In this document: positions 1 through 64,000 of the stretch, in pieces
How positions within the stretch are numbered: the first letter of the stretch is position 1
Layout: each line of letters opens with the position of its first letter
From: Dehalococcoidia bacterium
GTDB taxonomy: Bacteria; Chloroflexota; Dehalococcoidia; Lucifugimonadales; JAGWBF01
Length of the DNA: 64,000 bases
Assembly (NCBI GenBank): GCA_965197405.1
Contig: OZ240206.1
Coordinates: 1,820,920-1,884,919, forward strand
Direction: 5' to 3'
Notes under the pieces: model-generated
The model's input: only the letters and a program-made list of their open reading frames with translations
The model's database searches: none
What the model was told of the DNA's origin: nothing
Made by a program: the position numbers and the translations under genes

Positions 1-130
1 CGAGCGCAACGAGGCCGCCGCCATCATAGACTGGCGGTTCTCCACCCAGAGCCTGCCCTCGGCCACGACCGGGGGACGCTCGCAGTAAGCTCAAACATGT
101 ATATCCAATAGAATTAAATTGAAACGGTAC
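1..130 (+). mobile_element. 3' end of IS630-family element; transposase C-terminus frameshifted by a 25-nt insert
   Basis: Reads ERNEAAAIIDWRFSTQ, then after removing 50-74 DARSKLKHVYPIELN* (stop 120-122), like the IS630 C-terminal W-F-T---AR-KL---YP motif; ends GTAC followed by TA. Confidence 0.7.
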
Positions 131-138
131 TAGCTGTG

Positions 139-741
139 GGTAGTGTCTCGGTTTGCTTTATAATCAGCATAACAAAGAGGGGGTGGGAATAGGGTTGAGG
201 GTTCCACTTTATCAGTGATCGTGATAAGGCCCTCCCGCCAAACGTTCTGCCTCAACAATATAATCACTGGTTTCACGAATACGCCGTTCTGTTACTTCTA
301 TCGGGTCACAGATTCCTAAATAAAAGCACTCACCATGTAGAGAACCTTGCCTAGTATAATAACGACTTGACAATCTATCCACAGGAGGTGAGTCTTTAGC
401 CAGCTTATTTAGCTCCTGGGAAGTGATTGGTGATTTCTCAGGTAACTCCCCCGTCAAAGCAAGAATCAGGGCATCCGTAGCCCGCTTGGTCGCACACCAG
501 GCTTTCTCCGCTGCATCCCGAATATCGTTTGCTAACAAACGTTCAAGAGCAGAAGCATGAACAGCTTTAGCGTCCCTAAAAACGTCCGCCACTTCTGCTG
601 TTATCGTCATTTTATGCGCTCCTTGCACAATAATTATAAGAGTGTGGCATTGCAACACTGTAGTACAGTGGAATCACACCAGGAACTGTCAGGCGTTGCA
701 CTAGGGTGTCTTACCATCTAAATTCAAACTGAGACACTACC
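139..741. mobile_element. Non-autonomous inverted-repeat cassette (IS1-like ends) with passenger gene
   Basis: GGTAGTGTCTCGGTTTG at 139-155 vs CAAACTGAGACACTACC at 725-741 (16/17 inverted match); flanks TAGCTGTG / TAGCGGTG (7/8 direct repeat); AT-rich interior; no transposase. Confidence 0.75.
212..610 (-). CDS. PaREP1-like (HEPN superfamily) protein
   Basis: DIRDAAEKAW-AT...SLHGECFY pattern; ATG at 610. Confidence 0.65.
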   Translation of the reverse strand: MTITAEVADVFRDAKAVHASALERLLANDIRDAAEKAWCATKRATDALILALTGELPEKSPITSQELNKLAKDSPPVDRLSSRYYTRQGSLHGECFYLGICDPIEVTERRIRETSDYIVEAERLAGGPYHDH

Positions 742-1775
742 TAGCGGTGCTCCTCGCACCAGTCCTTCACCGCCCTGGGAATCTCCAGCAGGTTTTCCAG
801 CTTGCTGGCCAGGGGGATCGCGCATTCGGGGGCAATCATATCCACCCCCGCATCCATGCACCGGTATACCTCTTCCCGGACCTGTTCGGGGCCGCGGGCA
901 TACAGGGTTTCCGGGTTATTGACGTTGCCCACCAGACGGATGCGGCCAGCAGCGATCTCCACCGCCTTATGGGGGTCGTTCTTGGAGTCGAAGTGGAAGC
1001 AGGCCATACCGGACTGGGCGATGTAGTCCAGCCGGTCCAAGGTATTCCCGCAGATGTGCAGTATCAGTGGGCAGGGGATGCGCTCGACCATCTCCTGGTG
1101 AATCTCGAGCAGGAACTTGCGGTAATACTCACCGCTCACCAGGTCGCCGGTGGCGTGGTCGGGGAAAGTCAGCACGTCCGCCCCCGCCTCAATCTGGGCA
1201 TTGGCAAAGAGGACGGAAATCTCCTTCATCAGGTTTAGACACCGTTTGGTCTTATCGGGGTCGTCTATGGACATCAGCAGGAAGTTCTCGACGCCGAATA
1301 CGTGATACCCCAGGGTCCACGGCCCCATGGCCTTGCCTATAATGGCTACCTCGTCCCCGTACTCCGCCTTCAATATCTCCAGCGACTTGAGCACGCAGTA
1401 GTTGTCGGGGTGCTTCAGAAAGTCTTTCGGGATGTGAATGTCCTCCGGTCCCTTCCAGATGGGCCTGTACATGCGCACCGTCGGCCAGTTGTCCTTCTGC
1501 TCCCACTGCATCTCGCAGCCCAGCGCCGACGACTCCTGGATTATGGTAAAGACCGGCATGATGCTATCAAAGCCCAACTCGGTATACCCGGTGGCGGCCA
1601 GCCTGGCGTTCAGCTCCGGGTCGCGACAGGCATCCGGGAAAGGCGCATCCGTCAGGTCCATCAGCTCGACGGTGGCCACGCTGGTGGGATTGGATACCGG
1701 GGGCCGGTCCACGGGCTTCCCCGCAAGGGCGTTTAGCACCCGCTCTCGTGGCTTCATAGTCTCTTGGACCGGCAT
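741..1775 (-). CDS. MtaA/CmuA-family methyltransferase (UroD superfamily)
   Basis: M-PRERV-AL-G---DRPP start, GPWTL, LHICG, LVGNVN, APECAIP metal-binding motifs; GGAGG RBS. Confidence 0.85.
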   Translation of the reverse strand: MPVQETMKPRERVLNALAGKPVDRPPVSNPTSVATVELMDLTDAPFPDACRDPELNARLAATGYTELGFDSIMPVFTIIQESSALGCEMQWEQKDNWPTVRMYRPIWKGPEDIHIPKDFLKHPDNYCVLKSLEILKAEYGDEVAIIGKAMGPWTLGYHVFGVENFLLMSIDDPDKTKRCLNLMKEISVLFANAQIEAGADVLTFPDHATGDLVSGEYYRKFLLEIHQEMVERIPCPLILHICGNTLDRLDYIAQSGMACFHFDSKNDPHKAVEIAAGRIRLVGNVNNPETLYARGPEQVREEVYRCMDAGVDMIAPECAIPLASKLENLLEIPRAVKDWCEEHR

Positions 1776-1790
1776 AGCTCGCCTCCTCTG

Positions 1791-2114
1791 CTACGGGGCT
1801 TCAATGTGAATGACTTCTCCGCGTTTCACGTCGTGAAGGGCTTCCAGTACCTGAGGAATTAGCGGCCTCAAGTCACCAATGGCGTTCGTTTTCGCGGCGA
1901 GAACTATCGCTGCAACGTCCATTTCGGTTATGTTCTGCTCGTCTGGGATTCCCTGGTCGGCTGTAATGAGAACGTCGAAATCACTGCGGGCCAGCGCCAG
2001 AATCTCACCGTTGCGCTTGCCGTCCCATCCCATGTACTGAGCTGTCTGCACATCGTGCCCTGGCAGGTAGTGCCGCAACGGCTGAGGCATATTCTCATCG
2101 AATAGCAATCTCAT
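1791..2114 (-). CDS. DUF5615 PIN-like toxin (VapC45-like)
   Basis: MRLLFDENMP...HDV-T...MGW-G-NGEIL...DVLITAD. Confidence 0.8.
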   Translation of the reverse strand: MRLLFDENMPQPLRHYLPGHDVQTAQYMGWDGKRNGEILALARSDFDVLITADQGIPDEQNITEMDVAAIVLAAKTNAIGDLRPLIPQVLEALHDVKRGEVIHIEAP

Positions 2115-2559
2115 ACGCGACGCTCTCCAAAGCCTTTTTGGCTATTTCGAGTGCCTTTACAGCCTGCTCGCGTTTTACGGTCGGAAAGTGATTCAGGAAG
2201 ACGTCCAAACTATAACCGTATGCCAGATAGTCGAAGAGGTTCTTTATAGGCACACGCGTTCCCGCAAAAATAGGCGTCCCACCCACAGTATCCTCTCGGC
2301 TGTGAAACACTCCTTTCGCATTCTCGCGCACCCTCTTTTCGAACTCCTCCAACGCCTGCTCGCGGCTCACCGATGGGAAGTGGTCAAGGAACGTGTACAG
2401 GTTGAAACCAAGCTCCCGGTAGTTGAAAAGGTTCTCTACGCAAACGTCCGTTCCCTCGAACTTCGGCCCGTCTTCGATAATCCGAGGGCGGCACCGGGCC
2501 CCCTTTATCACTCTAACCGATGCTGTGCCTTCAGCCTCTGTCATGGATTGCTCCTTCAT
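2095..2559 (-). CDS. Tandem DUF433 antitoxin-like protein
   Basis: Two repeats of G-P-F-GT-V----LF-Y---G--L--FL-HFP-V-REQA; overlaps the PIN gene. Confidence 0.8.
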   Translation of the reverse strand: MKEQSMTEAEGTASVRVIKGARCRPRIIEDGPKFEGTDVCVENLFNYRELGFNLYTFLDHFPSVSREQALEEFEKRVRENAKGVFHSREDTVGGTPIFAGTRVPIKNLFDYLAYGYSLDVFLNHFPTVKREQAVKALEIAKKALESVAYEIAIR

Positions 2560-2632
2560 GGTTGTGGCAGTTATCTCAATGGCTCCGGATGGGGCGCTTA
2601 GCTGAGTCCATGTTACAAAAGCCCTCCCATGC

Positions 2633-3313
2633 CTACGTCGGCGGCGTGAATCCGGCCGTGCCCGTGGTGAGCTGGCCGCGCAGCGCTGCCGACTCCATCA
2701 TATTCTCAACAGCGCTGACGTTGCGAGCATAGGGAAGCAGGAGACGGGCCAGCTGGTCATGGCGATACCCACAGGGGAAGACCACCTCGGTGTCACTCAC
2801 CTGCTCCGCTTCGCCGTACCGTCTGAAACCCTGCACCAGCGCCCGCAGGCGCGCGGGTCTATTGGGGGCCTCTCCATCAGCCGATACCTCGTAGACCCAC
2901 TGCTCCCCCACCTCTCTGCCGGCGACGCTCAGCATGAGGGCGCTCTTGGTATCCTTCACTGAAACCTTACCTTCGGGGAGGGAGAGGTGGGGGTCCTTCT
3001 CCACCGCCTGCATCAGGAGGAACTTCAATGGCCGCGCGTGCAGGTAGCCACACTGGAACCTGGATTGATTTGGGGTCCCATCCACCGGCGTCAGGCCTCC
3101 CAGCGCCACCAACTGGTCTCGGATGCGCCGAATCCGCTCCTCGACTCCCGGCTTTTGGCTATAGGTCCAAATGGTAAATACGCCGTCCTTGACGTGAAGT
3201 CCGACGCTGATGTCCCGGAAATGGGGGTCCATCGGGACCAGCTCGACGCACCGCCCGTGCCGTTCGATGACGTCAGCTATCCGGATTGGGTCGGCCTTCT
3301 TCGTATCCGTCAT
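2633..3313 (-). CDS. Hypothetical protein with duplicated F-CGY-H motif
   Basis: 226-aa ORF with GGAGG RBS, co-oriented with methyltransferase genes. Confidence 0.65.
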   Translation of the reverse strand: MTDTKKADPIRIADVIERHGRCVELVPMDPHFRDISVGLHVKDGVFTIWTYSQKPGVEERIRRIRDQLVALGGLTPVDGTPNQSRFQCGYLHARPLKFLLMQAVEKDPHLSLPEGKVSVKDTKSALMLSVAGREVGEQWVYEVSADGEAPNRPARLRALVQGFRRYGEAEQVSDTEVVFPCGYRHDQLARLLLPYARNVSAVENMMESAALRGQLTTGTAGFTPPT

Positions 3314-3354
3314 GGTCCCGCATACCTCCCGAAGGTTCGCATAGCCCGGCCAAC

Positions 3355-4254
3355 CTATCCCCGCAGCGCCCTGGACAGCGCCCTGATATGGTCGGGGCCG
3401 GTCCCGCAGCAGCCGCCCACTATGTTAATGGACAATTGGGCCAACACCTCGAAACGCTCGGCCATCCATTCGGGCGTTTCGGGATAGACTATCTCCCCAT
3501 GCTCAATCCGGGGGATGCCGGCATTGGAGTGGACAATGAGGTAGCCATCGGTCAAGCCGCGCATCAGGCGGCCCAATTCCAGCATAAGCTCGATGCCGTT
3601 CCCGCAGTTGGTCCCGACCACGTCTGCGCCGGCCTCTCGCAGTCCGGTGACAGCCCGCTCAGGGGAGACGCCCATCATGGTGAAAAACCCTCTCGGCCCT
3701 TTGTCAAAGACCATCGTGGCCATCACGGTCAGTCCGGTGTTCTCCTTCGCTGCCCTGATCGCCAGACTCGCTTCCTCCAGGGAAGTCATGGTCTCGATGA
3801 CGACGGCGTCGGCCCCGCCTTCCTCCAGCGCCGTGGTCTGTTGGACAAAGGCGTCCAGCATATCGGCTTCGCTGACATCGCCCAGTGGTTCGAGAAACTC
3901 TCCCGTAGGCCCCACGGAGCCGACCACATAATGACCGGGCGGAGCAGCGCTGCGGGCGTGTTGCGCGGCCAGCAGGTTGAACTCACGCACGCGATCTCCA
4001 TACCCGTATTTCCTGAGCATGAACACGTTGCCGCCGAAGGAGTTGGTCAACACCATGTCGGACCCGGCAGCGAAGTAAGCAGCCGCCATGCCCCTCACTA
4101 TATCGGGGTGGCTGGCGTTGAACTCCTCGGGACATCCGCCAGGCTCCAGGCCGTTGGACTGGAGGTAAGTCCCCGTAGCCCCGTCGGAGATGAGCGTCTC
4201 ACCGGCGGCGAGACGGGTCATTATGGAGGATGGTCTGTCGCCCATCAGGTCCAT
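3355..4254 (-). CDS. Homocysteine S-methyltransferase family (stand-alone MetH Hcy domain)
   Basis: DGATGT, GSVGPTG, IETM, GTNC, SNAGIP, GGCCGTGPDHI Zn motifs. Confidence 0.9.
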   Translation of the reverse strand: MDLMGDRPSSIMTRLAAGETLISDGATGTYLQSNGLEPGGCPEEFNASHPDIVRGMAAAYFAAGSDMVLTNSFGGNVFMLRKYGYGDRVREFNLLAAQHARSAAPPGHYVVGSVGPTGEFLEPLGDVSEADMLDAFVQQTTALEEGGADAVVIETMTSLEEASLAIRAAKENTGLTVMATMVFDKGPRGFFTMMGVSPERAVTGLREAGADVVGTNCGNGIELMLELGRLMRGLTDGYLIVHSNAGIPRIEHGEIVYPETPEWMAERFEVLAQLSINIVGGCCGTGPDHIRALSRALRG

Positions 4255-4592
4255 CCTTCGGTCCAGTAGTCAATTGCCCCCGGCCTGGTATCCCGCCGGC
4301 CCGAGAGGTGCAGAGCGCGGATTCTCTCTGCAAAATCTTCGGGGAACCCCTTGTTGAACCGTTCGACCGTCAGGGCAGCGACTTCCCGGGCGCCGCCTTC
4401 AACCTCCGTGTACTTGCCCCACTCCCAGGCCGCCAGGTATTCGTCGCTGCCATTGCTGCCTTCCAGCATGGAGAGCGCGTCCACCCCTTTCTGGAACCGT
4501 TGGTCAAGGGGCATGGACACCTGACCCGACCGGTCTTCGGCCTGGACCTGCACCGGTATCTCCCTCCAGTACATGACCCGCACTTTCGCCAA
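4245..4592 (-). CDS. 'Virulence factor'-domain small protein of corrinoid methyltransferase clusters
   Basis: YWREIPVQV...L--RFQ--VD...SDEYLAAW; TTG start after GGAGG. Confidence 0.65.
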   Translation of the reverse strand: MAKVRVMYWREIPVQVQAEDRSGQVSMPLDQRFQKGVDALSMLEGSNGSDEYLAAWEWGKYTEVEGGAREVAALTVERFNKGFPEDFAERIRALHLSGRRDTRPGAIDYWTEGWT

Positions 4593-4725
4593 TGTCGTCC
4601 ACCTCCCCGTATCCAGCGGTCATCATGCAGTCTCAACCTTGCCCAGGCTATATCCGGGTCCCACCGAGGTTGTATTGATTCCCAGTCTATCACATCCCCG
4701 GCTGGCAGAGTAGCCGCCAATACCC

Positions 4726-4909
4726 CAGCGCCTTTCCATTCTCGGAAAATGTCGTTCCGAGCACCCCATCCCGTCATTCTGAGGAGCGAAGCGACGAAGA
4801 ATCTAAAGACCTTGACGGGAGAATCGGCCTTGACTTGCAAAAGGGATTTTAGACCCCTCACTCCGTTCGGGGTGACGATTAAAAGTGGGGTGACAATGGA
4901 AAGGCCCTC
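4726..4909. repeat. Family A MITE-like repeat with REP-like doublet
   Basis: Ends CAGCGCCTTTCCATT / AATGGAAAGGCCCTC; core GTCATTCTGAGG..GAAGAATCT and AGACCCCTC..GGGGTGAC. Confidence 0.65.
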
Positions 4910-4998
4910 CGAGAGTAGACGTCAACACGGCAGAAAAGATAAGCAAAGGCCTGTGACATAGGCTATAATGTCAGGAGTTTGTGCGACGGGGGGTGCGT

Positions 4999-5868
4999 AT
5001 GCCAGAGGCGCTGATAAACGGGGTGAAGCTTTATTACGAGGTAACCGGGCAGGGATTCCCACTGGTGTGGTGCCACGAGTTCGCCGGGGGACACGAGAGC
5101 TGGGAGCCCCAGGTGAGGTTCTTCTCCCGGCGCTACCAGGTCATCACCTACAACGCAAGGGGCTATCCCCCCTCCGAGGTCCCTTCCGACCCCGGAGCCT
5201 ACTCCCAGGAGCAGTCCATAGCCGACCTCCACGGCCTGCTCCGCCACCTTGGGATCCAGCAGGCGTATATCGGTGGACTCTCCATGGGCGGCAACGTAGC
5301 CCTGAACTTCGGCCTCACCCACCCGGAGATGGCCCGGGCCCTGATAGTGGCCGCCACAGGCTCCGGCTCCACCAATCCGGAGCAGTTCCAGCAAGACGGG
5401 ATGGAGATGGCCAGGCGTTTGGAGTCCGACGGGATGGAGGCCGTAGCCGAGGTGTACGCCCAGGGGCCCACGCGAGTCCAGCTTCTGAGAAAAGACCCCA
5501 GGGGCTGGGAGGAGTTCAAGCGGGGGCTTGTGTCCCACTCGGGTACAGGCTCGGCCCACGTCTTCCGGGGCGTCATACTGAGGCGGCGCACTATCTTCGC
5601 CCTGGAGGAGAGTCTCCAAGCCCTCGATGTGCCCACGCTAATCATGACGGGCGACGAGGACGAGCCTTGCATCGAGCCTGCCGTCTTTATGAAGCGCCAC
5701 ATTCCCAGGTCTGGCCTTGTGGTCTTTCCCCAGAGCGGCCACGCCATCAACCTGGAGGAGCCTGACCTGTTCAACCGCGCCGTGCTGGACTTCCTAACTG
5801 CCGTGGAGGCCGACCGGTGGGCGACGCGGGACACGACGGCAGGGGCGTGGTCCCTGCTGCCGAGATAG
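4999..5868 (+). CDS. Alpha/beta hydrolase
   Basis: GLSMGG nucleophile elbow, GDED, SGHAINLEEP. Confidence 0.9.
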   Translation: MPEALINGVKLYYEVTGQGFPLVWCHEFAGGHESWEPQVRFFSRRYQVITYNARGYPPSEVPSDPGAYSQEQSIADLHGLLRHLGIQQAYIGGLSMGGNVALNFGLTHPEMARALIVAATGSGSTNPEQFQQDGMEMARRLESDGMEAVAEVYAQGPTRVQLLRKDPRGWEEFKRGLVSHSGTGSAHVFRGVILRRRTIFALEESLQALDVPTLIMTGDEDEPCIEPAVFMKRHIPRSGLVVFPQSGHAINLEEPDLFNRAVLDFLTAVEADRWATRDTTAGAWSLLPR

Positions 5869-5893
5869 CCGTCAATAGCCAGGCCTGCTCTAA

Positions 5894-6808
5894 GAAACTA
5901 TCTCAAAATAGGATTGGTCTGAAAGGGAGAAAACGTAGGGGGTTCGGTTAAGATAGGGGAAACGCATGTGGTGGTGGATGATGGGAAAGAGCGAGACTCT
6001 GCCAACGATATGGGAAATATCCGATGGCCTGTGGGAGCGAATCGAACCCGTGATTTTGGAGTTGGACCCGCCCAAGGCGAAGGGGCGCAAAAGGGTGGAC
6101 CAGCGCAAGATGCTGGAAGGGGTCATCTTCCGTATGCGCAGTTCCTGCCAATGGAACCACTTGCCCAAGGAACTGGGGGATGACAGCACGATCCACCGGA
6201 CCTTCCAGCGTTGGGTAGAGCGTGGGGTACTGGATGGCATCTGGGCTGCCTTGATCGAAGAATGCCAGGAATTGGACGGCGTAAACTGGGAATGGCAGTC
6301 GGCCGATTGCTCCATGGGAAAAGCGCGTTTTGGGGGGGCGCCATTGGACGCAATCCCACGGACCGGGGCAAGGCTGGGAGCAAGAAGAGCATCCTGGTCG
6401 ACGGGGCGGGCGGGCCACTGAGCGTGGTGGTGGCCGGAGCCAATGTCCACGATACGAAACTCCTTAGGCCGACGCTGGAGAGCATAGTGGTGGACCGGCC
6501 GGAAGGGGTCCAAAACCTGTGCCTGGACAAGGGGTATGACAATCCCACCGGCCACGTGACCGTCGCCGACGCCGGATACCAGCCTCATATCCGGCGTATT
6601 GGCGAAGAGAAATTGGACCAATCGGGCGAGAAAACCCACCCGGCCCGGCGGTGGGTGGTGGAACGCACCCTGGGCTGGCTGTCCAAGTGCCGGGCGATAC
6701 TGGTGCGCTACGATAAGAAGCCCACCAATTACCTGGGCCTGCTTCAATTGGCTTGCGCCCTTATCTGGTACCGCCGCCTATGGAGCCTCGCTAATTTGAG
6801 ATAGTTAC
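5894..6808 (+). mobile_element. IS5-family element (915 bp), transposase split by -1 frameshift at TTTTGGGGGGG
   Basis: TIRs GAAACTATCTCAAA / TTTGAGATAGTTAC, TAA duplication; ORFs 5966-6421 and 6211-6804 with DKGYD and RWVVERT. Confidence 0.92.
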
Positions 6809-6847
6809 TAAGCAGACCTGCACTGATATTCTCAGGAGGGGTGAAGG

Positions 6848-8101
6848 ATGGTCAACTCAAAGGCGCCGGTCACTGTGCTCCAGGCAGACCGGCTTTTCGA
6901 TGCTTGCGGAGGCCCTGCCAGGGAGAACATGGCGGTGGTAATCGAAGAGAACCGAATCAGGGAGGTCGTCCCGAAAGAGCAACTGGCCGTTCCCCAAGGG
7001 GTTGCCTGGGAAACCCAGGAGTTTCCAGAAGCCACGCTCCTCCCCGGCCTGATAGACTGCCATACCCATACCAACATGCCGGCCAACGGCCGCACCGGTG
7101 AAGACGTGATACCCGACGGCGATGATATACGGCTGCTGCGTTCCGTCAGGAACGTCCGCATGGCGCTGGAGTCCGGGGTAACCACCCTATGCGACAACGG
7201 CGCCTGGAACCACACCGCCTTCTCCCTGAAGGAAGGCGTACAGCAAGGGCTGGTAGAGGCGCCGCGCCTGCTGGTATGTGGCCGCCCCATAACCACGACG
7301 GGCGGCCATTGCTGGTTCATGGGTTCGGAGGCTGACGGTGTAGACGGCGTGCGGATGGCGACCCGCCAGCTTATCAAGGAGGGCGCTGACTTCATCAAGG
7401 TCATGGCCACCGGAGGCAGTACCCTGACCAGCGACCCCTATCACCCGGCATACACCGTAGACGAGCTAAGGACCATAGGGGAGGAGGCCCGCAGACGTGA
7501 CAGGGTTGTCGCTGCCCACTGCCGTTGCACCGAGGGCATGAGCCACGTCCTGGATGCCGGCTTCGACATCATCATTCACGGCTTCTTCGCCGATGAAGAC
7601 ACCACCAGAAGGTTCGACCCCGGGGTGGCGGAGCGAATCGCAAAGCAGGGCGTGTGGGTGAATCCGACTCTCCACATAGGAAGGTCCCGGATATGGCAGC
7701 TGAGGGAGAAGGAGGCCGCCGAGGGGCTGACGGGAGAGGAGAGGGACATGCTGAACACCTCGGAGGGGTTCTACCGGAGCAGCCTTGAAGAGTGCGCCCA
7801 GCTCATTGACTTGGGGGTAGGACTGGTGGCCGGCTCCGATTGCGGTTGGGGGGTCTTCCCCTTTGGGGAGTTCGCCCATGAGATAAGCGCCCTGGTGGAG
7901 GCGGGTCTGACGCCTACGCAAGCCACTCTTGCAGGCACGAGAAACCCTGCCGAAGCGTTGCGCATCCTGGACAGAGTGGGGACGGTGGAGGCGGGGAAGG
8001 AAGCCGACCTGCTGGTCGTGGCGGGCGACCCCACCGTGGACATTTCCGCCCTCACCAAAGTGGTGGCGGTGTTCAAGGCAGGCCGGCGGGTCGGGGTGTG
8101 A
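6848..8101 (+). CDS. Metal-dependent amidohydrolase (prolidase-like)
   Basis: PGLIDCHTH, GADFIKVMATGG, AGSD, GKEADLLV. Confidence 0.9.
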   Translation: MVNSKAPVTVLQADRLFDACGGPARENMAVVIEENRIREVVPKEQLAVPQGVAWETQEFPEATLLPGLIDCHTHTNMPANGRTGEDVIPDGDDIRLLRSVRNVRMALESGVTTLCDNGAWNHTAFSLKEGVQQGLVEAPRLLVCGRPITTTGGHCWFMGSEADGVDGVRMATRQLIKEGADFIKVMATGGSTLTSDPYHPAYTVDELRTIGEEARRRDRVVAAHCRCTEGMSHVLDAGFDIIIHGFFADEDTTRRFDPGVAERIAKQGVWVNPTLHIGRSRIWQLREKEAAEGLTGEERDMLNTSEGFYRSSLEECAQLIDLGVGLVAGSDCGWGVFPFGEFAHEISALVEAGLTPTQATLAGTRNPAEALRILDRVGTVEAGKEADLLVVAGDPTVDISALTKVVAVFKAGRRVGV

Positions 8102-8127
8102 CGCCACAACCGGGCAATCACGTCTTG

Positions 8128-8298
8128 GCATATGTTTCCAAATGCGTTGCCTTAGGGCCTCCTCTCCCTTGACGGGAGAGGATTGAGGTGAGGGTGGTGT
8201 GAAGGTGTCGGAACAACTCCCCCTCATCCCTCACGCTACGCTCAGGGCAGGCTCTAACCTTCTCCCGCTAGGGGAGAAGGCACTTTGGAAACGCCCTC
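8128..8298. repeat. MITE-like repeat with CCCCTCA-CCTAACC-TCTCCC hairpin doublet
   Basis: CCTCTCCC..GGGAGAGG..GGTGAGGG and CCCCTCATCC..AACCTTCTCCC..GGGAGAAGG; right end TTTGGAAACGCCCTC then TTA; left boundary approximate. Confidence 0.6.
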
Positions 8299-8301
8299 TT
8301 A

Positions 8302-9153
8302 GAGGGTGTGTGAGAAATCTTGGACATGTATTAGAATGGAGGTATGAAACGCAAACCATACCCCAGCGACCTGACCGACGAACAGTGGGATGTTCTGGCT
8401 TCCCTACTCCCATCAGCCAAGACTGGGGGAAGGCCACGTACTGTAGACCTACGGGAGGTCGTCAACGGCATTGTGTACGTTCTGCGCAACGGCTGCACGT
8501 GGCGAGCCATGCCGCATGACCTCCCGCCTTGGGGCACCGTGTGGTGGTATTTTCGGGAATGGAGACAGGATGGTACATGGGAACGAGTCCATGAGGCCCT
8601 GCGGCCCAAAGTTCGGAAGGCCGAAGGCAGCAACCCAACACCTAGCGCGGCCATCATAGACAGCGAGTCTGTTAAGACGACGGAAAAAGGGGGCCTCGTG
8701 GCTATGACGCTGGCAAGAAGGTCAACGGTCGAAAGCGACACATCATTGTAGATACCACGGGGTTGCTGCTGGCGGTGGTGGTGGTGCATCCTGCCAATAT
8801 CCAGGATAGAGATGGAGCGAAGCTGGTCATCGATAAATTGATAGGGCGGTTTCCCCGCATGAGGTTGGTCTGGGCCGATGCTGGCTATGCTGGAAAGCTG
8901 ATCGAGTGGGTCTGGGCCCTGACAGGCTGGGCGCTCGAGATTGTCAAGCGCCCCAGGGACAGCCACCACTTTCAGGTGCTGCCGCGAAGATGGGTGGTTG
9001 AACGAACATTCGCGTGGCTCAGCAGGTGCCGTCGGCTGAGCAAGGACTACGAAGCTCTGTCCGATACAACGGAGGCCTGGATCCACATAGCTATGATTCA
9101 TCTAATGCTCCGACGCTTAGCACCAACCTAATTTGAACTTATCACACACCCTC
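8302..9153 (+). mobile_element. IS5-family element (IS1031-like), transposase frameshifted at AAAAAGGGGG
   Basis: TIRs GAGGGTGTGTGAGAA / TTATCACACACCCTC, TTA on both sides; [41 protein letters not shown]. Confidence 0.92.
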
Positions 9154-9156
9154 TTA

Positions 9157-10081
9157 GAAACTATCTCAAAACAGCAGTCGGTGCAGACGGCGGTACCAGA
9201 GCAGGGCGCACGCCAGTTGAATCAGGCCCACGTAGTTGGACACCTTTTTGTCATAGCGAACCAGAATCGCCCGGCACTTGGACGGCCAGGCCAAGGTGCG
9301 CTCCACCACCCACCGCCGGGCCGGATAGCGTTTCACCCCGCTGGCGTCCAGTTTCTCCTCCCCTATGCGTCGAATGTGCGCCCGGTATCCCCCGTCAGCC
9401 GCCGCGGCTCGGCCCGTGGGGTTGTCATATCCCTTATCCGGGCACAAGTTCTCTGGGGATTTCCCAGGACCGCCAGGGCGGGCCACGACGATGTCCTCCG
9501 GTGTCTGCCGCAGCAGCTTGGTGTCGTGAACGTTGGCTCCGGCAACCACCACGCTCAGGGGGCCTCCGCTCCCCTCAACCAGAACACTCCGCTTGCTGCC
9601 TGCCTTGGCCCGGTCCGTGGGGTTGGGGCCAATCGCGCCCCCCCAAACAGCGCTTTACCCATGGCGCAATCCGCCGACTGCCATTCCCAGTTCACCCCGC
9701 CCAACTCCTGGCATTCTTCAACCAGGACGGACCAGATTCTCTCCAGCACGCCCAACTCCACCCAGCGCTGGAAGGTCCGGTGGATGGTGCTGTCATCCCC
9801 CAATTCCTTCGGCAGGCGGTTCCACTGGCAGCCGCTGCGCATCCGGAAAATGATGCCCTCCAGCATCCGTCTGGGGGCCACGCGTTGGTGGCCCGTGGCC
9901 TTGGGCGGGTCCAATTCCAGAATTACGGGATGAATCTGCTCCCAGAGATGGCCCGGAATCTCCCAGATCGTCGCCAATGTCTCGGCCTTTCCCATCATCC
10001 ACCACCCTACTGTGTTTACCCCATCTTAACTCGGATGGTGCCCCTCGATCCCGTCTCTACGCCACAATTTGAGATAGTTAC
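9157..10081 (-). mobile_element. IS5-family element related to 5894-6808, possibly decayed
   Basis: TIRs GAAACTATCTCAAA / TTTGAGATAGTTAC, TTA on both sides; ORFs 9555-9998 and 9166-9552; G7 run at junction. Confidence 0.9.
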
Positions 10082-10101
10082 TTAGGCGCGCCCGTACAAG
10101 C

Positions 10102-11868
10102 TCAACGGGGTATGATGGGCAGGACGACGTGGGAGGGGTATAGGGCCGAGTGGTACACCGTCTGCTGGGCCGTTTCCAGTTGTGTCCCCTCTCCAATAGG
10201 CCCGCCCGTGTTGGGATTGCGGTCGAACCGAGGGAAGTTGCTGCTGCTGATTTCCATTCTAATCCGGTGGCCCTTTAGAAACACGTTGCTGGTAGCCCAC
10301 AGATCAATGCTGTACTCGTACACTCGCCCAGGGGTGATGAGCCTGGGGCCGGATGCCGAACCCGCGTACCTGGCCCTAATCACGCCGTCCTGGAGGTTGC
10401 GGGCGTAGCCGTTGGGGTGCACGTCCACCAGCTTGGCGGTGAAGTCGGTGTCCCTGGCGGTGGAGGCGGCAAAGAGCTTGACGACCACAGGCCCCGTGAT
10501 CTCCAGGTCCCGCTCCAGGGGTTCCGATGTGTACACCAGCACGTCCTGGCGCTCCTCTGCGGGCCGTTGGTCGTAGACTCCCTGGGGTATGATGAGGGTG
10601 CAGCCTCCCAGGGTGGGCACGGGGTCTTGAGGGTCGTAGGTGTAGACGTCCGGGTGCTCATCGTCGGGGGGAATAGTGGAGAGGGTGCCGTTGCCGTGGT
10701 AGGTCTTGGCTGCACCGTTGCTGTGGAGGTAGTATCTCGTGTAGTGGGTCCTCGCCAGGGGCCATTCCTGCTCGTCCCTCCACCGGTCCTCTCCCATGAC
10801 GAAGAGGCGCACGGGAGGCTCCTCCATTATTCCCGTCTCCATGTCCTTCAGCCAGTAGTCGAACCAGCTGAGCAGATGGTCATGGAGTTGAATCATCGCT
10901 TCGGGGCCGAAGTCCGCCTCCCCCGTCCCCTGGGAGGTGGGGGACGTGTAGGGGCGCAGGTGGGCCCAGGGGCCGACGAGGAGCTTCTGGCCCATGCGGG
11001 CCTCGGGGCTGCCCCCGCGCTCCCTCATGCCTGCGAAGCCGCGTAGCGCCCCCTCCAGAAATATGTCGTACCAGGAGCTAACGTGGTACATGGGCACCCG
11101 GATGTGCTCCAGGTGCTTCAGAAGATTAAGGCGGGTCCAGTAGGGGCCATAGTCGGGGTTATCGAGGTAGTCCTCGAAGTAGGGGGCCGTCTCCTTGAGC
11201 TTCTCGACCCAGTCGTTGAGGGGCAGGTGGCGGTACCATTCGGGCGTCAGCGGCTGGGCGAAATTGTCCCCGTCCTGCACGTACTCATCCATCTGGGCCA
11301 GCAGCTGCCCCAGCCCCTTACGCTGGAGGGTGTTGCGTCCCTTGAAGATGGCGTAGGGGACCATCCACCCCCACTCCATTGCCCCGCCGGTGTGATAGAC
11401 CCAGCTGGAGTGGTAGTCAGCCGACGCCGAGACCGGGGCCATCGCCTGCAGGTGAGGGGGCAGGGGGTAGTTGAGGGCTATAGCGTACTGGGTCGCCCCA
11501 AGATAGGACTGCCCGGTGGTGCCCACCCGCCCATTGGACCAGGGGAGCCTCGCGGCCCACTCGACGGTGTCGTACCCGTCCTCTATCTCCTGGGTCAAGG
11601 GGTAATAGTCTTCCCCTTCCGAGTCGAAACGCGCCCTGCAGTCCTGGTTGACCACCACGTAGCCGTGGCGGGGGAAGAAGTTCACCGAGTGGTCGGGGTT
11701 CTCGGCGTATGGGTCCTTCCCGTAGGGGCCACGAGTCACCAGCACGGGGAAGCGACCGGGCGCATCCGGGCGAAATACGTCGGCGTACAGGGTGGTCCCG
11801 TCCCGCATCTTCGCCGGGACATTCCTCTCTCGGATGACCCCATACCTGGGCTGAGATTGCCTGGTCAT
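10102..11868 (-). CDS. CocE/NonD family serine hydrolase
   Basis: MRDGTTLYAD, RGPYGK, GQSYLG, GPWAH, SSNFPRFDRN. Confidence 0.92.
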   Translation of the reverse strand: MTRQSQPRYGVIRERNVPAKMRDGTTLYADVFRPDAPGRFPVLVTRGPYGKDPYAENPDHSVNFFPRHGYVVVNQDCRARFDSEGEDYYPLTQEIEDGYDTVEWAARLPWSNGRVGTTGQSYLGATQYAIALNYPLPPHLQAMAPVSASADYHSSWVYHTGGAMEWGWMVPYAIFKGRNTLQRKGLGQLLAQMDEYVQDGDNFAQPLTPEWYRHLPLNDWVEKLKETAPYFEDYLDNPDYGPYWTRLNLLKHLEHIRVPMYHVSSWYDIFLEGALRGFAGMRERGGSPEARMGQKLLVGPWAHLRPYTSPTSQGTGEADFGPEAMIQLHDHLLSWFDYWLKDMETGIMEEPPVRLFVMGEDRWRDEQEWPLARTHYTRYYLHSNGAAKTYHGNGTLSTIPPDDEHPDVYTYDPQDPVPTLGGCTLIIPQGVYDQRPAEERQDVLVYTSEPLERDLEITGPVVVKLFAASTARDTDFTAKLVDVHPNGYARNLQDGVIRARYAGSASGPRLITPGRVYEYSIDLWATSNVFLKGHRIRMEISSSNFPRFDRNPNTGGPIGEGTQLETAQQTVYHSALYPSHVVLPIIPR

Positions 11869-11953
11869 TTTACTCCTCCTGACTCCCCCGGTACGCTCCC
11901 GGCAAGGGCTGATTTCGGGTGGCGTTTTACGGCGCTTTCGGCCAGGACCGGCA

Positions 11954-13084
11954 TCAGCTGAGCCTGTGGACGGGGAATACCAGCTGCTTCAGCTGGTCAA
12001 CACTCTTTTCGGCGAAGCTCCTGGCCTCTCGACTCATGTCGTCCGGGACCGAGACGGGCATCCCGGCGTCCCGCAGCTGCTCCAACCCGTATTTCTCCCG
12101 GTGCAGGGGAGGAATCTCATCGGGCCATTCCCGACCCATCATTACCCCGTAAGCCAGAGTCCAGCACCGGGCCACCGCGCCCAGGTCGTACCCGCCCCCT
12201 CCCATAGCGAGCCAGGGCAGGCCCATCCGGGCGAACTCCCTCACCGCCTCGACAAAGCCCCGCGAGGACAGCAGCAGGTGAGTCAGAGGGTCACTGTAGT
12301 AGCTGTCAATGCCAAGCTGCGTGACCAGCACGTCGGGTTTGAAGGCTTGCACCAAGGGGGGCACTATCTCCCTGAAGGCCCAGAGGTAGGTGTCGTCATC
12401 CGTGTAGGGATAAAAGGGCAGGTTTACGGAGAACCCCCTGCCGGGACCGGAGCCTATCTCGTCCACGGAGCCTGTCCCAGGGAAGAGGAACCTGCCCGAT
12501 TCGTGGAGCGATACGGTCAGCACGCGCTCGGTGTCATAGAAGGCGTTCTGTACGCCGTCGCCGTGGTGAGCGTCAATGTCAACGTAGACGACCCTGAGAC
12601 CCTTGCCGAGGAGGTATTTTATGGCTACTGCCGGGTCGTTGAACACGCAGAAGCCGGAGGCGCTCCCGGCGGCGGCGTGATGCAGGCCGCCGGAGATGTT
12701 GAAGGCCACGTTAGCTCGCCCGCCGTCCACAAGCTCCGCCGCCACGAGGGTCGCCCCCGTGCTCAGGGCAGCAGCCTCGTACATGCCTTCGTATATGGGG
12801 TTATCCCCCCCCGCGCTGAAGTTGAACCTGGAGGAAGCGGGCACCCTTTCGCCGCGGCTAAAGCTCTTCACCGCCTCCACGTACTCGAGGTCGTGGAGGG
12901 CGCATATCTCCTCATCCGTTGCCGGCCTCGGCTCCACAAGGGTGGAGTTCTCTCCATCGAAGGCGTTGTAGGCTTCCAGAAGCTCATAGGTGTGCTGGAG
13001 TCGCACGGGCTTCATGGGGTGGTCGGACCTGAGGACGTGGCGGGAAAGGTCGTTGTTGTAAACAAAGGCGGCTTCTCTGTTCAT
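11954..13084 (-). CDS. acuC: AcuC / histone deacetylase family protein
   Basis: HPMKP-RL, GGLHHA, GFCVFND, DIDAHHGDG, FPGTG, GGGGY. Confidence 0.88.
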   Translation of the reverse strand: MNREAAFVYNNDLSRHVLRSDHPMKPVRLQHTYELLEAYNAFDGENSTLVEPRPATDEEICALHDLEYVEAVKSFSRGERVPASSRFNFSAGGDNPIYEGMYEAAALSTGATLVAAELVDGGRANVAFNISGGLHHAAAGSASGFCVFNDPAVAIKYLLGKGLRVVYVDIDAHHGDGVQNAFYDTERVLTVSLHESGRFLFPGTGSVDEIGSGPGRGFSVNLPFYPYTDDDTYLWAFREIVPPLVQAFKPDVLVTQLGIDSYYSDPLTHLLLSSRGFVEAVREFARMGLPWLAMGGGGYDLGAVARCWTLAYGVMMGREWPDEIPPLHREKYGLEQLRDAGMPVSVPDDMSREARSFAEKSVDQLKQLVFPVHRLS

Positions 13085-13560
13085 AGCTCTCCATTCCGAA
13101 GCTGGGCCAGGTCCCTGCGCATATTGGCCCAATGGCTGCCCGGCCAGTATATCTTGCGACAGAGGGGGCATTCCATAAACCCTTCCTGTGTCTCATAAAC
13201 GTAAGGAGGGACCTGCTCCTTCACTGACTCCCTCGAAATGTCCACCAGTGACTCGTTGCAGCGGATGCACCTGGAGAACTCCCTTGAGCTATCGAGGTTG
13301 AGGGAGCTGATTACCTGGCGAAGCTGGCCCTTCAAATCGTCGTGCTGGACCAGCACCGCCTTCAAACGGCCGGTGGTCACAAGGCGTCTCCCGGTGATGC
13401 CGCTGTCCCTGGTCACAATTATGCGGTCTTCTCGAAGGGCAATACGCACCAACTCGTTGTCTTCCATGTTGGACGGGAAGAGGGCATCGTAGCCCATAAC
13501 TCGCAGCCACTTGGCAAGCCTGCCAACATTCAGGTCTACGACAAATCTGGGCTCGTTCAT
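13081..13560 (-). CDS. Mut7-C RNase domain protein (PIN plus Zn ribbon)
   Basis: LAKWLR-MGYD, RI-VTRD, RCIRCN...CPLC-KIYWPGSH. Confidence 0.88.
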   Translation of the reverse strand: MNEPRFVVDLNVGRLAKWLRVMGYDALFPSNMEDNELVRIALREDRIIVTRDSGITGRRLVTTGRLKAVLVQHDDLKGQLRQVISSLNLDSSREFSRCIRCNESLVDISRESVKEQVPPYVYETQEGFMECPLCRKIYWPGSHWANMRRDLAQLRNGEL

Positions 13561-13877
13561 AGCTGCATGCAGGGTTGTTTCATTGTCACCCCGAGCGAAG
13601 CGAGGGGTCTAAAGACCTGGCTGGGCACGGTGAGCCGGGCCTCCTTGTTGAAGATGGGAAAGCGCAGCACCAGAAAGAGATAGTCGTCGTAGTCGTCCAC
13701 CTTGGGAAGCTGGACCCGGCTGAGGCAGTCATCGAGGGCGAGGGGATGAAAATCGTAGGTCCTCTTGAGGTACTCCATCTCCGCAAGGGTCGGCATCTCC
13801 ACGTCGAGCCAGGAGACGGACTCGTGTGCTATCTTCTTTACGCTAACTTGTTGTTGGGCCTGCCCCAGCGTAGTCAT
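13557..13877 (-). pseudogene. corA: Truncated CorA Mg/Co transporter (N-terminus only)
   Basis: WLD, FHPLALDDC...QLPKVDDYDDYLF; homology stops at the repeat 13570-13617; no GMN motif or TM helices. Confidence 0.8.
13570..13617. repeat. Half copy of family A MITE
   Basis: CAGGGTTGTTTCATTGTCACCCCGAGCGAAGCGAGGGGTCT matches reverse complement of the end at 53521. Confidence 0.75.
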
Positions 13878-14033
13878 AGTTTACCGGCTATCTATCGGAG
13901 AGATTCGAGGGACGGACGACACATGAACGCCAGCGTGTCTGCGCTAGTTGAGTCTAGTGAAATTCCGCCCGGCGGTCAAGGTGCACGCGTCCCTTCGCGT
14001 ATTCTGGAATACGCATATAGTATACTACTAGCA

Positions 14034-14190
14034 CAGGGGCTTCAATTCTCGACGCCAGATGAATACAGGCCCCCGCCGCGTGTCATTCCGAGCGCAGCGA
14101 GGAATCTAAAATGCTTGGATAGCAGCACGCCTAAGAAGGCAAGGACTTTAGACCCCTCGCTTCGCTCGGGGTGACAATCGAAAGGCCCTG
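14034..14190. mobile_element. Family A MITE
   Basis: Ends CAGGGGCTTCAATT / AATCGAAAGGCCCTG; flanks ACTACTAGCA / ACTGCTAGTG; close match to 28692-28872. Confidence 0.75.
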
Positions 14191-14241
14191 ACTGCTAGTG
14201 TGTCTCTGTTGGTATTGAATTTCTTTACTGAAGGAGGGTGC

Positions 14242-14616
14242 ATGACTACGGATGAGAAACAGGCGTACATAGAGAAGATTCAGAGGGAGCGGGGCTATGT
14301 GCTTGAGATGCACAGGATCATGGTGGAAGCGGACCTGGAATGGGTCAAAGCCTACGACCCCTTCATAGAGGCCAGCTACACGGGCCAGCGACTCCTCGAC
14401 CGCAAGACGAAGGAGCTACTACAGATTGCGGTGGAGTCGGCCCTGAGGGCGGACGTGGAGCAAATCCAGGCCCATGTGAGGGTGGCCCTGAACAACGGCG
14501 CCACGCCCCGGGAGATACTGGAGGCCCTGCAATCGGTGGTGATGCCTATGGGTATGCTGGCCTTCCGGCGGGGCCTCCAGGCCCTGGTCGCCGAGGTGGA
14601 CATCCAGGAGATATAG
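14242..14616 (+). CDS. Carboxymuconolactone decarboxylase (CMD/AhpD-like) protein
   Basis: LDRKTKELL...HVRVALNNGATPREILEAL; AGGAGG RBS. Confidence 0.85.
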   Translation: MTTDEKQAYIEKIQRERGYVLEMHRIMVEADLEWVKAYDPFIEASYTGQRLLDRKTKELLQIAVESALRADVEQIQAHVRVALNNGATPREILEALQSVVMPMGMLAFRRGLQALVAEVDIQEI

Positions 14617-14708
14617 ATACGGGGTAGATAAAGGACGCTCCGGCTGCCCATTCGCTCCTGACAAAAGCCAAGAGAAAGACTGGCCCGGGGTATAGGGGCC
14701 GGCCCCGT

Positions 14709-15491
14709 CTATTCCTCGGCCACGACATAGTTTCTGAGGGTGCCGATGCCGCTAATCTCCACCTCTATCACGTCCCCGGACGTCATGTTCTCCGTAGCGC
14801 CCTCGGTGCCCATCCACAGCACGTCGCCGGGATAGAGGGTTATGTACTTGCTAATCTCGCTGATGTAGGTTGCCGTATCGAAGATCATGGTCCCGGTGTT
14901 GAACTGGGAGATGGTCTTGCCGTTCAACCGTATGGTGGTCTCGAGGTCGGTCGGGTCCAGGCCGGTGGCGATCCAGGGACCCATAGGCTTGAAGGTGTCG
15001 GAGTTCTTGGCCCGCCACATGGTACGGTCATCCCGCTGCCAGGCGCGCTCGCTGATGTCGTTGCCTATGGTATAGCCCAGGACGCAACTCAGGGCATCCT
15101 CCTTCGATAGATGCTTGGCCTTCTTGCCGATAACGGCTACCAGCTCTCCCTCGTACTGGAACTCCCCCGAGGAGTCCTTGGGCATGATGATGTTCTCCTC
15201 GTGGGCTATGATGGCGTTTACAGCCCTGTACCCCACGTCCGCCTTCTTGGGTATGTTGGGCTGCGTACCCGCATGCTGCGCCGCCCAGGTGATATGCTCC
15301 GGGTAATTGATGCCTGCGGCATAGAATGTGGGCGGGATAACGGGCGCCAGCAGCTTCACCTCGCTCAGAGGATGGCTGGTGGAGGTCGCAGTATAGGTCG
15401 CGAAGGGACTGCCCGAGACCTCGGCCACTCTGTCCTCCTCTATTATCCCGTAGCTGACCTTTTGACCTGCCTGGAAGCGGCACCATTTCAT
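14709..15491 (-). CDS. Fumarylacetoacetate hydrolase family protein
   Basis: GINY-EH, YEGELVAVIGK, GYTIGNDIS, AKNSDTF, TLYPGDV. Confidence 0.92.
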   Translation of the reverse strand: MKWCRFQAGQKVSYGIIEEDRVAEVSGSPFATYTATSTSHPLSEVKLLAPVIPPTFYAAGINYPEHITWAAQHAGTQPNIPKKADVGYRAVNAIIAHEENIIMPKDSSGEFQYEGELVAVIGKKAKHLSKEDALSCVLGYTIGNDISERAWQRDDRTMWRAKNSDTFKPMGPWIATGLDPTDLETTIRLNGKTISQFNTGTMIFDTATYISEISKYITLYPGDVLWMGTEGATENMTSGDVIEVEISGIGTLRNYVVAEE

Positions 15492-15694
15492 AGTCTTTTC
15501 CTCTCTATCTGGTCTATCTGGCGAGTCCCGACGCGCAAGTTGGAAGCATTTCCCATTTTCACACTCAGCCCCCCTGCGGTCAAGCGGTGTGGCAGATAAC
15601 CAGCGCTTGACGGCCCTGGGAGGCGTCACTACAATTGCCCTCATCAGGCCCCCATCCGGCCCCGTCAGTCCCATCAGTGAGGAGGTGGCTTCAC

Positions 15695-16528
15695 ATGGCG
15701 ATCACCATAGGCATGGGCCAATACGTCTACGAGTATCACGGCGATTGGGCGCGACTCCCCCGGGGACAGAGCTTTCAGGTCCCCAGCGCAGTGGCCGTGG
15801 ACTCCCAGGATAGGGTATACGTGTTTCAGCGAAGCGGTCCGCCCGTCATGGTCTTCGACCGGGACGGGTACTTCCTGGACGCATGGCCCCGGCGCTCCGG
15901 AGAGTTGGAGGACGCCCATCACATCTACATCAGCCCTGACGACCACGTATTTCTTGCCGATAGGGACGCCCACCAGGTGTTGAAGTACACCACCGGGGGA
16001 GAGCTGCTGATGGCCCTTGGGACTCGTCACAGGGCCTCGCTGCAGGAGCCTTTCAACCACCCTGCCGATATAGCGGTCGCGCCTTCCGGAGACATATACG
16101 TCTCGGACGGCTACGGCAATTCCAGCGTGCACAGGTTCTCGCCGGACGGCACGTACATCTCCTCCTTCGGCAGCCCGGGCAGCGGCCCGGGGCAGTTCAA
16201 GGTCCCCCACAGCCTGCGCGTGTCCAGGGATGGCCGGGTGTTCGTGTGCGACCGGGAGAACGACCGCGTGCAGGTGTTCACCGGGGACGGCGAATACGTC
16301 ACCCAGTGGACGGACTTCAAAGGGCCGATGGGCATACACATTGACTCCAACCAGATTGCCTACGTCACCGACCAGGTCCCCCGCCTGAGCGTACTCAACC
16401 TCGATGGAGAGCTGCTGGCGCGGGGACGCACCTTCGAGTTCGGGCACAATGTGTACGGCGACTCCCGGGGGGACCTCTACGCCGTTGACGTGGCAAACCA
16501 GAGGCTACAGAAGTTCGCCAAGGTATAA
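15695..16528 (+). CDS. NHL-repeat beta-propeller (PAL-like) protein
   Basis: FNHPADIAV-PSGDIYVSDGYGN, GPGQFKVPH, DRENDRVQVF. Confidence 0.88.
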   Translation: MAITIGMGQYVYEYHGDWARLPRGQSFQVPSAVAVDSQDRVYVFQRSGPPVMVFDRDGYFLDAWPRRSGELEDAHHIYISPDDHVFLADRDAHQVLKYTTGGELLMALGTRHRASLQEPFNHPADIAVAPSGDIYVSDGYGNSSVHRFSPDGTYISSFGSPGSGPGQFKVPHSLRVSRDGRVFVCDRENDRVQVFTGDGEYVTQWTDFKGPMGIHIDSNQIAYVTDQVPRLSVLNLDGELLARGRTFEFGHNVYGDSRGDLYAVDVANQRLQKFAKV

Positions 16529-16589
16529 CGGCCAGGCGGGGGGCTTCGCCAAAGCAGGGCGGGTACGGCGGGTGTGCCCGCCGCGCGGT

Positions 16590-16895
16590 TCATAGGAAAT
16601 GCTAGTTGGCCTTCCCACCGTCACTCCCGCTTTCGCGGGAGTCCAGGGGCGGCGGGGACATGGATAGCCGTTCCCCGTTTGCACGGAGACAAGCTTCACG
16701 GGTATGACGAAGGGTATTTTCATGGTAATACAGGTCCCCATCGCACGTCATTCCGAACGGGGCACTTCGACAAGCTCAGGATAAACTGCACGGAGTGAGG
16801 AATATCAAGGGTAGGCTTATTCGAGAGCATGGATTTTTAGATTCCTCGCTGCGCTCGGAATGGCATCAGAGGGGTTGTAGGCTATTTTCATAGTG
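16590..16895. repeat. Composite repeat tract: two family C units ending ATTTTCAT
   Basis: ACTCCCGCTTTCGCGGGAGT unit like 25653-25792; second unit has the core also seen at 20050 and 37360. Confidence 0.65.
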
Positions 16896-17904
16896 AGCCG
16901 TCGAAGGAGCGCAGCTTGAGGTGCCTGTCGAAAAACTCGACCATTCGCCGGCAATACTCCTCCCGGTGGTCGTTGATCCCATTGACATGCTGGCTGCCCT
17001 CCACAAGCCACAGCTCTTTCGGTTCACGGGCCGCGGCCAAGAGGGTCTCGCTGTTGCCCGGCGACAGGAACTTGTCCTCCATCCCGTGAATCAAGAGGAC
17101 GGCCCTCGGGCTGATAGCGGGTATGTCGTCCTTCGGCACCACGCCATCGGGGGAGATTCCCAGCCGCCACCTGATAATCTGGACGGCGACGGGGGCGCAG
17201 GGGAAGGTCGGCAGGCCGGTGACGGTGGTGAAGGCTTCCTTCACCACCTTGGACGCGGACTCGTAGGGAGAATCCGCGATGGTGGCCTTTATCTCCGGCG
17301 TCTTGGCCGCAGCGAGTATGGCCGCCACCGCTCCCATAGATATGCCAAGGCTGCCCAGGCGCTCCGTGTCCACGTCAGGCCGGGTCTTCAGGTACTCCAC
17401 GGCAGCCACCGCGTCCCGCTGCTCGTAGAAACCCAGGGTCACGGCGTCGCCGTCGCTGTCCCCGCTGCTGCGAAAGTCGAAGAGAAACACCGAATAACCG
17501 GCGCGGTTCAAAACGTCGGCGTGGTCCAACATCTGCTGACGGCGGCACCCATAGCCATGCAGGAGCAAAATAGTCCCGACGCTCTGCCCGGGAATGAACC
17601 ACCCGACCCGCCGGCCATCTCCCGGTACTGGGAAGGACACAAGCTGGGCTGCCGCCTGCAAAGCCGGATAGTCCTCCAGCCCAGGCATGTCCTCGCACGG
17701 TGGCGGGTGGACAGCCTTGTCCGCCGCAACCCAGCAGACCCTACCCAGGAGCAGCGCGTAAAGGACGACCAGCCCCCCGGCAGAGACGGCCAACGCTGCG
17801 AGCGTGACAGGCCCCCCCCCGGTTGCCGACAGGACCGCGATGGCGGCTACCAGGCCGGCGAGGCCCATGCTCATAGCCAGCGTTACGGCTCGCAGTGGCC
17901 TCAA
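16888..17904 (-). CDS. Membrane-anchored alpha/beta hydrolase
   Basis: Hydrophobic N-terminus, LLHGY, GISMGA, IHGMED, GSQH. Confidence 0.85.
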   Translation of the reverse strand: MRPLRAVTLAMSMGLAGLVAAIAVLSATGGGPVTLAALAVSAGGLVVLYALLLGRVCWVAADKAVHPPPCEDMPGLEDYPALQAAAQLVSFPVPGDGRRVGWFIPGQSVGTILLLHGYGCRRQQMLDHADVLNRAGYSVFLFDFRSSGDSDGDAVTLGFYEQRDAVAAVEYLKTRPDVDTERLGSLGISMGAVAAILAAAKTPEIKATIADSPYESASKVVKEAFTTVTGLPTFPCAPVAVQIIRWRLGISPDGVVPKDDIPAISPRAVLLIHGMEDKFLSPGNSETLLAAAREPKELWLVEGSQHVNGINDHREEYCRRMVEFFDRHLKLRSFDGSL

Positions 17905-17922
17905 CCCTGTCTTCCCCCAAGA

Positions 17923-18558
17923 CTATCGCCCATCTGTTGAGCGGACCTTGTAATAGAGCTTGGGTTCCGTACCCTGGACCACGTTCTTCAAACGCGGCGC
18001 GTGCCGGATGAACACCAGGACCGCCAGGGCGTCGGTGAAGGGGGTCACCTCCGGGGAGATGAAGTGGGCCACAATAGCGGCGACGACTGTGCCCATGATC
18101 TGGCCCAATACCATCAATCGCGTGGTGAGCATGGTGGCGAAGAAGGCCCCGACCCATACCGGGACCAGCAGGGGAGCAAAGTAGAGAAGGAAGGGGGTGG
18201 AGGTCGCTATACCCTTGCCGCCCTTGAACTTGAGAAACACGGAGTAGTTATGGCCAGCCACGGCCAGAACGCCACCGACGGCGGCGCCCGTCTGCGGGTC
18301 CACGCCGAGGGCCTGGGCCATATACCTGCCTACGAAGAGCGCCGCCGCCCCCTTCAGCATGTCGCCTGCCAGCACCAACATGGTCAGGGGCTTGGAGTTG
18401 GTGGCCCTGTGGGTGTTCATAGTCCCCACGTTGGCGGTGCCGTAGTCGAGGATGTTTTTCCCGGCAAAGCGCTTGACGACCATGTAGGCGGTGGGGAATG
18501 CGCCCAGAAGATAACCGGCGACGGCTATCGCTATATACGCGCCTACCTCGCCGTACAT
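17923..18558 (-). CDS. plsY: Glycerol-3-phosphate acyltransferase PlsY-like
   Basis: GYLLGAFP, GT-NVG--N, DMLKG, GHNYSVFLKFKGGKG-AT, RH--R. Confidence 0.85.
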   Translation of the reverse strand: MYGEVGAYIAIAVAGYLLGAFPTAYMVVKRFAGKNILDYGTANVGTMNTHRATNSKPLTMLVLAGDMLKGAAALFVGRYMAQALGVDPQTGAAVGGVLAVAGHNYSVFLKFKGGKGIATSTPFLLYFAPLLVPVWVGAFFATMLTTRLMVLGQIMGTVVAAIVAHFISPEVTPFTDALAVLVFIRHAPRLKNVVQGTEPKLYYKVRSTDGR

Positions 18559-18704
18559 GGATACCTCTCACGGGACACGCCGACCTGCTGGTGGAAGTCG
18601 TCATGAGGGGCGGCGGGTCCTGGCCTCACTACCGGCCCTCCCGGGCTGGTCCCTTCAACCATTGGCATTGGCAGCTTTGTCATGGGTCGTTAGCATTGTG
18701 GACT

Positions 18705-19334
18705 TCAAGGGGATGGCCCGGGGACTTCCCCAGTCCCGATCATGCTGTCACGGGTGACCAGCGCCGCCAGGGCCTCCTCGCCCATGTTTCCGGTCCCTGC
18801 CGGCCGCCTGGGCAAGACCAGATACCGCACCTCGGCGGTGGCGTCCACCACCCGGACCTCCACCCTATCGTCTATCTCAAGGCCGAACTCCCTCAAGACG
18901 GCGCGCGGCTCCCTGACCGCCCGCGACCTGTAAACCTCGCTCTTGTACCACTCAGGGGGCGGGCCCAGCAGGGGTATGGGGTAGCAGGAACACAGGGTGC
19001 ACACGGCAAGGTAGTGGACTGAATCCGTGTTCTCCACCACCTGAACGTTCTGGAGGCGTTTGGGGATGGCGATACCCATTTCGCCCAGGGCTTCCTTGCC
19101 GTTCTTCAGCAGGCGCTGCTTGAAATCGGCGTCAAGCCAGGCCCTGGCAATCACCCTGGCCCCAATGGAGGGGTCCTGCTCTTCGCCCTCCTTGAGGACA
19201 TCCAGGATCTCCTGGGCCGTTATGATTCCCTTGTCCATGAGAAGGTTGCTCAGGGCGATGATGCGCTTCTCGTAGTAGGTCTCCTCGTGGTCCTCCAGAG
19301 GGATGTGTAATGGGTCGTGGTCAACCTCGGCCAT
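18705..19334 (-). CDS. nthA: Nitrile hydratase alpha subunit (Co-type motif)
   Basis: VCTLCSCYP, GARVIARAW-D, PPEWYKS--YRSRAVREPR, VTRDSMIG. Confidence 0.92.
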   Translation of the reverse strand: MAEVDHDPLHIPLEDHEETYYEKRIIALSNLLMDKGIITAQEILDVLKEGEEQDPSIGARVIARAWLDADFKQRLLKNGKEALGEMGIAIPKRLQNVQVVENTDSVHYLAVCTLCSCYPIPLLGPPPEWYKSEVYRSRAVREPRAVLREFGLEIDDRVEVRVVDATAEVRYLVLPRRPAGTGNMGEEALAALVTRDSMIGTGEVPGPSP

Positions 19335-19408
19335 CGGTTCCCCTCCTTGGCTGAAAAATGGGGGCTGAAAAATGCGGAAGTCCCGTTGGGCGGAGACGCC
19401 GGGTGTGG

Positions 19409-19885
19409 CTAGGGCGGCGACACCATCGGGTGGGGCGTTCCCTTACTTTGAAAATCGAACTCCGCGACCAGTCTGCGGGACTCGTCTATGTTCATAATGC
19501 CCTTACGGGCCAGGAGGAACTGGAGGGCTGCGACGCGTCTCTCGTAGTACGTTAGCTCGTGCTCGCCCCTGTCTATGGGCCGGGCGTCGGCTCTCTCCTG
19601 GACAACCGGGGCCAGCCAGTCTTCCCAGACATCCACAAGCACCCGGTCATGTACAAAGTCCGGGTCTTCGTCGTAGAGGTGGGCCATGTGGAAGGACACG
19701 CAATAGAGGGGCAGCGCAGGCTCGCCGGTCCCGCCGTAGGAAAGGTCCGTGGGGTTTCCGGCGGGACCGTGGTGGTAGACGACCACCCCCTTCTTGCCGC
19801 GGATGAAGTAGGGGGTCCTGTTCGTGCCGCCTGGGACCTCCGTCTTGACCATAACCCTGTCACCAACGTTGAAGCTGTTCGTCAT
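19409..19885 (-). CDS. Nitrile hydratase beta-like protein, SH3-like half first
   Basis: F-VGDRV-V...RTPYFIRGKKG...LY-V-F...DVWEDWL, then IDRGEHELTYYERRVAAL--LL--KGI---DESRR. Confidence 0.8.
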   Translation of the reverse strand: MTNSFNVGDRVMVKTEVPGGTNRTPYFIRGKKGVVVYHHGPAGNPTDLSYGGTGEPALPLYCVSFHMAHLYDEDPDFVHDRVLVDVWEDWLAPVVQERADARPIDRGEHELTYYERRVAALQFLLARKGIMNIDESRRLVAEFDFQSKGTPHPMVSPP

Positions 19886-19981
19886 TTGCCGTCCTTCCAC
19901 CTCCAGAATGAGAGAAACCCCCAGGCAAGGCCGATTTTATCAGCAGCATATACCCAGGTCAACATGAATTTATGGCGCACT

Positions 19982-20190
19982 CAGGGTCTTTTGATTCTCG
20001 ACGCTACCTGTCTGCTATCAGGCAGGGGTGAATAAAGGCCCTCGCCGCGTGTCATTCCGAACGGAGCGAAGCGGAGTGAGGAATCTCAGACGTGGGCTTA
20101 TTCGAGAGCATGGATTTTTAGATTCCTCGCTGCGCTCGGAATGACATAAACGGGGCTGCAGGTGGCCTGCCTCCAGCAGGCAGGCGTCAG
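19982..20190. repeat. Family A left end plus REP-like doublet
   Basis: CAGGGTCTTTTGATTCTCGACGC; GTCATTCCGAACGG..AGGAATCT and AGATTCCTCGCTGCGCTCGGAATGAC; right boundary unclear. Confidence 0.65.
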
Positions 20191-20286
20191 GTAGGGACGA
20201 CGCAGAGGAAACTCAACCACCTGAATGGAAACGCCATCGCGGGATGCTTGAAGTGGAGTTGGGCATGTGGTATCTTTAAGGCAGGT

Positions 20287-20363
20287 CGGGGCGTGGCGCA
20301 GCCCGGGAGCGCACCTGCATGGGGTGCAGGGGGTCGCCAGTTCAAATCTGGCCGCCCCGACCA
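20287..20363 (+). tRNA. tRNA-Pro(GGG)
   Basis: CGGGGCG acceptor stem, CCTGC-ATGGGGT-GCAGG anticodon arm, GTTCAAAT T-loop, CCA end. Confidence 0.93.
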
Positions 20364-20444
20364 GTAAAACAAGAGAACTACACACGATTTTACGCACATA
20401 CCCCCTTGAGCCACCCCAATCCATGCAAATGACAGTTGCATCAT

Positions 20445-21407
20445 ATGGCCCGTAATCGCCGGCGCAACGGGACGCAGACCAGTCCCTTTGGGACTCCGGG
20501 ACGGTCCGGACACAACTCCGCCAAGTTTTACTCTAGCCGGCTTTATGACGGCTTGCCCAAAGAGACCCATGCGCCATATGAAGAAAGCCCGCTGCCTGCC
20601 AACTCCGTAAACAGGATTTTCTGCAAGTCCGGCGAGCTGATGGACGACTTGCCGGACCGCAGCATCCACCTGATGGTCACATCGCCGCCGTACAACGTGG
20701 GCAAGGAGTACGACGAAGACCTGACCCTCGACCAGTACCGGGCCTTTCTCAAGCGAGTCATGGCGGAGGTCTATAGAGTATTGGTGCCGGGGGGACGGGC
20801 ATGTCTCAACCTGGCTAACCTGGGCCGCCGGCCTTACTTGCCGCTGCACTCTTACATCATCGAGGATATGCTGTCACTGAATTTCCTGATGCGCGGCGAA
20901 ATAATTTGGGACAAGGCCTCCAGCGCCAGTCCCTCCACGGCGTGGGGAAGCTGGAAGGCGGCGGCCAATCCCACGTTGAGGGATATTCACGAGTATATAC
21001 TGGTATTTTGTAAAGAGTCCTTCAGCCGACCCAAGATAGAGGGGCGAGAGTCAACCATCACGTCGGAAGAGTTCCTGGAGTTCACCAAGAGCATCTGGAG
21101 GTTCCCGGCGGAGCCTGCCCGGAAGGTGGGGCATCCCGCTCCCTATCCGGTAGAGTTGCCCTACAGGTGCGTCCAGCTTTACACCTACGCCGGAGAGGTA
21201 GTCCTCGACCCTTTCATGGGAAGCGGGACCACGGCAGTGGCGGCGGTGAAAACCCGCCGGGATTTCGTCGGCTATGAGATTAGCTCCGAATACTGTGCGC
21301 TGGCCGCCCGGCGCGTCGAGACTTCTCCACAATGGCGAATTTGCAGGCTACAAGTTTCGCAGACAGACTCCCCCTCATCCCTTCGGCAAGCTCAAGGCAG
21401 GCTCTAA
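20445..21407 (+). CDS. Beta-class N4-C/N6-A DNA methyltransferase, no adjacent REase
   Basis: TSPPY before HPAPYP and VLDPFMGSGTT; tail runs into a repeat. Confidence 0.88.
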   Translation: MARNRRRNGTQTSPFGTPGRSGHNSAKFYSSRLYDGLPKETHAPYEESPLPANSVNRIFCKSGELMDDLPDRSIHLMVTSPPYNVGKEYDEDLTLDQYRAFLKRVMAEVYRVLVPGGRACLNLANLGRRPYLPLHSYIIEDMLSLNFLMRGEIIWDKASSASPSTAWGSWKAAANPTLRDIHEYILVFCKESFSRPKIEGRESTITSEEFLEFTKSIWRFPAEPARKVGHPAPYPVELPYRCVQLYTYAGEVVLDPFMGSGTTAVAAVKTRRDFVGYEISSEYCALAARRVETSPQWRICRLQVSQTDSPSSLRQAQGRL

Positions 21408-21433
21408 CCTTCTCCCACCAGGGGAGAAGGCAC
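21370..21433. repeat. CCCCTCATCC..AACCTTCTCCC hairpin repeat with micro-insert
   Basis: Matches 8219-8283. Confidence 0.7.
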
Positions 21434-21451
21434 TATGACACATTCTATGAC

Positions 21452-22573
21452 CTATGACACGTCCCGGGAGGGCAGCCGCACCACGGCAGTCCCCTTGGTC
21501 GTGACCTCTTTTCGCTGGTTCTCTCCCCATAGTTCTACATCTACCAGGTGTTCGCCGCTCTCCTGACGCTTGCCGGCGACCCTGCCCCTGCACCAGGTGG
21601 TATCTCCGACCACGTTGAACCTCCGTAGCTCGATGTATAGCTTCTTCAGAAAGCCGTCGTCTCCCATCCAGTTGGTCAGCAGATGGCCCATCCAGCAGCA
21701 GCGCTGGCAGCCGTAGTCGTAGGCCCCGGGGAGGCCCGCGCTCTCCGCAGCTTCCTGAATGTCGTGTACCCGTATTATGGCCTCCTGAGCGCCCGTGCTG
21801 GGGTCCACGAAGCCCCACGAGGGGTGGCGTCGTACCTCCCTCAGCTGGAGCCCGTGGGACAGGCCGCCGATGCAGCCCGCCGCAAAAGCCTGGATGTCGC
21901 CGTGGCTCAGGGGGCCTTTGACCACAGGTCGCAGCTCCTCTCCCACCTCCACCTCCTCCCACCAGCGGGGGACGTTGCCCCGGACCTCCTCGGAAAGGAC
22001 GGCCTCTTCGATGGCCTGTATCTCCGCCGGGGTGTAGCGATAAGGCTCGAAGGTGTACTTCCGGCGCTCGCTGGCGGCGGAGCGCTCGGCGCGCACCTGC
22101 CAACCCCTGCACCGCGCTATAGTCTCGCCCCTCTGGTTGTAGTAGTGGCACACGCTGGACTGAATCAGGATTCGCCCCGCGAACTGGCTGCCCTTCTCAT
22201 CCAGGCCGGTGAACTGCTCCTGTACCGAGATGCGGTCCCCCAGGTGAATGGGCCGGAACCACTCCCAGTCGTTGCCCGCGTGGAAGCCGTGGACGCCGGG
22301 GAGGCCGCCAGTGCGCCCTGAGCACCAGTAGACGCTGTACAGGAAGGCGGGGGGCGCGATGATGGAGCCATACCTGGTGTGACGGGCGTACTCCTCGTCC
22401 CAGTAGAGGAGGTTGGGGTCGCCGATGCCCTGGCAAAAGTGGCGTATGGCGTCCCGCGAGGCGTACTCGTTGAACAGCCCTACCCCGTACTGCCGGGGCC
22501 GGTTAAAGGTGCCGATGCGCTCCCTGAGCCTCCGTACTTCCTGGTCGGTAATCTTGCCTGCCTCTAATACCAT
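21452..22573 (-). CDS. Double hot-dog MaoC/FAS1-like dehydratase
   Basis: IRHFC-GIGD-N-LY-D--YA...APP-F; second domain W-EVEVGEEL, WMGDDGFL. Confidence 0.85.
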   Translation of the reverse strand: MVLEAGKITDQEVRRLRERIGTFNRPRQYGVGLFNEYASRDAIRHFCQGIGDPNLLYWDEEYARHTRYGSIIAPPAFLYSVYWCSGRTGGLPGVHGFHAGNDWEWFRPIHLGDRISVQEQFTGLDEKGSQFAGRILIQSSVCHYYNQRGETIARCRGWQVRAERSAASERRKYTFEPYRYTPAEIQAIEEAVLSEEVRGNVPRWWEEVEVGEELRPVVKGPLSHGDIQAFAAGCIGGLSHGLQLREVRRHPSWGFVDPSTGAQEAIIRVHDIQEAAESAGLPGAYDYGCQRCCWMGHLLTNWMGDDGFLKKLYIELRRFNVVGDTTWCRGRVAGKRQESGEHLVDVELWGENQRKEVTTKGTAVVRLPSRDVS

Positions 22574-22593
22574 CCGGCTGCCTCTCCATTGTG

Positions 22594-22809
22594 CAGGGCC
22601 TTTTGATTGTCACCCCGAGCGAAGCGAGGGGTCTAAAGCCCTGGCTGACCGCAGTCTTGTTCTGGCCGATGCTGCCTCGATTCCGTCTTTGTCAGGCGCC
22701 ATTTTAGATTCCTCACTCCGCTTCGCTCCGTTCGGAATGACATGTGACGGGGGCCTGCCTGTTGCTGGCAGGCCCCTATTCACCTACCGCCGGGGATGAA
22801 CCGACCCTG
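22594..22809. repeat. Family A MITE-like repeat (reverse orientation)
   Basis: CAGGGCCTTTTGATTGTCACCCCGAGCGAAGCGAGGGGTCT...AGATTCCTCACTCCG..GGAATGAC. Confidence 0.7.
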
Positions 22810-22814
22810 GGGTG

Positions 22815-24560
22815 CTAATAGCCCCTGGCCTCCGCGATTCTGAAGACGTCCACGCCCCCGTGCACTCTCCCGTTTTCGTGGTCCACCAGGATGCCCAGCG
22901 GGGTGGCGAAGTTGATGTCGGCGGGGGACTCCTCGACGACCGCGATATTGTGACCCATAGCGACTAGGGCATCCAACGCGGCTGCATCGAGGCGAGCGTC
23001 GGCCATGGCCTCCCTTGCGCTGGCATCCACCCGGGGCTGGCCGATGGCCTCCTGAATCCCCATCCCAAACTCGACCACGTTGAGGAACACCTGGGTGTTG
23101 CAGTTGATTATACGACGCCCGCCGGGCGCTCCAATGCTGAGGTAGGGCTTGCCGTCCTTCAGCACGAGGATGGGAGCCATATTGGTGAGGGGCCGTTTCC
23201 AGGGGGCGATGGAGTTGGCGGAGCCGGGCTTGGGGTTGAACCACCTCATGCCGTTGTTCCACAGGATGCCCAGGCCGGGACTCACCACCTTGGAGCCGAA
23301 TATGCTCACGGCGGTCTGGGTGCAGGAGACGAGGTTCCGGTCCCGGTCCACGACTCCAAAGTGGGTGGTGCAATCGCCGTCGGAAGCGACTGAGGGTGCA
23401 TATGCGGCGGCGGGCTTGGGACGCCCCTCGTAGGCCCAGGGGTCGTGGACGGCCTTCGTCTCGTAGTGGACCCAAGGCTCCGTCTCCTCCGAGAGCTCGA
23501 GTCGCGCATGGCGGCTGTCTATCATGCCTGCCAGGTGCCTTGCGTATTCATCGGACAGGATGCCCTTCATGGGCACTTCGACGAAATCCTGGTCGCCCAG
23601 GTGGTAATAGCGGTCGGCGAAGGTGTGCCTAGCCGCCTCGATGAACAGGTGCAGGTATTCCGGCGAGTTGTGGCCCAGTGGGGCCAGATCAAAGTTCCCG
23701 AGAACGTTGAGGGACTGGAGCAGGGTGGTGGCGCCGAAGTGTACATCGGCGGTCAGGACGTCATAGCCCCGATACGAGATGCGGGCCGGGTCCCGTGCGA
23801 CGGCCTCGTAGGAAGCCAGGTCGTCGCGGGTGATAAGCCCACCCTTCGCCTTCATATCCTCCTCTATGGCCGCTGCCACGTCCCCCTTGTAGAACCCATC
23901 AGGCCCATGCTTGGAGATGAGGCGTATCACCTGGGCCAGGTCCTTCTGGAACAGTCTCTCGGCAGGCTTGGGCGAATACTTTGGCGGACGCCCGTGGGGG
24001 AGGAACACCGCTGCCGACCCGGGGAAACGCTGGAAAATGTCCATGGAGTCGCCGATGGAAAGGGCCAGATACCAGTTGACCTCAGACCCCTCTTCCGCCA
24101 GGGCGATGGCGGGTTCCATCACCTGTTGCAGCGGCAGCTTCCCGAAGAGCTTGTGGGCGAGGCAGAGGCCCGCCACCGTCCCAGGGACGGTGATAGAGCG
24201 GTACCCGTCGGCGTTCTCGTCTCCTTCCACGTCGTAGATGCCGATATTGCTTCCACCGCCGACGATCTTGTACATATCCGGGCTGGCGGCCTTGGGCGCT
24301 CGCGGCGGGTATTCTATGACCACGTTCTTGCCCTGGTCGGCCAGGTGAATCAGCATGAACCCCACCCCGGCCACCGAAGACATCATAGGTTCCACCACGC
24401 TTATGGCAAAGCCGGTGGCCACGGCGGCGTCAACGGCGTTGCCGCCCTGCTTGAGCATCTCCAGCCCCACCTCCGCCGCCCGGGGGTCTTTGGATACCAC
24501 AACGCCGTTTTCCGCTGCTACCTCTTCCTTGCCGGCGAACCAGCGACTCCTGAGCGCCAT
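22815..24560 (-). CDS. ggt: Gamma-glutamyltransferase
   Basis: GGNAVDAAVA, VPGTVAG, TTHF, FGS, GILWNN, GAPGG. Confidence 0.92.
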   Translation of the reverse strand: MALRSRWFAGKEEVAAENGVVVSKDPRAAEVGLEMLKQGGNAVDAAVATGFAISVVEPMMSSVAGVGFMLIHLADQGKNVVIEYPPRAPKAASPDMYKIVGGGSNIGIYDVEGDENADGYRSITVPGTVAGLCLAHKLFGKLPLQQVMEPAIALAEEGSEVNWYLALSIGDSMDIFQRFPGSAAVFLPHGRPPKYSPKPAERLFQKDLAQVIRLISKHGPDGFYKGDVAAAIEEDMKAKGGLITRDDLASYEAVARDPARISYRGYDVLTADVHFGATTLLQSLNVLGNFDLAPLGHNSPEYLHLFIEAARHTFADRYYHLGDQDFVEVPMKGILSDEYARHLAGMIDSRHARLELSEETEPWVHYETKAVHDPWAYEGRPKPAAAYAPSVASDGDCTTHFGVVDRDRNLVSCTQTAVSIFGSKVVSPGLGILWNNGMRWFNPKPGSANSIAPWKRPLTNMAPILVLKDGKPYLSIGAPGGRRIINCNTQVFLNVVEFGMGIQEAIGQPRVDASAREAMADARLDAAALDALVAMGHNIAVVEESPADINFATPLGILVDHENGRVHGGVDVFRIAEARGY

Positions 24561-24632
24561 CTCGTCCTCCTCTCCAGGATTGATTTTCGTGAAGATACTG
24601 GCTGAACCCCTGCGCCTCCCGCGCCCCTTATA

Positions 24633-25499
24633 TCAGAGGACCCGCCGGGCGATGTCCTCCAACTCCGCCAGAGCGCCATCTCCCTGGGTGTTTCTCAGGG
24701 AGATAATTACCCTGTTGGCGCCGGCGTCTCGCCAGGCCTCTATGGTCTCATGGCCTTCGAACTGGTCCGAAGGCCCCATTGACATGACCTCTATGGAGGC
24801 GGGGTCCCGGCCAGCTTTCTCGGCGAGGTCGTCAAGGGTGGCGCGTCCCCGCTTTACCTCATCTGAGGGGACGCGGGTGGTGGGCATCCAGCCATTGCCA
24901 TACTCCACGACCCACTTGAACACGTTTCTATGTTTGCCGCCCAGAAAGATGGGCGGGTGGGGTTTCTGGACAGGCTTCGGGAAGGAGCGGACGGGTGGAA
25001 AGTCGTAGTGCGTCCCGTGATACTCGGCCTCTTCCTGGGTCCAGAGTTGCTTCATGGACAGGATGGAGTCGCGCGTCTGGGTCCAGCGTCGTGGGAAATC
25101 TCCCCCCATGATTTCCGTCTCCTCCTTGAGCCAGCCGGCCCCAATGCCGAAGATGAACCTGCCGCCGGAGAAGTGGTCTAGGGTGGCGATCTCCTTGGCA
25201 AGGATGAGGGGGTTCCGTTCAGGGACAAGGCAAATCGCCGTCCCCAGCTTTATCCTCTGGGTCACGGCAGAGGCCCTTGCCAGGGCGACGAAGGGGTCTA
25301 CTATCTGGGCGTAGGAGTCGGGGATGTCGGCGCTGTTCGCGCGGAAGCCGAGGAAAGGGCTGGTGGTAGTCACGGGTATGACGGGGTGCTCCGGGACCCA
25401 GAAGGACTCGAAGCCCAACTCCTCGGCCCGCTTTGCCAGTATAGCCGGGTCCAGGGAGTATCCGGTCTCAAAAGAGAAAATGCCGACGTTCATAGTCAT
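24633..25499 (-). CDS. LLM-class (probably F420-dependent) oxidoreductase
   Basis: AEELGFESFWVPEH, DPFVAL, LAKEIATLDHFSGGRF-FGIGAGW, PKPVQKPHPPI. Confidence 0.9.
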   Translation of the reverse strand: MTMNVGIFSFETGYSLDPAILAKRAEELGFESFWVPEHPVIPVTTTSPFLGFRANSADIPDSYAQIVDPFVALARASAVTQRIKLGTAICLVPERNPLILAKEIATLDHFSGGRFIFGIGAGWLKEETEIMGGDFPRRWTQTRDSILSMKQLWTQEEAEYHGTHYDFPPVRSFPKPVQKPHPPIFLGGKHRNVFKWVVEYGNGWMPTTRVPSDEVKRGRATLDDLAEKAGRDPASIEVMSMGPSDQFEGHETIEAWRDAGANRVIISLRNTQGDGALAELEDIARRVL

Positions 25500-25652
25500 G
25501 GCTCCTTTGCCGATTGGCGTCCAGAGAAAGTATCGCTCTGCAGAGCGGGGGTCTGAAGTCCTTGTCCTCCACGCCGTCATGTGGCAGGAGAGTTTTAGAT
25601 TCCTCATTCCGTTCGGAATCGCCTATGCCTTGCCAAGGACACATCAAGGGGG

Positions 25653-25792
25653 ATGAGAATGGCGGCCAGCCTTCCCCACCGTCACTCCCGAGAAAGCGGG
25701 AGTACAGGGACCTGGGGCTGTGGATACCCGTTCCCCGTTTTCACGGGGACAAGCTTCACGGGCATGACGAAGGGTATTTTCATGGTAATGGC
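25653..25792. repeat. Family C repeat (ATGAGAAT...ATTTTCAT)
   Basis: Homologous to 16590-16730 and 47783-47901. Confidence 0.7.
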
Positions 25793-25845
25793 AGTGGACG
25801 CCGGGTGCTTCGAAAAATCGAAAGGCGCGGCGCCCCGGACCTTGC

Positions 25846-27303
25846 CTAGACTTTAGAAGGGGTTCCCTTCGCCTTATACTCTTCCAGCGCCGCCTTCACC
25901 CAGGCGAGGTCGTCCCTGCGCGTGGCATCATACATCTGCTTCGCATCTATCCCATAGAGGCGGGCAGCGTTGAGCCCCAGTATCTTCTCCTTCGCCGTGG
26001 GAGTGAGCTGGGGGTAGCCATACAGTTCCCTGTACTCATCGGGAATCTGGAAGGCGCGGAAGGAGTCAATCAGGGGCTGGGGAGAGCCGAAGATTACGCA
26101 ATCGGTCCCCCAGAGGATATTGTCCTCGCCCAGGGCCAGCAGGAGCTTGCCTATGACGTGGGCCGCCTCTCGCGGGTGCGCTATCAGGAGATACCAGGTC
26201 GCGCCCAGCTCGGCATAGACGTTTTGGCCCGGCCCGATACCGGCATCTTTGAGGCTCTTGATGAGACGGTTCGAGCCGATATGGGAGGTCGCCTCGGAGT
26301 ATGGCCCCTCTTCCTGCTCGCCCTCTCGCGGCTCATAGCCGGAGTGGTAGACGAGGAACGTGATGTCCGGGAAGGCCTTCGCCACCGGGCCGATGTCCCG
26401 GGGGGAGGATGGGCCGTTCCAACCCGTAGCCGCCCCGCCGCTTATCCCCTTGTGGGCGGATACCACGCGCACGCCCGTTTCCATGGCGCGGCGCAAGAAG
26501 GGCAGGCCGCTCTCCTCGTCGTCAAGCGCCCAGGGGCGAGCGCCCCACTTGTACTGTGCCAGGCCTTCATTGCCGTATACTGTGTAGACCTTCCAGCCCG
26601 CCGGCTGGCACCACTCGCTCCAACGGCCCATCTTTTCAATATCGCCGTCAATGTTGGGATGGACGACGGAGTGGCTGATGAGCCTGCCGGTGCCGCCGAG
26701 ACGCTCAATTAGCTCCTGGGTGCCTATCATCTCCGCGTTGGTTGTCATGCGCATCCTGTCCCGCTCCTCGTCTCCCGGAGCGGAGGAGAGGACCGCTATA
26801 TCCGTATCGCTCTCCAGGTAGATGCACCGCAGGTGTTCTGCAAGGGAGTACCCGGCCTGGTACTGGGTCCGCACCAGCTTGCCAATGCCCTTGAAGCGGT
26901 CTGCCCCAACGACGTCGGCGAGGCCTACGACAAGGTCGGCCCACTCCTGATGAGGGGCACGGTCTGCGACGTAATGGGTCTGGACGTCAATCACAAGCTG
27001 GTCACCGCCCAGGGCCGAATCGGCGGCTGCGCTGTCCAATGCCGCGGCTTCCGGTATATTGTAAAAGCCGCCGCCGTAGGCCTCATCCAATGCACGCAAA
27101 GCGGCAGCGGTCCCCTGCCGGCTGGACCAGTAGTCGGCCAGGGGCAAGCTGAGGCGGGTAGCGGCTGTAGGGCCTTCGGCCCGCACCCGGGCTACTGCGT
27201 GGCGCTGGAGTGCCGTATGAGGCACCGGCGTGTACTCGCCATTGGTGAGCTGACGGAGGAACATCGGTAGTTGAGGGCGACGCGGGGGAAGTTTCAGTAC
27301 CAT
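25846..27303 (-). CDS. Amidohydrolase_2 family protein
   Basis: IDVQTH, GWKVYT, AHKG, VYHSG, WGTD, KILGLNAARLYG. Confidence 0.85.
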   Translation of the reverse strand: MVLKLPPRRPQLPMFLRQLTNGEYTPVPHTALQRHAVARVRAEGPTAATRLSLPLADYWSSRQGTAAALRALDEAYGGGFYNIPEAAALDSAAADSALGGDQLVIDVQTHYVADRAPHQEWADLVVGLADVVGADRFKGIGKLVRTQYQAGYSLAEHLRCIYLESDTDIAVLSSAPGDEERDRMRMTTNAEMIGTQELIERLGGTGRLISHSVVHPNIDGDIEKMGRWSEWCQPAGWKVYTVYGNEGLAQYKWGARPWALDDEESGLPFLRRAMETGVRVVSAHKGISGGAATGWNGPSSPRDIGPVAKAFPDITFLVYHSGYEPREGEQEEGPYSEATSHIGSNRLIKSLKDAGIGPGQNVYAELGATWYLLIAHPREAAHVIGKLLLALGEDNILWGTDCVIFGSPQPLIDSFRAFQIPDEYRELYGYPQLTPTAKEKILGLNAARLYGIDAKQMYDATRRDDLAWVKAALEEYKAKGTPSKV

Positions 27304-27409
27304 AATACCTTTCTCCTTTCTACGGCCTGCAACCGGATGACTTACACTGATGCACCAGGACGTTGGTGTGCCAGCCGGTCCGAGCGCCCTGCTGGTTTGT
27401 AGCTGATTT

Positions 27410-27485
27410 TGGTGACCCGCCTCGGGATCGAACCGAGAACCTACGGATTAAGAGTCCGTTGCTCTACCAGTTGAGCTAGCGGGCC
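27410..27485 (-). tRNA. tRNA-Lys(CTT)
   Basis: Reverse complement GGCCCGCTAGCTCAACTGGTAGAGC..ACGGA-CTCTTAA-TCCGT..GTTCGATC..CCA. Confidence 0.95.
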
Positions 27486-27613
27486 ACGTACGATTTGGCG
27501 GCTCGGTTTGCCCTGCCTTGCCCCAGGCAGATTCGAGGGTTTATCCCAGCGTTTACATTATAGCCGAGTGCCTGGAGCTTCTCAAGTAAGGGAGCGCTTT
27601 GGGGCCAGGCTTC

Positions 27614-27641
27614 TTGACACACAGTGCCCCGCCTGTAGAAT
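27614..27641 (+). promoter_or_regulatory. Putative sigma70 promoter
   Basis: TTGACA-16 nt-TAGAAT upstream of Gfo/Idh/MocA gene. Confidence 0.5.
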
Positions 27642-27673
27642 CTAGGCATCACGGCGTAGTCAGGGAGGGCCAT

Positions 27674-28669
27674 ATGGGGTTTGCTCTTTGTATGATGGGC
27701 TGCGGCCAGTTTGCCAGGACTTTCGCAAAAGCCGTCAGGTCCTTCGATGGACTGGGGTCCCCTGACCAGCTCGAGCTGTTTTTCGCCAGCCGGGATAGGG
27801 AGAGGGCGAAGGAGTATTGCCGGATGTTCGATGGCAGGGACTTCTTCGGCAGCTACGACGAAGCCGCCGCCGACCCTAGGGTACAGTCCCTCTATTTCTG
27901 CACCCCTCATCATCTGCACATGGAGCACGCCCTTCTTGCCGCGCGGCACTCCAAGCATATGCTGATGGAGAAGCCCATAGCCCGCACCCTGGAGGAGGGT
28001 CAAGGTATGATCGCAGCCGCCAGGGACGCGGGCGTCAAGCTGATGGTAGCGGAGAATTACCGCTTTATGCCCGCAGTGCAGAAATGCAGGGAGCTGATTG
28101 AGCAGGGCGCTATCGGGGCGGTGCGGTTCATCCAGGTCCAAGAGGAGACCAACTTTACCGTTGCAGGCTGGCGCGCCGACCGGGAGCAGATGGGCGGAGG
28201 CGTCTTTATAGACGGCGGCATCCATTCGGTGGATATGATTGTCCACCTGGCAGGCATGTTTGAGGAGGTGCACGCTTCTACCCTCCCCAAGCGGTTCCCC
28301 GACCTGGACGGAGAGGACGGGATAGTCCTGATGGGACGGCTGAGAGGCGGGGCCACGGGTCTCATCAACCACTCCTGGGGGATTTCCAAGCGGGCGTGGA
28401 GGCTGTGGGTATCCATCTCCGGGACCGGAGGGCGGATATTCTTCGAGCGCGACAAGCCCAGGATGACCCTGGAGACGGATGAGGGAAGGAGCACCTTCAG
28501 GTTCTCCGGAGACAGGTCCGGCATAGGCAACATGGTGAGGGAGTTCATGGACAGCATAGCAGAAGACAGACCGCCGCCGATGTCCGGCGAGGAGGGGTTG
28601 AGGGACCTGAAGGTGGTCCTCGCGGCCTACGAGTCTGCGGCAAGAAGGATGCCCATTCCCGTGGAATAG
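27674..28669 (+). CDS. Gfo/Idh/MocA oxidoreductase
   Basis: GCG, TPHHLH, KH-LMEKP, GGG-FID-GIH-VD. Confidence 0.9.
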   Translation: MGFALCMMGCGQFARTFAKAVRSFDGLGSPDQLELFFASRDRERAKEYCRMFDGRDFFGSYDEAAADPRVQSLYFCTPHHLHMEHALLAARHSKHMLMEKPIARTLEEGQGMIAAARDAGVKLMVAENYRFMPAVQKCRELIEQGAIGAVRFIQVQEETNFTVAGWRADREQMGGGVFIDGGIHSVDMIVHLAGMFEEVHASTLPKRFPDLDGEDGIVLMGRLRGGATGLINHSWGISKRAWRLWVSISGTGGRIFFERDKPRMTLETDEGRSTFRFSGDRSGIGNMVREFMDSIAEDRPPPMSGEEGLRDLKVVLAAYESAARRMPIPVE

Positions 28670-28691
28670 CCTGGGAGTATATCCCGCTAGC

Positions 28692-28872
28692 CAGGGTCTT
28701 TTAATTCTCACGCCAGGTAAATACAGGCCCCCGTCGCGTGTCATTCCGAGCGCAGCGAGGAATCTGAGATGCTTGGATAGCAGCACGCCTAAGAAGGCAA
28801 GGACATTAGACCCCTCGCTCCGCTCGGAGCCTGCCCCTGGCTTGAACAGGGGGTGACAATTGAAAGGCCTTG
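28692..28872. mobile_element. Family A MITE with 10-bp target duplication
   Basis: Ends CAGGGTCTTTTAATT / AATTGAAAGGCCTTG; flanks TCCCGCTAGC / TCCCACTAGC. Confidence 0.82.
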
Positions 28873-28891
28873 TCCCACTAGCGACGCGGCG

Positions 28892-28920
28892 TTGACCATG
28901 CCCCACGTGTGGACTATAAT
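28892..28920 (+). promoter_or_regulatory. Putative sigma70 promoter for rsfS
   Basis: TTGACC-17 nt-TATAAT. Confidence 0.6.
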
Positions 28921-28960
28921 CTGGACAAGAGGCCCAAGAGTCCATCGAAGGGAGAACGCC

Positions 28961-29305
28961 CTGGACCCGGACGAAGTGGCGCGTATGGTGGTAGAGGTAG
29001 CTTCGGAGAAGCAGGCTGAGGACATTGTCATGCTGGATATACGCCGGCTGGCGGGCTTCGCCGACTACTTCGTGATTATGAGCGTCCAGAGCCAGCGCCA
29101 ACTGGAGGCGCTCCAGGAGGACCTGGTCAAAGCGCTCAAGGACTCGGGCGCCTCCCTTCACCACAGAGAGGGCACGGCGCGTTCGGGCTGGGTACTCTTG
29201 GACTACAGCGACGTCATAGTCCACTTGTTCGGGACCGAGGAGCGCACTTACTTTGGCCTGGAAGAGCTGTGGGCGGGGGCAGCCCAGGTGGTCAGGATTC
29301 TGTAA
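28961..29305 (+). CDS. rsfS: Ribosome silencing factor (start uncertain)
   Basis: KQAEDIVMLD, ADYFVI, S-RQ, REG---SGWVLLDY-DVIVH-F, R-YF-LEELW. Confidence 0.92.
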   Translation: MDPDEVARMVVEVASEKQAEDIVMLDIRRLAGFADYFVIMSVQSQRQLEALQEDLVKALKDSGASLHHREGTARSGWVLLDYSDVIVHLFGTEERTYFGLEELWAGAAQVVRIL

Positions 29306-29744
29306 TCCAAGGCTCCGCGTCCCTGGGATAGTCCAGTATCTCCTGGGGTGAGAAGAAGAGCGCTATCTCCCTTTGCGCCGTCTCCACGGAATCGGACCCG
29401 TGAATCAGGTTGCGCCCTATGTCTATCGCCAGGTCCCCTCGTATGGTCCCCGGCGGGGCATTGACCGGGTTGGTGACGCCCATAGTGTTCCGGGTCATCT
29501 CCACGGCGTTATTCCCTTCCAGGACCATTGCGACCAGGGGGCCGGAAGTGATGAACTCCACCAGTCTTTTGAAAAAGGGTTTCCCCATGTGAGCGTCGTA
29601 GTGGCGGGCGGCCATGCCTTCGTCCATGTGGAGCATTTTCATGGCTGCAATCTTCAGTCCCCGGGACTCCAGGCGGGAGACCACCGCTCCCACCAGCCCC
29701 CGTTGTATGGCGTCGGGCTTTATGAGTACCAGCGTGCGTTCCAT
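29292..29744 (-). CDS. ndk: Nucleoside diphosphate kinase
   Basis: ERTLVLIKPD, PGTIRGD, NLIHGSDS. Confidence 0.97.
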   Translation of the reverse strand: MERTLVLIKPDAIQRGLVGAVVSRLESRGLKIAAMKMLHMDEGMAARHYDAHMGKPFFKRLVEFITSGPLVAMVLEGNNAVEMTRNTMGVTNPVNAPPGTIRGDLAIDIGRNLIHGSDSVETAQREIALFFSPQEILDYPRDAEPWITES

Positions 29745-29818
29745 TCTTCCTACTCTGTACCTCACATATTATGCATGGCGGAGCGCGTCTCAGGCATCCT
29801 GGACGATGGTCCGTCCCT

Positions 29819-30514
29819 CTATTGAGTCACCTTCCGCGGCGATTTGGGGGGGCCTATGCTGGGCCTGCGAAGGTAAAGGGGCTGGAGGGTCGCCGGAGCG
29901 TCCACGTCTCCGTTTTTCAGACGATCTCCGGCCAGCACGCCCAAGGCCCCCAGCCGGGATGCCTGGGTGTGGAAGCCGATGACGACGCCCTTACCGCCCA
30001 GGGCCTGGCGCAGGTACTCGCCGCGATTGGAGACGCCCTCCCCGCAGAGGAGAGTGGGCCTCGAAATGGACTCCACCAGCTCTTCGGGCGTGCAGACGCG
30101 CTCCTGCTCCAACCTTCTCCAGTGGCCTCCCGACTCCTGGAAGACGGCGGCGGCGACCTCGCTCCTGCCTGCGTCAAGGAGCGGGCAGATGGGCAGGCCC
30201 GTGCTGGCATAGGGGTATGCCTCCATCTCCAGAGTGCCTACTCCTACCAGGGGTATGTTCAGGGGCATAGCCAGACCCTTGGCGGCGCTGATGCCAACCC
30301 TCAGAGCACTGAATCCTCCGGGACCCAGGGCCACGGCGACGCTCTCCAGGCTCGAGGGGCCGGCCCCGGCCCTGTCCAGCACATACTTGATGGCGGGCAT
30401 AAGCTCGACGGTGTGATTGTGGACCGAGTACCAGGAGAGAGTGGAGATGATGCGGTCTTCGCTCCACAGGGATACCCCGGCATACCTGGTGGATGTATCA
30501 ATAGCCAGCAGCAT
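29819..30514 (-). CDS. tsaB: t6A biosynthesis protein TsaB
   Basis: LAIDTS, GPGGFSALRVG, DAGRSEV, PLYLR. Confidence 0.93.
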   Translation of the reverse strand: MLLAIDTSTRYAGVSLWSEDRIISTLSWYSVHNHTVELMPAIKYVLDRAGAGPSSLESVAVALGPGGFSALRVGISAAKGLAMPLNIPLVGVGTLEMEAYPYASTGLPICPLLDAGRSEVAAAVFQESGGHWRRLEQERVCTPEELVESISRPTLLCGEGVSNRGEYLRQALGGKGVVIGFHTQASRLGALGVLAGDRLKNGDVDAPATLQPLYLRRPSIGPPKSPRKVTQ

Positions 30515-30543
30515 TTCTCTTTGTTTCAATCACTCCGGGCCAA

Positions 30544-31050
30544 TTATTCCGGGCCGAGTTCACCCGCTTGCACATGGCTGTGGGCCTGATTCAAACCCTC
30601 CAGGATGTGCCCGTGCTCCCCTTCCGTTGTCGTTATGGTGATGAGGCGGTCCCTTTCCCCTGCGCCATACTCCAGCGCTATCCACATGCTCTCGGGGGGG
30701 AACACCTCGGCAGCCCTATCCGCCCACTCCACAACACACACATCCTGGCCGGACAGGTACTCCTCCAGGCCCAGGTCCCACGCCTCGATGGAGTCCTCGA
30801 TTCTGAACAGGTCAATATGGTGAAGGGTGAGCCGGCCCCTGTAACGGGTGGCGATGACGAAGGTGGGGCTTCTGGCGTACCCCTCGACCCCCAGTCCCCA
30901 GGCGATTCCCTGGGTGAGGCAGGTCTTGCCTGCGCCCATAGCCCCGGTGAGGAGGAAAATAGTGCCCGGCCCGGCCTCTCTACTCATGAGGCGGCCTATC
31001 TCGCGGGTCTCTTCAGGGCTATTGCTCACCAGACGCAAGGTGCGAGGCAT
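30544..31050 (-). CDS. tsaE: t6A biosynthesis ATPase TsaE
   Basis: G-MGAGKT, SPTF, H-DLFR, VEWA. Confidence 0.95.
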   Translation of the reverse strand: MPRTLRLVSNSPEETREIGRLMSREAGPGTIFLLTGAMGAGKTCLTQGIAWGLGVEGYARSPTFVIATRYRGRLTLHHIDLFRIEDSIEAWDLGLEEYLSGQDVCVVEWADRAAEVFPPESMWIALEYGAGERDRLITITTTEGEHGHILEGLNQAHSHVQAGELGPE

Positions 31051-32085
31051 CTACCCTCCGGCTCCCCCCGGGGCAGGCCTGAAATGGTCCCAGCCGCCGC
31101 GATGAGTATCGAGCATTTCCCCCGCCTGTGAGCCGACCACCGAGACCTGCCCAACCTCCCCCTCGACGATTTCGCCGACGACGGCAGCCGACGACGGCAG
31201 CAGGGCTAGGACCCGCTCCATAAGCTCGCCGGGCGCCGTGAAGAGAAGCTGGTAGTCCTCGCCACCGCTCAGGGCCATGACAATGCATCCTTCAGGGAAG
31301 ACCTCTTCAAGGGCCTGGTGGACCGGCACTTTGCGGGCGTCCAGCCTTGCAGCGACGCCGCTGGCCTGGCACAGCTTTGACAAGTCGTCCACCAGGCCGT
31401 CGCTTATATCCATAGCCGTCCGGACGCCGTTACGGGAGAGGACTCGCCCCTGGGAGATGCAAGGCTCCGGCCTCCTGTGCGCCCCCTTCAGGTACTCCGC
31501 GGCGTCGCCATACACGGGGAGGTCCTTCAACATAACCTCAAGGCCCCCTGCCGAGGAGCCCAGGTATCCCGTGACGGCTACCAGGTCGCCCTGCCTGGCG
31601 GTTGAGCGAAGCATCGGATCGCCCTCGCAAGCCCCGGTCAGCGTCACCGTCACGAACACGACGGGGGAGCGCACCATGTCCCCGCCCACGATGGCTACCC
31701 CGTACCGGTTGCCCAGCTCGGTCATGCCTCCGTACAGGGACTCGAGGCCCTCCACCTCCGCGTCGGGCGGCAGGCCAAGGGTTACAAGCGCATAGAGAGG
31801 TAGGCCGCCCATAGCGGCGATGTCGCTGACGTTGGCCGCCATTATCTTCCAGCCCAGGTCGTACCAGGGGGTGGTGGCCCTGGTGAAGTGCACTCCCTCC
31901 ACGGCGGTGTCGGTGGTGCAAAGCTCGGCGCCCTGGCCACAACGCCATGCAGCAGCATCATCCCCCACGTCCACCAGCAGATTGAAGCCGTGGGCGGTGG
32001 CGTTATCGGATCGCCTTCTTTCCCTGACGGCCACATCCGTCAGGAGCTTGATAAGCCCGAACTCGCCCAGGTCGCTCACCTTCAT
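31051..32085 (-). CDS. thiL: Thiamine-monophosphate kinase
   Basis: GEFGLI, GDDAA, EGVHF, NVSDIAAMGG, DISDGL, GGEDY-LLF, GWDHF. Confidence 0.95.
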   Translation of the reverse strand: MKVSDLGEFGLIKLLTDVAVRERRRSDNATAHGFNLLVDVGDDAAAWRCGQGAELCTTDTAVEGVHFTRATTPWYDLGWKIMAANVSDIAAMGGLPLYALVTLGLPPDAEVEGLESLYGGMTELGNRYGVAIVGGDMVRSPVVFVTVTLTGACEGDPMLRSTARQGDLVAVTGYLGSSAGGLEVMLKDLPVYGDAAEYLKGAHRRPEPCISQGRVLSRNGVRTAMDISDGLVDDLSKLCQASGVAARLDARKVPVHQALEEVFPEGCIVMALSGGEDYQLLFTAPGELMERVLALLPSSAAVVGEIVEGEVGQVSVVGSQAGEMLDTHRGGWDHFRPAPGGAGG

Positions 32086-32195
32086 CGTGAGGGATTATAT
32101 CCTTTTCCGGCAGTTGTCTCAAGATGAGGACCGGAGATGGGGTATAATGTTAAGAACGGCGTATTCTCAGCACATGCTGGGGTAGCGGAGGAGTC

Positions 32196-32927
32196 TTGCG
32201 CTCTCTTATCCTTTCAGATATACACTCCAACCTTGAGGCCCTGGAGGCCGTGCTGGCCGACGCGGAGAGCAGGGGAGGCTTCGACGAGGTCTGGTGCCTG
32301 GGGGATACGGTAGGCTACGGGCCGGACCCGGGCAGGTGCATAGCGCTTCTGCAGCAGCACAACTTCACCAGCGTGGTGGGGAACCATGACCTGGCCGCGG
32401 TCGGCAGCCTGAGCACCCGCGACTTCAACGCACACGCTCGCTTTGCAGCCCATTGGACGGCATCCCAGTTGACCCGTGAGGAGGCCCGGTTCCTCTCCTC
32501 GCTGCCCCGGGTGCTCAGGAGGGGGGATTTCACCCTGGTGCATGGCAGCCTCAGGGACCCGGTGCTGGAGTACCTAATCTCTGCCGAATCTGCGATGGCT
32601 ACGTTCCGCCTCCTTGAGACCCCTTTCTGCCTGGTAGGCCACTCTCACATACCCTTCGTGTGTCGAGAGGGGGACTCGGAGTACAACCTTGAGCCATTCC
32701 CGGAAGGGGATGCTATTCGCCTGGGCGGGGAGCGGCTGGTAATCAACCCGGGAGGGGTGGGGCAGCCCAGGGACCACGACCCCAGGCCCAGCTACGCAAT
32801 TTACGATGGCGATGAGGGAACGATTCGGAGGCAGAGGGTTGGCTACGAGATAGCCGCCACCCAGGAAAAGATGCGCCGCGCCGGCTTGCCCGGACCCCTC
32901 ATCAACCGCCTGGACTTCGGGGTGTAG
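32196..32927 (+). CDS. Calcineurin-like metallophosphoesterase
   Basis: SDIHSN, LGD-VGYG, GNHD, HGS, GHSH, NPG-VGQPRD. Confidence 0.92.
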   Translation: MRSLILSDIHSNLEALEAVLADAESRGGFDEVWCLGDTVGYGPDPGRCIALLQQHNFTSVVGNHDLAAVGSLSTRDFNAHARFAAHWTASQLTREEARFLSSLPRVLRRGDFTLVHGSLRDPVLEYLISAESAMATFRLLETPFCLVGHSHIPFVCREGDSEYNLEPFPEGDAIRLGGERLVINPGGVGQPRDHDPRPSYAIYDGDEGTIRRQRVGYEIAATQEKMRRAGLPGPLINRLDFGV

Positions 32928-32957
32928 GAGGCCAGGTAGAAGGCGCGAAGGCAACAA

Positions 32958-33086
32958 GAGGGATTTCAGAAGTCCCTTCTTCCTTGACGGGAGAAGGTTA
33001 GGATGAGGGTGACGGCCTTGCCGATGGGAAAGCCCCCTCACCCTAACCCTCTCCCACGAGGGGAGAGGGGACTTTGCACATGCCCT
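32958..33086. repeat. CCCCTCACCCTAACCCTCTCCC hairpin doublet
   Basis: GGGAGAAGGTTAGGATGAGGG ... CCCCTCACCCTAACCCTCTCCC..GGGAGAGGGG; related to 8157-8283. Confidence 0.7.
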
Positions 33087-33107
33087 GACCCGAGACAAAA
33101 CGGCTGG

Positions 33108-33136
33108 TTGACGGTGCTGTGGGGTTCCCCTATAAT
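33108..33136 (+). promoter_or_regulatory. Putative sigma70 promoter
   Basis: TTGACG-17 nt-TATAAT upstream of SDR gene. Confidence 0.6.
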
Positions 33137-33173
33137 TGCCTCGTCAAGGAAAGGTCAGCAGTGGGGGATAGGC

Positions 33174-33941
33174 ATGGCAGACAGGCTTAAGGACAAGGTA
33201 GCCATCGTTACCGGGGCCGCTTCGGGCATAGGTCGCCAGACGGTCCTACGCTTCGTCCAGGAAGGGGCCAAGGTAGTGGCGGCAGACCGCAACCGCACCG
33301 GCGGAACGGAGACTGAGAACCTGGCAAGGGAGTACGGCCCCGACGTGGTCTATGCTCCCCTTGACGTGTCCCGCACGGACCAGGTGAGCGGCGTAGTAGA
33401 CCAGGCCGTGGACCGCTTCGGGCGGCTCGACGTGCTGGTGAACGCAGCAGCTATCCTGATCATCACACCTCCCCTGGCAGAGGTGGATGAGTCGGACTGG
33501 GACCTGATTATGGCGACCAATCTGAAGGGACTGTTCTTCTGCTGCAAGTATGCCATTCCCGCCATGGTCCGCACCGGAGGCGGCTCCATTGTGAACATAG
33601 CATCCCAGGCCGGCGTACAGGCTTACCCCTATTCCCTTCCCTACGCCGTCAGCAAGGCCGGGGTGATTCACCTGACGACCACGGCAGCCAGCGAGTATAC
33701 CTCACAGGGGGTCCGGGTCAACGCCATCGCTCCAGGCCCCATAGACACCCCCCAGATGCGAGGCAGCACCGCCAGCGCCGAGGCCTTCCAGGGCATGGTG
33801 GACAGGCATCCTATGCAACGGGCAGGTCGCCCCGATGAGATTGCCAATACTATCCTTTTCCTCGCCTCGGACGAGTCCTCATTCGTCAGTGGCAGCACCT
33901 TTCTCGTTGACGGTGGTTCAGTGGCTTCAGGGAGCTTATAA
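33174..33941 (+). CDS. Short-chain dehydrogenase/reductase
   Basis: TGAASGIG, YAVSK, RVNAIAPG, VDGG. Confidence 0.93.
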   Translation: MADRLKDKVAIVTGAASGIGRQTVLRFVQEGAKVVAADRNRTGGTETENLAREYGPDVVYAPLDVSRTDQVSGVVDQAVDRFGRLDVLVNAAAILIITPPLAEVDESDWDLIMATNLKGLFFCCKYAIPAMVRTGGGSIVNIASQAGVQAYPYSLPYAVSKAGVIHLTTTAASEYTSQGVRVNAIAPGPIDTPQMRGSTASAEAFQGMVDRHPMQRAGRPDEIANTILFLASDESSFVSGSTFLVDGGSVASGSL

Positions 33942-33959
33942 GCAGGTTGGGTAGGTATT

Positions 33960-34202
33960 ATGGAAGCGTTAGTGGAGATAGTAAATAAGGCCATCGCCGA
34001 CTATGGATTTCGCCAGGTGGTGCTGTGGAGCACGGAGGACGTCATAGTCCGGTGGAGTCTGGCGTCCCGTGAGGGACAGGTGCTCCAGGGGCCGGTGAGA
34101 GACGCCCTGGAAGCGCTGCCCATACCCGTGGAGCCTCGAGACATCCCCGCCGAGCAAGACCGGCTGGCTCGACTCATCAACGATGCCCTGAGTGGACCCT
34201 AA
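33960..34202 (+). CDS. Small hypothetical protein
   Basis: 80-aa ORF filling the gap between SDR and cupin genes in the same orientation. Confidence 0.6.
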   Translation: MEALVEIVNKAIADYGFRQVVLWSTEDVIVRWSLASREGQVLQGPVRDALEALPIPVEPRDIPAEQDRLARLINDALSGP

Positions 34203-34222
34203 GCGTCAGATGAGCATTAGAG

Positions 34223-34558
34223 ATGGATGCCTTTGATATTTCTGACCTGGTAGTACAGCGGGAGCAGTCCGACCGCCTCTATCTCGAGTTCCTGCGGGCC
34301 TCAACCCTGAGCCTCGGACTCTACGCGCTCCAGGCCGGGCAGGACGACCCCCAGAAACCCCACGCCGAGGACGAAGTTTACTACGTTGTAGAGGGCAAGG
34401 GCGCTATGCAGGTCGGCACGGAGAGTCGCCCGGTGGGTCCGGGCAGCATAGTGTTCGTGGGCGCGGGGGTTGAGCATCGGTTTCACACAATCACGGAAGA
34501 CCTGAGCATTCTCGTATTCTTCGCGCCACCCCTGCGGTCTCGGCCCGTCAGTGGATAG
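34223..34558 (+). CDS. Cupin domain protein
   Basis: PH-EDEVYYV--G-G...V-AGVEHRF. Confidence 0.88.
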   Translation: MDAFDISDLVVQREQSDRLYLEFLRASTLSLGLYALQAGQDDPQKPHAEDEVYYVVEGKGAMQVGTESRPVGPGSIVFVGAGVEHRFHTITEDLSILVFFAPPLRSRPVSG

Positions 34559-34701
34559 TGGGCAGTGGTTAGTGGATAGCCCCTTCCCTCAGGGGCGCAA
34601 TCCCGCTTTCCGGCGCCAAACTGCGCCTGCGGTTGACGGTAGGGCAACTTCTAAATACAATAGCCCCAATCCAGAAGAGCCGGACAAGGGGGGACGCGCG
34701 T

Positions 34702-35493
34702 ATGAAGAGGTTCGAGGAGTACGCAGACAAGTACGAAAACGTCAGGATGGAGCGCCGCAACGGAGTCCTTCAGGTCACTTTCCATGAGGGAGACGGGAGC
34801 ATGGTCTGGGGCGAGGTCCCCCACCGCGAGTTGGGCTATGCCTTCAGCGACATCGGAAGCGACCCCGAAACCAGGGTCGTCATTATGACCGGCACGGGCG
34901 ATGCCTTCATAGCACGAGGCCCCGGCCCGAAGCCCGCCTGGTTGTCGCCGCCGGCAGGCTCGGGCAAGACCTGGAGCCTGCCAGGTCTTTGGGACAAGAC
35001 CTACTGGGAGGGGAAGCGACTGCTGATGAACCTCCTGGACATTGAGGTGCCCGTCATCTGCGCGGTGAACGGCCAGGCCCGGACCCACTCGGAGATTGCC
35101 CTGCTCTCCGACATCGTGCTGGCCGAGGAGGGCACCGTGTTCCAGGACGCGGGCCACTTCCCGGGGGGCATCCCGCCCGGGGATGGAGTACATGTGATGT
35201 ATCCTCTGCTGATGGGCATGAACCGGGGCCGGTACTTCCTGCTGACGGGCCAGGAGGTGGGCGCGCGTGAGGCGCTTGAGCTTGGCCTGGTCAGCGAGGT
35301 CGTGCCGAGGGAGAATCTCCTGCCCAGGGCGTGGGAGCTGGCGGAGCAGCTGGCCCAGAAACCTCCTCTTACGCTGCGATACACCAGGGTCGCATTCACC
35401 ATCCATCTCAAGCGTCTTATGCAGGACATGCTCGGCTATGGGCTGGCCGTGGAGGGTCTGGCCGCAGTGGACGGGGAGCTATCGGACAGGTGA
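34702..35493 (+). CDS. Enoyl-CoA hydratase/isomerase family protein
   Basis: [33 protein letters not shown]. Confidence 0.88.
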
Positions 35494-35670
35494 CGTAACG
35501 CCGCTCCAACCACCGCCGCTGCGCTACAGGCTATTCCGGTTGCATCACGCGTTCGACTGGAGACGGGGCATGGACTCACGCTTTCTCGGGAGAGACGGTT
35601 AAGGGCGCGGGACTTATTCAGCAGGGGCAACCCTAGTGGTTGCCCATCCCACGCCTTGGGAAACACACTA

Positions 35671-37173
35671 TTAGTCTAACGGGCCTTCGCTGACGCGGGA
35701 TTGGGGTGACGGGGCCAGCGCTTCCCTGACCTTCTCACTCTTCAGGAAACATAAGACTACCCCTATCACCATCAGGCCCCCCAGCACCATGAAGACCCTG
35801 TGCAACCCGGTGACGAAGGCGTGGGCCATCTCCGTTCCTCCCTCCACAGAGACCGCCTCCAGCTTGGGGTCAAACCCCATGGACGCCATCGTGGCCACGA
35901 CTATGGCGGTAGATAGGGCCACAGTGGTAACGCTGGCCGAGGTCCGCATGAGCTGGGTAAGCGCCGACGCCACCCCGTACCTGTACCGCTCCACCGCGCT
36001 CAGGATGGAGTTGTTGTTCGGGGACTCGAACATGCCGTCTCCGGCCATCAGGAGCATCAATAGCGGGATTACCAGGGCGATGGAGGAGGTCTCCGTGAGC
36101 TTGGTGGACAGGACAAACAGCGCGACGGCAATCATTGCCAGCCCGCCCATGGTGAGCTTCCTCCAGCCGATGCGGTCCGAGAGGCGGCCACTGACGGGTC
36201 CCAGGATAGTCATGCAAACGAAGGCCGGAATCACCATCAGGCCCGCTTTTTCCGGGGGGTAGCCCAGCACGTTCTGAAGGTAGAAGGGCATCATGAACAG
36301 CAACCCGTATAATGCCATGAAAGCTATCCACCCGCTCATCACACCCAGGGCGACGAGCCTGCGCTTGAACAGCGTCAGGTCCAGCATGGGGGAGGAAGTA
36401 TGTAGCTCCCACCAGATAAAGGCGGCCAGGAGGAACACGGAGGCCAGCAGCCCGCCCACAATGGGGGCCGAGCCCCAGCCAAGCCGGCTGCCGTAGGTCA
36501 TGGCCAGAAGGAAGGCCAGCAGCGCCCCGGCGGACATCACCGCTCCAAACCAGTCGAATTTTGGACGCAGGCCTCCCTGGGTATCCTGGGACAGGCTCCT
36601 TCTATCCAGAATGATCAGGGCTGCGATGGTGCCAATGACCCCGGTCGGGACGGCGATAAGAAATACGGCGCGCCAAGTCAGAGCGGTGACCAGAAAGCCA
36701 CCCAGAGCCGGTCCCACAATGGCCCCAAGGCCAACCATGCTCAGGTAGAAACCCAGGGCCTTGCCCCGTTCGCGTTCGGGGAAGACGGAGGTCATCAAGG
36801 CAATGCCATTGCCCACAAGCATGGCGCCGCCGGCCCCCAGAAGGATATTGGCCATTATGAGCATTATGATGCCAGTGGAGAATCCCGCCAGGACTGCTCC
36901 AAGGACAAAGGTAATGAACCCCGCGATGTATACCTGCCCGCGACCGATTATATCTGCCAATCGCCCCATGGGCAGGAGCAGGATGCTGATGGCAAGGGCG
37001 TAGCCAACCACCACCCATTGGACCGTGGGGAGGTCGGCGTCGAAATGGCCTTCTATGCTGGGCAGGGCTACCATGACTCCAAGCTCATTCGCCACAGTCA
37101 TGAAGGTGCTTATGGCGACTACTGTGAAGACCCACCACTTGTAGTTGGGGCTTTGGATTATACTCTGTCTCAT
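35671..37173 (-). CDS. MFS transporter (DHA2-like)
   Basis: VALPSI, GRLADIIGR, ERGKALG, GPALGG, GRLSDRIG. Confidence 0.9.
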   Translation of the reverse strand: MRQSIIQSPNYKWWVFTVVAISTFMTVANELGVMVALPSIEGHFDADLPTVQWVVVGYALAISILLLPMGRLADIIGRGQVYIAGFITFVLGAVLAGFSTGIIMLIMANILLGAGGAMLVGNGIALMTSVFPERERGKALGFYLSMVGLGAIVGPALGGFLVTALTWRAVFLIAVPTGVIGTIAALIILDRRSLSQDTQGGLRPKFDWFGAVMSAGALLAFLLAMTYGSRLGWGSAPIVGGLLASVFLLAAFIWWELHTSSPMLDLTLFKRRLVALGVMSGWIAFMALYGLLFMMPFYLQNVLGYPPEKAGLMVIPAFVCMTILGPVSGRLSDRIGWRKLTMGGLAMIAVALFVLSTKLTETSSIALVIPLLMLLMAGDGMFESPNNNSILSAVERYRYGVASALTQLMRTSASVTTVALSTAIVVATMASMGFDPKLEAVSVEGGTEMAHAFVTGLHRVFMVLGGLMVIGVVLCFLKSEKVREALAPSPQSRVSEGPLD

Positions 37174-37274
37174 GAAGTATTTCCCTGCAATATAGCCATT
37201 GGCCTCGCCTTAAAAGGTCGCGGACTCCACGATGGCCTGAATAATAGACGAATAGACGGGGCGCGTCCCGTTGA

Positions 37275-37482
37275 GAGGGTGTTTAACAAGTCCTCGCAGC
37301 CGGTCAGCCGCCGTCAACTTGTCTGCGTCCAGGCGGGCGGGGCAGGGACGACGCAAATGTGTCATTCCGAACGGAGCGAAACGGAGTGAGGAATCTCAGA
37401 TACGGGCTTATTCAAGAGCATGGATTTTAGATCCCTCACTGCGCTCGGAATGACGGGGCTGCATTTGGTTTTTAGCACCCAC
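37275..37482. mobile_element. Family B MITE (GAGGGTGT end)
   Basis: GAGGGTGTTTAACAAGTCCTCG matches the end of the hicA insert; right end AGCACCCAC then TTA; REP-like doublet inside. Confidence 0.65.
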
Positions 37483-37535
37483 TTAGATTCTTCGCCGCTC
37501 CTCAGAATGGAGCGCGGTGGGGGACTGCCAGCCGG

Positions 37536-39053
37536 CTACAGAGTTTCCCAGTTGACGTGCTGCTCGAAGGCGTGGGCTGCTCGCAGGACGGTGGCGTCGT
37601 CGAAGCGTTTGCCTATGAGCATCAGCCCTATCGGCAGCCCATTCGACTTCCCGCAGGGGACGCTTATGGCCGGGTGTCCCGTCATGTCGAAGGGCATCGT
37701 ATTCTGGGGCACGCTCCAGCCGTGGCTGATTAGCTCCACTATGTCCGAGTTGGGCACATGCTTGTGGGCTTTCATCGGGGTGGTGGGCATTGCCAGCAGG
37801 TCCACCTCCTCAAAGGCCCGGTCATAGCTGGCCCGCAGGACGCGCCTCAGATTCTGCGCCCTTCCGTACATCCGCCCATGATACCTCTCGCTCATGTAGG
37901 TGCCCACCAGAAGCAGCATCTTCACCGTCGGCGGAAAATCGTTTGCCTGGGACTGTCGGGCCCTGCCCAGCGCCTCCATCAGGCTGACGTTGTAGAAACC
38001 CTGCCAGCCATACCCGGCGCCGTTGGCCTGAAGCAGGGCGGCGGCGCCCTCTCCCACAAGGCCCCAGCCGATCGCCCCTGCGGTCTCCCTATGGGCGGGG
38101 ACGGACATTTCCCTCGTCTCCGCCCCCAACTCGCTGAACACCTCCATCGCCCTGCGCACGCCGGCATCCACGTCAGGCTCCGACGACTCCCACCCGAATC
38201 CTTCGCTCACTATCCCGATTCGCAGCCCGCTCGCGGACTGTCCCAGGGCTTCGGTGTAGGGCTGCACGGGTACTTCGTACTGCCTGGGGTCCAGGGGGTC
38301 CTTCCCGGCAATCACCTCCAGGGTAAGGGCCACGTCAGCTACGGTCCTTCCCATAGGGCCTACGTGGTCGAAGGTGCTGTCCACGCCGACTATGCCGGTG
38401 TAGGGCACCAGGCTGTGGGTGGGCTTGTGGCCTACGACTCCGCAAAAGGAGGCGGGCATCCTGATAGAGCCTCCCTGGTCTCCGCCGATGGTAATATCTA
38501 TGTAGTCATAATAGAGGGCTGCCCCTGAGCCGGCGGAGGATCCGCCCGTCATATGCTCCGGGTTATGGGGGTTTAGCACAGGCCCCTGGGCGCTGGTATC
38601 CCCCGCGCCCGAGGCGGCGAAGTCGTCCATGCTGAGCATGGCGACGATCTCGGCCCCTTCGTCCAGCAGCCGGGTCACTATGGTGGCGTCAGTGTCCGCC
38701 ACGTAGCCGTCCAGCAATAAAGAGCCGCACTGCATGGGCATGCCAGCCACACAGACGTTGTTTTTCAAGCCGAACCTCTTGCCTGCCAGCTTCCCGGAGG
38801 ACGCACCCTTCAGGACGCACCGGCGCACGATGGCGTTCAGGGGGTCCTCCTCCCGGGAGGGCCTGTAACCCGCATCGCGGTGGGGGTACTTGAGGGGCTC
38901 CTGGGGCATGGGCATCTGCTCCAGGGTCTCGTAGGTGGAGAACATGCCGGGCATCAGCGCTTGAAACTCTGCCACCTCCTGGTCGCTCAGCTCGAAGTGG
39001 TTGGCTGTGGCTATCCTGTGCAGGTCGTCTGGCGTAGGAAGGCGAATTGCCAT
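37536..39053 (-). CDS. Amidase signature family protein
   Basis: K in GLKNN, GGSSAGSG, GGDQGGSIR-PAS-CG, PAISVP. Confidence 0.92.
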   Translation of the reverse strand: MAIRLPTPDDLHRIATANHFELSDQEVAEFQALMPGMFSTYETLEQMPMPQEPLKYPHRDAGYRPSREEDPLNAIVRRCVLKGASSGKLAGKRFGLKNNVCVAGMPMQCGSLLLDGYVADTDATIVTRLLDEGAEIVAMLSMDDFAASGAGDTSAQGPVLNPHNPEHMTGGSSAGSGAALYYDYIDITIGGDQGGSIRMPASFCGVVGHKPTHSLVPYTGIVGVDSTFDHVGPMGRTVADVALTLEVIAGKDPLDPRQYEVPVQPYTEALGQSASGLRIGIVSEGFGWESSEPDVDAGVRRAMEVFSELGAETREMSVPAHRETAGAIGWGLVGEGAAALLQANGAGYGWQGFYNVSLMEALGRARQSQANDFPPTVKMLLLVGTYMSERYHGRMYGRAQNLRRVLRASYDRAFEEVDLLAMPTTPMKAHKHVPNSDIVELISHGWSVPQNTMPFDMTGHPAISVPCGKSNGLPIGLMLIGKRFDDATVLRAAHAFEQHVNWETL

Positions 39054-39286
39054 GAGAGCCTCCTCATTTGTTGGGCTACTAAAATTCTCGCGATCGCCTC
39101 TCGATATTGAAAGAAGCGCCATCCTTGACCAGGCAATTGTATTGGCAACTCCGACCCCCGTCAAGGCTAAAGCTGCTTCGGACTCTTTGGGGAGGACCAA
39201 CAGCCGTCAACGGTCTCGCCGGCCATCCTGACGGTCTCCGCCATGCTATAATTGACCCTATAATAAGATTTGTTGGATAAGAGGCT

Positions 39287-40270
39287 ATGACCGAGCAAAA
39301 CCCTACCTCTGAACATCCGGGACCCTCGGAGCAGTCGAGGCCTATCATAAAGGCCCAGCCTCGGAGCTTCTTCAAGGCCCCCCTATGCACCAACCTGGAT
39401 GAGCTGGACGCCGACGTGTCCTTTATAGGCGTGCCATTCGACCAGGGCACCCTTGGCAGGCCGGGCGCACGCTTCGGCCCCGACGCCATAAGGGATGCCC
39501 CAAGGGCCTACTCCTACACGGACCCCTTTGGCCGGCAGAGGGAGGCTGAAGGCTTCTTCGACGTTGACGCCGGGGACGAGCTACTCAGGGGCATCACTAT
39601 GGCCGACTGCGGCAACATAAACACATTGCCCTCGGACGTGCTATCGAACTTCGAGAAGCTGACCACGGCCGTGGAAAAGGTCGTGGAGAGGGGGGCGTTC
39701 CCGGTGGTGGTAGGGGGAGACCATTCCATCACCTACCCCGTAGTCCGGGGTCTCAGCAGATTCGCGCCGCTGAATATCGTCCATTTCGACGCCCACATGG
39801 ACTACGCGCACGATTACCAGGGAGTGCTGTACACCCACGGCAGCCCCATTCGCCGTTGCCGGGAGCTGCCCTTCGTCGGGCACATAGCCTCTATAGGCAT
39901 ACGCTCGACGAGGAGAGCGCCTTACGAGGAGTCTCAACGGGATGGGAACCTGGTCATCACCACCAGCCAGTTCCGACAGCTGGGAGCGCAGGGCGTAACC
40001 GCCCTCCTGCCGGAGCCGGAATACCTGTATGTCACCTTTGACATTGACGTGATGGACCCCAGCCAGGCGCCGGGGACGGGGACCCCTGAGATCGGCGGGC
40101 TGCACTACCACGAGGTACGGGACTGTCTCATCGCCATAGCCGGCAGGGCCAATCTGGTGGGCTTCGACCTGGTGGAGGTGGCGCCGTCCTACGACTCCTC
40201 CGAGATTACCAGCCAGCTTGCAGCAAAGCTCATCATAGACGTGCTGGCCGCCCGCTTTCCCTCCCGGTAA
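39287..40270 (+). CDS. Ureohydrolase (agmatinase/guanidinase-like)
   Basis: GARFGP, GGDHSIT, DAHMD, TFDIDVMDP, APGTGTPE-GG. Confidence 0.9.
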   Translation: MTEQNPTSEHPGPSEQSRPIIKAQPRSFFKAPLCTNLDELDADVSFIGVPFDQGTLGRPGARFGPDAIRDAPRAYSYTDPFGRQREAEGFFDVDAGDELLRGITMADCGNINTLPSDVLSNFEKLTTAVEKVVERGAFPVVVGGDHSITYPVVRGLSRFAPLNIVHFDAHMDYAHDYQGVLYTHGSPIRRCRELPFVGHIASIGIRSTRRAPYEESQRDGNLVITTSQFRQLGAQGVTALLPEPEYLYVTFDIDVMDPSQAPGTGTPEIGGLHYHEVRDCLIAIAGRANLVGFDLVEVAPSYDSSEITSQLAAKLIIDVLAARFPSR

Positions 40271-40305
40271 TCCCCGGTAGTCCAACAGAACGGGCCTTGC
40301 ACCGT

Positions 40306-40995
40306 CTACCTGCGCTGCCCCCACTCGTCCCAGTGAGTCACCTCTCCCGCAGGGCGACGCTTGGCGGGCTTGAAATCGGTGCCGGTGTAGTAGGCAACTG
40401 GCAGAAGAGCGCCCTGTATCACGTGGTCCGGGATTCCAAGGACCTGCGCGGCCTCCTTCTCGTGGGCCAGGTGGGCGGTCGTATAGGCGGACCCGATGCC
40501 GCGAGCGCGGAGGGCCAGCATGAGGGACCACGCGGCGGGCAGGATAGAACCATATAGAGTTGCGTTGTAAAAAGACCTGAACTTGTCCGGCGCGTAGAGG
40601 TTCAGCACCTCTTCCATTTCGCCCTCGACACAGGTGAGGATGTGTACCGGCGCTTCGTGCATGTGGTCATGCAGATAGTCGCTGGCTCCCACCATGCCCG
40701 GCCACTGGGCGAAGCGGGGATCGTCCTCACGAAACCGGGGCGAGTTGCCCCCCATAGCGGCCGCGAGGGACTGGCGCCCCCTGCGATAGACTTCAGCCAG
40801 CGCTGCCCGCTTCTCCGCATCCATGACCACCATGAAATGCCAGCCTTGAAAGTTCGACCCGGTGGGCGACTGGAGAGCGATTTCAATGCACCGCTCGATT
40901 ATTTCCGTCTCCACGGGGCGCGTGAAGTCCAGGCGCTTTTTAACGGAACGAGTGGTGGTGAGTATGTGGTCTATGGCGGCAACGTCCATTACCAT
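40306..40995 (-). CDS. Nitroreductase family protein
   Basis: TTRSV, SPTGSN-QGW-F, LALRARG-GS. Confidence 0.88.
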   Translation of the reverse strand: MVMDVAAIDHILTTTRSVKKRLDFTRPVETEIIERCIEIALQSPTGSNFQGWHFMVVMDAEKRAALAEVYRRGRQSLAAAMGGNSPRFREDDPRFAQWPGMVGASDYLHDHMHEAPVHILTCVEGEMEEVLNLYAPDKFRSFYNATLYGSILPAAWSLMLALRARGIGSAYTTAHLAHEKEAAQVLGIPDHVIQGALLPVAYYTGTDFKPAKRRPAGEVTHWDEWGQRR

Positions 40996-41143
40996 TGCTA
41001 CATCTCCCCGTTATTAAGATTATCAAGATTGCGCTTGAAGAGGTGGCTATCATAGATAGATACGCCACCGGGAGAGACATCCCTGGTGGCGGTAACAGGT
41101 GCAGCAAGCATGTGGGGCTTGGCCCAAATCTCGCGGGGCTGGC

Positions 41144-41875
41144 CTAACCGGTCAGCAGCGCCTCGCTATCCGAGCTTGATACCATGCTTTGCGCCGTGTG
41201 GGTGACGATCTGAGCCGCGATGTCTGCATTGATCGTCCCCATGTTCAGCACCATGTGGTAAAGGGTGGGGTCGTCAGGGTGTACGTTGAAGAACTTCCTG
41301 AAGTATATGACCCTCGCCTTCTCCATATCCGTGACGTACTTTTCCGCCTCTCCCCTGCCAAAATGCTCCCTCTCTACGATTGTCTTTATTCGCATCTCCA
41401 GGGGCGTAACCAGTCCCACATGAAGCGCCCCGGGCGCATCCTTGAGAATTATGTTGGAGCCGCGCCCGATGATAACCACGTCTCCCGCCTTCGACAGGTC
41501 CTTGATGACCGCGCCGGTCACCTCTATAAATCGCTCGTCGTTGAGTCGCTGGGCTGCGCTGAGAGGCTCCTGGGCCAGGTCGGTGTACTCCTCCGAGAGG
41601 AGGGTCTCTATGCCCGGGTTGAAGTAGGGCATGCCCCCGGCGCCCGACATTGCGGAGCGCTCCAGCATACTCTGGAAGAAGTGGGCGAGGCGGTCCCTCA
41701 GGGCGATCTTTCGCTGCTCTTTTATTTCGAGGACCTCGACGGTAGAGCCGATACGCTTGGCCGCCTGAGCAAGGATGAGCCTGTCCACGTAGTCGGCGTT
41801 TAGCAAGCGTGCCGTCATCAATCCGATCTCATTGCCACCGGCGCCTATGGGACCATTGAAGGTTACTATTGCCAT
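41144..41875 (-). CDS. Cytidylate kinase-like family protein
   Basis: GAGG-EIG, VIIGRG, R--Y--FF---DDP--YH-VLN. Confidence 0.85.
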   Translation of the reverse strand: MAIVTFNGPIGAGGNEIGLMTARLLNADYVDRLILAQAAKRIGSTVEVLEIKEQRKIALRDRLAHFFQSMLERSAMSGAGGMPYFNPGIETLLSEEYTDLAQEPLSAAQRLNDERFIEVTGAVIKDLSKAGDVVIIGRGSNIILKDAPGALHVGLVTPLEMRIKTIVEREHFGRGEAEKYVTDMEKARVIYFRKFFNVHPDDPTLYHMVLNMGTINADIAAQIVTHTAQSMVSSSDSEALLTG

Positions 41876-41954
41876 CTCGTCCTCCTCCCTCAGAACTTTC
41901 CAGGCTGAATGACCCTATTCCGGTAAAATGACCGGTGCAGATGGGGCCGGGCCA

Positions 41955-42254
41955 CTACACTGTGGATGACTTGACCTCAAAGTGTCTCACCCAATACTCC
42001 CCCGTATAGAGGTGCTCAACACCCTTGGCGACCTGCTGGCGTTGTGCGTTTCTCTCATAGCTATGCATGGCATCCAGGCTCTCCCATAGGGTTATGGACA
42101 TGCCCTCGTCGGGGTTTTCCGTGCTCTGTATCAGCTGGCGGCCCACAAAGCCCTGGACTCCATCGGTCACCGATGCGATGTTCTCGTTGTAGTAGCGCTC
42201 GTACTCGTCCCACATGCCAACCCGGAGCCTGCCCCAAAGCATTCTGACGTGCAT
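41955..42254 (-). CDS. Antibiotic biosynthesis monooxygenase (ABM) domain protein
   Basis: GF-G--L...PDE--SITLWES-DA---Y. Confidence 0.75.
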   Translation of the reverse strand: MHVRMLWGRLRVGMWDEYERYYNENIASVTDGVQGFVGRQLIQSTENPDEGMSITLWESLDAMHSYERNAQRQQVAKGVEHLYTGEYWVRHFEVKSSTV

Positions 42255-42540
42255 TACATCCCCCTCCTAATCGGATTTACCGGGCAGCGACGACTCTACG
42301 TTCTCCTAGCAATCTTCCGTGCGAATTGCCCAGCCTATGTCCGCAAGCTATCAAATTACAATGCCCCTGTCAATAGATTTGCGAAATCAAGCCTCGAATA
42401 CCGGCCCTGTCCGGTAGTAATCCCGGCAATAATCAATGAAGAGCAAATTCGTTTATACTTTGGCGTTGCCATGCTAGAATCAGATAGCTTGCTCGCCGCT
42501 CTTCTCGGGACAAAGGCGAATACTGTCATGGAGAATACAG

Positions 42541-42903
42541 GTGCAATCACAAACGTACAAGGACGCCAGTAGACTGTTGTTAGAGCAGGCGACCCAAGAG
42601 CTTGCCGAAGGAGCCCTGCGCCAAGCCTCGGAAAAGGGCTGGGGTGCGGCGGCACAGACTGTCAAGGCCATAGCCGAGCAACGAGGCTGGACCCACAACA
42701 GCCACGGGGGCCTTTTTCACGTCGTGGCCCGTTTGGCTGAGGAAACAGGCGACGAGGACATCTCAGCTCTATTTCATATTGGTAGCAGCCTGCACGTTAA
42801 TTTCTATGAGAATTGGCTCCCCAGAGCAATGGTCGAGGTAGGGCTTCATAGCGTAGAGCGATTCCTGGACAAGCTGGACCCATCGTGGGAGGGCTACCAG
42901 TAG
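42541..42903 (+). CDS. PaREP1-family protein
   Basis: L-QA-EL--G-LRQASEKGWGAAA--VKA-A--RGW-H-SH...LH-NFYE. Confidence 0.8.
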   Translation: MQSQTYKDASRLLLEQATQELAEGALRQASEKGWGAAAQTVKAIAEQRGWTHNSHGGLFHVVARLAEETGDEDISALFHIGSSLHVNFYENWLPRAMVEVGLHSVERFLDKLDPSWEGYQ

Positions 42904-42933
42904 CGGGGGGTAAAGGAGAGGCAAATAGACGTC

Positions 42934-45384
42934 GTGAGAAAGATAATCGTAGCAATCAGACTGCCGTCGGGCGTAGGCCGCCTGAGTATTCTGGTACTGG
43001 CCGCCGGGCTGCTGGCCGCTGTGGCCTCCGGGTGCGGGTCTCAGCCGGGTGAAACGGACCGACCCGCACCCACGCCGGCCACGATAGCCGCGCCGTCTCC
43101 AACGCCTACGTCAGCTCCGACGCCCACCTTGGTCCCAACGCTCAGCCCGGTCCCGATAGCCACGGCAACGCCACCCCCAACGCCCACAGCGGCTCCGATG
43201 CCGACCCTGGCCCCAACGCCCACGCCGACACTCGCGGGCCAAGAACCCCACCCCACCGACCCTTACTTTGCTCTGGACCACGTTCTGGACATTGCCATTG
43301 AAATCCCGCAGGCGGACTGGGACACCCTGCGCCACCAGACCCGGACTTTAGAGGATGTATTCACGGAAATCGGATCCAACTGCCTGTCCCAGCCCTTTGC
43401 GGGCATCTACTCCTGGTTCCCGGCCCGGGTAACCGTGGATGACAAAACCTACGCCGAAGTCGGTGTTCGCAAAAAGGGGTTTGTCGGCTCCCAGAGCGAC
43501 ACCAAGCCCTCCCTCAAGATCCGATTCGACAAGTACGTAGAAGGCCAGACCCTGGGCGGCGTGCTGGAGCGGATGACCCTGAACAACGGCATCCAGGACC
43601 CTTCCCTGATTAACACCTGCCTGGCCTACCAGGTCTTTGCCGACGCCGGGCTGCCCGCGCCCCGGTGCAACTTCGCCACCGTATCGGTGAACAGCGAAAA
43701 TCTGGGCCTGTACGTCCACGTAGAGGACCTCAAGACCTCGATGGTGGCGCGCACTTTCGACAACGCCGAGGGCAACCTTTACGAGGGCACCGTCAGCGAT
43801 TTCCGCCCCGAATGGCGCGGCACCTTTGAAAAGAAGACCAACGAGGACGCCGCGGACTGGTCAGACATAGACGCCGTCGTCGTCGCCCTGCAAGACCCCT
43901 CCGAGGCCGGCTGGGAAGCCCTGAAAGCCGCCGTTGACTTGGACCGGTTCCTCTCCTTCTGGGCCACCGAAGTGCTGGTAGGCCATTGGGACAGCTATAC
44001 CGGCAACCGCAACAACTACCACTTTTACCGGGAACCCAACGGTCCCTTTGTGTTTATCCCCTGGGGCGTGGACGACGTTTTCCATCTGCGGGACGACCCC
44101 AATCCCTTTGACGACATCAGCAAGCCGCCGCCGTCGGTACTGGCCCACGGGGCCATCGCCCACCGTTTGTACCAGGATGCTGACGGGCGCGCGGCCTACA
44201 CCAGCCGCCTGCGGGACCTGCTGGATACGGTCTGGAACGAAGCCGAATTGCTCCAAAGCGCCGACGCAATGGCCGCCACCGTCCAGAAGTATGCATTGCC
44301 CGGAAAGCGGGCGGTCGCCGCCGCTGACGCCGAACGCGTGCGCCAGTTTATCGAAAAGCGGCGGGGGGAAATCCTGGACGACCTCACGCCGGAGCCGCCG
44401 GATTGGCCCTGGGCCCTGACCCCGAATCCCTGCGGTGCCGGCATCGGCGGGTTAATGGTCGAGTTTGAACCAGCCACCTTTGAGTTGCACTTCGAAACCG
44501 CTTGGGGAACGAATAAAAGCGCCAATCCCTTCGAGGCGGGGAAGGTTACTTATCTTCGCCTCAATGGGGCCGAGCAGCCCGACGCCGGCTGGGGCGTAAT
44601 CGCCGGCGTCGCCAGCCCGGAAGAAAAAGACCTCCTGCCAGGCACTGCTGAGGCGGCATCTCTCGCAATCCTCAGATTTAGACCCGACGGTTCCATCGAG
44701 GGTTTCACCCTGGTGATGTCCCCGGCCCGGCTGTCAGGAGGGGCCACCCTCGTCGTCGGTGAGGATGAGGTCGCCGGAGGGCGTTGGTCCATACCCGCCG
44801 GGGCCGCCGCGCCGGACCGGTTCTCCCCCTTCACCGAGGGCCGGCTGGAGTTGGACGCCGCCGGCGCGGGACCGGGCGCAACTATCTCAGGCCGCTTCTA
44901 CGGCGCTTGGGGTGGCACACCCCGGACGGATGCCGGAGGCCACGCGACGGAGCCGACCGGCACCGGAGACGCCGCCGGGCTGATTATCAACGAGGTAGCC
45001 GCCAAAGGGGACCCCCTCGACTGGCTTGAACTCTACAATGCTTCAGAGGACCACCTGGCCCTAGCTAACTTTGTCCTGGCTGACGACCTCAAGGATGCGG
45101 GCAAGCGGGTTGCTTTCCCCTCTGACCTGGTAATCCCGCCGGGCGGGTATCTGCAAATCCAGCTTGACAAAGACAAGTGGCCCGGCTTCGCCCTGGGCGG
45201 CGATGAGGAGTTGGGCATCTGGACGACCGATGGGGTCCTGGTGGACTCGGTGGATTGGGCCAAGGGCGAGGCTGACGCCGGGACCAGCTTCGCCCGCGTG
45301 CCGGACATCGAGGGAGACTTTCAGACTGTCAGTGACGCCACGCCGGGCGCTCCGAATCCAGCCAAACAGGAGGAGAGTCCATAG
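42934..45384 (+). CDS. Lipoprotein with Pro/Thr linker, CotH kinase domain and lamin-tail-like domain
   Basis: Lipobox-like ASGC; VGVRKKG, KPSLKI-FDK, LGLY--VE, WDSY--NRNNY, PWG-D; IINEV...DWLELYN. Confidence 0.82.
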   Translation: MRKIIVAIRLPSGVGRLSILVLAAGLLAAVASGCGSQPGETDRPAPTPATIAAPSPTPTSAPTPTLVPTLSPVPIATATPPPTPTAAPMPTLAPTPTPTLAGQEPHPTDPYFALDHVLDIAIEIPQADWDTLRHQTRTLEDVFTEIGSNCLSQPFAGIYSWFPARVTVDDKTYAEVGVRKKGFVGSQSDTKPSLKIRFDKYVEGQTLGGVLERMTLNNGIQDPSLINTCLAYQVFADAGLPAPRCNFATVSVNSENLGLYVHVEDLKTSMVARTFDNAEGNLYEGTVSDFRPEWRGTFEKKTNEDAADWSDIDAVVVALQDPSEAGWEALKAAVDLDRFLSFWATEVLVGHWDSYTGNRNNYHFYREPNGPFVFIPWGVDDVFHLRDDPNPFDDISKPPPSVLAHGAIAHRLYQDADGRAAYTSRLRDLLDTVWNEAELLQSADAMAATVQKYALPGKRAVAAADAERVRQFIEKRRGEILDDLTPEPPDWPWALTPNPCGAGIGGLMVEFEPATFELHFETAWGTNKSANPFEAGKVTYLRLNGAEQPDAGWGVIAGVASPEEKDLLPGTAEAASLAILRFRPDGSIEGFTLVMSPARLSGGATLVVGEDEVAGGRWSIPAGAAAPDRFSPFTEGRLELDAAGAGPGATISGRFYGAWGGTPRTDAGGHATEPTGTGDAAGLIINEVAAKGDPLDWLELYNASEDHLALANFVLADDLKDAGKRVAFPSDLVIPPGGYLQIQLDKDKWPGFALGGDEELGIWTTDGVLVDSVDWAKGEADAGTSFARVPDIEGDFQTVSDATPGAPNPAKQEESP

Positions 45385-45388
45385 GGGC

Positions 45389-47728
45389 CTATCCCTGCTT
45401 CTCCTGAAGGGCGCGCCATACCTTCTCCGGGGTCAGGGGCGTGTCTATGTGGCGTATACCCAGGCCGGAGAGGGCGTGCATGACGGCGTTGGCCACCGCG
45501 ACGGGAGCGGCCACCGTGGGCAGTTCCCCCACGCCCTTAGTACCCAGTGGGTTCAGTGGAGAGGGGGTCTCTATGGCATCCACCACCAGGCTGGGAAACT
45601 CCTCGGCGGCGGGCATAGCGTAGTCCAGTAGGCTGCCCGTCACCGGTTGCCCCTCCGGGCTGTAGACCATGCCTTCCGTCAGCGCCTGGCCCACCCCCTG
45701 GGCGATGCCCCCGTGCATCTGGCCTTCCACCAGCATGGGGTTGATGATGCGCCCGCAGTCGTGCACGGCCACGTACTTCACGAGCTTCACCTCCCCGGTA
45801 TCCCTGTCCACCTCAACCACCGCGACGTGAGCGCCGAAGGAGTAGGTGTTGCTGGGCAGCCTGTAGCCGCCGCTGAAGTCCAGGCCCACCTCGACCTCCG
45901 GCGGCAGAAGCTCCTCGTTGTGGGCGGCGGAGGCCACCTGGGAGAAGCTCAAGGTCTGCTCGGTCTTCCCGCCATTGAAGACCTGCCCACTCTGGAAGAC
46001 GACGTCCTCCGCAGGACACTCCAGCATGTGGGACGCTATGCGGGCGAGCTTCTCGCGGGCTTCCTGGAGTACCACGTACAGAGCGGAGGCGCCAATCACC
46101 GTACCCCGGCTCGCCGCCGTGCCTCCCCCGGAGGGCGTTATGGAAGTATCGCTGTGGAGCACCTCAACGTCGGATGGGGCCACGCCCAACTCGGCGGCCG
46201 CGACCTGGGCGAAGGATGTCTCCGTTCCCTGGCCGTGGGGAGATACCCCGGTGTAGACGGTGATCTCGCCCTGGCGGCCTATCTCGACCCGGGCGGTGTC
46301 GAAGCTCCACTCTCCGAAGGCCCCGGCTCCCTTCAGGACGGTGGAAAGACCAACGCCTATGAGCGGCTCATTGGACTCGTCGGAGGACTCGTTGGAGCGT
46401 CTCCGGCGGGCCTTTTCTCGCCAGCCGGAGTACTCAGACAGCTCCAAGACCCTGTCCAGCCCCCGCTCATAGTCGCCGGAGTCGTAGGTGACGCCGGTGG
46501 GGGCGTCATAGGGGAAGGCGTCCGGCGGGATGAAGTTCTTCCTCCTCACCTCCGACGGGTCCATGTCCAGGTCCTGGGCAATCAGGTCCACCGTCCGCTC
46601 CATGCAGAAGGCGGCCTCCGGCCCCCCGGCGCCGCGGTAGGCTCCCGAGGGCGTCTTGTTGGTAAGCGCCCCCAGCACGTCAATCCGCATGGCGGGCGTC
46701 CTGTAAGGCCCCGCCATGCGATGCGCGGCGAGGAGGGGCACGGCTGCGGTGGAGAGGAGGAAGTACGCGCCCAGGTCGGCCACGATTCGCACACGCACCC
46801 CCAGAATGGAGCCATCGGCCTTCACCGCGGCTTCCAGGTCCGCCGTATGGCCCCTGGCCTGGAAGGATAGCAGGTTCTCCTGGCGGTCCTCCACCCACTT
46901 GACCGGCCTACCGAGGGTAAGAGAGATATAGGACAGGGCAATCTCTTCGGGGTACACGCTGCTTCTCTGGCCGAAGCCGCCGCCCATGTCGGGGGCTACG
47001 ACCCTCACGCTGCTCTCGGGCCGGTCGAGGAGTTGGGCCAGGTAATCTCTCACCACATGGGGTATCTGGGTGGTGTCCCAAACGGTCAGGAGGTCCTCCT
47101 GGGGCTGGTAGTGGGCAAGCACCCCCCTGTTCTCCATAGGGGCCGGGGCGAGGCGTTGCACCTCGTACCTCTGCCGGACGACGTGGTCGGCCTGGGCAAA
47201 AGCCGCTTCCACGTCGCCACCCTCGTGGTATATCCGCATACCTGTATTCGTGCCAATGTCCCGGTGTATAGGGGTCGCGCCCTCCGTAATAGCCTCGAAC
47301 GGGTCGAGGACCGGCGGGAGGACCTCGTAGTCCACCTTCACAAACTCGGCGGCGTCCCTGGCGAGGTGGCGCTCATGGGCGACCACGATGGCTACCGGCT
47401 GCCCGACGTAGCAGACCTTGCCCTGTGCCAGGACGGGCTGCTCCGGGGGGGTCATCTCGAGCACCGCCACCTGGCCCTCGGGGATGGCCTCTACGGGGAC
47501 ACCCCGCAGTAGGCCCGCTATGTCTTCCCCGGTGAGCACTGTCGCAACACCGGGCAGGCTGCGAGCCGCGGAGACGTCCACTGACCTGATGCGAGCGTGG
47601 GCGTGAGGGCTGCGAAGCACGTGGGCATAGAGCATGTCGGGCAACTGGATGTCATCCACGAATGAGCCTCGCCCCGTCAGGAGCTTGGGGTCTTCAAACC
47701 GCTTCAAGGACTCTCCTGAATAGCTCAC
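45389..47728 (-). CDS. Xanthine dehydrogenase/CoxL-like molybdopterin large subunit
   Basis: RSPHAHARI, GGGFG, AYRGAG, GQGT-T, NPMLVEGQ-HGG, KGVGE. Confidence 0.92.
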   Translation of the reverse strand: MSYSGESLKRFEDPKLLTGRGSFVDDIQLPDMLYAHVLRSPHAHARIRSVDVSAARSLPGVATVLTGEDIAGLLRGVPVEAIPEGQVAVLEMTPPEQPVLAQGKVCYVGQPVAIVVAHERHLARDAAEFVKVDYEVLPPVLDPFEAITEGATPIHRDIGTNTGMRIYHEGGDVEAAFAQADHVVRQRYEVQRLAPAPMENRGVLAHYQPQEDLLTVWDTTQIPHVVRDYLAQLLDRPESSVRVVAPDMGGGFGQRSSVYPEEIALSYISLTLGRPVKWVEDRQENLLSFQARGHTADLEAAVKADGSILGVRVRIVADLGAYFLLSTAAVPLLAAHRMAGPYRTPAMRIDVLGALTNKTPSGAYRGAGGPEAAFCMERTVDLIAQDLDMDPSEVRRKNFIPPDAFPYDAPTGVTYDSGDYERGLDRVLELSEYSGWREKARRRRSNESSDESNEPLIGVGLSTVLKGAGAFGEWSFDTARVEIGRQGEITVYTGVSPHGQGTETSFAQVAAAELGVAPSDVEVLHSDTSITPSGGGTAASRGTVIGASALYVVLQEAREKLARIASHMLECPAEDVVFQSGQVFNGGKTEQTLSFSQVASAAHNEELLPPEVEVGLDFSGGYRLPSNTYSFGAHVAVVEVDRDTGEVKLVKYVAVHDCGRIINPMLVEGQMHGGIAQGVGQALTEGMVYSPEGQPVTGSLLDYAMPAAEEFPSLVVDAIETPSPLNPLGTKGVGELPTVAAPVAVANAVMHALSGLGIRHIDTPLTPEKVWRALQEKQG

Positions 47729-47782
47729 TCTATTCCTCCCTCCGTCGCCCTCGAACATGGGTGACAAGACAACTACGAGGTA

Positions 47783-47901
47783 TCATTGCCATGAAAATAC
47801 TTTTTGTCATACCCGCGAAAGCGGGTATCCGTGCCCCTGACGTTCCTAGACTCCCGCTTTCGCGGGAGTGGCGGTGGGGAAGTCCCGCCGTTATTTTCAT
47901 C
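47783..47901. repeat. Family C repeat
   Basis: ATGAAAAT...GTCATACCCGCGAAAGCGGGTATCC...GACTCCCGCTTTCGCGGGAGT...ATTTTCAT. Confidence 0.72.
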
Positions 47902-47947
47902 TTCTTAACGGGGCCTTTTGAAGGCCCCGAGGAGTTGCACAGAAACC

Positions 47948-49633
47948 CTAGTCAATCATCTCGTAGCTGCGGAGCAGCTTGCCCGGCAGAGCTCCGGTGC
48001 AGTCGTTGCCCTTGAAGGTGACGGCGCCGTTGACTATGGTGTAGCGCAGACCGGTGGGCTTCTGTATCAGCCGACGCTCCCCGCCTGGGAAGTCAGTGTC
48101 GAAGATGGGCCTGTCGTGGACATAACCCAGCTCCTCCAGATTGTAGACGATGACATCGGCCCACGACCCAACGCGAAGGGTGCCCCGGTCCTTGAAGTCC
48201 GCGAACCAGGCTGGCAGGGCGCTCATCTTGTGATGGGCCTGCTCCAGGGTGATGGCGCCTTTGTCCCGTACCCAGTGGGAGAGCACATGGACCGGCCAAT
48301 GACTGACGGTGACGAACCGGGTATGGGCGCCGCCATCGGACACGGAGATATGGGAACGGGGGTCCTTCAGGCTTCCCTCGATGGACTCCTCGTCTGCGCC
48401 CGTCGCCAGGGTGCTGAACTCGGTCTGAAGGTCCTCGTCCAGGGCCAGGTCGAGGAAGGCGTCCACCGGGTCCTTGTTGGTTATATCGGCTACCTCGGCG
48501 ATGGTCATGCCCTCGTACCGCTGGTTGCGCTGGTAAGCCACTTCCATAACCCTCAAATCGCTCCAGTCGGTCCTGGTGTCGGGCCACTCGGCCACGTCAC
48601 GTTTCATGGCGGCACGGGTCTCCGGGTCTCGCAGCTTGGCGGCCCGTTCTTCCCCACTGCCCACCAGGGGATGCACCCAGTTGGGCATGAAGTCGAAGAG
48701 GTTATACTCCTCTAGCTTGAACGTGTGGCGGAATACCATGGAGACGGCCTGGAGCATCAGCGGGAGTCCCCTGCCGTGAAGCGATCTGGCCCAGGCGACC
48801 TGGTCGTCGCCCACCAGTCCCGCGTGAAATGGGCGGCCACTGAGCCTCATCATCTCCACCATTGCGTCCTGCATTGACGTTTGCTGCTCCAGCGTGAGGC
48901 CAAAGCCCAGGGTCTGGCCGATGTGGCCCACGCCGAACTGGCCCAGCACCTCCGCGAGTCCCAGCAACTCCTCCTTCGAGGCCACGTGGCTGGGAAGGAA
49001 GCTCCCGTCCTCGGGGCGGTCTTCCATGTTCAGGTTCAGAGAGAAGCCGAAGGCCCCCGCCTTCATCGAATCGTAAAAGAGCTGCTTCATCTGATTCAGC
49101 TCGGCGTCCGTCACGGAGGTCCTTTCACGAGCGGGTATCATGCCCAGGACGTACCCGCGCATGGGCGAGAAGGGGAACAGCGCCCCCACGTTGACGCCCA
49201 ACCCCTGCCGGTCCAGGCTGTCCATATACTCGGGAAAGGTCTCCCAGTCCCAGCGGATGCCTTTGCGCATAGACTCCAAGGGGATGGCCTCGATGCGGTT
49301 CATCATCCGCATATTCAGGTCCCTGTCCTCGGGCCTGGTGGGTGCAAAGCCGAAGCCGCACTGACCTATGGTCAGGGAGGTCACGCCGAACCACCCGGAC
49401 AGAGAGGCGTAGGGGTCCCAGTTTAGCTGGGCGTCGTAATGGGTGTGCAGGTCAATAGCTCCGGGGGCCACGATGCAGCCGGAGGCGTCAATCTCCTTGG
49501 CGCCTCCCGGGGCGATTCTCCCGCTAATCTTGGCTATCCTTCCGTCCTTGACGGCCAGGTCCGCCTTGTAGCTGGGGATGCCCGTCCCGTCCACAACGGT
49601 GCCGCCACGAATAACGAGGTCATACTCAGACAT
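47948..49633 (-). CDS. N-acyl-D-amino-acid deacylase-like amidohydrolase
   Basis: GGTVVDGTG, APG-ID-HTHYD, SDGGAH, RG-L--G--AD. Confidence 0.9.
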   Translation of the reverse strand: MSEYDLVIRGGTVVDGTGIPSYKADLAVKDGRIAKISGRIAPGGAKEIDASGCIVAPGAIDLHTHYDAQLNWDPYASLSGWFGVTSLTIGQCGFGFAPTRPEDRDLNMRMMNRIEAIPLESMRKGIRWDWETFPEYMDSLDRQGLGVNVGALFPFSPMRGYVLGMIPARERTSVTDAELNQMKQLFYDSMKAGAFGFSLNLNMEDRPEDGSFLPSHVASKEELLGLAEVLGQFGVGHIGQTLGFGLTLEQQTSMQDAMVEMMRLSGRPFHAGLVGDDQVAWARSLHGRGLPLMLQAVSMVFRHTFKLEEYNLFDFMPNWVHPLVGSGEERAAKLRDPETRAAMKRDVAEWPDTRTDWSDLRVMEVAYQRNQRYEGMTIAEVADITNKDPVDAFLDLALDEDLQTEFSTLATGADEESIEGSLKDPRSHISVSDGGAHTRFVTVSHWPVHVLSHWVRDKGAITLEQAHHKMSALPAWFADFKDRGTLRVGSWADVIVYNLEELGYVHDRPIFDTDFPGGERRLIQKPTGLRYTIVNGAVTFKGNDCTGALPGKLLRSYEMID

Positions 49634-49786
49634 GACACACTCTCCTTATATTTGTCCTGCGTTGAGAGGATTATACGCACACCCCCAAGCCGGGTCAACT
49701 CGGCCCCGGCCAAGTGGCTAGTGGTCAGGGGCTAGTGACTAGAGGGGTCCCCTTCACGCTTGGAGGGACAATCTATCCACTAACCA

Positions 49787-50407
49787 CTATCCACTCCCCA
49801 CCGCCCGTAGAAAGTCGGGAGAGTCCGCCACCGTGGCCCTGGTGGGGAATATCTTCTCGGTGAGGACCCTATGGACCTCCTCGTCCCGGTCTCCGCAGCA
49901 GTCCGCCAGCACTACCATTTCGTAGTCGGTCTCGGTGGCCCACCCCACCGTACCCAGCACCACGCCACTGGTGGCTATACCCAACAGCACCAGGGTGGTA
50001 ATATCCCTGGCCTTCAGGATGCTCTCCATGTCCGAGGTGGCGAATGCCCCCACTCGTCGCTTGGCGACCACCACGTCGCCGGGCTGGGGGGCCACCCTGG
50101 GATGAATCTCGGCCCCCTCGGTCCCCTCCAAAAGGCGCCCCGCCCGCATGAGGCCACTGAAGAGCTTGTTCCTGGGGCTTATCTCCGGGTAGCCCTCCCG
50201 GAAGCGCGCCACGATGTGGACGACGGGAATCCCGGCCTGCCGGGCGGCATCCAGCACGGCAACGGACCTATCGAGCAGCCCTTCGGCCTGGTCGGGGGTA
50301 AGCCCCGCCAGGCTGGGCATTTCCGCGCCGCGTCCGACTATTTCGTTCTGGTAATCCATGATGAGCACGGCGGTGTGGTTGGGGTCAATGTTCAGCTGGG
50401 TTGTCAT
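49787..50407 (-). CDS. Isochorismatase-like hydrolase
   Basis: A-LIMDYQN, KRRVGAF, GIATSGVV--T. Confidence 0.88.
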   Translation of the reverse strand: MTTQLNIDPNHTAVLIMDYQNEIVGRGAEMPSLAGLTPDQAEGLLDRSVAVLDAARQAGIPVVHIVARFREGYPEISPRNKLFSGLMRAGRLLEGTEGAEIHPRVAPQPGDVVVAKRRVGAFATSDMESILKARDITTLVLLGIATSGVVLGTVGWATETDYEMVVLADCCGDRDEEVHRVLTEKIFPTRATVADSPDFLRAVGSG

Positions 50408-50594
50408 GTGCTCGACCTCCTTATTGTATAATCGTATATGTGATGCGTGTATACAGACTACCACAGACCCGCTCATTCTCCCACACCCTGCCCAGATGCC
50501 GCTTGATATTTGCCGTTGCGCATGATATGTATAGACCCATATGGAGCTTTATAGCCTTGCCAACAAGTAGAAGCCTGAAGGGACCAGCCCTGGG

Positions 50595-53132
50595 ATGAAA
50601 GGCACAGAGCATAAGGACGTCCGGCAGCTACACCTGCCGGTGGAAGGGATGACCTGCGCCGCCTGTGTAGCCCACGTCGAAGGCGCATTGAAGGAGGTCC
50701 GGGGCGTATCCTCGGTAAAGGTCAACCTGGCCACCGAGAAGGCTTTCCTGGAGCTGGATTCCGGCGCATCGCCCCTGGCTGAGCTGGTCGCGGCCGTGGA
50801 TGGGGTGGGCTACGCAGTACCCGTAGAGCGGGCGGGCCTGAACATCGGGGGGATGACCTGCGCCGCCTGTGTGTCCCACGTCCAGGACGCCCTTGGAAGC
50901 GTGGAAGGGGTCCTCTCCGTTAACGTGAACCTGGCTACGGAAAAAGCCGTCGTGGAGCACGTGCCGGGCGTCGCCTCTCTGCAAGACTTCCGGGAAGCCG
51001 TAGACGAGGCGGGCTATAGTGTCGAGGGCCTGGCCGACAAGGAATACGGCCAGAAGGAGGAGTTGGAACGCCTGGCCAGAGTGAAGGAAACGAGGACCCT
51101 CCGCAACAAGTTCGCCTTCGCCGCCGTTCTGGGTGCGGTCCTCTTCCTGGGCAGCTTCGACGGGTTCCCCTGGGTGTCTACCCTGATGGGCCGGACTTAC
51201 TACCCCTTCCTGCTGTGGGCACTGGCGACCCCGGTGCAGTTCTGGGCGGGGCGCATGTTCTACACCTCCGGCCTCGGCGCGCTGAGACACGGGGCGGCCA
51301 ACATGCACACCCTCATAGCCCTCGGCACCAGCGTAGCCTACTTCTACAGCGTGGCCGTCGTGCTCATCCGCACCTTCTCCCCTGAGACACTATCGGCCGG
51401 TGGGATAGGGGTCTCCGTATACTTCGACACCTCGGCAATCATCATCGCCCTCATACTCTTGGGGCGGTTCCTGGAAGCCCGCGCCAAGGGTCGTACCTCC
51501 GAGGCCATACGCCGCCTCATGGAGCTGAGGCCCGGCACCGCAAGGGTGGTCCGCGACGGCGAGGAGGTGGACCTGCCCGTTGACATGATAGCGTCCGGCG
51601 AGGTTATCGTCATGCGGCCCGGCGAAAAAGTGCCCGTGGACGGAGAGGTAATCCGGGGATACTCCACCATAGATGAGTCCATGCTGACGGGCGAGAGTAT
51701 GCCGGTGGAGAAGACCGTAGGCTCCCCCGTGTATGGGGCCACCACCAACAGGACTGGCGCGTTCCGGTTCCGGGCCACCAGGGTGGGCAAAGACACCGTT
51801 CTTGCCCAGATCATAGGGCTGGTTGAGGAGGCCCAGGGCTCTAGGGCCCCTATCCAGCGCCTGGCAGACGTGGTGTCCGCCTACTTTGTGCCCTCGGTCC
51901 TGGCGCTCTCGGTGGCAGCCCTCCTCTTCTGGCTCTTCCTGGGGCCGGAGCCTGCCCTGACCTACGGCCTCCTGGTCCTGGTGGCGGTGCTGATAATCGC
52001 CTGTCCCTGCGCCCTGGGGCTGGCCACTCCCACCGCCATCATGGTGGGCACCGGCATGGGAGCCGAGAAGGGAGTGCTCATCCGCAGCGCGGAGGCCCTG
52101 GAGATAGCCCACAAGACCGACGTGGTCGTCCTGGATAAAACGGGGACCCTTACCCTTGGCCGGCCCTCGGTAACGGACCTGATTCCCCTCTCAGGCAGTG
52201 AAGACGGACTCCTGAAGCTGGCGGCTTCCGCCGAGCTAGGCTCGGAGCACCCGCTGGGTGAGGCCATCGTGAGGCTGGCCCAGGAGCGCGGTATGAGCCT
52301 GGAAGAAGCGGAGGCTTTCGAGGCAATACCCGGCCGGGGAGTCCAGGCCACGGTGAGCGGCCGCACCGTTATTCTGGGCAACAGGGCGCTGATGGAGATG
52401 AAGGGCCTATACTTGGATGGCTTACCGGATGGCCTGGACAACGCGGCGAAGGGCCTGTCCGCCCAGGGAAAGACCCCCATGTACGTAGCCTCCGACGGGA
52501 AGATGCTGGGAGCCATCGCCGTATCCGACACCCTCAAGCCCGAAGCTGCGGAGGTGGTGTCCCGGCTCCACGACATGGGCTTGGAGGTCGTCATCCTGAC
52601 CGGCGACGGCCAAAGCGTTGCCGAGGCTGTAGCCAGGCAGGTGGGTGCAGACCGGGTTGTCGCTCAAGTGCTGCCACAGAGCAAGACCGACGCGGTAAAA
52701 GACCTCCAACGGCAGGGCAAGGTGGTCGCCATGGTGGGTGACGGCATCAACGATGCGCCCGCCCTGACCCAGGCGGACATAGGCATCGCTATGGGCACCG
52801 GCACCGACGTGGCTATGGAGTCGGCGGACATTACCCTTATGCGAGGAGACCTCAAGGGCGTGCCCACCGCCTTCCAACTCAGCCGCAGCACCATACGCAC
52901 GATAAAGCAAAACCTCTTTTGGGCCTTCTTCTACAACGTGGCCCTCATACCGGTGGCCGCCGGAGTGCTCTACCCCCTATTCGCGAACCTGGGAGGCGTC
53001 CCCTCCGGGTTGCACTTCTTCTTCGGCGACCTGGGCTTTCTAAACCCGGTGCTGGCGGCCCTGGCCATGGCCCTAAGCTCTGTAACCGTGGTAAGCAACT
53101 CCCTCAGACTGAGGGGGTTGAAGCTGACCTAG
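50595..53132 (+). CDS. copA: Copper-translocating P1B ATPase
   Basis: Two GMTCAAC domains, [31 protein letters not shown] and MALSS. Confidence 0.95.
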
Positions 53133-53172
53133 ACCCCATAACCTCGTACCCTAAGTCAGGAGGTACTTCATC

Positions 53173-53325
53173 ATGGCTATAGACCCGGTATGCAAGATGG
53201 AAGTGGACGAGGCCAGTCCCCCCGGAGGCAAGACCGAATACAAGGACAGGACCTACTATTTCTGTGCTCCCGGGTGCAAGAAGGTGTTCGAAAGGGACCC
53301 GGAGAAATACCTGGGCCAGAGCTAG
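53173..53325 (+). CDS. YHS-domain protein (50 aa, not in ORF track)
   Basis: MAIDPVCKMEV...YYFCAPGCKKVFERDPEKY; AGGAGG RBS. Confidence 0.88.
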   Translation: MAIDPVCKMEVDEASPPGGKTEYKDRTYYFCAPGCKKVFERDPEKYLGQS

Positions 53326-53331
53326 GACTCC

Positions 53332-53521
53332 CAGGTCGTTTCATTCCCCCTCCCTGTCGAGGCGACGCAGACGGGGACATTAGGTGAATACATGCCCCCA
53401 CCACTCGTCATTCTGAGGAGCAGAGCGACGAAGAATCTAAAATGCCTCGCAAGCAAAACGACACCCACGAAAAGGATTTTAGACCCCTCGCTTCGCTCGG
53501 GGTGACAATTAAACAACCCTG
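53332..53521. mobile_element. Family A MITE with flanking direct repeat
   Basis: Ends CAGGTCGTTTCATT / AATTAAACAACCCTG; GCTAGGACTCC at 53321-53331 and 53523-53533. Confidence 0.78.
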
Positions 53522-53617
53522 CGCTAGGACTCCATGCTGCAGTTGAAATGGGGCTACCCATTGGCTACAATGAAAACCTAGGGGAAAGCCAGGGCAATTC
53601 CCAGGAGGTGATAGCAG

Positions 53618-53857
53618 TTGGCTCAGGAAAAGACCGCGACTATCGTTCTTTACACCCACCCTGACTGTGCGTACTCAGACGCTCAGAGGGACGACTATCA
53701 GAAGATGGGTGTGGATTTTCAGGAAATAGACGTCTCACTTCATCCCGAGGCGGTTCCCGATCTGGAGCGCCTCACGGGTGGCGAGCGGATTACCCCCGTC
53801 ATAGTCGAAGATGGAGCCGTGACGGTGGGCTACCACGGTGTGGGTTGAGCCTTCTGA
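53618..53857 (+). CDS. Glutaredoxin-like protein, probable UXX-stop selenoprotein
   Basis: YTHPDCAYS, TPVIV, ...VGYHGVG-TGA-GCC-TTC-TGA with hairpin downstream. Confidence 0.7.
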
Positions 53858-53898
53858 AGCAGGGGCAGTCTGCTCCTCGTATTATCGTCTCGATTTCA

Positions 53899-53927
53899 TT
53901 GACAGCGAGCCTACGGAGGCTTAAAAT
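53899..53927 (+). promoter_or_regulatory. Putative sigma70 promoter for tRNA-Asp
   Basis: TTGACA-17 nt-TAAAAT. Confidence 0.65.
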
Positions 53928-53974
53928 CCAGGTATAGACTGGTTGCGTAGACCTATCTATCCCCGCATACTGTA

Positions 53975-54051
53975 GGACCCGTGGTGTAGTGGCCTAACAT
54001 GCAGCCCTGTCAAGGCTGAGATCGCCGGTTCGAATCCGGTCGGGTCCGCCA
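53975..54051 (+). tRNA. tRNA-Asp(GTC)
   Basis: GGACCCG acceptor stem, CAGCC-CTGTCAA-GGCTG, GTTCGAATC, CCA end. Confidence 0.95.
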
Positions 54052-54101
54052 AACTGACCTTTCAGATACAAAATTCCGCCATCTATGGTTGGGTGCCTCA
54101 A

Positions 54102-54452
54102 TCAGTCACGCGGTGGTGACTTGTGGAGCGTGACTTTTTCCTCCAACGCCTTTTTTCTCCATGTGTTTAAGATCATGCCGTCCTCTATAGATGCCAATGT
54201 GACCCGGCGGTGGAGATCAGGCCCTAAACGGAGGAGCATCTTACCCGAAAAGGGTTTCTGGGGTTCAATGCCTCGTTCTTTGCATAGAGCTAAATATTGA
54301 TCAATGGAGGTACGAAATTCGCGTTTCAGTCCTTCTACATCGGAGGCTTCAAAAGTGGCTACCGGGCTGGTCCCGGCGTTGACGACGCGCCCGTGCAACA
54401 AGTCTACAGATTCGTCATATTCGATAGCAGCGATGTAGCCCTTGTATTCCAT
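54102..54452 (-). CDS. hicB: HicB-family antitoxin
   Basis: MEYKGY...G-V...F...F--SID-YL--C---G-EP-KPFSGK--LR---LH. Confidence 0.88.
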   Translation of the reverse strand: MEYKGYIAAIEYDESVDLLHGRVVNAGTSPVATFEASDVEGLKREFRTSIDQYLALCKERGIEPQKPFSGKMLLRLGPDLHRRVTLASIEDGMILNTWRKKALEEKVTLHKSPPRD

Positions 54453-54896
54453 TATGGGATTACTCCTATTCCCGTTAAAAATCCTCTAATGTCTCTAAGA
54501 GGGTGTGTGGGAAGCAATTGCAGCCCATTCCTGTCATTCCGAACGGAGTGAGGAATCTAAAATGCTTGGGCAACAGCACGTCCAAGAAAGCAAGGATTTT
54601 AGACCCTTCGCTTCGCTCAGAGCCTGCCCCTGGCTTGAACAGGGGGTGACAGGTGACCGGTTTCGAGGACTTATTAAACACCCTCTAAGGGTGGCCCTGC
54701 CTACTTCGGGCCAGGGATGTGGCCGGTGCACGACCAGAGTTATAGATTGGGCTATGAGGTGGACCCGGGAACCCTCGGCCTCTGTGACCTCAACTCCTAC
54801 AGCCATCAGCAGGGACTCGATTTCGGCCCACCGGATGTTGGCTGGGGGCGGCCTGCTGAAGATGCTCTGTAGAGTTCGGCGGTGCCTACTCCTCAT
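54452..54896 (-). pseudogene. hicA: HicA-family toxin interrupted by a MITE
   Basis: TL--IF--P---NI-W--IE...GSRV...HRPHP; removing the insert gives ...ATLRDIRGFLTGIGVIP* with TAATG overlap to hicB. Confidence 0.88.
54499..54685. mobile_element. Family B MITE (187 bp), TAA duplication
   Basis: GAGGGTGTGTGGGAAG / CTTATTAAACACCCTC; TAA at 54496-98 and 54686-88. Confidence 0.88.
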
Positions 54897-55000
54897 GCCT
54901 CAGAGGTACTATAAACAGTACCTCTCGTCAAGCATCCCATGTGGAGATTTTTTGAGTGAAAGGCGGTCTCCGACAGCGTCGCCCTGCTCGAGTGGCGCCT

Positions 55001-55996
55001 CTACTGAGGCGCACAGGCGCGGATAACCTCCATAGCCTGCTTCTTGGCGTCCTTCCCCACCGCTCGCGGTGATATAATAGGCAGGGTGATACCCGCCCGC
55101 CGGTAGTCTTGCAGCCTCTCACGGCACTCGTCGGGCGAACCCACAATGCCAATCTTGTCAATCAGACCGGCGGGCACCAGGCTCATGGCCCGTTCTCTCT
55201 CCCCATTGGCCCACGCCTGTCGCACTGCCGCGATTTCATCCGGGAACCCGGCCTCCTCCATCAGCCTGCGATACCTGGGGAACTCGCCCGCATAGCTGGC
55301 AATGGCGAAGCGCATTCCCCTCCTGGCTTCCTCTTTTTCCTCGGACACGGTGCAGGGCAAGAGCGTCGCTACATCCACCTCTTCAGGACTCCTCCCTGCT
55401 CGCCCTGCTCCCAGGGCCACATGCTCCGCGGCGGTCCTGGCGTGCTCCACAGTGGTCCAGGTGAGTATTGTCCCCTGGGCTATTTCACCGCAAATCTCCA
55501 GCATCTTGGGGAACACTGCCGCCACATAGATGGGGATTTCCTTCCGGAGCGGCTCAAACCACAGGTCGAATCTCTCTATGTTATAGACGCTCCCCTGATA
55601 GGAGACCCCTCCATCATGCAACAGGGTGCGAACGATGTCCACGCACTCCCTCAGACGCTGCACGGGTTGGGAGAATACGAGGCCGTGCTCCGGCTCCACC
55701 TGTATTTTGTGGCTTGAGCCTACTCCCAGGATGAACCGGCCTCCCGAAAACTGGTCCACGCAGGCGGCGGCCATGGCGATGGTCGGAGCGCTGCGCACGA
55801 AGACGCTGGTGATACTCGTCCCCAGAAGGATTCTCTCGGTGGACGCGGCGCAGGCGGTCAGAGTCGAAAACTGGTCGCCGCCGTGTCCCTCGGCTACCCA
55901 GGCCGACTCGTAGCCCAGTTCCTCGGCGAGCCTCACGCACTCCACCACCTCCGCCGGCCCCAGGCCCCTTGAAAAACCTATACCGGTGCGTTCCAT
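55001..55996 (-). CDS. LLM-class flavin-dependent oxidoreductase
   Basis: AEELGYESAWVAE, ILLGTSI, SGGRFILGVG, IPIYVAA. Confidence 0.9.
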   Translation of the reverse strand: MERTGIGFSRGLGPAEVVECVRLAEELGYESAWVAEGHGGDQFSTLTACAASTERILLGTSITSVFVRSAPTIAMAAACVDQFSGGRFILGVGSSHKIQVEPEHGLVFSQPVQRLRECVDIVRTLLHDGGVSYQGSVYNIERFDLWFEPLRKEIPIYVAAVFPKMLEICGEIAQGTILTWTTVEHARTAAEHVALGAGRAGRSPEEVDVATLLPCTVSEEKEEARRGMRFAIASYAGEFPRYRRLMEEAGFPDEIAAVRQAWANGERERAMSLVPAGLIDKIGIVGSPDECRERLQDYRRAGITLPIISPRAVGKDAKKQAMEVIRACAPQ

Positions 55997-56027
55997 ATCG
56001 GCCTCCTCCGTAGTATAGACTGGTCTC

Positions 56028-56215
56028 CAGGGTCATTTAACTGTCAATCTGCGGGGCACTTCTTGGTCATTCCGAACGCAGCGAAGCGGAGTGAGGAATC
56101 TCAAATGACGCCTAACAAAAGCCGGAATCAAGGCAATACAGGCTAGGCCAAGACCGTGACCAGACAGGACTTTAGACCCCCCCGCCCCGCTCGGGGTGAC
56201 AATTGAAAGTACGCA
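56028..56215. repeat. Degenerate family A MITE
   Basis: CAGGGTCATTTAACT start, REP-like doublet, GGGGTGACAATTGAAAG; flanks GACTGGTCTC / GGCTGGTCTT. Confidence 0.6.
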
Positions 56216-56346
56216 GGCTGGTCTTCGGCAGGGCTGTAGCTGCCCCGCTGGACAAATGGCAATGTGTATAATTGCTCCGGCTAGCGAGCGGACTCCGGCC
56301 ACTTTGCCGAGGCCGTCCCATACGCTGCACATCGCTTATTCAAAAT

Positions 56347-57027
56347 TTAGGCAAAGTAGCGGATTATGGCCGTCCGGTCGTCTTCCCGGAATGTTCCGTA
56401 CCGGTCTTCCCTGCCCCTGTGCAGGCGGCGCTTTTCGCTAACAAGCTCCGCAAGGGCTGAGACGGCTTCATCCGGAGAGGCGGAACTCTGAATGAGGGCG
56501 GCAAGCTCTTCGGGAGAAACGTTGTTGACAAGCCCGTCCGTAGCCAGAATGAGCCTGTCTTTGGACTGAAGTCCCACCGATTTATACTCATAGGCCAGCT
56601 TCTCTCGCTGGCCGATCGCGCCACTGGCCAGCGAGCCGGGCAACAGGTCAAACTTCAGGATGGTGGTAAGCTCGCTCGCTTCGCCGTCGCGTACCAGGTA
56701 CACCGGGCTATCTCCCACGCTCACGACGTGCAGTTCGTCTCCCACCCTCAGCGCGGCGGAGACGGTGGTGAGGGGGTTGCGCCTTCTGCTCTTCTCGAAA
56801 AGGGTGTCGTTCGCCCGCTCGAGGGCAGCTATCAGGTCGCTCAGCCCCTCTATCGGGGCGTCCTGAAGGACCTGCGCCGTGAAGCTGCTAGCATACCCTC
56901 CTTCGGAATGGGTCACCCCATCCAGGACGGCATCCAGAGAGCCATCGCCGCCCAGCGCCCTTGTCAGGAAAGTGTCCTCTCCGTGGGCCGAGTTATCATG
57001 GAATGAAGCTACAGGGCTATTGTTCAT
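56347..57027 (-). CDS. PP2C/PPM-type protein phosphatase
   Basis: GED, AVLDGV, VGDSPVY, LILATDGL, EDDRT. Confidence 0.85.
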   Translation of the reverse strand: MNNSPVASFHDNSAHGEDTFLTRALGGDGSLDAVLDGVTHSEGGYASSFTAQVLQDAPIEGLSDLIAALERANDTLFEKSRRRNPLTTVSAALRVGDELHVVSVGDSPVYLVRDGEASELTTILKFDLLPGSLASGAIGQREKLAYEYKSVGLQSKDRLILATDGLVNNVSPEELAALIQSSASPDEAVSALAELVSEKRRLHRGREDRYGTFREDDRTAIIRYFA

Positions 57028-57040
57028 GGCCGCGTTGCCG

Positions 57041-58105
57041 TCAGCTTGCAGTATCTCTATTTATATTATTTCTATACGGGGCCAGGTCCGAGTCCGGGTT
57101 AAAAAGGAACTTCGTCCAGTAGCCCTCTGAGAGCTTCTTCAAGGCCTGTCCCCATGTACGGGTCAGGCTGTCAATGTCCGGATGAGTCTTGTTCCTTTCT
57201 TCCAGCAGACCCAGGTAGCTGTCAAAGTCCCGCGTAAAATCCTCAAAGGATGAGTAGGAGCGGTCCCGGATTTTTTGCAGAGTTGCGATGGCGGCCTCTT
57301 TAAGCCCCGGGTCCTGTACGCCGGAGAAGCTACGAATCATTACGTCAAGCTGCTGTTGGAAGTTCGGTATGCTCCTCATCCCGGACGGCTCGCCGTACCC
57401 GGCGACATTGGAAGGCGGGCTGTCCGGGGCGGTATAAAACTTGAACACCTCCGCGAAGAAGTCGTGGACATCCTTTGGCTGGTCCCCCATGCTCGCCCTG
57501 CCCTGGGCAGCCGGGCCTTGGGTGGGAATAGTGCCGATGTCAATTACCGTTATCCTGCCTTCTCCGGGGTCGAAATATACGTTCTGGGGCCTCATGTCCA
57601 GCAAAAGATGCCCCGCTTTGTAAAAGGCCTCCTCCACCTCCATAAGCTGACGGTGGACGGCAAAGCGGCCCCCCTGGGGATGGGGGACCAGGGGATGAAG
57701 GGCGAACAGGTTCTGACCGAGGCCTATAGGGACCCCTTTGAACTTGTCCCTGATGTCGCTCACCAGGGGCAAGCCCCTTGCCCTGTCCGCGACCAGGACA
57801 CGGTAGCTCTCGTTTAGTGAATCGCCAAAGTAGTCGCCGTGCCGGGCGACATCCGTGTAACCCACCAGGTGGGCCACGCAAGCGAGGGAGTCGCCTATGG
57901 CGTTGTGCACATCTATGAGCTGCTCGGAGACCTGGTCAACGCCGTGGTGCAGCTTCCTGGCTATGTAGTCGGGATTTGGCCTCTTGATGACCACCGGCTT
58001 TCCCGTGTGACCGTCCGTCGCGGCGTATGCCTCGTAGTCAGACCCCGACCCCAACAGGCCCTCCAGCTTGAATCTTTCTAGCTCGACTGTAGCCATACGC
58101 GTCAA
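57041..58105 (-). CDS. Atypical soluble protein kinase-like protein
   Basis: LGSGS-Y--Y, VVIK, LLDMRPQN, VIDIG align with Hanks subdomains I, II, VIb, VII. Confidence 0.72.
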   Translation of the reverse strand: MTRMATVELERFKLEGLLGSGSDYEAYAATDGHTGKPVVIKRPNPDYIARKLHHGVDQVSEQLIDVHNAIGDSLACVAHLVGYTDVARHGDYFGDSLNESYRVLVADRARGLPLVSDIRDKFKGVPIGLGQNLFALHPLVPHPQGGRFAVHRQLMEVEEAFYKAGHLLLDMRPQNVYFDPGEGRITVIDIGTIPTQGPAAQGRASMGDQPKDVHDFFAEVFKFYTAPDSPPSNVAGYGEPSGMRSIPNFQQQLDVMIRSFSGVQDPGLKEAAIATLQKIRDRSYSSFEDFTRDFDSYLGLLEERNKTHPDIDSLTRTWGQALKKLSEGYWTKFLFNPDSDLAPYRNNINRDTAS

Positions 58106-58157
58106 TCTCTGTTCCTAATCCCTCCAGAGTCCTTCAATTTTTCTCTGGCTGGCTATT

Positions 58158-59777
58158 TCAAGGTATTAGTCCACTGGCCTTGAGGTTAGCGATCGCCTCC
58201 TCCCGGTATTCGAATAACAAATCGTTAACGGCATCCACCTCTTCCCCGAGGTACACTCGGATCCAGTCCCGCAACAAGAGCCGCGTGTCATCACTCAGCA
58301 TCACCGGCATATGTTCCAGAAGGTCCTTATGCACCACCTGAATCCGGTCGAGACGAACAAACCCTTCTCTTATCTGGCTGCCACTGACTGCCGGCAGGTA
58401 AAAAAGCCGCCAGTATACGTACCCCTTGACCCGCTCTATAAAAGTCTGGCTATACGCCAACTTGGTCTCGTCACCGCCGAAGGAATACACCGTGGCAATC
58501 AGAAAGCATTCGTCATGCCTTCTGCGTGAGTCCGTCCACTCGACAACGGACCTGGACATGAGGATGACGGGGCGTCTTTTGGCTCGAACAATTACTGCGC
58601 GCTCATCCGAGCGAATCCCCAATGTGTGATTGGGGTCCTGTGGAGTATCGAACTCACCCGGTTGGCGCATTTGTTCAATCCGGTATTCATAATCGGCGAG
58701 AGCCTGGCTGTAACTACTTCTCACCAGTAAGGGTCGCGAATCACCAAACAAGAACAGGGAAGGCGCCCAGAAGAATTGGCCTACTAAGTAACTATCTCAA
58801 ATTAGCGAGGCTCCATAGGCGGCGGTACCAGATAAGGGCGCAAGCCAATTGAAGCAGGCCCAGGTAATTGGTGGGCTTCTTATCGTAGCGCACCAGTATC
58901 GCCCGGCACTTGGACAGCCAGCCCAGGGTGCGTTCCACCACCCACCGCCGGGCCGGGTGGGTTTTCTCGCCCGATTGGTCCAATTTCTCTTCGCCAATAC
59001 GCCGGATATGAGGCTGGTATCCGGCGTCGGCGACGGTCACGTGGCCGGTGGGATTGTCATACCCCTTGTCCAGGCACAGGTTTTGGACCCCTTCCGGCCG
59101 GTCCACCACTATGCTCTCCAGCGTCGGCCTAAGGAGTTTCGTATCGTGGACATTGGCTCCGGCCACCACCACGCTCAGTGGCCCGCCGGCCGCGTCGACC
59201 AGGATGCTCTTCTTGCTCCCAGCCTTGCCCCGGTCCGTGGGATTGCGTCCAATGGCGCCCCCCCAAAACGCGCTTTTCCCATGGAGCAATCGGCCGACTG
59301 CCATTCCCAGTTTACGCCGTCCAATTCCTGGCATTCTTCGATCAAGGCAGCCCAGATGCCATCCAGTACCCCACGCTCTACCCAACGCTGGAAGGTCCGG
59401 TGGATGGTGCTGTCATCCCCCAGTTCCTTGGGCAAGTGGTTCCATTGGCAGGAACTGCGCATACGGAAGATGACCCCTTCCAGCATCTTGCGCTGGTCCA
59501 CCCTTTTGCGCCCCTTCGCCTTGGGCGGGTCCAACTCCAAAATCACGGGTTCGATTCGCTCCCACAGGCCATCGGATATTTCCCATATCGTTGGCAGAGT
59601 CTCGCTCTTTCCCATCATCCACCACCACATGCGTTTCCCCTATCTTAACCGAACCCCCTACGTTTTCTCCCTTTCAGACCAATCCTATTTTGAGATAGTT
59701 TCTAAGTATAACTGTTCCAGGACCGGACCCTGGCTCATCCTCGTATAGTATTCGTCAGCCGACAAGACGCCAATCAA
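58158..59777 (-). pseudogene. PemK/MazF-like gene interrupted by IS5
   Basis: Removing the IS and one TAA joins (M)IGVLSADEYYTR...LYLVGQFFWAPSLFL in frame to FGDSRP...AKRRPVILMS...RLDRIQVV. Confidence 0.7.
58788..59702 (-). mobile_element. IS5-family element, near-identical inverted copy of 5894-6808
   Basis: Same 915-bp length and TIRs; TAA at 58785-87 and 59703-05. Confidence 0.93.
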
Positions 59778-59784
59778 GGCTGGA

Positions 59785-60498
59785 CTACTCCAGGTCCGGC
59801 CCTGACAACCTGATGTCCGGTAGGACGCCGGGGCCTCGGCTTTCCTCTTCCTCCATCACCTTACACGCCTCAGCGTACGCCTGGTCATAGGCCGGCTCTG
59901 TGGCCTTCCGTACTTCCTTGCCAATCTCCTTTCGTCTATCTCCCAGCCGTCGGCGCAGGGCACTTAGAGACTTTTCGGGCAACTTGAGCGTTGCGGTGTT
60001 CCGGGGTGCAGATGGGTCCATCTGCACCTTGGAAAAGTCCAGGTATTCCCCTCGTTTGGCCCCTTCCATCGGTCCGGTTTCAAAATATACGTAGTCCAGG
60101 ATAGTCCAGAGAGAATCAAGGGCCCAATGCTCGATAACCTTATCAACGGACCGCTTCACGGATGCATCGAACCTGGAATCGAAAGCTCTCTCGATTTCCC
60201 TCCCGTCTCCCGTTTTGGAATACCGGTAACCGGACACCACCCGGTCGCCAACTGTCCGAATAAATTCATGCTCAGATATGCCTAGACCCAAAGAACTGAT
60301 AGCCGTGTCCAGTTCGGCAGCGTAGGGGCCGTAGTGATGGAATCGCCATTTCAGACCGGTAGCCTGCTTTCGGTAGCGCCTATAATGTTCCACGTCAATG
60401 AGGTAGACCAATTTTACCAGGAAAGTCCTACCCACAACGCCGCCCCTGTCGTTCACCTGGTCCACTATGTAACCGATTAGAGGCTTCAAGTCGGTCAT
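59785..60498 (-). CDS. Panacea (DUF4065/SocA-like) antitoxin domain protein
   Basis: LVKLVYLID---Y---TG--W----YGPY. Confidence 0.78.
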   Translation of the reverse strand: MTDLKPLIGYIVDQVNDRGGVVGRTFLVKLVYLIDVEHYRRYRKQATGLKWRFHHYGPYAAELDTAISSLGLGISEHEFIRTVGDRVVSGYRYSKTGDGREIERAFDSRFDASVKRSVDKVIEHWALDSLWTILDYVYFETGPMEGAKRGEYLDFSKVQMDPSAPRNTATLKLPEKSLSALRRRLGDRRKEIGKEVRKATEPAYDQAYAEACKVMEEEESRGPGVLPDIRLSGPDLE

Positions 60499-60586
60499 GC
60501 GCCACCATTCACATACTCACGAATTAGGGTACTTCTTGCTTCTGGGCTGGGGATTTAACGCGGTCATTAGGAATCGAAAGGTCCTG

Positions 60587-61597
60587 CTACCCTCCCGGGG
60601 CCAGGGCTTCCAGGGTATGCAAGATTGCGTCCGGTGAACAGCCGTGGGGAAAGCTTATGATGGGCATATCGGCACCCTTCGACCTGTACCTCTCCAGCTT
60701 CTCCCGGCACTCTTCGTCATCGCCATAGATGGTTATTTTGTCCAGCATGTCGTCGGAAATCAGCGATGCCGCCTTCTCCCGCTCGTTCCTCGCCCAGGCT
60801 TCGCCGATGCGCTGGGACTCCTCCACGTACCCGTAGCGTTTGAACAGATCCCGGTAGTAGGTCCCCATGCCGCCCACGTAGTAGGCCATATGGGCCCTCA
60901 GGAGACGCTGCGCCTCGGCCCTCTCGCCGGGACTCTTTGTGGTGTAGCACATGACCCCGGGGGCTACGGTCACGTCCTTTATATCGCGGCCCGCTCTGAG
61001 GGTGCCGCTCTGCACCTGGTCTTTCAGCTTGGGCAGGTGGTCAACGTGGACCCAGATGGGGAGCCAGCCGTCGGCCAGCTCTCCCGTAAGGGCCAGATTC
61101 CTGGGGCCAAGCGAGGCTACATATATGGGTATGCGCTCCTGCACGGGCGAGAAGGTCAGGCGAAATCGGCTTAGCTGGAACAGACTCCCCTGGTAGTCCA
61201 CTCGCTGTCCGGCCAGCGCCATGCGCACTATGTCAATGTACTCCCGGGTCCGCTCCACAGGTCTGTCATATTTGACGCCGTGCCACTCCTCTATAACTAT
61301 CCGGCCACTGGTCCCCAGACCCAGAACGGCCCTCCCATTTGAAGCGACGTCCAGGGATGCGATGCTCTGGGCCACGAGGGCCGGAGTCCGGCTGAAAACG
61401 GTCACTATGCCCGTTCCCAATCGTATCCTGCCGGTGTGGCAGGCCATCATGGTCAGGACGGTGAAGACGTCCCGGCCCCACGATTCGCCCACCCAAAGGC
61501 TATCGTAGCCAAGCTCGTCGGCCCTGCGGGCCATCGCGATTATTCCATCGTTGTCCACGTCCATGCGGCTGCCTATACTCAGCCCGGTGGCGCCCAT
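60587..61597 (-). CDS. LLM-class flavin-dependent oxidoreductase
   Basis: ADELGYDSLWVGESWG, RLGTGI, SNGRAVLGLG, GELADGW. Confidence 0.9.
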   Translation of the reverse strand: MGATGLSIGSRMDVDNDGIIAMARRADELGYDSLWVGESWGRDVFTVLTMMACHTGRIRLGTGIVTVFSRTPALVAQSIASLDVASNGRAVLGLGTSGRIVIEEWHGVKYDRPVERTREYIDIVRMALAGQRVDYQGSLFQLSRFRLTFSPVQERIPIYVASLGPRNLALTGELADGWLPIWVHVDHLPKLKDQVQSGTLRAGRDIKDVTVAPGVMCYTTKSPGERAEAQRLLRAHMAYYVGGMGTYYRDLFKRYGYVEESQRIGEAWARNEREKAASLISDDMLDKITIYGDDEECREKLERYRSKGADMPIISFPHGCSPDAILHTLEALAPGG

Positions 61598-61654
61598 CGC
61601 CGCTTCCCCCCTTCGAGTCTGTAGGTGCGATTGCCCAAGGACAGCCGTAGATGC

Positions 61655-62572
61655 CTAGAACAGGGCGATGGGATTGGCCGGAGACCCGGTGCCACCCTCA
61701 ACCCTCAGCGGGGCGATGGTCAGCATGAACTCGTAGCGGCCCTCCTCGGCGCAGGCCTCTGCCAGGGGCTGTACCAGGGCATTGTCCAACAACGCCAGGC
61801 CATAGGAGTAGATTGCGCCGTGCACCGTGAAGGGGAGGTCATAGCCGCTGGGCGTGCAGTCCATCATATCCCAGACCAGCACCGATACGTCGTTGTCGCG
61901 GATGAAGGGAAGGCACGAGGCGTGCAGACCGGGCCACCCGTCCCCGGTGCCGTAGGGGCTATTGGGATGGGCTTCCTGCCACAGCTCTCGCCCACTGTAA
62001 ACTATCAGGGCATCGCCGGGCTCCAGGCTCACTCCCTGGGACCTTGCCGCGTCCTCCAGGTCCCAGCCGTGGACCGGGTGCGCCCGCGTGACGTAAGGCT
62101 CGCCCCGCAGCTTGGGTATATCCAGGAGCACACCCCGGGTGATGATGCCGTTGCTCCAATGCTCCACGGAGCCGAACGTGGCCCCGTTGAAGGTAATCTC
62201 CTTGGCCGGGTCGCGGCCGCCCCACACACCGTTCTCGTCCCACACGTGGCATAGAGCGTCTATGTGGGTCGTGACGAAGCCGTGGTAGGAGACGCCGTAG
62301 TAGTCCAGCGCGGCCCCGCCAGTGCCAAAGGCAAGGCTTTGCATCCAGTGATGGGCCGGGCTGGGGTTCCCGGGGCCGGGGGTCTTGGGGAAATACCTGC
62401 TGAGGGATACGCTCCTGCCGTTGCGCACAAGGCCGGCGGCGGCCACTCGCTTCTGGGGCGTGATGAGGTTCACCGCCCCGACCTCGTCATTATCGCCCCA
62501 CCGGCCCCAGTTGCGGCGGTCCCTCAGATAGGACTGCACCTCTTCCACCGTTGGCAAGTTTCTCTGTGCCAT
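61655..62572 (-). CDS. Cyclase family (kynurenine formamidase-like) protein
   Basis: NWGRWG-D--G--N, H---THIDALCH, RGVLLD, GGTGSP-NP-A. Confidence 0.9.
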   Translation of the reverse strand: MAQRNLPTVEEVQSYLRDRRNWGRWGDNDEVGAVNLITPQKRVAAAGLVRNGRSVSLSRYFPKTPGPGNPSPAHHWMQSLAFGTGGAALDYYGVSYHGFVTTHIDALCHVWDENGVWGGRDPAKEITFNGATFGSVEHWSNGIITRGVLLDIPKLRGEPYVTRAHPVHGWDLEDAARSQGVSLEPGDALIVYSGRELWQEAHPNSPYGTGDGWPGLHASCLPFIRDNDVSVLVWDMMDCTPSGYDLPFTVHGAIYSYGLALLDNALVQPLAEACAEEGRYEFMLTIAPLRVEGGTGSPANPIALF

Positions 62573-62625
62573 GTCTCTCTCCTGTTCGGCCTAATTGGAC
62601 TTACGAAAGCGCCGTATCCCTCGAC

Positions 62626-63543
62626 CTAGAGCAGGGCGATGGGGTTGACGGGAGATCCCGTGCCGCCTGCCACCTTCAGGGGGGCGATGGTCAGCAGGAA
62701 CTCGTAGCGCCCTTCCTCGGCGCAGGCCTCCGCCAGGGGTTGAAGCAGGGCGTTATCGAGTATGCCAACCCCGTAGGCGAAAATCACGCCGTGCACCGTC
62801 CAGGGAACATCGTACCCTTCGGGCGTCGTGTCTATCATGTCCCAGGCGAGCACGGAGACGTCGTTGTCTCGTATGAAGGGAATACACGAAGCGTGAAGTC
62901 CGGGCCTCTCGGCCTCGCTGCCGTAGGGATTGTCGGGATGGGCCTCCTGCCATATCTCACGGCCGCTGTAGACCACGAGGGCGTCGCCGGGCTCCATGGT
63001 TATGCCCTCGGCTCTAGCTGCGTCCTCCAGTTCCCAGCCGTGGACGGGGGTTTCCTGGGTGACGCAAGGCCCGCCCCGGAGCTTGGGTATGTCCAGGAGC
63101 ACGCCGCGAGTGACAATGCCATCGCTCCACTTGTCCACGGCCCCAAACTTTGCGCCGTCGAAGGTAATCACCTCGGAAGGGTCCCGGCCGCCCCACATGC
63201 CGTTCTCGTCCCACGTGTGGCACAGGGCGTCTATATGGGTTGCGGCAAACCCGTGAAAGGCGATTCCATAGTAATCTCCCGCCCAACCGCCTGTCCCGTG
63301 AGGGTTGGAGAACATCCAGTGCTGGGCCGGGGTCAGGTTCGCCGGGCTGTGGGTGGTGGGGAAATATCTGCTGAGGGACACGGCCCTGCCACTGCGCACC
63401 AGGCCGGCCGCGGCGCGACGCTTTTGAGGCGTGATGAGGTTCACCGCCCCAAGCTCGTCATCGTTGCCCCACCGGCCCCAGTTGCGCCGGTCTTTCAGGT
63501 ATGATTCCACCTCCGCTTGCGTTGGCAACCTTCTCTCCACCAT
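62626..63543 (-). CDS. Cyclase family protein, tandem paralog
   Basis: Same motifs and length as neighbour; AGGAGG RBS. Confidence 0.9.
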   Translation of the reverse strand: MVERRLPTQAEVESYLKDRRNWGRWGNDDELGAVNLITPQKRRAAAGLVRSGRAVSLSRYFPTTHSPANLTPAQHWMFSNPHGTGGWAGDYYGIAFHGFAATHIDALCHTWDENGMWGGRDPSEVITFDGAKFGAVDKWSDGIVTRGVLLDIPKLRGGPCVTQETPVHGWELEDAARAEGITMEPGDALVVYSGREIWQEAHPDNPYGSEAERPGLHASCIPFIRDNDVSVLAWDMIDTTPEGYDVPWTVHGVIFAYGVGILDNALLQPLAEACAEEGRYEFLLTIAPLKVAGGTGSPVNPIALL

Positions 63544-63660
63544 GTTACCCTCCTTTTGAAATGCAACTGACTGGAACCTGGCTGGAATCCAAGATACGAG
63601 GCCCCCAGTGGGAGTGGCCGCCACAGGACGCGCCATACACAGGCCGTCCTTGATGCCCTT

Positions 63661-63688
63661 ATTCTATGCCCCTCGGGGCCGTTGTCAA
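63661..63688 (-). promoter_or_regulatory. Putative sigma70 promoter for cyclase operon
   Basis: Reverse complement TTGACA-16 nt-TAGAAT. Confidence 0.5.
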
Positions 63689-63788
63689 GGTCTTGCCGGT
63701 GAGGTATAGTTGATAGGACACTGCCATAGAATAGGGAGGCAACCTATTCCCTATCACCCCATATTATCTCATTGAGGAGGAGCGAGTC

Positions 63789-64000
63789 ATGAGCATGGAG
63801 GACATACAAAAGAGGCTGGGGGTGCTGGAAGACATTGATTCGATAAAGAAACTCAAGGCCCGCTATTGCGCCTACTGCGATGACAATTACAACCTGGACG
63901 GCCTCGCGAGTCTGTTCACGGAGGACGCGGTCTGGGACGGCGGGCCGTTCCGCGGCAGGCACGAGGGAAGGGAGGCGATCCGCGAATTCTTTACCGACGC
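63789..64000 (+). CDS. SnoaL/NTF2-like protein (partial)
   Basis: RL--LED--SIK-LKARYC--CD...LFTEDAVWD...GREAIR; GAGGAG RBS. Confidence 0.82.
   Translation, partial: MSMEDIQKRLGVLEDIDSIKKLKARYCAYCDDNYNLDGLASLFTEDAVWDGGPFRGRHEGREAIREFFTD

Follow-up and report, generated by a model that had tools for sequence, protein, structure and literature searches.

What interrupts the transposase gene at the very start of this stretch of Dehalococcoidia DNA, and are the short hairpins scattered through the rest of the sequence objects of the same kind? The window, by which we mean the whole 64,000-nt stretch analysed (G000:C1:1820920-1884919), belongs to a genome, G000, that consists of a single contig of 3.38 Mb with 60.6% G+C and is 94.6% complete. 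Its first 133 nt are the 3' end of an insertion sequence of the IS630 family, in which the reading frame runs to ...IDWRFSTQ, is followed by 25 nt, and continues in another frame as DARSKLKHVYPIELN and a stop; the break lies 16 codons before the stop codon. The initial annotation attributed this break to an inserted leader-plus-hairpin element, listed eight such units together with three uninterrupted host repeats, and proposed an HUH enzyme as their mover. The units and hosts in the window, as we now delimit them, are the following (a slash marks an insertion point).

1-133, plus strand: the 3' end of an IS630-family element that is 1264 bp long and occupies G000 1819789-1821052; positions 2-49 and 75-122 encode the C-terminus of its transposase.
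50-74, plus strand: unit AGCCTG-CCCTCGG-ccacga-CCGGGG(G), a net insertion of 25 nt (gap 25, slide 0/1).
8228-8253, minus strand: unit AGCCTGCCCTGAGCGTAGCGTGAGGG, of a subfamily with a weak 4-bp stem, in a hairpin repeat after ...GGGAGAAGGTTAG and before GATGAGGGGGA.
16672-16695, minus strand: unit AGCTTG-TCTCCGT-gcaa-ACGGGGA in the GAAA loop of a CGTC-type REP, CGTCATACCCGTGA/unit/ACGGCTATCC.
16753-16776, minus strand: AGCTTGTCGAAGTGCCCCGTTCGG, a related module that is led by AGCTTG and lies in a REP loop; compared with the canonical REP it is not a simple insertion.
21379-21403, minus strand: unit AGCCTGCCTTGAGCTTGCCGAAGGG, at the same host site as 8228-8253.
25732-25755, minus strand: unit AGCTTG-TCCCCGT-gaaa-ACGGGGA in a CGTC-type REP loop, CGTCATGCCCGTGA/unit/ACGGGTATCC.
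28828-28852, plus strand: unit AGCCTG-CCCCTG-gcttgaa-CAGGGG at the border of loop and 3' arm in the second REP of a REPIN-like doublet (28692-28875).
54621-54645, plus strand: unit AGCCTG-CCCCTG-gcttgaa-CAGGGG at the same site as 28828, in a diverged copy of the doublet (54485-54665).
14034-14190, plus strand: empty REPIN-like doublet of two inverted CGTC-type REPs, with the target CGCTC/GGGGTGAC at 14163-14175.
32958-33086, minus strand: empty host copy for the units at 8228 and 21379, with the target GGTTAG/GGTGAGGGGG at 33033-33048.
47783-47901, plus strand: empty host copy for the units at 16672 and 25732, with the loop target CCCGCGAA/AGCGGGTATCC at 47812-47830.

Seven of the eight units listed initially are real. 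The letters recorded for those at 50-74, 28828-28852 and 54621-54645 on the plus strand, and at 8228-8253 and 21379-21403 on the minus strand, are correct. The AGCTTG units are likewise real, with starts that had been placed one base off, at 16671 and 25731 instead of 16672 and 25732 (16672-16695 and 25732-25755, minus strand). The eighth, given as 16763-16787 with an AGTTTAT leader, was wrongly bounded: 'AGTTTATCCTG' belongs to the flank, and the stretch led by AGCTTG runs from 16753 to 16776 on the minus strand.

The units share one plan, an unpaired tag AGCYTG followed by a GC-rich hairpin of 4-7 bp and a 3' run of G. On the unit strand the tag is AGCCTG or AGCTTG, which corresponds to CAGGCT or CAAGCT on the opposite strand. 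A regular-expression census of the genome yields about 206 units, or 0.15% of its length, with net insert lengths of 22-25 nt, most commonly 24. The plan is visible in the statistics of the tag: the window contains 15 occurrences of AGCCTGCC where 4.57 are expected (standard deviation 2.0, largest value 9; none of 100 shuffles reaches 15), and in the genome as a whole, without any pre-selection, GGGG follows AGCCTGCCCC at a distance of 9-13 nt in 137 of 172 cases. The pattern GAGCCTGCCCCN{9,13}GGGG has 167 matches in this genome and the reversed pattern has none. The subfamilies, listed here with their copy numbers, share a constant tag and differ in a stem that varies in sequence yet stays complementary.

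AGCCTG-CCCCTG-gcttgaa-CAGGGG: 51 copies.
AGCCTG-CCCCGTA-N5-TACGGGG: 46 copies.
AGCTTG-TCCCCGT-gaaa-ACGGGGA: 38 copies.
Weak-stem type, AGCCTGCCYTGAGC...: 19 copies.
AGCCTG-CCCCCGC-gaaa-GCGGGGG: 15 copies.
AGCCTG-CCCCTGC-gaaa-GCAGGGG: 13 copies.
AGCCTG-CCCYCGG-cyacga-CCGGGGG: 8 copies.
Remaining subfamilies: 16 copies.

Each unit thus combines a short, imperfect palindrome with a conserved tag that stays unpaired at its terminus, and the stems covary. All three inner pairs are Watson-Crick in 15 of 32 distinct inner sequences, against a mean of 2.1 and a maximum of 7 in 1000 permutations, and the units with full inner pairing use nine different stem triplets. For nine chosen units, a set that leans towards this result as its members were pre-selected as hairpins, 96.8% of cells are paired and three of seven pairs change on both sides, which none of 500 shuffles reaches. 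The list of neighbouring units shows mostly singletons, and otherwise units on the same strand 63-69 nt apart in composite repeats; it holds no inverted doublets of the REPIN type. The two ends of a unit, AGCYTG and the G run, are not inverted repeats of each other. A search against Rfam 15 gave no family at the gathering score and only three tRNAs in the window; applied to the REPIN-like doublet at 14034-14190, it returned only chance matches to miRNA precursors, which reflect the long-hairpin character of that repeat. Two candidates from the hairpin screen proved to be native coding sequence and were discarded as false positives, namely 'AGCTTGCTGTGG...' in an IS66 element and 'AGCCTGCCCCGGTACATGGTGGGG' in an ORF of 580 amino acids, which we take to be a methylmalonyl-CoA-mutase-like gene.

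The three repeats that had been proposed as uninterrupted hosts (14034-14190, 32958-33086 and 47783-47901) are indeed empty: aligned with filled copies, each shows a gap of 22-25 nt at the unit. In the clearest pair, 28692-28900 against 14034-14200, 151 of 166 positions are identical and the sole gap is one of 24 nt; the more diverged 54485-54700, aligned with the same empty doublet, has one 24-nt gap at the unit and several smaller gaps elsewhere. The minus strand of 16600-16800 differs from 47783-47901 by one 22-nt gap. The two weak-stem units give looser alignments with 32958-33086, with a gap at the unit of 25 nt for 8170-8310 (77 of 98 positions identical) and of 24 nt for 21320-21460 (72 of 92), and smaller gaps elsewhere in both.

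The empty IS630 copy L142 (G000 1428150-1429650) reads without a break through ...IDWRFSTQDARSKLKHVYPIELN, with FSTQDARSKL continuous, which bears out the suggestion that the unit at 50-74 disrupts an IS630 frame with an intact FSTQ-DARSKL end. All seven copies of the window's element are filled; L142, a sister at 83% identity, is empty. HTH_29/HTH_32 domains are recognised in the window's copy and a DDE_3 domain in L142. At another position, an identical 26-nt unit occupies the homologous site of three IS630 families whose mutual identity is only 74-77%, where it adds PVSSTGQA between ..EAH and L[IV]A.ACS; the filled protein and that of the empty L142 share 121 of 158 residues and are separated by a single gap of 8 amino acids. 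The comparison with L142 thus covers both the C-terminus and the N-terminus of the IS630 protein. One of these three families carries a second unit between VVLDN and LNTH, in the DDE core. Other transposases carry units too. A DDE_5 (IS701-like) transposase has PYPVRGRL, flanked by RWQLEVT on one side and FQEV on the other. In a DDE_Tnp_1 (ISAs1-like) transposase the unit, a net 23 nt by hand count, separates IPSHDT from FSRVF and splits the gene; this is so in all 10 of its copies, which are about 99% identical, and also in three copies of a sister family at 76% identity. In other genomes, a unit-bearing ORF has flanks (…HIK/ELFVFV…) that match this genome's IS66-family transposase (L140), and by hand translation the unit adds SLPRTGYG in frame. 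Outside insertion sequences, TraG/VirB4-like ATPase paralogs agree at 643 of 687 residues (94%) with one gap of 8 amino acids, which falls at the unit, and a helicase-like ORF contains SLPRTGHG in frame. The 24-nt form amounts to 8 residues in frame; frame breaks are found in the IS630 and ISAs1-like genes. Because the units interrupt protein motifs that are intact in homologs, the difference is one of insertion rather than deletion.

The same picture emerges across the genome. An empty-like paralog is present for 156 of 417 candidate units, which collapse by flank to 52 contexts. In at least 38 AGCYTG flank contexts the gap between filled and empty copies is 20-25 nt, and because the junction slides by 0-2 nt only, there is no target duplication. 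The initial claim of true insertions was therefore well founded: these contexts, together with the 8-residue gaps in the TraG-like and IS630 proteins, directly demonstrate precise insertion without target duplication. Both junctions share 1-2 nt with the ends of the unit, AG at the 5' side and GG at the 3' side. Sharing of this extent is also the trace expected from template switching.

The REPIN-like doublets allow recurrence to be followed at a single site. We built a FastTree phylogeny of 97 copies, 49 filled and 48 empty, after removing the unit's own columns; filled copies were recognised by pattern, and the empty ones are the near-full-length copies with at most 8 gaps among 321 BLAST matches, the rest being left out. 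The filled state requires 17 changes on this tree, compared to a mean of 32.5 and a minimum of 25 when states are shuffled, where a change is either a gain or a precise loss. At least four of the 17 are forced by well-supported branches, which number 6 of 91, and one filled copy matches two of the empty copies at every one of the 134 columns. Gain and loss are inseparable at these sites because the tree is unrooted and poorly resolved; insertion, or precise loss, recurs. The tree also contains two clades, of 18 and 10 copies, in which every member is filled. Much of the copy number is passive, with units riding in insertion sequences and in all-filled REPIN clades; we ascribe it to hitch-hiking because most copies sit in few host repeat families, at one site in each.

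Sequencing reads touch on the same sites. Fourteen public read runs contain part of the window, four of which are metatranscriptomes labelled sponge metagenome. Contigs from four read runs, which are assembled from short reads of many related organisms and break at repeats, were compared with positions 1-20000 of the window, and no omission of 22-26 nt at a unit site, nor any filled/empty polymorphism at a unique locus, is found among the 12 of 30 matches listed. A loose end at position 45 and a replaced stretch at 8194-8254 in these contigs look like empty copies from elsewhere rather than alleles. Cumulative GC skew, AT skew and the strand bias of long ORFs gave no signal of an origin or terminus in this genome.

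As a rule the host is a hairpin repeat of the CGTC-tagged REP type, or a REPIN-like inverted doublet of such repeats, e.g., 14034-14190. In section 6 of PMC3733652, such REPs are described by a CGTC tag, AT at the foot of the stem, a stem of 8-9 bp, a loop of 4-5 nt and a CCA tail; CGTCATACCCGCGAAAGCGGGTATCC at 47812-47830 is an example. Most insertion points lie in the loop or on the 3' shoulder of these hairpins. Units enter the loop (GAA/A, TCAA/G), the border between loop and 3' arm (CGCTC/GGGG), or a point that is some bases inside the 3' arm or beyond it (GCA/GGAG, GGTTAG/G). The 5' flank has the consensus CAG/. Among 115 AGCCTG contexts, drawn from this genome and 135 public loci, G is found at -1 in 81, A at -2 in 79 and C at -3 in 53, against backgrounds of 34%, 25% and 24%, respectively. 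This CAG is complementary to the CTG of the tag. AGCTTG units in REP loops are flanked by CGA/ or TGA/, with which TTG could pair if G-T is allowed; this pairing is suggestive only because a single type of host harbours all of those units, and the larger AGCTTG set, of 22 contexts, is noisy (A in 7, C in 9 and G in 6). The idea of a guide and target is thus supported mainly by one tag type.

The units extend well beyond this genome. Within its family or order, 24 of 41 genomes contain GAGCCTGCCCCN{9,13}GGGG, with 0-1 matches to the reversed pattern; after the 167 of this genome come 81 in G007 and 34 in G028. Related genomes also have further stem variants, e.g., CCCCGGA/TCCGGGG (here the slash separates the two arms). 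In a collection of species-representative genomes the exact 25-mer AGCCTGCCCCGTACNNGATACGGGG is present at 135 loci or more. Most of the records listed are labelled Dehalococcoidia or Chloroflexota, and by hand count about 38 of these at least 135 loci have titles from outside the Chloroflexota. Carriers of the latter kind include Syntrophaceae, Desulfatiglans, Methylococcales, Nitrosomonadales and Nitrospira, as well as Saprospiraceae, Brocadiaceae, Entotheonella and Bipolaricaulota. Four cultured Pseudoxanthomonas strains have the 25-mer too, so that in this genus, at least, binning cannot be the source of the signal. The concern raised initially that the units might be artefacts of assembly can be set aside, as the same units occur in other assemblies, including those of cultured isolates. 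In public genomes the 25-mer unit again lies in REP loops and shoulders, and at one locus (L019) it lies reversed within the loop of a second AGCCTG unit. We considered phages as carriers and rejected them, as only two viral contigs or loci in a viral contig collection have the 25-mer.

What moves the units? We consider it probable that they are small non-autonomous mobile hairpin modules of 22-25 nt that insert precisely and are moved by a trans-acting enzyme on single-stranded DNA. Such an enzyme would recognise tag and hairpin on single-stranded DNA and would paste the unit into unpaired target DNA, as the TnpA of IS200/IS605 and the RAYTs do with their hairpins. The CTG of the tag may pair with the CAG of the target, in the manner of the IS608 guide sequence, and the enzyme would not be a Y1/RAYT transposase of a kind recognisable by Pfam. 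Once inserted, units also multiply passively with their carrier insertion sequence or REPIN. The single-strand mechanism, the reading of tag plus hairpin and the possible guide pairing are what we infer here from the anatomy and the targets. A bolder form of this proposal, which we regard as unlikely, takes the unit as a cross-phylum single-strand 'nano-transposon' whose 24 nt are all that is needed in cis: a 3-nt guide (CTG or TTG) that would pair with the target (CAG or CGA), a hairpin as handle and a G run as end, with a mover that would be either a class of enzyme new to transposition or a housekeeping enzyme.

An HUH enzyme had been named as the mover initially, and the features of tag, hairpin and loop target do parallel the biology of IS608 and of REP/RAYT systems. 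This explanation, in which the units serve an HUH Y1 transposase (RAYT/TnpA-REP) as REP-type substrates and the enzyme is too divergent to detect or was recently lost, would fit the tag-plus-hairpin anatomy, the lack of target duplication, loops prone to be single-stranded as targets, and a flanking CAG that complements the CTG of the tag. However, Y1_Tnp (PF01797) has no match in any of the 41 genomes from this family or order. Units are borne by 24 of these, among them this genome, with 167, and the two with 81 and 34. Of 14 control genomes, 6 have matches. TnpB, Cas1, Relaxase and Rep_trans are without a match in this genome; the Y2_Tnp search carries no weight, as its control matched nowhere. 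Moreover, the units are singletons rather than inverted REPIN doublets, and the list of their neighbours contains no REPtron-like gene bracketed by units, nor a unit-flanked nuclease or transposase gene of the sort that the initial annotation suggested looking for. We therefore regard this explanation as very unlikely. The same failure to find a candidate transposase counts in favour of a mechanism with no dedicated enzyme at all, in which units spread by recombination or gene conversion among host copies (for example, when a hairpin cut at its loop is repaired on a filled copy as template) and reach new contexts rarely, by microhomology-mediated template switching. This would also account for most units occupying one fixed site in few host families, for filled and empty copies being interleaved among near-identical REPIN doublets, and for the 1-2 nt shared at both junctions. 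However, template switching is expected to leave ragged ends, and the boundaries are the same in unrelated coding sites; the occurrence of one identical unit at matching sites in IS630 families that share only 74-77% identity, the strong CAG consensus in the 5' flank, and a 25-mer that occurs across phyla in many different hosts also speak against it. A purely recombinational origin therefore seems to us improbable.

The mobile elements that this genome does possess were also considered. IS110 is present in two copies, and there is a single group II intron, which has RT, maturase and HNH domains. IS110 was rejected as the mover, as the ends of the two copies are unrelated to the units and the element is missing from G028 and G035, which have 34 and 13 units; IS630 was rejected as well, since G005 and G006 have 43 and 36 DDE_3 matches yet no units. 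Spread through RNA by a reverse transcriptase, e.g., the group II intron protein, draws support from that intron and from a hand cross-tabulation, in which RVT_1 is found in 13 of 24 genomes with units vs 2 of 17 without, compared to 10 and 6 for the IS630 DDE_3 domain and 14 and 7 for IS110. This association is a lead, not evidence, because the relatives are non-independent, both features are missing from small genomes, and no RT is found in 11 of the genomes with units, which have up to 11 units each. In addition, the units show neither poly-A tails nor target duplications, we know of no such route for a 24-nt RNA, and the likeness to intron domain V comes down to a few bases (a shared GAGCC and a CCGNA/UNCGG stem), too short to count; transfer by way of RNA is accordingly highly improbable. 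The idea that the units are not mobile, the long forms being ancestral and the 'empty' ones deletions, or that they are artefacts of assembly, is hardly credible: nothing specific favours it beyond the possibility of precise loss at individual repeat sites, and it is at odds with conserved protein motifs that are interrupted by units and intact in homologs, and with the presence of units in many independent assemblies and in cultured isolates.

In behaviour the units, which we continue to treat as modules moved in trans, are nearest to the cyanobacterial small dispersed repeats (SDRs), compared by description rather than sequence. SDRs are reportedly dispersed modules of 21-27 nt, and we know of no mover for them. 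Like SDRs, the units are of small net length (22-25 nt) and are inserted precisely into REPs, REPIN-like doublets and insertion sequences. IS200/IS605 elements, including IS608, and their miniature derivatives, the PATEs, are characterised by a Y1 transposase and by a pair of subterminal hairpins that differ from each other. The units resemble them in the lack of target duplication, in insertion 3' of a short specific sequence and in the apparent recognition of a hairpin, and resemble IS608 in possible target pairing by a short sequence 5' of the hairpin foot; however, a unit is a single hairpin of 24 nt in all, and this genome contains no Y1_Tnp and no TnpB. The Rickettsia palindromic elements (RPEs), about 100-150 bp long and confined to Rickettsia, are likewise palindromic repeats inserted in frame into protein-coding genes, whereas the units insert 24 nt (8 amino acids), mostly into transposases, and do so across phyla. 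The units are not MITEs, as they have no target duplication (slide 0-2 nt) and their ends are not inverted repeats, and they are not CRISPR repeats, as they are dispersed and this genome has no Cas1.

The published descriptions place these likenesses more closely. SDRs (Elhai et al. 2008, Genome Res 18:1484) are cited in PMC3116915, PMC4390886 and PMC5861425; SDR5 inserts between the third and fourth base of HIP1 (PMC4390886), and SDRs have been reported only in Nostocaceae (PMC5861425), whereas the units occur in Chloroflexota and one of their subfamilies extends to many phyla. In PMC3733652 (Di Nocera, De Gregorio & Rocco 2013), which also cites the RPEs, two superfamilies of REP tags are distinguished, GTAG and CGTC. 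The tagged REPs treated there resemble the units in being 20-40 bp long, in having a hairpin with a conserved tag left unpaired at one end, in forming subfamilies that differ in their stems, and in their hundreds of copies, occurrence in several phyla and occasional location in ORFs, so that the minimal leader-plus-hairpin design recognised initially is the anatomy of a tagged REP. Some tagged REPs lie in small target palindromes (GTAG-23 of Thermomicrobium roseum), and the units are nested likewise; CGTC REPs, as the units, are without an associated transposase. However, the tag of the units is AGCYTG rather than GTAG or CGTC, and its strings are absent from the text of PMC3733652. The units also differ from REPs in being singletons rather than head-to-head doublets, in being inserted into CGTC-type REPs, and in the lack of a RAYT in the 41 genomes. 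In kind, the units add to the GTAG and CGTC classes a third class of REP-like element, defined by its tag. A text-string search of the literature did not find AGCCTGCCCCGTAC, and that search is the sole basis on which we call the unit undescribed.

How REPs without a RAYT move is the question on which PMC3733652 closes. The unit family offers clean material on the movement of RAYT-less REP-like repeats, among them the CGTC REPs and the SDRs, with dozens of filled and empty pairs in one genome, constant ends, a CAG/ target, and insertions in proteins whose intact form is known. That cultured Pseudoxanthomonas and uncultured Chloroflexota have the 25-mer in common makes experiments possible. The units also matter for annotation, as they place 8-residue peptides (PVSSTGQA, SLPRTGYG, PYPVRGRL) in real proteins, split transposase frames and create spurious ORFs. 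If the 24 nt were indeed all that a single-strand mover needs in cis, then the same machinery may explain the transposase-less CGTC REPs that host the units.

The CGTC-type REPs of the window (GTCAYYCCGAGCG.AGCGAGGRRTCTAA and relatives) occur as dense families, and in one place a separate module takes the position of the REP loop:

Window 14034-14190, 4772-4883, 20027-20162, 37359-37461, 53383-53521 and 56064-56207: CGTC-type REP hairpins
Window 16753-16800, minus strand: module with CCTGAGCTTGTCGAAGGG in place of the REP loop

Inverted doublets are frequent among these REPs and fold into a long hairpin; with one doublet as the BLAST query we obtained 321 matches in the genome. A profile search of the same genome for the RAYT transposase (PF01797) found no matches. 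Without a RAYT in the genome, the REPIN-like CGTC family, too, is without its usual mover. The complement of the CCTGAGCTTGTCGAAGGG-bearing module reads ...PFDKLR..., and about 14 more copies are present in the genome. In other genomes this module in turn hosts the AGCCTG unit, in the order cccttcgacaagctcag, unit, gcgaacgg. Variant forms of the unit are found at three public loci (L135, L090 and L130): one carries the tag on both arms, which gives a perfect 13-bp palindrome (AGCCTGCCCCGTA...TACGGGGCAGGCT), and the remaining variants are units with a partial tandem duplication.

Units are also found within genes for TraG/VirB4-like ATPases, of which the genome has four paralogs:

Genome 1984897, 1992306 and 1257166: TraG/VirB4-like genes, filled
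Genome about 2042400: TraG/VirB4-like gene, empty

In the three filled paralogs the unit lies at one and the same codon, and the stems of these units differ yet compensate (GAA/TTC and GCA/TGC). The presence of four such paralogs suggests that the genome contains several conjugative or integrative elements. It has only one group II intron:

Genome about 2009900-2012600 (locus L163, 4912-7581): group II intron

The intron ORF encodes 602 aa with RVT_1, maturase and HNH domains, domains V/VI are located at 7483-7581 of the locus (Rfam, 65.6 bits), and the neighbours of the intron are a methyltransferase of the DUF6094 type and an ORF resembling a ResIII helicase.

Changes of reading frame were observed in several IS elements, all of them multi-copy with 97-99% identity:

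Genome 1312300-1313700 (L136), 1309350-1310700 (L138) and 1819700-1821100 (L141): IS630-family elements

Each of the three has two reading frames that change near ...LKK / LKPWKKKEW, which represents either a frameshift site or a break; in the L141 family an additional -1 shift is needed, at EYQR/NGT. A change of frame near TDL/QLEP is also seen in the DDE_5 element (L137). Immediately behind the IS end in the window, an A+T-rich stretch (100-740) contains a minus-strand ORF of 148 aa (212-658). Elsewhere in the window, diverged duplicated segments are 77-80% identical (9185-9775 versus 58817-59395, and 61654-62586 versus 62625-63557); the latter pair is in tandem and probably represents paralogous genes.

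The public sequencing runs that contain window 17000-26900 include four metatranscriptome libraries with the organism field 'sponge metagenome', together with DNA runs from three further organisms. These runs indicate that the lineage recurs across several studies.

Follow-up and report, generated by a model that had tools for sequence, protein, structure and literature searches.

The 64,000-nucleotide stretch of contig OZ240206.1 analysed here (the window) carries resident insertion sequences (IS) together with short palindromic elements. A 923-bp IS5-family IS, which has 22 full copies in the genome and encodes DUF4096 and DDE_Tnp_1 in two frames (seen on copy L013), occurs three times, at 5890-6812 (+), at 9157-10085 (-) and at 58784-59708 (-). 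The second of these copies is inserted beside an 852-bp IS5-family IS at 8302-9153 (+), with the terminal inverted repeat (TIR) GAGGGTGTGTGAGAA and flanked by TTA. The first-pass annotation of this DNA had described palindromic doublets that recur in elements whose ends differ, and every repeat feature that it listed is indeed present in its place.

A first group of elements has CAGGG ends and was classified as ISAs1-type MITEs. The 157-bp MITE at 14034-14190 (+) contains the core 1 doublet (14082-14175), made of hairpins at 14082-14107 (+) and 14150-14175 (-); its full-length relatives in the genome number 61, of which 47 reach ≥89.8% identity, and the element folds as single-stranded DNA with z -5.8. 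Core 1 also occupies 28740-28857 in the MITE at 28692-28872 (+), the right hairpin of which is split by a 26-nt micro-element, CCCCCTGTTCAAGCCAGGGGCAGGCT (28828-28853). Duplications of about 10 bp had been claimed for the CAGGG elements; we observed flanks alike at 9/10 positions for the latter MITE (TCCCGCTAGC/TCCCACTAGC) and at 7/10 over 10 bp for the former (ACTACTAGCA/ACTGCTAGTG), but no target duplication (flanks 1/10 alike) around the degenerate ISAs1-type MITE at 4726-4909 (unstranded), which holds head-to-head hairpins of 32 nt (4773-4804, +) and 26 nt (4851-4876, -) with a class 6 spacer. Two further ISAs1-type MITEs lie at 53331-53521 (+), with a 32-nt hairpin (53407-53438), a 26-nt hairpin (53481-53506) and a class 3 spacer, and at 56028-56209 (+), with a 36-nt hairpin (56066-56101), a 27-nt hairpin (56174-56200), a long spacer and CTGGTCT on both flanks. 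At 22594-22790 (-), an ISAs1-type end precedes a dimer (22609-22634, +; 22706-22741, -) whose class 0 spacer is 71 nt long, and the far arm has an additional small palindrome and a decayed end. The element at 19982-20234 (+) opens with a left end and arm of the ISAs1 type, continues with a core 2 dimer (20051-20086, +; 20120-20145, -) and closes with a different right arm that has no right TIR; a tRNA gene is found beyond it, at 20287. In a minimal element at 13570-13623 (+), one 26-nt hairpin (13585-13610) is bordered by a CAGGG-type repeat and by AAAGACCTG.

The same cores are found between other ends. Core 1 lies within a GAGGGTGT...ACACCCTC element, a 187-bp IS5-type MITE at 54499-54685 (+) with four relatives of near-identical length; the micro-element again splits its right hairpin (54621-54646), and the reported TAA duplication is there, on both sides. 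Core 2, besides following the CAGGG end at 19982, follows a GAGGGTGT end at 37275-37488 (+), where the IS5-type left end GAGGGTGTTTAACAA is succeeded by the dimer 37361-37396 (+)/37429-37454 (-) and by a degenerate right end, ...AGCACCCAC, then TTA. Both cores are therefore present in both CAGGG and GAGGGTGT contexts, as had been proposed. The third context of core 2 is a mosaic at 16612-16891 (unstranded), in which a pair of NTS-like hairpins and the junction motif TATTTTCATGGTAAT (16715-16729) are joined by the core 2 dimer (16747-16864). The left hairpin loop of this dimer carries an insert of about 32 nt (16760-16791), and the mosaic terminates in ...TATTTTCAT (core 2 with this end, 16747-16891). 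Two other unstranded segments combine such parts: 25592-25830, where NTS-like hairpins and the junction motif (25775-25789) accompany a degenerate hairpin (25597-25622), and 47784-47870, where an NTS-like hairpin (47805-47832) that fits the published SRM pattern stands beside the junction motif (47785-47799).

At least three types of mobiliser had been suggested; two were identified, the ISAs1- and IS5-family ISs, and the remaining 'end', ATTTTCAT, belongs to a 15-nt junction motif with 153 occurrences in the genome. Since six or more distinct hairpin modules precede this motif, which also abuts or runs into the start codon of ssn#2 (see below), we rejected it as a transposon end. The nested micro-elements were confirmed as small inserts within hairpins (26 nt, about 32 nt and 10 nt), the last being a GCGAAGC-type insert that converts 26-nt hairpins to 36-nt ones. 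In at least four hairpin families, the micro-element occupies a single fixed position, immediately behind the tag.

We then consider the hairpin itself. A tolerant scan of the 3.38-Mb genome gave about 616 copies of the 26-nt hairpin, (C/T)GTC-AYYCC-GA-GCGNAGC-GA-GGRRT-CT, the base 5' of GTC being T in 469/616 units and C in 93/616. Adjacent pairs are head-to-head (convergent, tags outside) in 208 of 216 cases, and their spacers form nine classes, including 45 core 1 and 39 core 2 spacers. In the window, the degenerate pattern has 11 matches versus 0 in 100 shuffles, and GTCATTCCGA with at most one mismatch has 14 versus 3.5 expected. In an unforced scan (n = 293) we observed compensatory changes at pairs 5-23 (TA 157, CG 134), 6-22 (TA 151, CG 131) and 11-17 (GC 245, AT 39), pairing being kept in at least 286/293 units at each of five tested pairs. 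Among 333 units of 26 nt, the G·A is fixed in 325 and the A·G in 329. The energy model gives single hairpins no folding advantage over shuffles (z -0.06 to -1.08). The G·A hairpin is present in many phyla, where the exact hairpin is found mostly in dimers (an inverted partner in 58/126 cases versus 7/126 for the control), with unconserved flanks and spacers (flank information about 0 bits).

The view of these repeats as an undescribed system was too strong, because the hairpins fit a known REP superfamily (PMC3733652) and a known pairing with Ssn nucleases (PMC11893778), as far as the accessible text of both papers goes. The G·A hairpin fits the CGTC/TGTC-tagged REPs of Di Nocera, De Gregorio and Rocco (2013, PMC3733652), which in the accessible text share with it an unpaired CGTC, or frequently TGTC, tag at the 5' side, a stem of about nine positions of which the first is A·T, a 3' tail that is short and conserved, the lack of an adjacent transposase gene, the spread over many phyla and a mostly head-to-head dimeric arrangement with several spacer types, some dimers lying within longer palindromes or mosaic intergenic regions. 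It differs from them by the tandem G·A/A·G mismatch in the stem, by a loop that is a 3-nt GNA or a long insert instead of 4-5 nt, and by a CTA tail instead of CCA. That accessible text does not list Chloroflexi or Acidobacteria for the CGTC repeats, nor does it connect their dimers to IS-type TIRs or target duplications. The tandem-G·A subclass, missed by the published motif, is apparently new in the literature searched.

Both kinds of end were matched to resident ISs. The CAGGG ends are 15-bp inverted repeats identical to those of a 1188-bp ISAs1-type IS (TIR CAGGGTCTTTTAATT; DDE_Tnp_1_assoc and DDE_Tnp_1 domains), itself in a perfect 10-bp duplication. Among genomic CAGGG TIR pairs of less than 250 bp, only 62/119 keep a recognisable target duplication (flanks at least 8/10 alike). 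PF13808 has 25 matches in the genome, one within a 424-aa open frame, and in the ISAs1-type IS with identical TIRs the transposase is split into two overlapping frames in 3/3 copies read. A complete MITE copy in another genus has its TIRs and a duplication 8/10 alike; empty sites or insertion polymorphism were not detected in four public runs, the contigs of which break at repeats. Among the relatives, ISAs1 domains occur in 6/15 genomes with MITE or dimer DNA versus 4/25 without, a weak association. The GAGGGTGT ends are the inverted repeats of the resident IS5-type IS, with TNA duplications: the 852-bp IS (four genome copies) and 15 short elements have the same ends and TNA flanks, and this IS is the parent of the GAGGGTGT-ended MITEs. 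MITE ends come from at least two insertion sequence families. As the earlier annotation held, ends recur independently of cores: ISAs1-type ends flank 8/9 spacer classes, and IS5-type ends carry core 1 (five copies), core 2 (one paired copy and the window copy at 37275) and unrelated palindromic cargo (nine copies). However, for 18/208 dimers no known end occurs within 140 bp to the left or to the right, and over 50 of the 208 possess an ISAs1- or IS5-type end at just one of their two sides, so that simple transposition is not sufficient for these.

Two Ssn paralogues are present in the genome, and each of them has a hairpin type of its own on its flanks. A PF01541 search located ssn#1 outside the window (G000:C1:1738567-1738857) as a 96-aa single-domain ORF with G·A-type hairpins on both sides, tags outward, one 40 nt upstream and the inverted one overlapping the stop codon; a CAGGG...CCCTG bracket around ssn#1 was seen at this one locus only, its right arm being nearly single-copy. 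The other gene, ssn#2, lies among NTS-like hairpins. At 28 Ssn loci from 40 relatives and five other-phylum genomes, tagged hairpins are present on both sides in 19, on one side in five and on neither in four. In the protein tree, eight NTS-like-flanked proteins and one unflanked protein form a 100/100 clade with the G·A-flanked proteins outside it, and the hairpin labels require 4 changes versus 10.6 in shuffles, none of 200 shuffles being as low.

In the accessible text of the NTS/SRM-Ssn study (Nat Commun 2025, PMC11893778), ssnA is arranged as NTS-ssnA-NTS; SsnA binds ssDNA only, not RNA, and cuts a few nt upstream, with an activity that depends on the 3 nt before the palindrome and the C after it, and a target loop that tolerates extensions. 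Our system likewise has a gene for a single-domain GIY-YIG protein of about 95 aa that lies between tagged hairpins, a palindrome preceded by GTC and followed by C, an insertion-tolerant loop and hundreds of hairpin copies, and its second, NTS-like hairpin family fits the SRM pattern of PMC11893778 with 131 genomic matches. In contrast, the dominant G·A-type hairpin matches that pattern in 0/514 units and pairs with a distinct protein group; we predict that Ssn#1 binds and cuts it. The main text of PMC11893778, in its accessible part, has no mention of MITEs, Chloroflexi, Acidobacteria or Bacteroid*.

Six class 7 dimers retain the 44-nt leader and the start of ssn#1, its last 13 or so nt and the same downstream hairpin, and sit in another IS5-like TIR pair. 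They are deletion derivatives of the ssn cassette, which is apparently a new observation in the literature searched.

We think that the doublets are probably Ssn-recognised hairpin dimers, multiplied mainly as cargo of MITEs with borrowed IS ends. They would be head-to-head dimers of the tandem-G·A subclass of (C/T)GTC-tagged REP hairpins, or 'Ssn-related motifs', that is ssDNA hairpins recognised by small GIY-YIG Ssn nucleases, and they look like ssn cassettes minus the gene. We propose that their multiplication in this lineage is due mainly to their having been turned into the interior of MITEs, of which only the terminal inverted repeats would be IS-derived. These MITEs would be mobilised in trans by resident DDE transposases of the ISAs1 type, with 10-bp duplications, and of the IS5 type, with TNA duplications. 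Three sources of the mosaic can be seen: the divergence of spacers into subfamilies, the nesting of insertions (a MITE within a dimer, an IS within a MITE or a micro-element within a hairpin) and the swapping of hairpin-bounded segments between elements. This exchange would occur at hairpins, perhaps when nicks made by Ssn on exposed single strands are repaired.

It is possible, though rather unlikely, that the dimers were moved by the Ssn nuclease itself. SRM-ssn-SRM would in that case be a selfish cassette of an IS-like or homing type, with the dimers as non-autonomous versions of it and with IS-type ends that are secondary passengers or were captured later; this view is compatible with the MITE-cargo explanation. 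The cassette has the same architecture as an IS (accessible text of PMC11893778). The six copies of cassette deletion derivatives, the 18 dimers without an IS-type end, the paired hairpins of other phyla with their unconserved surroundings and the fixed post-tag position of the micro-element are in line with it. However, to our knowledge single-domain GIY-YIG nucleases have no strand-transfer activity, most dimers here have DDE-type TIRs with duplications of matching length, and the six derivatives are themselves inside an IS5-like TIR pair. No mobility data were found in the accessible text of PMC11893778.

The hairpins could also be kept by selection for a regulatory role in the host, as terminators, as mRNA stabilisers or as modules of promoters or leaders, with the mosaic as a by-product, which we consider improbable. 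In favour of this reading, the units are strongly intergenic (114/616 inside crude ORFs, in a genome 84% coding by the same calls), the junction motif points to a gene start within 100 nt in 30/153 cases versus 4/153 reversed, and parts of the region are present in metatranscriptome contigs. But no T-run follows the hairpins, they match no Rfam family, SsnA does not bind RNA, as noted above, and the dimers are not biased towards convergent gene pairs (30/185 versus 512/2646 spaces). The target duplications and IS-type TIRs show transposition, on which a secondary regulatory co-option of the hairpins may have been superimposed.

A reading of the doublets as REPINs, in which a REP-associated tyrosine transposase (RAYT) would copy pairs of REPs, is hardly tenable: they do resemble REPIN-RAYT units in the accessible text of PMC3116915 and PMC3337134 (two inverted hairpins with conserved unpaired tag and spacer as a non-autonomous unit, tied to a single-copy gene itself hairpin-flanked), and 5/5 tested other-phylum genomes holding the hairpin encode Y1 transposases, but the tag is (C/T)GTC, not GTAG, the linked gene is a GIY-YIG nuclease rather than a Y1 (HUH) transposase, PF01797 was found in 0/41 genomes of the order (this one and 40 relatives, 15 with the hairpin) while control genomes responded, and the hairpin lies beside none of the best 8 of 35 Y1 matches in other phyla. 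This reading is contradicted in this genome, and the earlier term 'REP-like' does not hold in the RAYT sense.

Bacterial MITEs may share only their TIRs with the parent IS. The MITE-cargo elements described here resemble them in size (150-190 bp), in a 15-bp TIR identical to that of a resident IS, in family-length target duplications, in the lack of coding capacity and in their many near-identical copies. Unlike in usual MITEs, the interior is a nuclease-target hairpin dimer, not IS-derived, and the same interior recurs across MITEs of different IS families; such carriage of dimers by MITEs of several DDE IS lineages is apparently new in the literature searched. In E. coli, BIMEs are combinatorial arrays of oriented palindromic units with a small set of linker motifs. 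Mosaic intergenic repeat arrays are described in Neisseria (accessible text of PMC3733652). The mosaics of the window resemble both in combining oriented palindromic units with few linker motifs, but are built on another hairpin family with another partner protein and are partly bounded by transposon ends with target duplications.

The host genome is a single contig of 3,377,400 bases with 60.6% G+C, of which 15-mers present at least four times cover approximately 7.5%. The palindromes singled out in the first-pass annotation are copies of a 26-nt unit, (C/T)GTC-AYYCC-GA-GCGNAGC-GA-GGRRT-CT, named here the G·A-type hairpin. The genome has 384 strict matches to this pattern, 12 of them within the window; a tolerant scan of the genome returned 616 units, including 32-, 36- and 57-60-nt forms whose sole difference is extra loop sequence. 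The stem of the 26-nt units has nine positions, two of them G·A/A·G, and the loop of a unit is either 3 nt (GNA) or a long insert. We observed that the two mismatched G·A/A·G positions and the GNA loop are conserved in the 333 units of 26 nt, 317 of which have the GTC tag; among the 616 units, GTC is preceded by T in 469 cases and by C in 93. Of the 333, 324 begin the stem with A-T, and the second pair is split between T-A (183) and C-G (150).

The pairing was examined in a scan of 293 units in which complementarity was left unforced. Compensatory pairs were found at positions 5-23 (T-A 157, C-G 134), 6-22 (T-A 151, C-G 131) and 11-17 (G-C 245, A-T 39), and it is this covariation, not energy, that supports the hairpin. 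Indeed, a DNA folding model returned the expected shape, single units were hardly stabler than shuffles in the DNA energy model (z from -0.06 to -1.08) and a complete 157-bp element folded far better than its shuffles (z -5.8). The units are strongly intergenic, with 114 of 616 within ORFs in a genome that is 84% coding by the same crude ORF calls. In the window, Rfam at gathering thresholds reported three tRNAs and nothing else, and a literature search by 11-mers of the hairpin gave unrelated primer matches only. A hammerhead-like reading of CTGATG-GTCA was ruled out by eye, the GAAA core being absent.

When neighbouring units were counted as pairs if within 160 bp, 208 of 216 pairs were convergent with the GTC tags outside. 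In the accessible part of PMC3733652, a superfamily of REP sequences is described that has a CGTC, often TGTC, tag, forms mostly head-to-head dimers, occurs in several phyla and has no transposase of its own. The G·A-type units carry the CGTC/TGTC tag, their dimers are head-to-head and PF01797 is absent from the genome. In the superfamily the stem of 8-9 bp starts with A·T pairs and the loop measures 4-5 nt, compared with 3 nt or a long insert here. The dimers fall into nine classes by their spacer: a 71-nt class (55 copies), the two types already named core 1 (45) and core 2 (39), and six smaller ones. Several classes have in common the frame AAAAT...GGAYTTT and an equal length and therefore look like diverged subfamilies, which the core 2 spacer does not resemble. 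Single-linkage clustering of long repeats merged everything.

According to the available text of PMC11893778, a 94-aa GIY-YIG nuclease, SsnA, binds the NTS hairpin of Neisseria in its single-stranded form and cleaves a few nt upstream of it; in many bacteria, the hairpins flank the ssnA gene. The three nt preceding the palindrome and the C following it are both important, and the loop tolerates extension. We found two such genes in this genome with a PF01541 search (45.9 and 55.7 bits for the 96-aa and 95-aa ORFs, most of each protein being covered), and both ORFs are single-domain GIY-YIG proteins close to 94 aa. The first, ssn#1 (contig 1738567-1738857, about 82 kb before the window), encodes 96 aa and is flanked on both sides by tagged hairpins, with a G·A-type hairpin 40 nt upstream and an inverted one overlapping its stop codon. 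The second, ssn#2, is a 95-aa paralogue amid hairpins of a second, NTS-like family. Neither protein scored above any NCBIfam family cut-off, and a search of solved structures by sequence matched none.

Homologues with lengths of 52-168 aa number 2585, and a protein query found homologues in 24 of 40 relatives and in the five genomes tested from other phyla. At 28 Ssn loci from the relatives and the other phyla, tagged hairpins stand on both sides in 19, on one side in 5 and on neither in 4, as counted by a detector that had no formal false-positive control but listed sequences clearly belonging to these families. In a tree of 26 Ssn proteins, eight with NTS-like flanks and one unflanked form a clade with 100/100 support, and the G·A-flanked ones lie outside it; since the rows include relatives, the tree shows clustering and not independent co-evolution. 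The published SRM pattern has 131 matches in the genome, all in NTS-like families (38.8 per Mb versus 15.3 per Mb in three mononucleotide shuffles), and matches 0 of 514 G·A-type units.

The ssn#1 locus is also related to the dimers. Six dimers of spacer class 7 keep a 44-nt leader with the first ssn#1 codons, the final ~13 nt of that gene and, unchanged, the downstream ssn#1 hairpin with its following bases; because leader, gene tail and downstream hairpin are retained, we regard them as gene-deleted ssn cassettes. The ssn#1 cassette itself has a CAGGG arm on its left and a ...CCCTG end on its right, and its flanks agree at 9 of 10 positions; this is a single-locus hint, since the right arm is nearly single-copy (about two copies).

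CAGGG also ends the element at 14034-14190, which has 61 full-length relatives in the genome, 47 of them at 89.8% identity or more, and flanks with 10-bp direct duplications. Genome-wide, the flanks are alike at 8 or more of 10 positions in 62 of 119 CAGGG...CCCTG pairs shorter than 250 bp. ISAs1 ends read CAGGG and generate duplications of 8-10 bp (ISfinder). The first-pass annotation had proposed matching the ends to resident transposases, and the match was found: the 15-bp terminus CAGGGTCTTTTAATT is common to the element and to an 1188-bp IS that has a perfect 10-bp duplication and the ISAs1 signature, DDE_Tnp_1_assoc (PF13808) with DDE_Tnp_1 (PF01609). Its transposase is split between two overlapping frames in all three copies examined. 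A second ISAs1-like IS (1243 bp, 10 copies) has a 406-aa ORF, the TIR CAGGGCTATCGCATTTG and 10-bp duplications, and PF13808 matches 25 times in the genome, where a 424-aa ORF of ISAs1 type lies near contig position 1478000. Beyond the TIR, the interior of the short element has nothing in common with the IS. With the TIR of a resident IS, a duplication of family length, no ORF and many copies, it has the features of an ISAs1-derived MITE. Another genus of the family has a complete copy with both TIRs and an 8/10 duplication, and DNA of the MITE or the dimers matches in 15 of 40 relatives.

The second kind of end is GAGGGTGT, as in the element at 54499-54685. IS5-family elements usually produce a 3-bp target duplication, TNA. 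Here too the ends could be assigned: both resemble those of an 852-bp IS5-family IS with DUF4096 and DDE_Tnp_1 (four copies, one at window 8302-9153), which has ends GAGGGTGTGTGAGAA and GAGGGTGTGTGATAA and flanks TTA or TAA. Core 1 fills five short elements with GAGGGTGT ends, three of them 187 bp long and the others 186 and 163 bp; core 2 is in one of 219 bp, and nine more, 79-158 bp in length, have unrelated palindromic cargo. These short elements are flanked for the most part by TAA, TTA or TCA, with TAA/TAA in three 187-bp copies and TTA/TTA in one. The resemblance of both ends to the IS and the TNA duplication are those of an IS5-derived MITE. A further IS5-like end, TAGGGCGTGTTCAC, resembles the ends of an 820-bp IS5-type IS and bounds five elements of 231-234 bp; three of these lie at TA right after the hairpin tail of another dimer and are therefore truly nested. 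The cargo of the nine is a second, unrelated palindromic family of the …CCCTCTCCC…GGGAGAGGG… type, with 56 clustered copies (window 8146-8300 and 32982-33076 among them).

We then compared ends with spacer classes in contingency tables, which undercount dimers, such as those at 28692 and 54499, in which an insert interrupts a hairpin. The dimers bounded on both sides by ISAs1-type ends belong to class 0 (29), class 1 (37) and, in smaller numbers, classes 2, 3, 4, 5, 6 and 8. Core 2 dimers are found with TATTTTCAT on the left and right (10 dimers), with an ISAs1 end on the left and TATTTTCAT on the right (7), with ISAs1 ends on both sides (2) and with IS5 ends (1-2); 18 dimers have no recognisable end on either side. 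Because one class occurs in several end contexts and one end with several classes, ends and cores assort independently, in agreement with the earlier proposal of palindrome doublets as swappable cargo.

The same proposal had taken ATTTTCAT for an element end, which we could not maintain. It is part of a 15-nt motif, TATTTTCATGGTAAT, with 153 copies in the genome at up to 2 mismatches (chance expectation below 10 by a rough estimate), found in the window at 16715-16729, 25775-25789 and 47785-47799. The motif comes after at least six different hairpin modules and before unique DNA or other modules. At ssn#2 it directly abuts the start codon, with a partial inverted copy after the stop; near ssn#1, the complement of the motif precedes the upstream hairpin by 27 nt. 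By crude gene calls, 30 of the 153 copies point toward a gene start within 100 nt and 4 in the reverse sense. From this context we read TATTTTCATGGTAAT as a cassette-flank or leader motif rather than a terminus, and with the start codon context of ssn#2 in it, it may be a portable leader or promoter. As to a promoter, sigma-70 hexamers fit poorly by eye and only the orientation bias is retained.

A micro-element, CCCCTG-N(5-9)-CAGGGGCAGGCT, has 115 copies in the genome. At least 49 copies lie directly behind the tag of a G·A-type hairpin and at least 11 behind that of an NTS-like hairpin; 13 copies are within the 1243-bp IS. That IS, at contig 1296117-1297346 and in nine other copies, holds CCCCCG…CGGGGGCAGGCT, the same micro-element that splits hairpins.

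The exact 26-mer, with the loop base free, was found on at least 120 contigs, including Acidobacteriota, Planctomycetota, Bacteroidota (with a Hymenobacter isolate), several proteobacterial classes, Gemmatimonadota, Nitrospirota, Verrucomicrobiota and Chloroflexota. Neither the flanks nor the spacers are conserved from one of these contigs to another. A single detector, applied to 126 contexts, placed an inverted tagged partner no more than 150 nt away on the tail side in 58 of them and a same-sense unit on the tag side in 7. Exact copies number 266 in this genome versus 1-18 in relatives. One hairpin-bearing contig compared with this genome gave 75-77% matches of about 1.1-1.3 kb only and is thus not close. 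The exact hairpin is also in one Nanoarchaeota bin and one candidate-phylum (Roizmanbacteria) bin, which could reflect transfer or mis-binned contigs.

The best-supported explanation is that Ssn-target hairpin dimers would have been taken up as cargo by MITEs belonging to several DDE IS lineages, which would have amplified them, the mosaic then being built by nested insertion and exchange at hairpins. The Ssn#1 protein is predicted to bind and cut the G·A-type hairpin, and only as single-stranded DNA. Ssn-driven copying of the dimers is a live alternative, and the two are not exclusive. Ssn and hairpins would then be self-propagating: nicks beside exposed single-strand hairpins would be repaired from other hairpin loci, hairpin-bounded modules would be copied into any hairpin-holding element, and transposon ends would be interchangeable vehicles. 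We consider this unlikely; if true, it would explain the identical cores within MITEs of unrelated IS families, the one fixed position of the micro-element after the tag and the identical 26-mers in distant phyla. A REPIN-RAYT system can be dismissed, since such systems have a GTAG tag and a RAYT gene, whereas here the tag is (C/T)GTC and PF01797 (Y1/RAYT) was found in none of 41 genomes, this one and 40 relatives of the order (14 hairpin-bearing), in a search to which 6 of 14 controls responded.

The first-pass annotation had also put forward an undescribed system. This goes too far: the hairpins and their Ssn partner fit kinds described in the accessible portions of PMC3733652 and PMC11893778. 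The G·A subclass lies outside the published SRM pattern. This subclass, defined by tandem G·A and a GNA loop and having its own Ssn group, is overlooked by that pattern and found across many phyla; therefore, Ssn-target censuses probably undercount. It also provides a candidate second nuclease-target pair for the ssDNA-cutting uses proposed in the available text of PMC11893778. How such hairpins reach hundreds of copies without their own transposase is left open in the conclusions of PMC3733652 and the discussion of PMC11893778, as far as these texts are available. Dimers as the interior of MITEs with ISAs1- or IS5-family ends and target duplications offer a concrete, testable route. A keyword search found no later literature linking Ssn or CGTC repeats to MITEs.

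In four public runs, there was no joint over an empty site among the joints listed, which bears neither way on current mobility. Short contigs from these runs end at repeats, and in one run two contigs enter the MITE at 14034 from opposite sides. In host-associated metagenome runs, repeat bins of window 13001-23000 have 100-400 times the depth of neighbouring unique DNA; other organisms in these samples probably carry the same hairpins. Sponge metatranscriptome contigs contain parts of the same interval.

An IS630-family IS (1264 bp, DDE_3, six copies with TA flanks) terminates in the first bases of the window (1-133), and its ends match none of the hairpin-carrying elements. The tRNA genes are at window 20287-20360, 27413-27485 and 53975-54048, two of the three no more than 450 bp from a hairpin element (those at 19982-20234 and 54499-54685). 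Between the repeats, the genes at 42934-45384 and 50595-53132 encode a CotH kinase-like protein with a lamin-tail domain and a heavy-metal P-type ATPase, respectively.

Follow-up and report, generated by a model that had tools for sequence, protein, structure and literature searches.

The window analysed here, a 64,000-nucleotide stretch of a Dehalococcoidia genome, carries a nitrile hydratase (NHase) gene pair whose beta subunit, termed beta' below, consists of the SH3-like half and one helical hairpin located at the opposite end from usual. NHase_beta_N followed by NHase_beta_C, the canonical order, is not the arrangement found in this protein. It is reasonably probable, as judged from sequence comparisons, that the pair represents a functional two-gene Co-type NHase-like hydratase with a minimal, rearranged beta subunit. 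We found no published description of this architecture, including in a literature search on NHase circular permutation, and public annotation calls beta' simply “nitrile hydratase subunit beta”.

Nitrile hydratases are major industrial catalysts (acrylamide, nicotinamide), and the need for a beta subunit and an activator complicates their expression and engineering. A lineage having only the SH3 half and one hairpin, in swapped order and with no activator, suggests what regions of beta an NHase can do without and how small an industrially used NHase can be.

Structure of the Gene Pair

The sequence-only reading had placed an NHase with an apparently circularly permuted, shortened beta subunit at 18705–19885, and this span matches alpha plus the ATG-started beta' (Table 1). 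The strings that it quoted, NRTPYFIRGK and IDRGEHELTYYERRVAAL...IDESRR, are both found in beta', and the order that it described, the SH3-like half first and the helical segment after it, agrees with the positions of NHase_beta_C and of the hairpin. The permutation itself stands in part: the order is swapped and the protein is shortened, but only about 40 of the approximately 120 aa of the N-half are kept, and with neither the N-arm (H-D-x-G-G) nor hairpin 2 represented, beta' falls short of a full circular permutation.

Table 1. Features of the beta'-alpha locus in window coordinates (beta' residues in the 158-aa numbering)
Feature	Position	Strand	Remarks
Alpha gene	18705..19334	minus	209 aa + stop; Co-type NHase alpha subunit
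Metal-binding motif C112-T-L-C-S-C-Y118	18981..19001	minus	Invariant in 14/14 family alphas
Alpha N-terminal hairpin, aa 15–53	19176..19292	minus	Paralogue of the beta' hairpin (BLASTP, hhalign)
Beta' gene	19409..19885	minus	158 aa + stop; candidate minimal, rearranged NHase beta subunit
C-terminal tail, beta' aa 149–158	19412..19441	minus	Invariant H152-P153-M154
Helix-turn-helix hairpin, beta' aa 108–148	19442..19564	minus	AF2, hhalign, HMM scores, dN/dS 0.18
R137	19475..19477 (codon)	minus	Aligns with beta-Arg52 (hhalign)
Linker, beta' aa 93–107	19565..19609	minus	Poorly conserved; median dN/dS 0.73; pLDDT down to ~50
SH3-like NHase_beta_C domain, beta' aa 1–92	19610..19885	minus	Pfam E = 2.3e-18
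Promoter-like site upstream of beta'	19934..19962	minus	TTGACC, 17 nt, TG-n-TAAAAT; 10/12 matches; consensus match only

The beta'-like ORF on the minus strand extends over 19409–19900 with a GTG start (163 aa). This GTG sits inside the ribosome-binding site of beta', and a GGAGG lies 13–17 nt upstream of the ATG at 19885; the starts of the homologues and the GGAGG spacing indicate that this ATG is the true start, giving 158 aa. Residues R142 and R28 of the 163-aa ORF are thus R137 and R23 of beta'. In the longer ORF, Pfam detects NHase_beta_C only (aa 6–97), with nothing else above threshold and no significant NHase_beta_N, and PF21006 reaches 12.6 bits (E = 0.3) on the hairpin. The canonical NHase beta model TIGR03888 matches over its positions 134–226 only, at 73.5 bits against a cut-off of 152.2, and the SH3 part aligns with residues 130–218 of PDB 3qxe_B (E = 1.2e-14). 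Foldseek, a sequential aligner beyond whose reach a permuted arrangement lies, aligns 91–95 residues of the beta' model to NHase beta and thiocyanate hydrolase (SCNase) alpha, in the SH3 part only; the best ESM Atlas match (score 0.76) belongs to an ordinary NHase beta cluster. The AF2 monomer has helices at 118–132 and 138–153 (163-aa numbering), and the hairpin carries the motifs E-H-E-L-[ST]-Y-Y-E-R-R ... K-G-x-x-N-x-D-E-x-R-R.

The alpha gene is an ordinary one. Pfam NHase_alpha scores 254.5 bits (cut-off 27.2), and solved NHase alphas align over the full length with E values from 1e-54 to 1e-64 (4e-61 for PDB 1v29_A), the closest all being nitrile hydratases. The Co-type CTLCSCY reported in the sequence-only reading is present within VCTLCSCYP, which is invariant in the family alphas; we take the Thr and Tyr of the V-C-T-L-C-S-C-Y claw to mark the Co type. 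The protein falls 11 bits short of the NHase alpha equivalog TIGR01323 (238.6 vs 249.85 bits) and is also under the cut-off of the SCNase gamma equivalog TIGR03887 (168.3 vs 291.45 bits). TIGR03793 matches aa 57–110 with 86 bits; an NHLP RiPP leader peptide was considered and rejected, since the alpha is complete and carries the claw and the neighbours include no maturase.

Origin of the C-Terminal Hairpin

As judged from profile and BLASTP comparisons, the beta' hairpin is a member of the NHase hairpin repeat. Its hhalign match to canonical beta_N hairpin 1 (Prob 96.4, E = 1.2e-9, 42 columns) sets R137 on beta-Arg52 and D134-E135 on D49-E50, and the segment does align to the N-half of beta, as had been proposed. 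However, its specific descent from this half is less evident because hairpin 2 and the alpha N-terminus match at least as well: the profile comparison with canonical hairpin 2 gives E = 7e-14, that with the N-terminal hairpin of the pair's own alpha gives Prob 97.7 and E = 2.4e-12 (hhalign), and by profile score the beta' hairpin is closer to these two than to hairpin 1. The comparison shows that the NHase helical elements, namely the alpha N-terminus and both beta hairpins, are one shuffled repeat module, and the hairpin may have arisen as a duplicate of the alpha N-terminus.

If so, the hairpin could have a purely structural role, for example as a partner of the alpha hairpin or as a dimer-interface substitute for the helical domain that was lost, and the enzyme would work with one beta arginine only; a tandem copy of the beta_C/alpha junction, with the beta_C stop then being read through, exemplifies a possible route. 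We consider this reading unlikely, although it is favoured by several observations. By BLASTP, the hairpin shares 17 of 39 residues (44%, E = 3e-8) with the N-terminus of its own alpha, and a core-only hairpin HMM ranks alpha N-termini at the top (30–43 bits vs 8–33 bits for split hairpin 1). The beta' profile spans the beta-stop-alpha junction of ordinary operons (positions 3–141, one stop inside), beta_C-alpha fusions lacking beta_N occur naturally (P0053, P0058, and P0070), and the nearly neutral linker fits a former intergenic stretch.

The flanks of the hairpin tell against this origin. P-I-D-R-x-E-H-E upstream and N-x-D-E-x-R-R downstream are similar to hairpin 1 in split beta_N genes of sister genomes, and with the flank included, a 64-position segment HMM ranks hairpin 1 of the split beta_N of one sister genome (G314) first at 40.5 bits, the match covering PID..EH.LS and NTDE.RR. 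A tblastn-type search of the genome carrying the window with the G314 beta_N likewise placed its hairpin 1 (aa 14–52) on the beta' hairpin with 46% identity. The Arg is at G+8, as in canonical and split hairpin 1, while the alpha hairpins of the family itself have no Arg at this position. Strings similar to D-x-R-R also occur in some alpha N-termini of split-type relatives, which means that hairpin 1 shares the motif with other elements. The DNA alignment of the beta' and alpha hairpins contains no long identical tract, which argues against the duplication and led us to reject gene conversion between them. Even if the duplication did occur, the conserved D-E-x-R-R would point to a regained Arg function.

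Conservation and Distribution of Beta'

The arrangement is not fortuitous: we found 48 homologues of beta', 38 of them 156–165 aa in length, and in all 15 related loci the gene is adjacent to alpha. Within the GTDB family, beta' is present in 16 of 28 genomes, all of uncultured Dehalococcoidia, with the frame open at full length, and a beta_N gene was found in none of 15 of these 16, the only match being the adjacent alpha N-terminus. Profile and tblastn-type searches of the 3.38-Mb genome carrying the window detected no beta_N gene, and no activator gene was found there. Neither of the outcomes named as contrary to the sequence-only reading, a C-terminal segment unrelated to the beta N-half or a unique fusion with a separate N-half gene elsewhere, was thus observed.

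The hairpin and the SH3 domain are under purifying selection, the hairpin value of 0.18 being close to the dN/dS of 0.155 for the SH3 part. In an alignment of 28 beta' sequences (163-aa numbering), E140 is invariant, and at least 90% of the sequences keep D139 and R142; one of the 28 family members has Q at position 142 and R at the next one. The hairpin's Y-Y shows variation. The D-E-x-R motif is retained in the distant members P0044 and P0050, the latter of which misses the H-P-M tail. Frameshift-like aberrant versions from metagenome assemblies (P0045 and P0043) might suggest that beta' is a gene in decay or an artefact of gene calling, but this is effectively refuted by the intact frame in the 16 genomes, the overall dN/dS of 0.20, the strong RBS (present before both beta' and alpha), and the alpha pairing kept at every one of the 15 loci.

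Canonical, split, and rearranged NHase forms occur side by side in one bacterial family, which allows the evolutionary steps to be followed. In the alpha tree, the beta'-type alphas form one clade (100/100) adjoining the split-type alphas of the same family (84/84), and the beta' arrangement seems to have had a single origin.

Putative Active-Site Arginines and the Proposed Enzyme

Two conserved arginines of NHase beta form salt bridges with the oxidised cysteines, and mutants at R56 are inactive, according to PMC7193024. Both arginines have sequence-level counterparts in beta', R23 and R137, and at this level the earlier claim of both motifs in reversed order holds. R23 (codon 19817–19819) is invariant and R29 near-invariant; in an ungapped alignment to P. 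putida 3qxe_B, R23 falls on R149, which by offset is position 157 in 1ire_B if no gap precedes it.

We suggest that alpha binds the metal via its C-T-L-C-S-C claw, and that the SH3-like domain of beta' would dock on alpha and contribute R23 as the counterpart of beta-Arg157 (P. thermophila numbering). The C-terminal hairpin would contribute R137 in the same register as beta-Arg52/56 (G-x-x-N-x-D-E-x-R), so that both arginines holding the oxidised cysteine ligands may have been kept despite the loss of about 60% of the beta N-domain. The lost parts are the N-arm and hairpin 2, which bears the Tyr/Trp pocket residues; the absence of residues donated by hairpin 2 counts against the proposed enzyme, and its substrate pocket is probably more open. 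Prediction of the alpha + beta' complex scored 0.19, under the mark of 0.32, and so speaks neither for nor against binding or the arginine placement, and the AF2 model of beta' is a monomer carrying no inter-subunit information. We infer the active-site position of R137, as well as the activity, self-maturation, and substrate of the pair.

The pair probably matures without a separate activator, by analogy with the three-subunit NHases, which have no activator gene (PMC7329996); the S. canus enzyme ScNHase is described there as maturing without an activator, with the beta N-half AnhD acting as a chaperone. The same source underlies the proposal, which we consider improbable, that the main task of beta' is maturation, as an in-built metallochaperone or self-subunit-swapping chaperone, with alpha a sufficient catalyst: apart from the chaperone role of AnhD, Nelp et al. 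are cited in it for activity of ToyJ as alpha only. Such a role would agree with the lack of an activator gene in the genome and with a weak match of TIGR03889 (beta' aa 92–139 on positions 24–71 of 74, E = 0.019). However, the TIGR03889 scores of 15.0 and 16.3 bits are far under the 46-bit cut-off, for which reason we rejected beta' as an NHase accessory protein; the SH3 domain with its invariant R23 is a feature of catalytic subunits; and AnhA alone has zero activity in Table 2 of PMC7329996. A maturation role is compatible with the proposed two-gene hydratase and does not exclude it.

A more speculative and rather doubtful extension is a self-sufficient minimal NHase in which the relocated hairpin would serve both as the Arg52-type donor and as a built-in swapping/metal chaperone, with the pocket opened by the loss of hairpin 2 for bulky natural nitriles of the host surroundings; the RNA-library contigs stem from sponge holobionts, which produce nitrile metabolites. 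If this is true, beta' would be the smallest natural beta subunit supporting catalysis and a template for compact, activator-free NHase engineering.

Comparison with Known Systems

The pair resembles canonical Co-type NHases (P. putida 3QXE, P. thermophila 1IRE, and Bacillus smithii 1V29) in the full-length alpha homology with VCTLCSCY, in the SH3-like beta domain with a conserved arginine, and in the gene order, beta then alpha. Canonical beta, in contrast, has about 205–235 aa with an N-arm and two hairpins before SH3, while beta' has 158 aa, lacks the N-arm and hairpin 2, and has its sole hairpin after SH3 in a genome without an activator gene.

In split-beta NHases (S. canus AnhD/AnhE/AnhA and S. 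rimosus ToyJKL; the sister-genome operons L032–L038 are of this type), the SH3 half is also a small polypeptide of its own. These systems have a complete N-half gene (100–136 aa, N-arm and both hairpins) upstream of the SH3 gene, whereas the beta' genome has no separate N-half gene and the single hairpin is fused behind SH3. SCNase (alpha/beta/gamma, PDB 2DD4) has an SH3-only alpha chain aligning with beta' aa 1–95 (Foldseek E = 7e-7) and a gamma chain homologous to the alpha of the window (E = 3e-41), but, unlike the pair, it possesses a separate N-half beta subunit.

In natural fusion proteins, both the beta-alpha fusions of the eukaryote type (PMC2603476 and PMC3323583) and the metagenomic beta_C-alpha fusions mentioned above, SH3 leads directly into the alpha N-terminal hairpin, and the beta' profile therefore matches them over positions 1–111, 1–147, or 3–139. 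Their one hairpin is part of alpha, while the beta' of the window terminates behind a hairpin of its own, a second one being present in alpha. Accessory chaperones (NhlE, P14K type, TIGR03889) are short, helical, and weakly similar to the beta N-half; unlike beta', they are free-standing and have no SH3 domain.

Genomic Context, Expression Signals, and Substrate

Upstream of beta', no riboswitch or leader RNA was found, Rfam giving tRNA-Pro only on 19850–20450. RNA-library contigs from sponge metatranscriptomes cover both genes; they come from one study and have a low depth, similar to that of the neighbouring plsY, so the RNA evidence may include DNA carry-over. Stretches of beta' left uncovered by contigs in some runs carry no evidential weight.

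That the pair performs a different reaction (thiocyanate hydrolysis, hydration of other C-N/C-S multiple bonds, or work on a specialised natural product) appears very improbable to us. The alpha score below the NHase equivalog cut-off, the absence of the pocket-forming hairpin 2, the varying flanks of the 15 loci, and the origin of the RNA contigs would fit it, sponges being producers of nitriles such as aeroplysinin-1 (PMC3766881). The TIGR03887 score, far from the SCNase gamma cut-off, and the closest solved alphas being nitrile hydratases speak against it, and no conserved neighbour indicates a specific pathway. The partially purified aeroplysinin-1 enzyme of Aplysina has 26- and 72-kDa bands and is Mn-dependent (PMC3766881), features at odds with subunits of 209 and 158 residues; we rejected a link to it and regard it as ecological background only.

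The neighbours of the pair are PlsY, an alpha/beta hydrolase, tRNA-Pro, and a DNA methylase; neither an activator nor an amidase gene adjoins it, as the sequence-only reading had stated. The genes next to the pair in the window (PlsY, hydrolase, methylase, and others) do not reappear at any of the 15 related loci. In a scan of 56 of the 142 flanking ORFs, Amidohydro_2 upstream, CoA-transferase III downstream, and a convergent TPP enzyme each occur in 5 of the 15 loci, and these recurrent neighbours follow sub-clades and so are not independent evidence. The genome carrying the window encodes 22 amidase-signature paralogues, the nearest at about 37584–38807 of the window.

Architecture of the gene pair

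The beta'/alpha pair is a real, conserved and lineage-restricted nitrile hydratase (NHase) variant with a rearranged minimal beta subunit. Pfam recognised NHase_beta_C alone in beta' (aa 1-92, E 2.3e-18), the NHase beta model TIGR03888 aligned over its positions 134-226 only, and PDB matches were limited to NHase beta C-terminal halves (3qxe_B residues 130-218, E 1.2e-14) and the SCNase alpha chain. In the AlphaFold2 model (mean pLDDT 73.5), an SH3-like barrel is joined by a linker of low confidence to two helices (aa 113-127 and 133-148); Foldseek aligned 91-95 residues, all in the barrel. The sequence-only reading had described an apparently circularly permuted, shortened beta subunit: the architecture is real, but "circular permutation" is too strong, since the N-arm and the second helix-turn-helix unit of canonical beta_N (hairpin 2) are missing.

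In the family alignment A1 (n=28), R23, E135 and H152-P153-M154 are invariant, while R29, D134 and R137 are kept in at least 90% of members. R23 pairs with P. putida beta R149 in an ungapped alignment, equivalent by offset to P. thermophila position 157. Neither canonical nor split beta showed a counterpart of the H-P-M tail. Median pairwise dN/dS was lowest in the SH3 domain (0.155) and the hairpin (0.18), followed by the tail (0.48) and the linker (0.73); the values are rough, with dS near saturation. Residues are numbered on the 158-aa protein, and numbers for the 163-aa ORF are higher by 5; the longer version starts at a GTG inside the ribosome-binding site, and ATG is the start in all homologues. 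The ribosome-binding sites of both genes are strong.

Features of the locus (window coordinates)
Feature	Position	Strand	Remarks
alpha gene	18705-19334	-	209 aa; AAGGAGG 7 nt upstream
beta' gene	19409-19885	-	ATG start; 158 aa; GGAGG 13-17 nt upstream
beta' C-terminal tail, H-P-M	19412-19441	-	aa 149-158; invariant in 28/28 family members
Promoter-like site	19962-19934	-	TTGACC, 17 nt, TG-TAAAAT; 10/12 matches
Dispersed repeat	20030-20160		~100-130 nt; between beta' promoter and tRNA-Pro
Further repeat copies	near 16820-16900; 37359-37463
N6/N4 DNA methylase	20436-21407	+	PF01555, E 4e-42; adjoins tRNA-Pro
Amidase signature paralogue	~37584-38807		PF01425

The alpha subunit matches Pfam NHase_alpha with 254.5 bits, among solved structures it is closest to NHase alphas of the Co type (E 1e-54 to 1e-64), and the V-C-T-L-C-S-C-Y-P claw is unchanged in 14/14 family alphas. 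Its NCBIfam equivalog score of 238.6 bits is 11 bits short of the cut-off (249.85), and with the thiocyanate hydrolase gamma model it reached 168 bits, far under the cut-off of 291.

Missing partners and proposed mechanism

In the source genome, a single 3.38-Mb contig with a completeness of 94.6%, alpha and the SH3 domain are each single-copy. A search with PF21006 (NHase_beta_N) gave just two matches, at 21 bits to the alpha N-terminus and at 12.6 bits to the beta' hairpin, and no separate beta_N; the accessory protein model TIGR03889 (cut-off 46) found the same two segments at 16 and 14.5 bits, and no activator. Among the 28 genomes of the GTDB family, 11 have a true beta_N (64-121 bits), which was not found in 15 of the 16 beta' genomes. 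The one genome with both, G308, has a complete canonical operon elsewhere.

In PMC7193024, beta R52 and R157 are described as conserved and salt-bridging the oxidised cysteines, and the R56Y and R56E variants as inactive. Beta' has an arginine at both aligned positions and lacks the N-arm and hairpin 2, a pattern expected if the two arginine contacts were the indispensable contribution of beta; R137 and R23 would then take the roles of the cysteine-bridging arginines. Maturation of the pair without an activator is plausible, because PMC7329996 reports that a three-subunit NHase lacking an activator gene still matures, with the N-half as chaperone, and cites alpha-only activity for ToyJ.

Origin of the C-terminal hairpin

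Profiles were built locally from A1 and 31 canonical beta representatives, leaving out four aberrant rows (P0194, P0166, P0097, P0054); the E-values of profile-profile matches are single comparisons. The beta' hairpin matched canonical hairpin 2 (Y-Y-E-x-W ... E-K-G; Prob 98.1, E 6.9e-14), the family alpha N-terminus (Prob 97.7, E 2.4e-12; by BLASTP 17/39 identical, E 3e-8) and the Arg52-bearing canonical hairpin 1 (Prob 96.4, E 1.2e-9, 42 columns), where D134-E135-x-R137 falls on D49-E50-x-R52. The alpha N-terminus in turn matched hairpin 2 (Prob 97.4, E 9.7e-12) and hairpin 1 (Prob 73, E 3e-5), and the two canonical hairpins matched each other (Prob 75, E 2.6e-5). All four are therefore copies of a single helix-turn-helix module.

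The beta' hairpin has a hybrid sequence, with a first helix (T-Y-Y-E-R-R) resembling hairpin 2 and the alpha N-terminus and with hairpin 1-like flanks. The beta' consensus P-I-D-R-E-E-H-E-L-S-Y-Y-E-R-R...M-N-T-D-E-S-R-R can be set beside split beta_N hairpin 1 of locus L037 (...P-I-D-Q-S-E-H-T-L-S-D-W-E-R-R...I-N-T-D-E-L-R-R...) and L033 (G-P-I-D-R-T-E-H-E). A 64-position HMM scored split beta_N hairpin 1 of a sister genome highest (40.5 bits); against the source genome, residues 14-52 of the sister split beta_N matched the beta' hairpin (46% identity) and residues 55-88 the alpha N-terminus. With a core-only 38-position HMM, alpha N-termini rank first (30-43 bits), split hairpin 1 giving 8-33 and split hairpin 2 19-32 bits. 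The sequence of the beta' hairpin fits either origin, hairpin 1 or the alpha N-terminus. Duplication of the beta/alpha junction is a simple alternative route to the SH3-plus-hairpin order, because in ordinary operons the A1 profile matches straight through the stop codon between beta and alpha and beta_C-alpha fusions without beta_N occur naturally.

Metagenomic P0163 (201 aa) and P0181 (186 aa) are each made up of two tandem NHase_beta_N domains without an SH3 domain, adding to the evidence for shuffling of the hairpin module. A further protein, P0148 (607 aa), is a natural beta_N, beta_C and alpha fusion with a C-terminal HAD-like hydrolase domain.

Distribution and evolutionary setting

Among 103 candidates, 48 were beta' homologues at E <= 1e-3, 38 of them 156-165 aa long; NCBI names one "nitrile hydratase subunit beta [Dehalococcoidia bacterium]". 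An exhaustive representative search without length filter gave 1078 matches at E <= 1e-3 and only 6 at E <= 1e-30, therefore the family represents one or two clusters at 50% identity. P0050 (174 aa), a more distant member, combines the SH3 domain with a hairpin bearing L-D-E-V-R-R and lacks the H-P-M tail. When each species was represented by one genome, a pattern scan revealed 15 loci, all in Dehalococcoidia MAGs, with alpha immediately downstream in 15/15. Full-length beta' occurs in 16/28 genomes of the GTDB family, the source genome included, and in 0/300 other sampled genomes of the class, where the top match (84 bits) runs across a stop codon.

Three NHase architectures coexist in this family (L032-L040 and the beta' loci): canonical beta with alpha (G304, G308), split beta_N (100-136 aa) and beta_C (95-138 aa ORFs) with alpha (G302, G309, G311, G312, G314, G321, G323), and beta' with alpha; G308 carries both the canonical and beta' operons. 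In the alpha tree (29 rows, LG+C20), the 14 alphas of beta' type group in a single clade (100/100, long stem of 0.64) that joins four split-type alphas (84/84); fusion-derived rows are long branches of unsure placement. The split-operon alpha of G314 (L037:1009-1686, -) has a His-rich N-terminus (…HHRHGHHGDHDH…) before the hairpin, which may be a built-in metal-binding stretch.

Expression and surroundings

In one sponge metatranscriptome study, 41-48% of sampled words were present in four RNA libraries. Contigs of these libraries match alpha and portions of beta' (at least 95% identity, depth 2-9), one spanning the gene junction (19202-19514); DNA carry-over is possible, because plsY has a similar depth.

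No conserved neighbours of the pair were found across 15 related loci. Scanning 56 of the 142 flanking ORFs for domains showed three recurrent genes, each at 5 loci: Amidohydro_2 on the upstream side, CoA-transferase III on the downstream side, and a TPP enzyme in convergent orientation. These recurrent genes track sub-clades. The DNA methylase is not syntenic in relatives and may belong to an inserted element. Amidase signature genes are markedly expanded (22 paralogues in the 3.4-Mb source genome) and could serve amide products of the predicted hydratase.

The dispersed repeat had no Rfam match; it has at least 43 matches of 79-100% identity in the 3.38-Mb genome, its own copy included (40 of 326 first-look candidates scored). 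Its summed depth in the four sponge RNA libraries was 120-280, with many loose ends, versus 2-9 for flanking genes, and the repeat resembles a REP- or MITE-like element.
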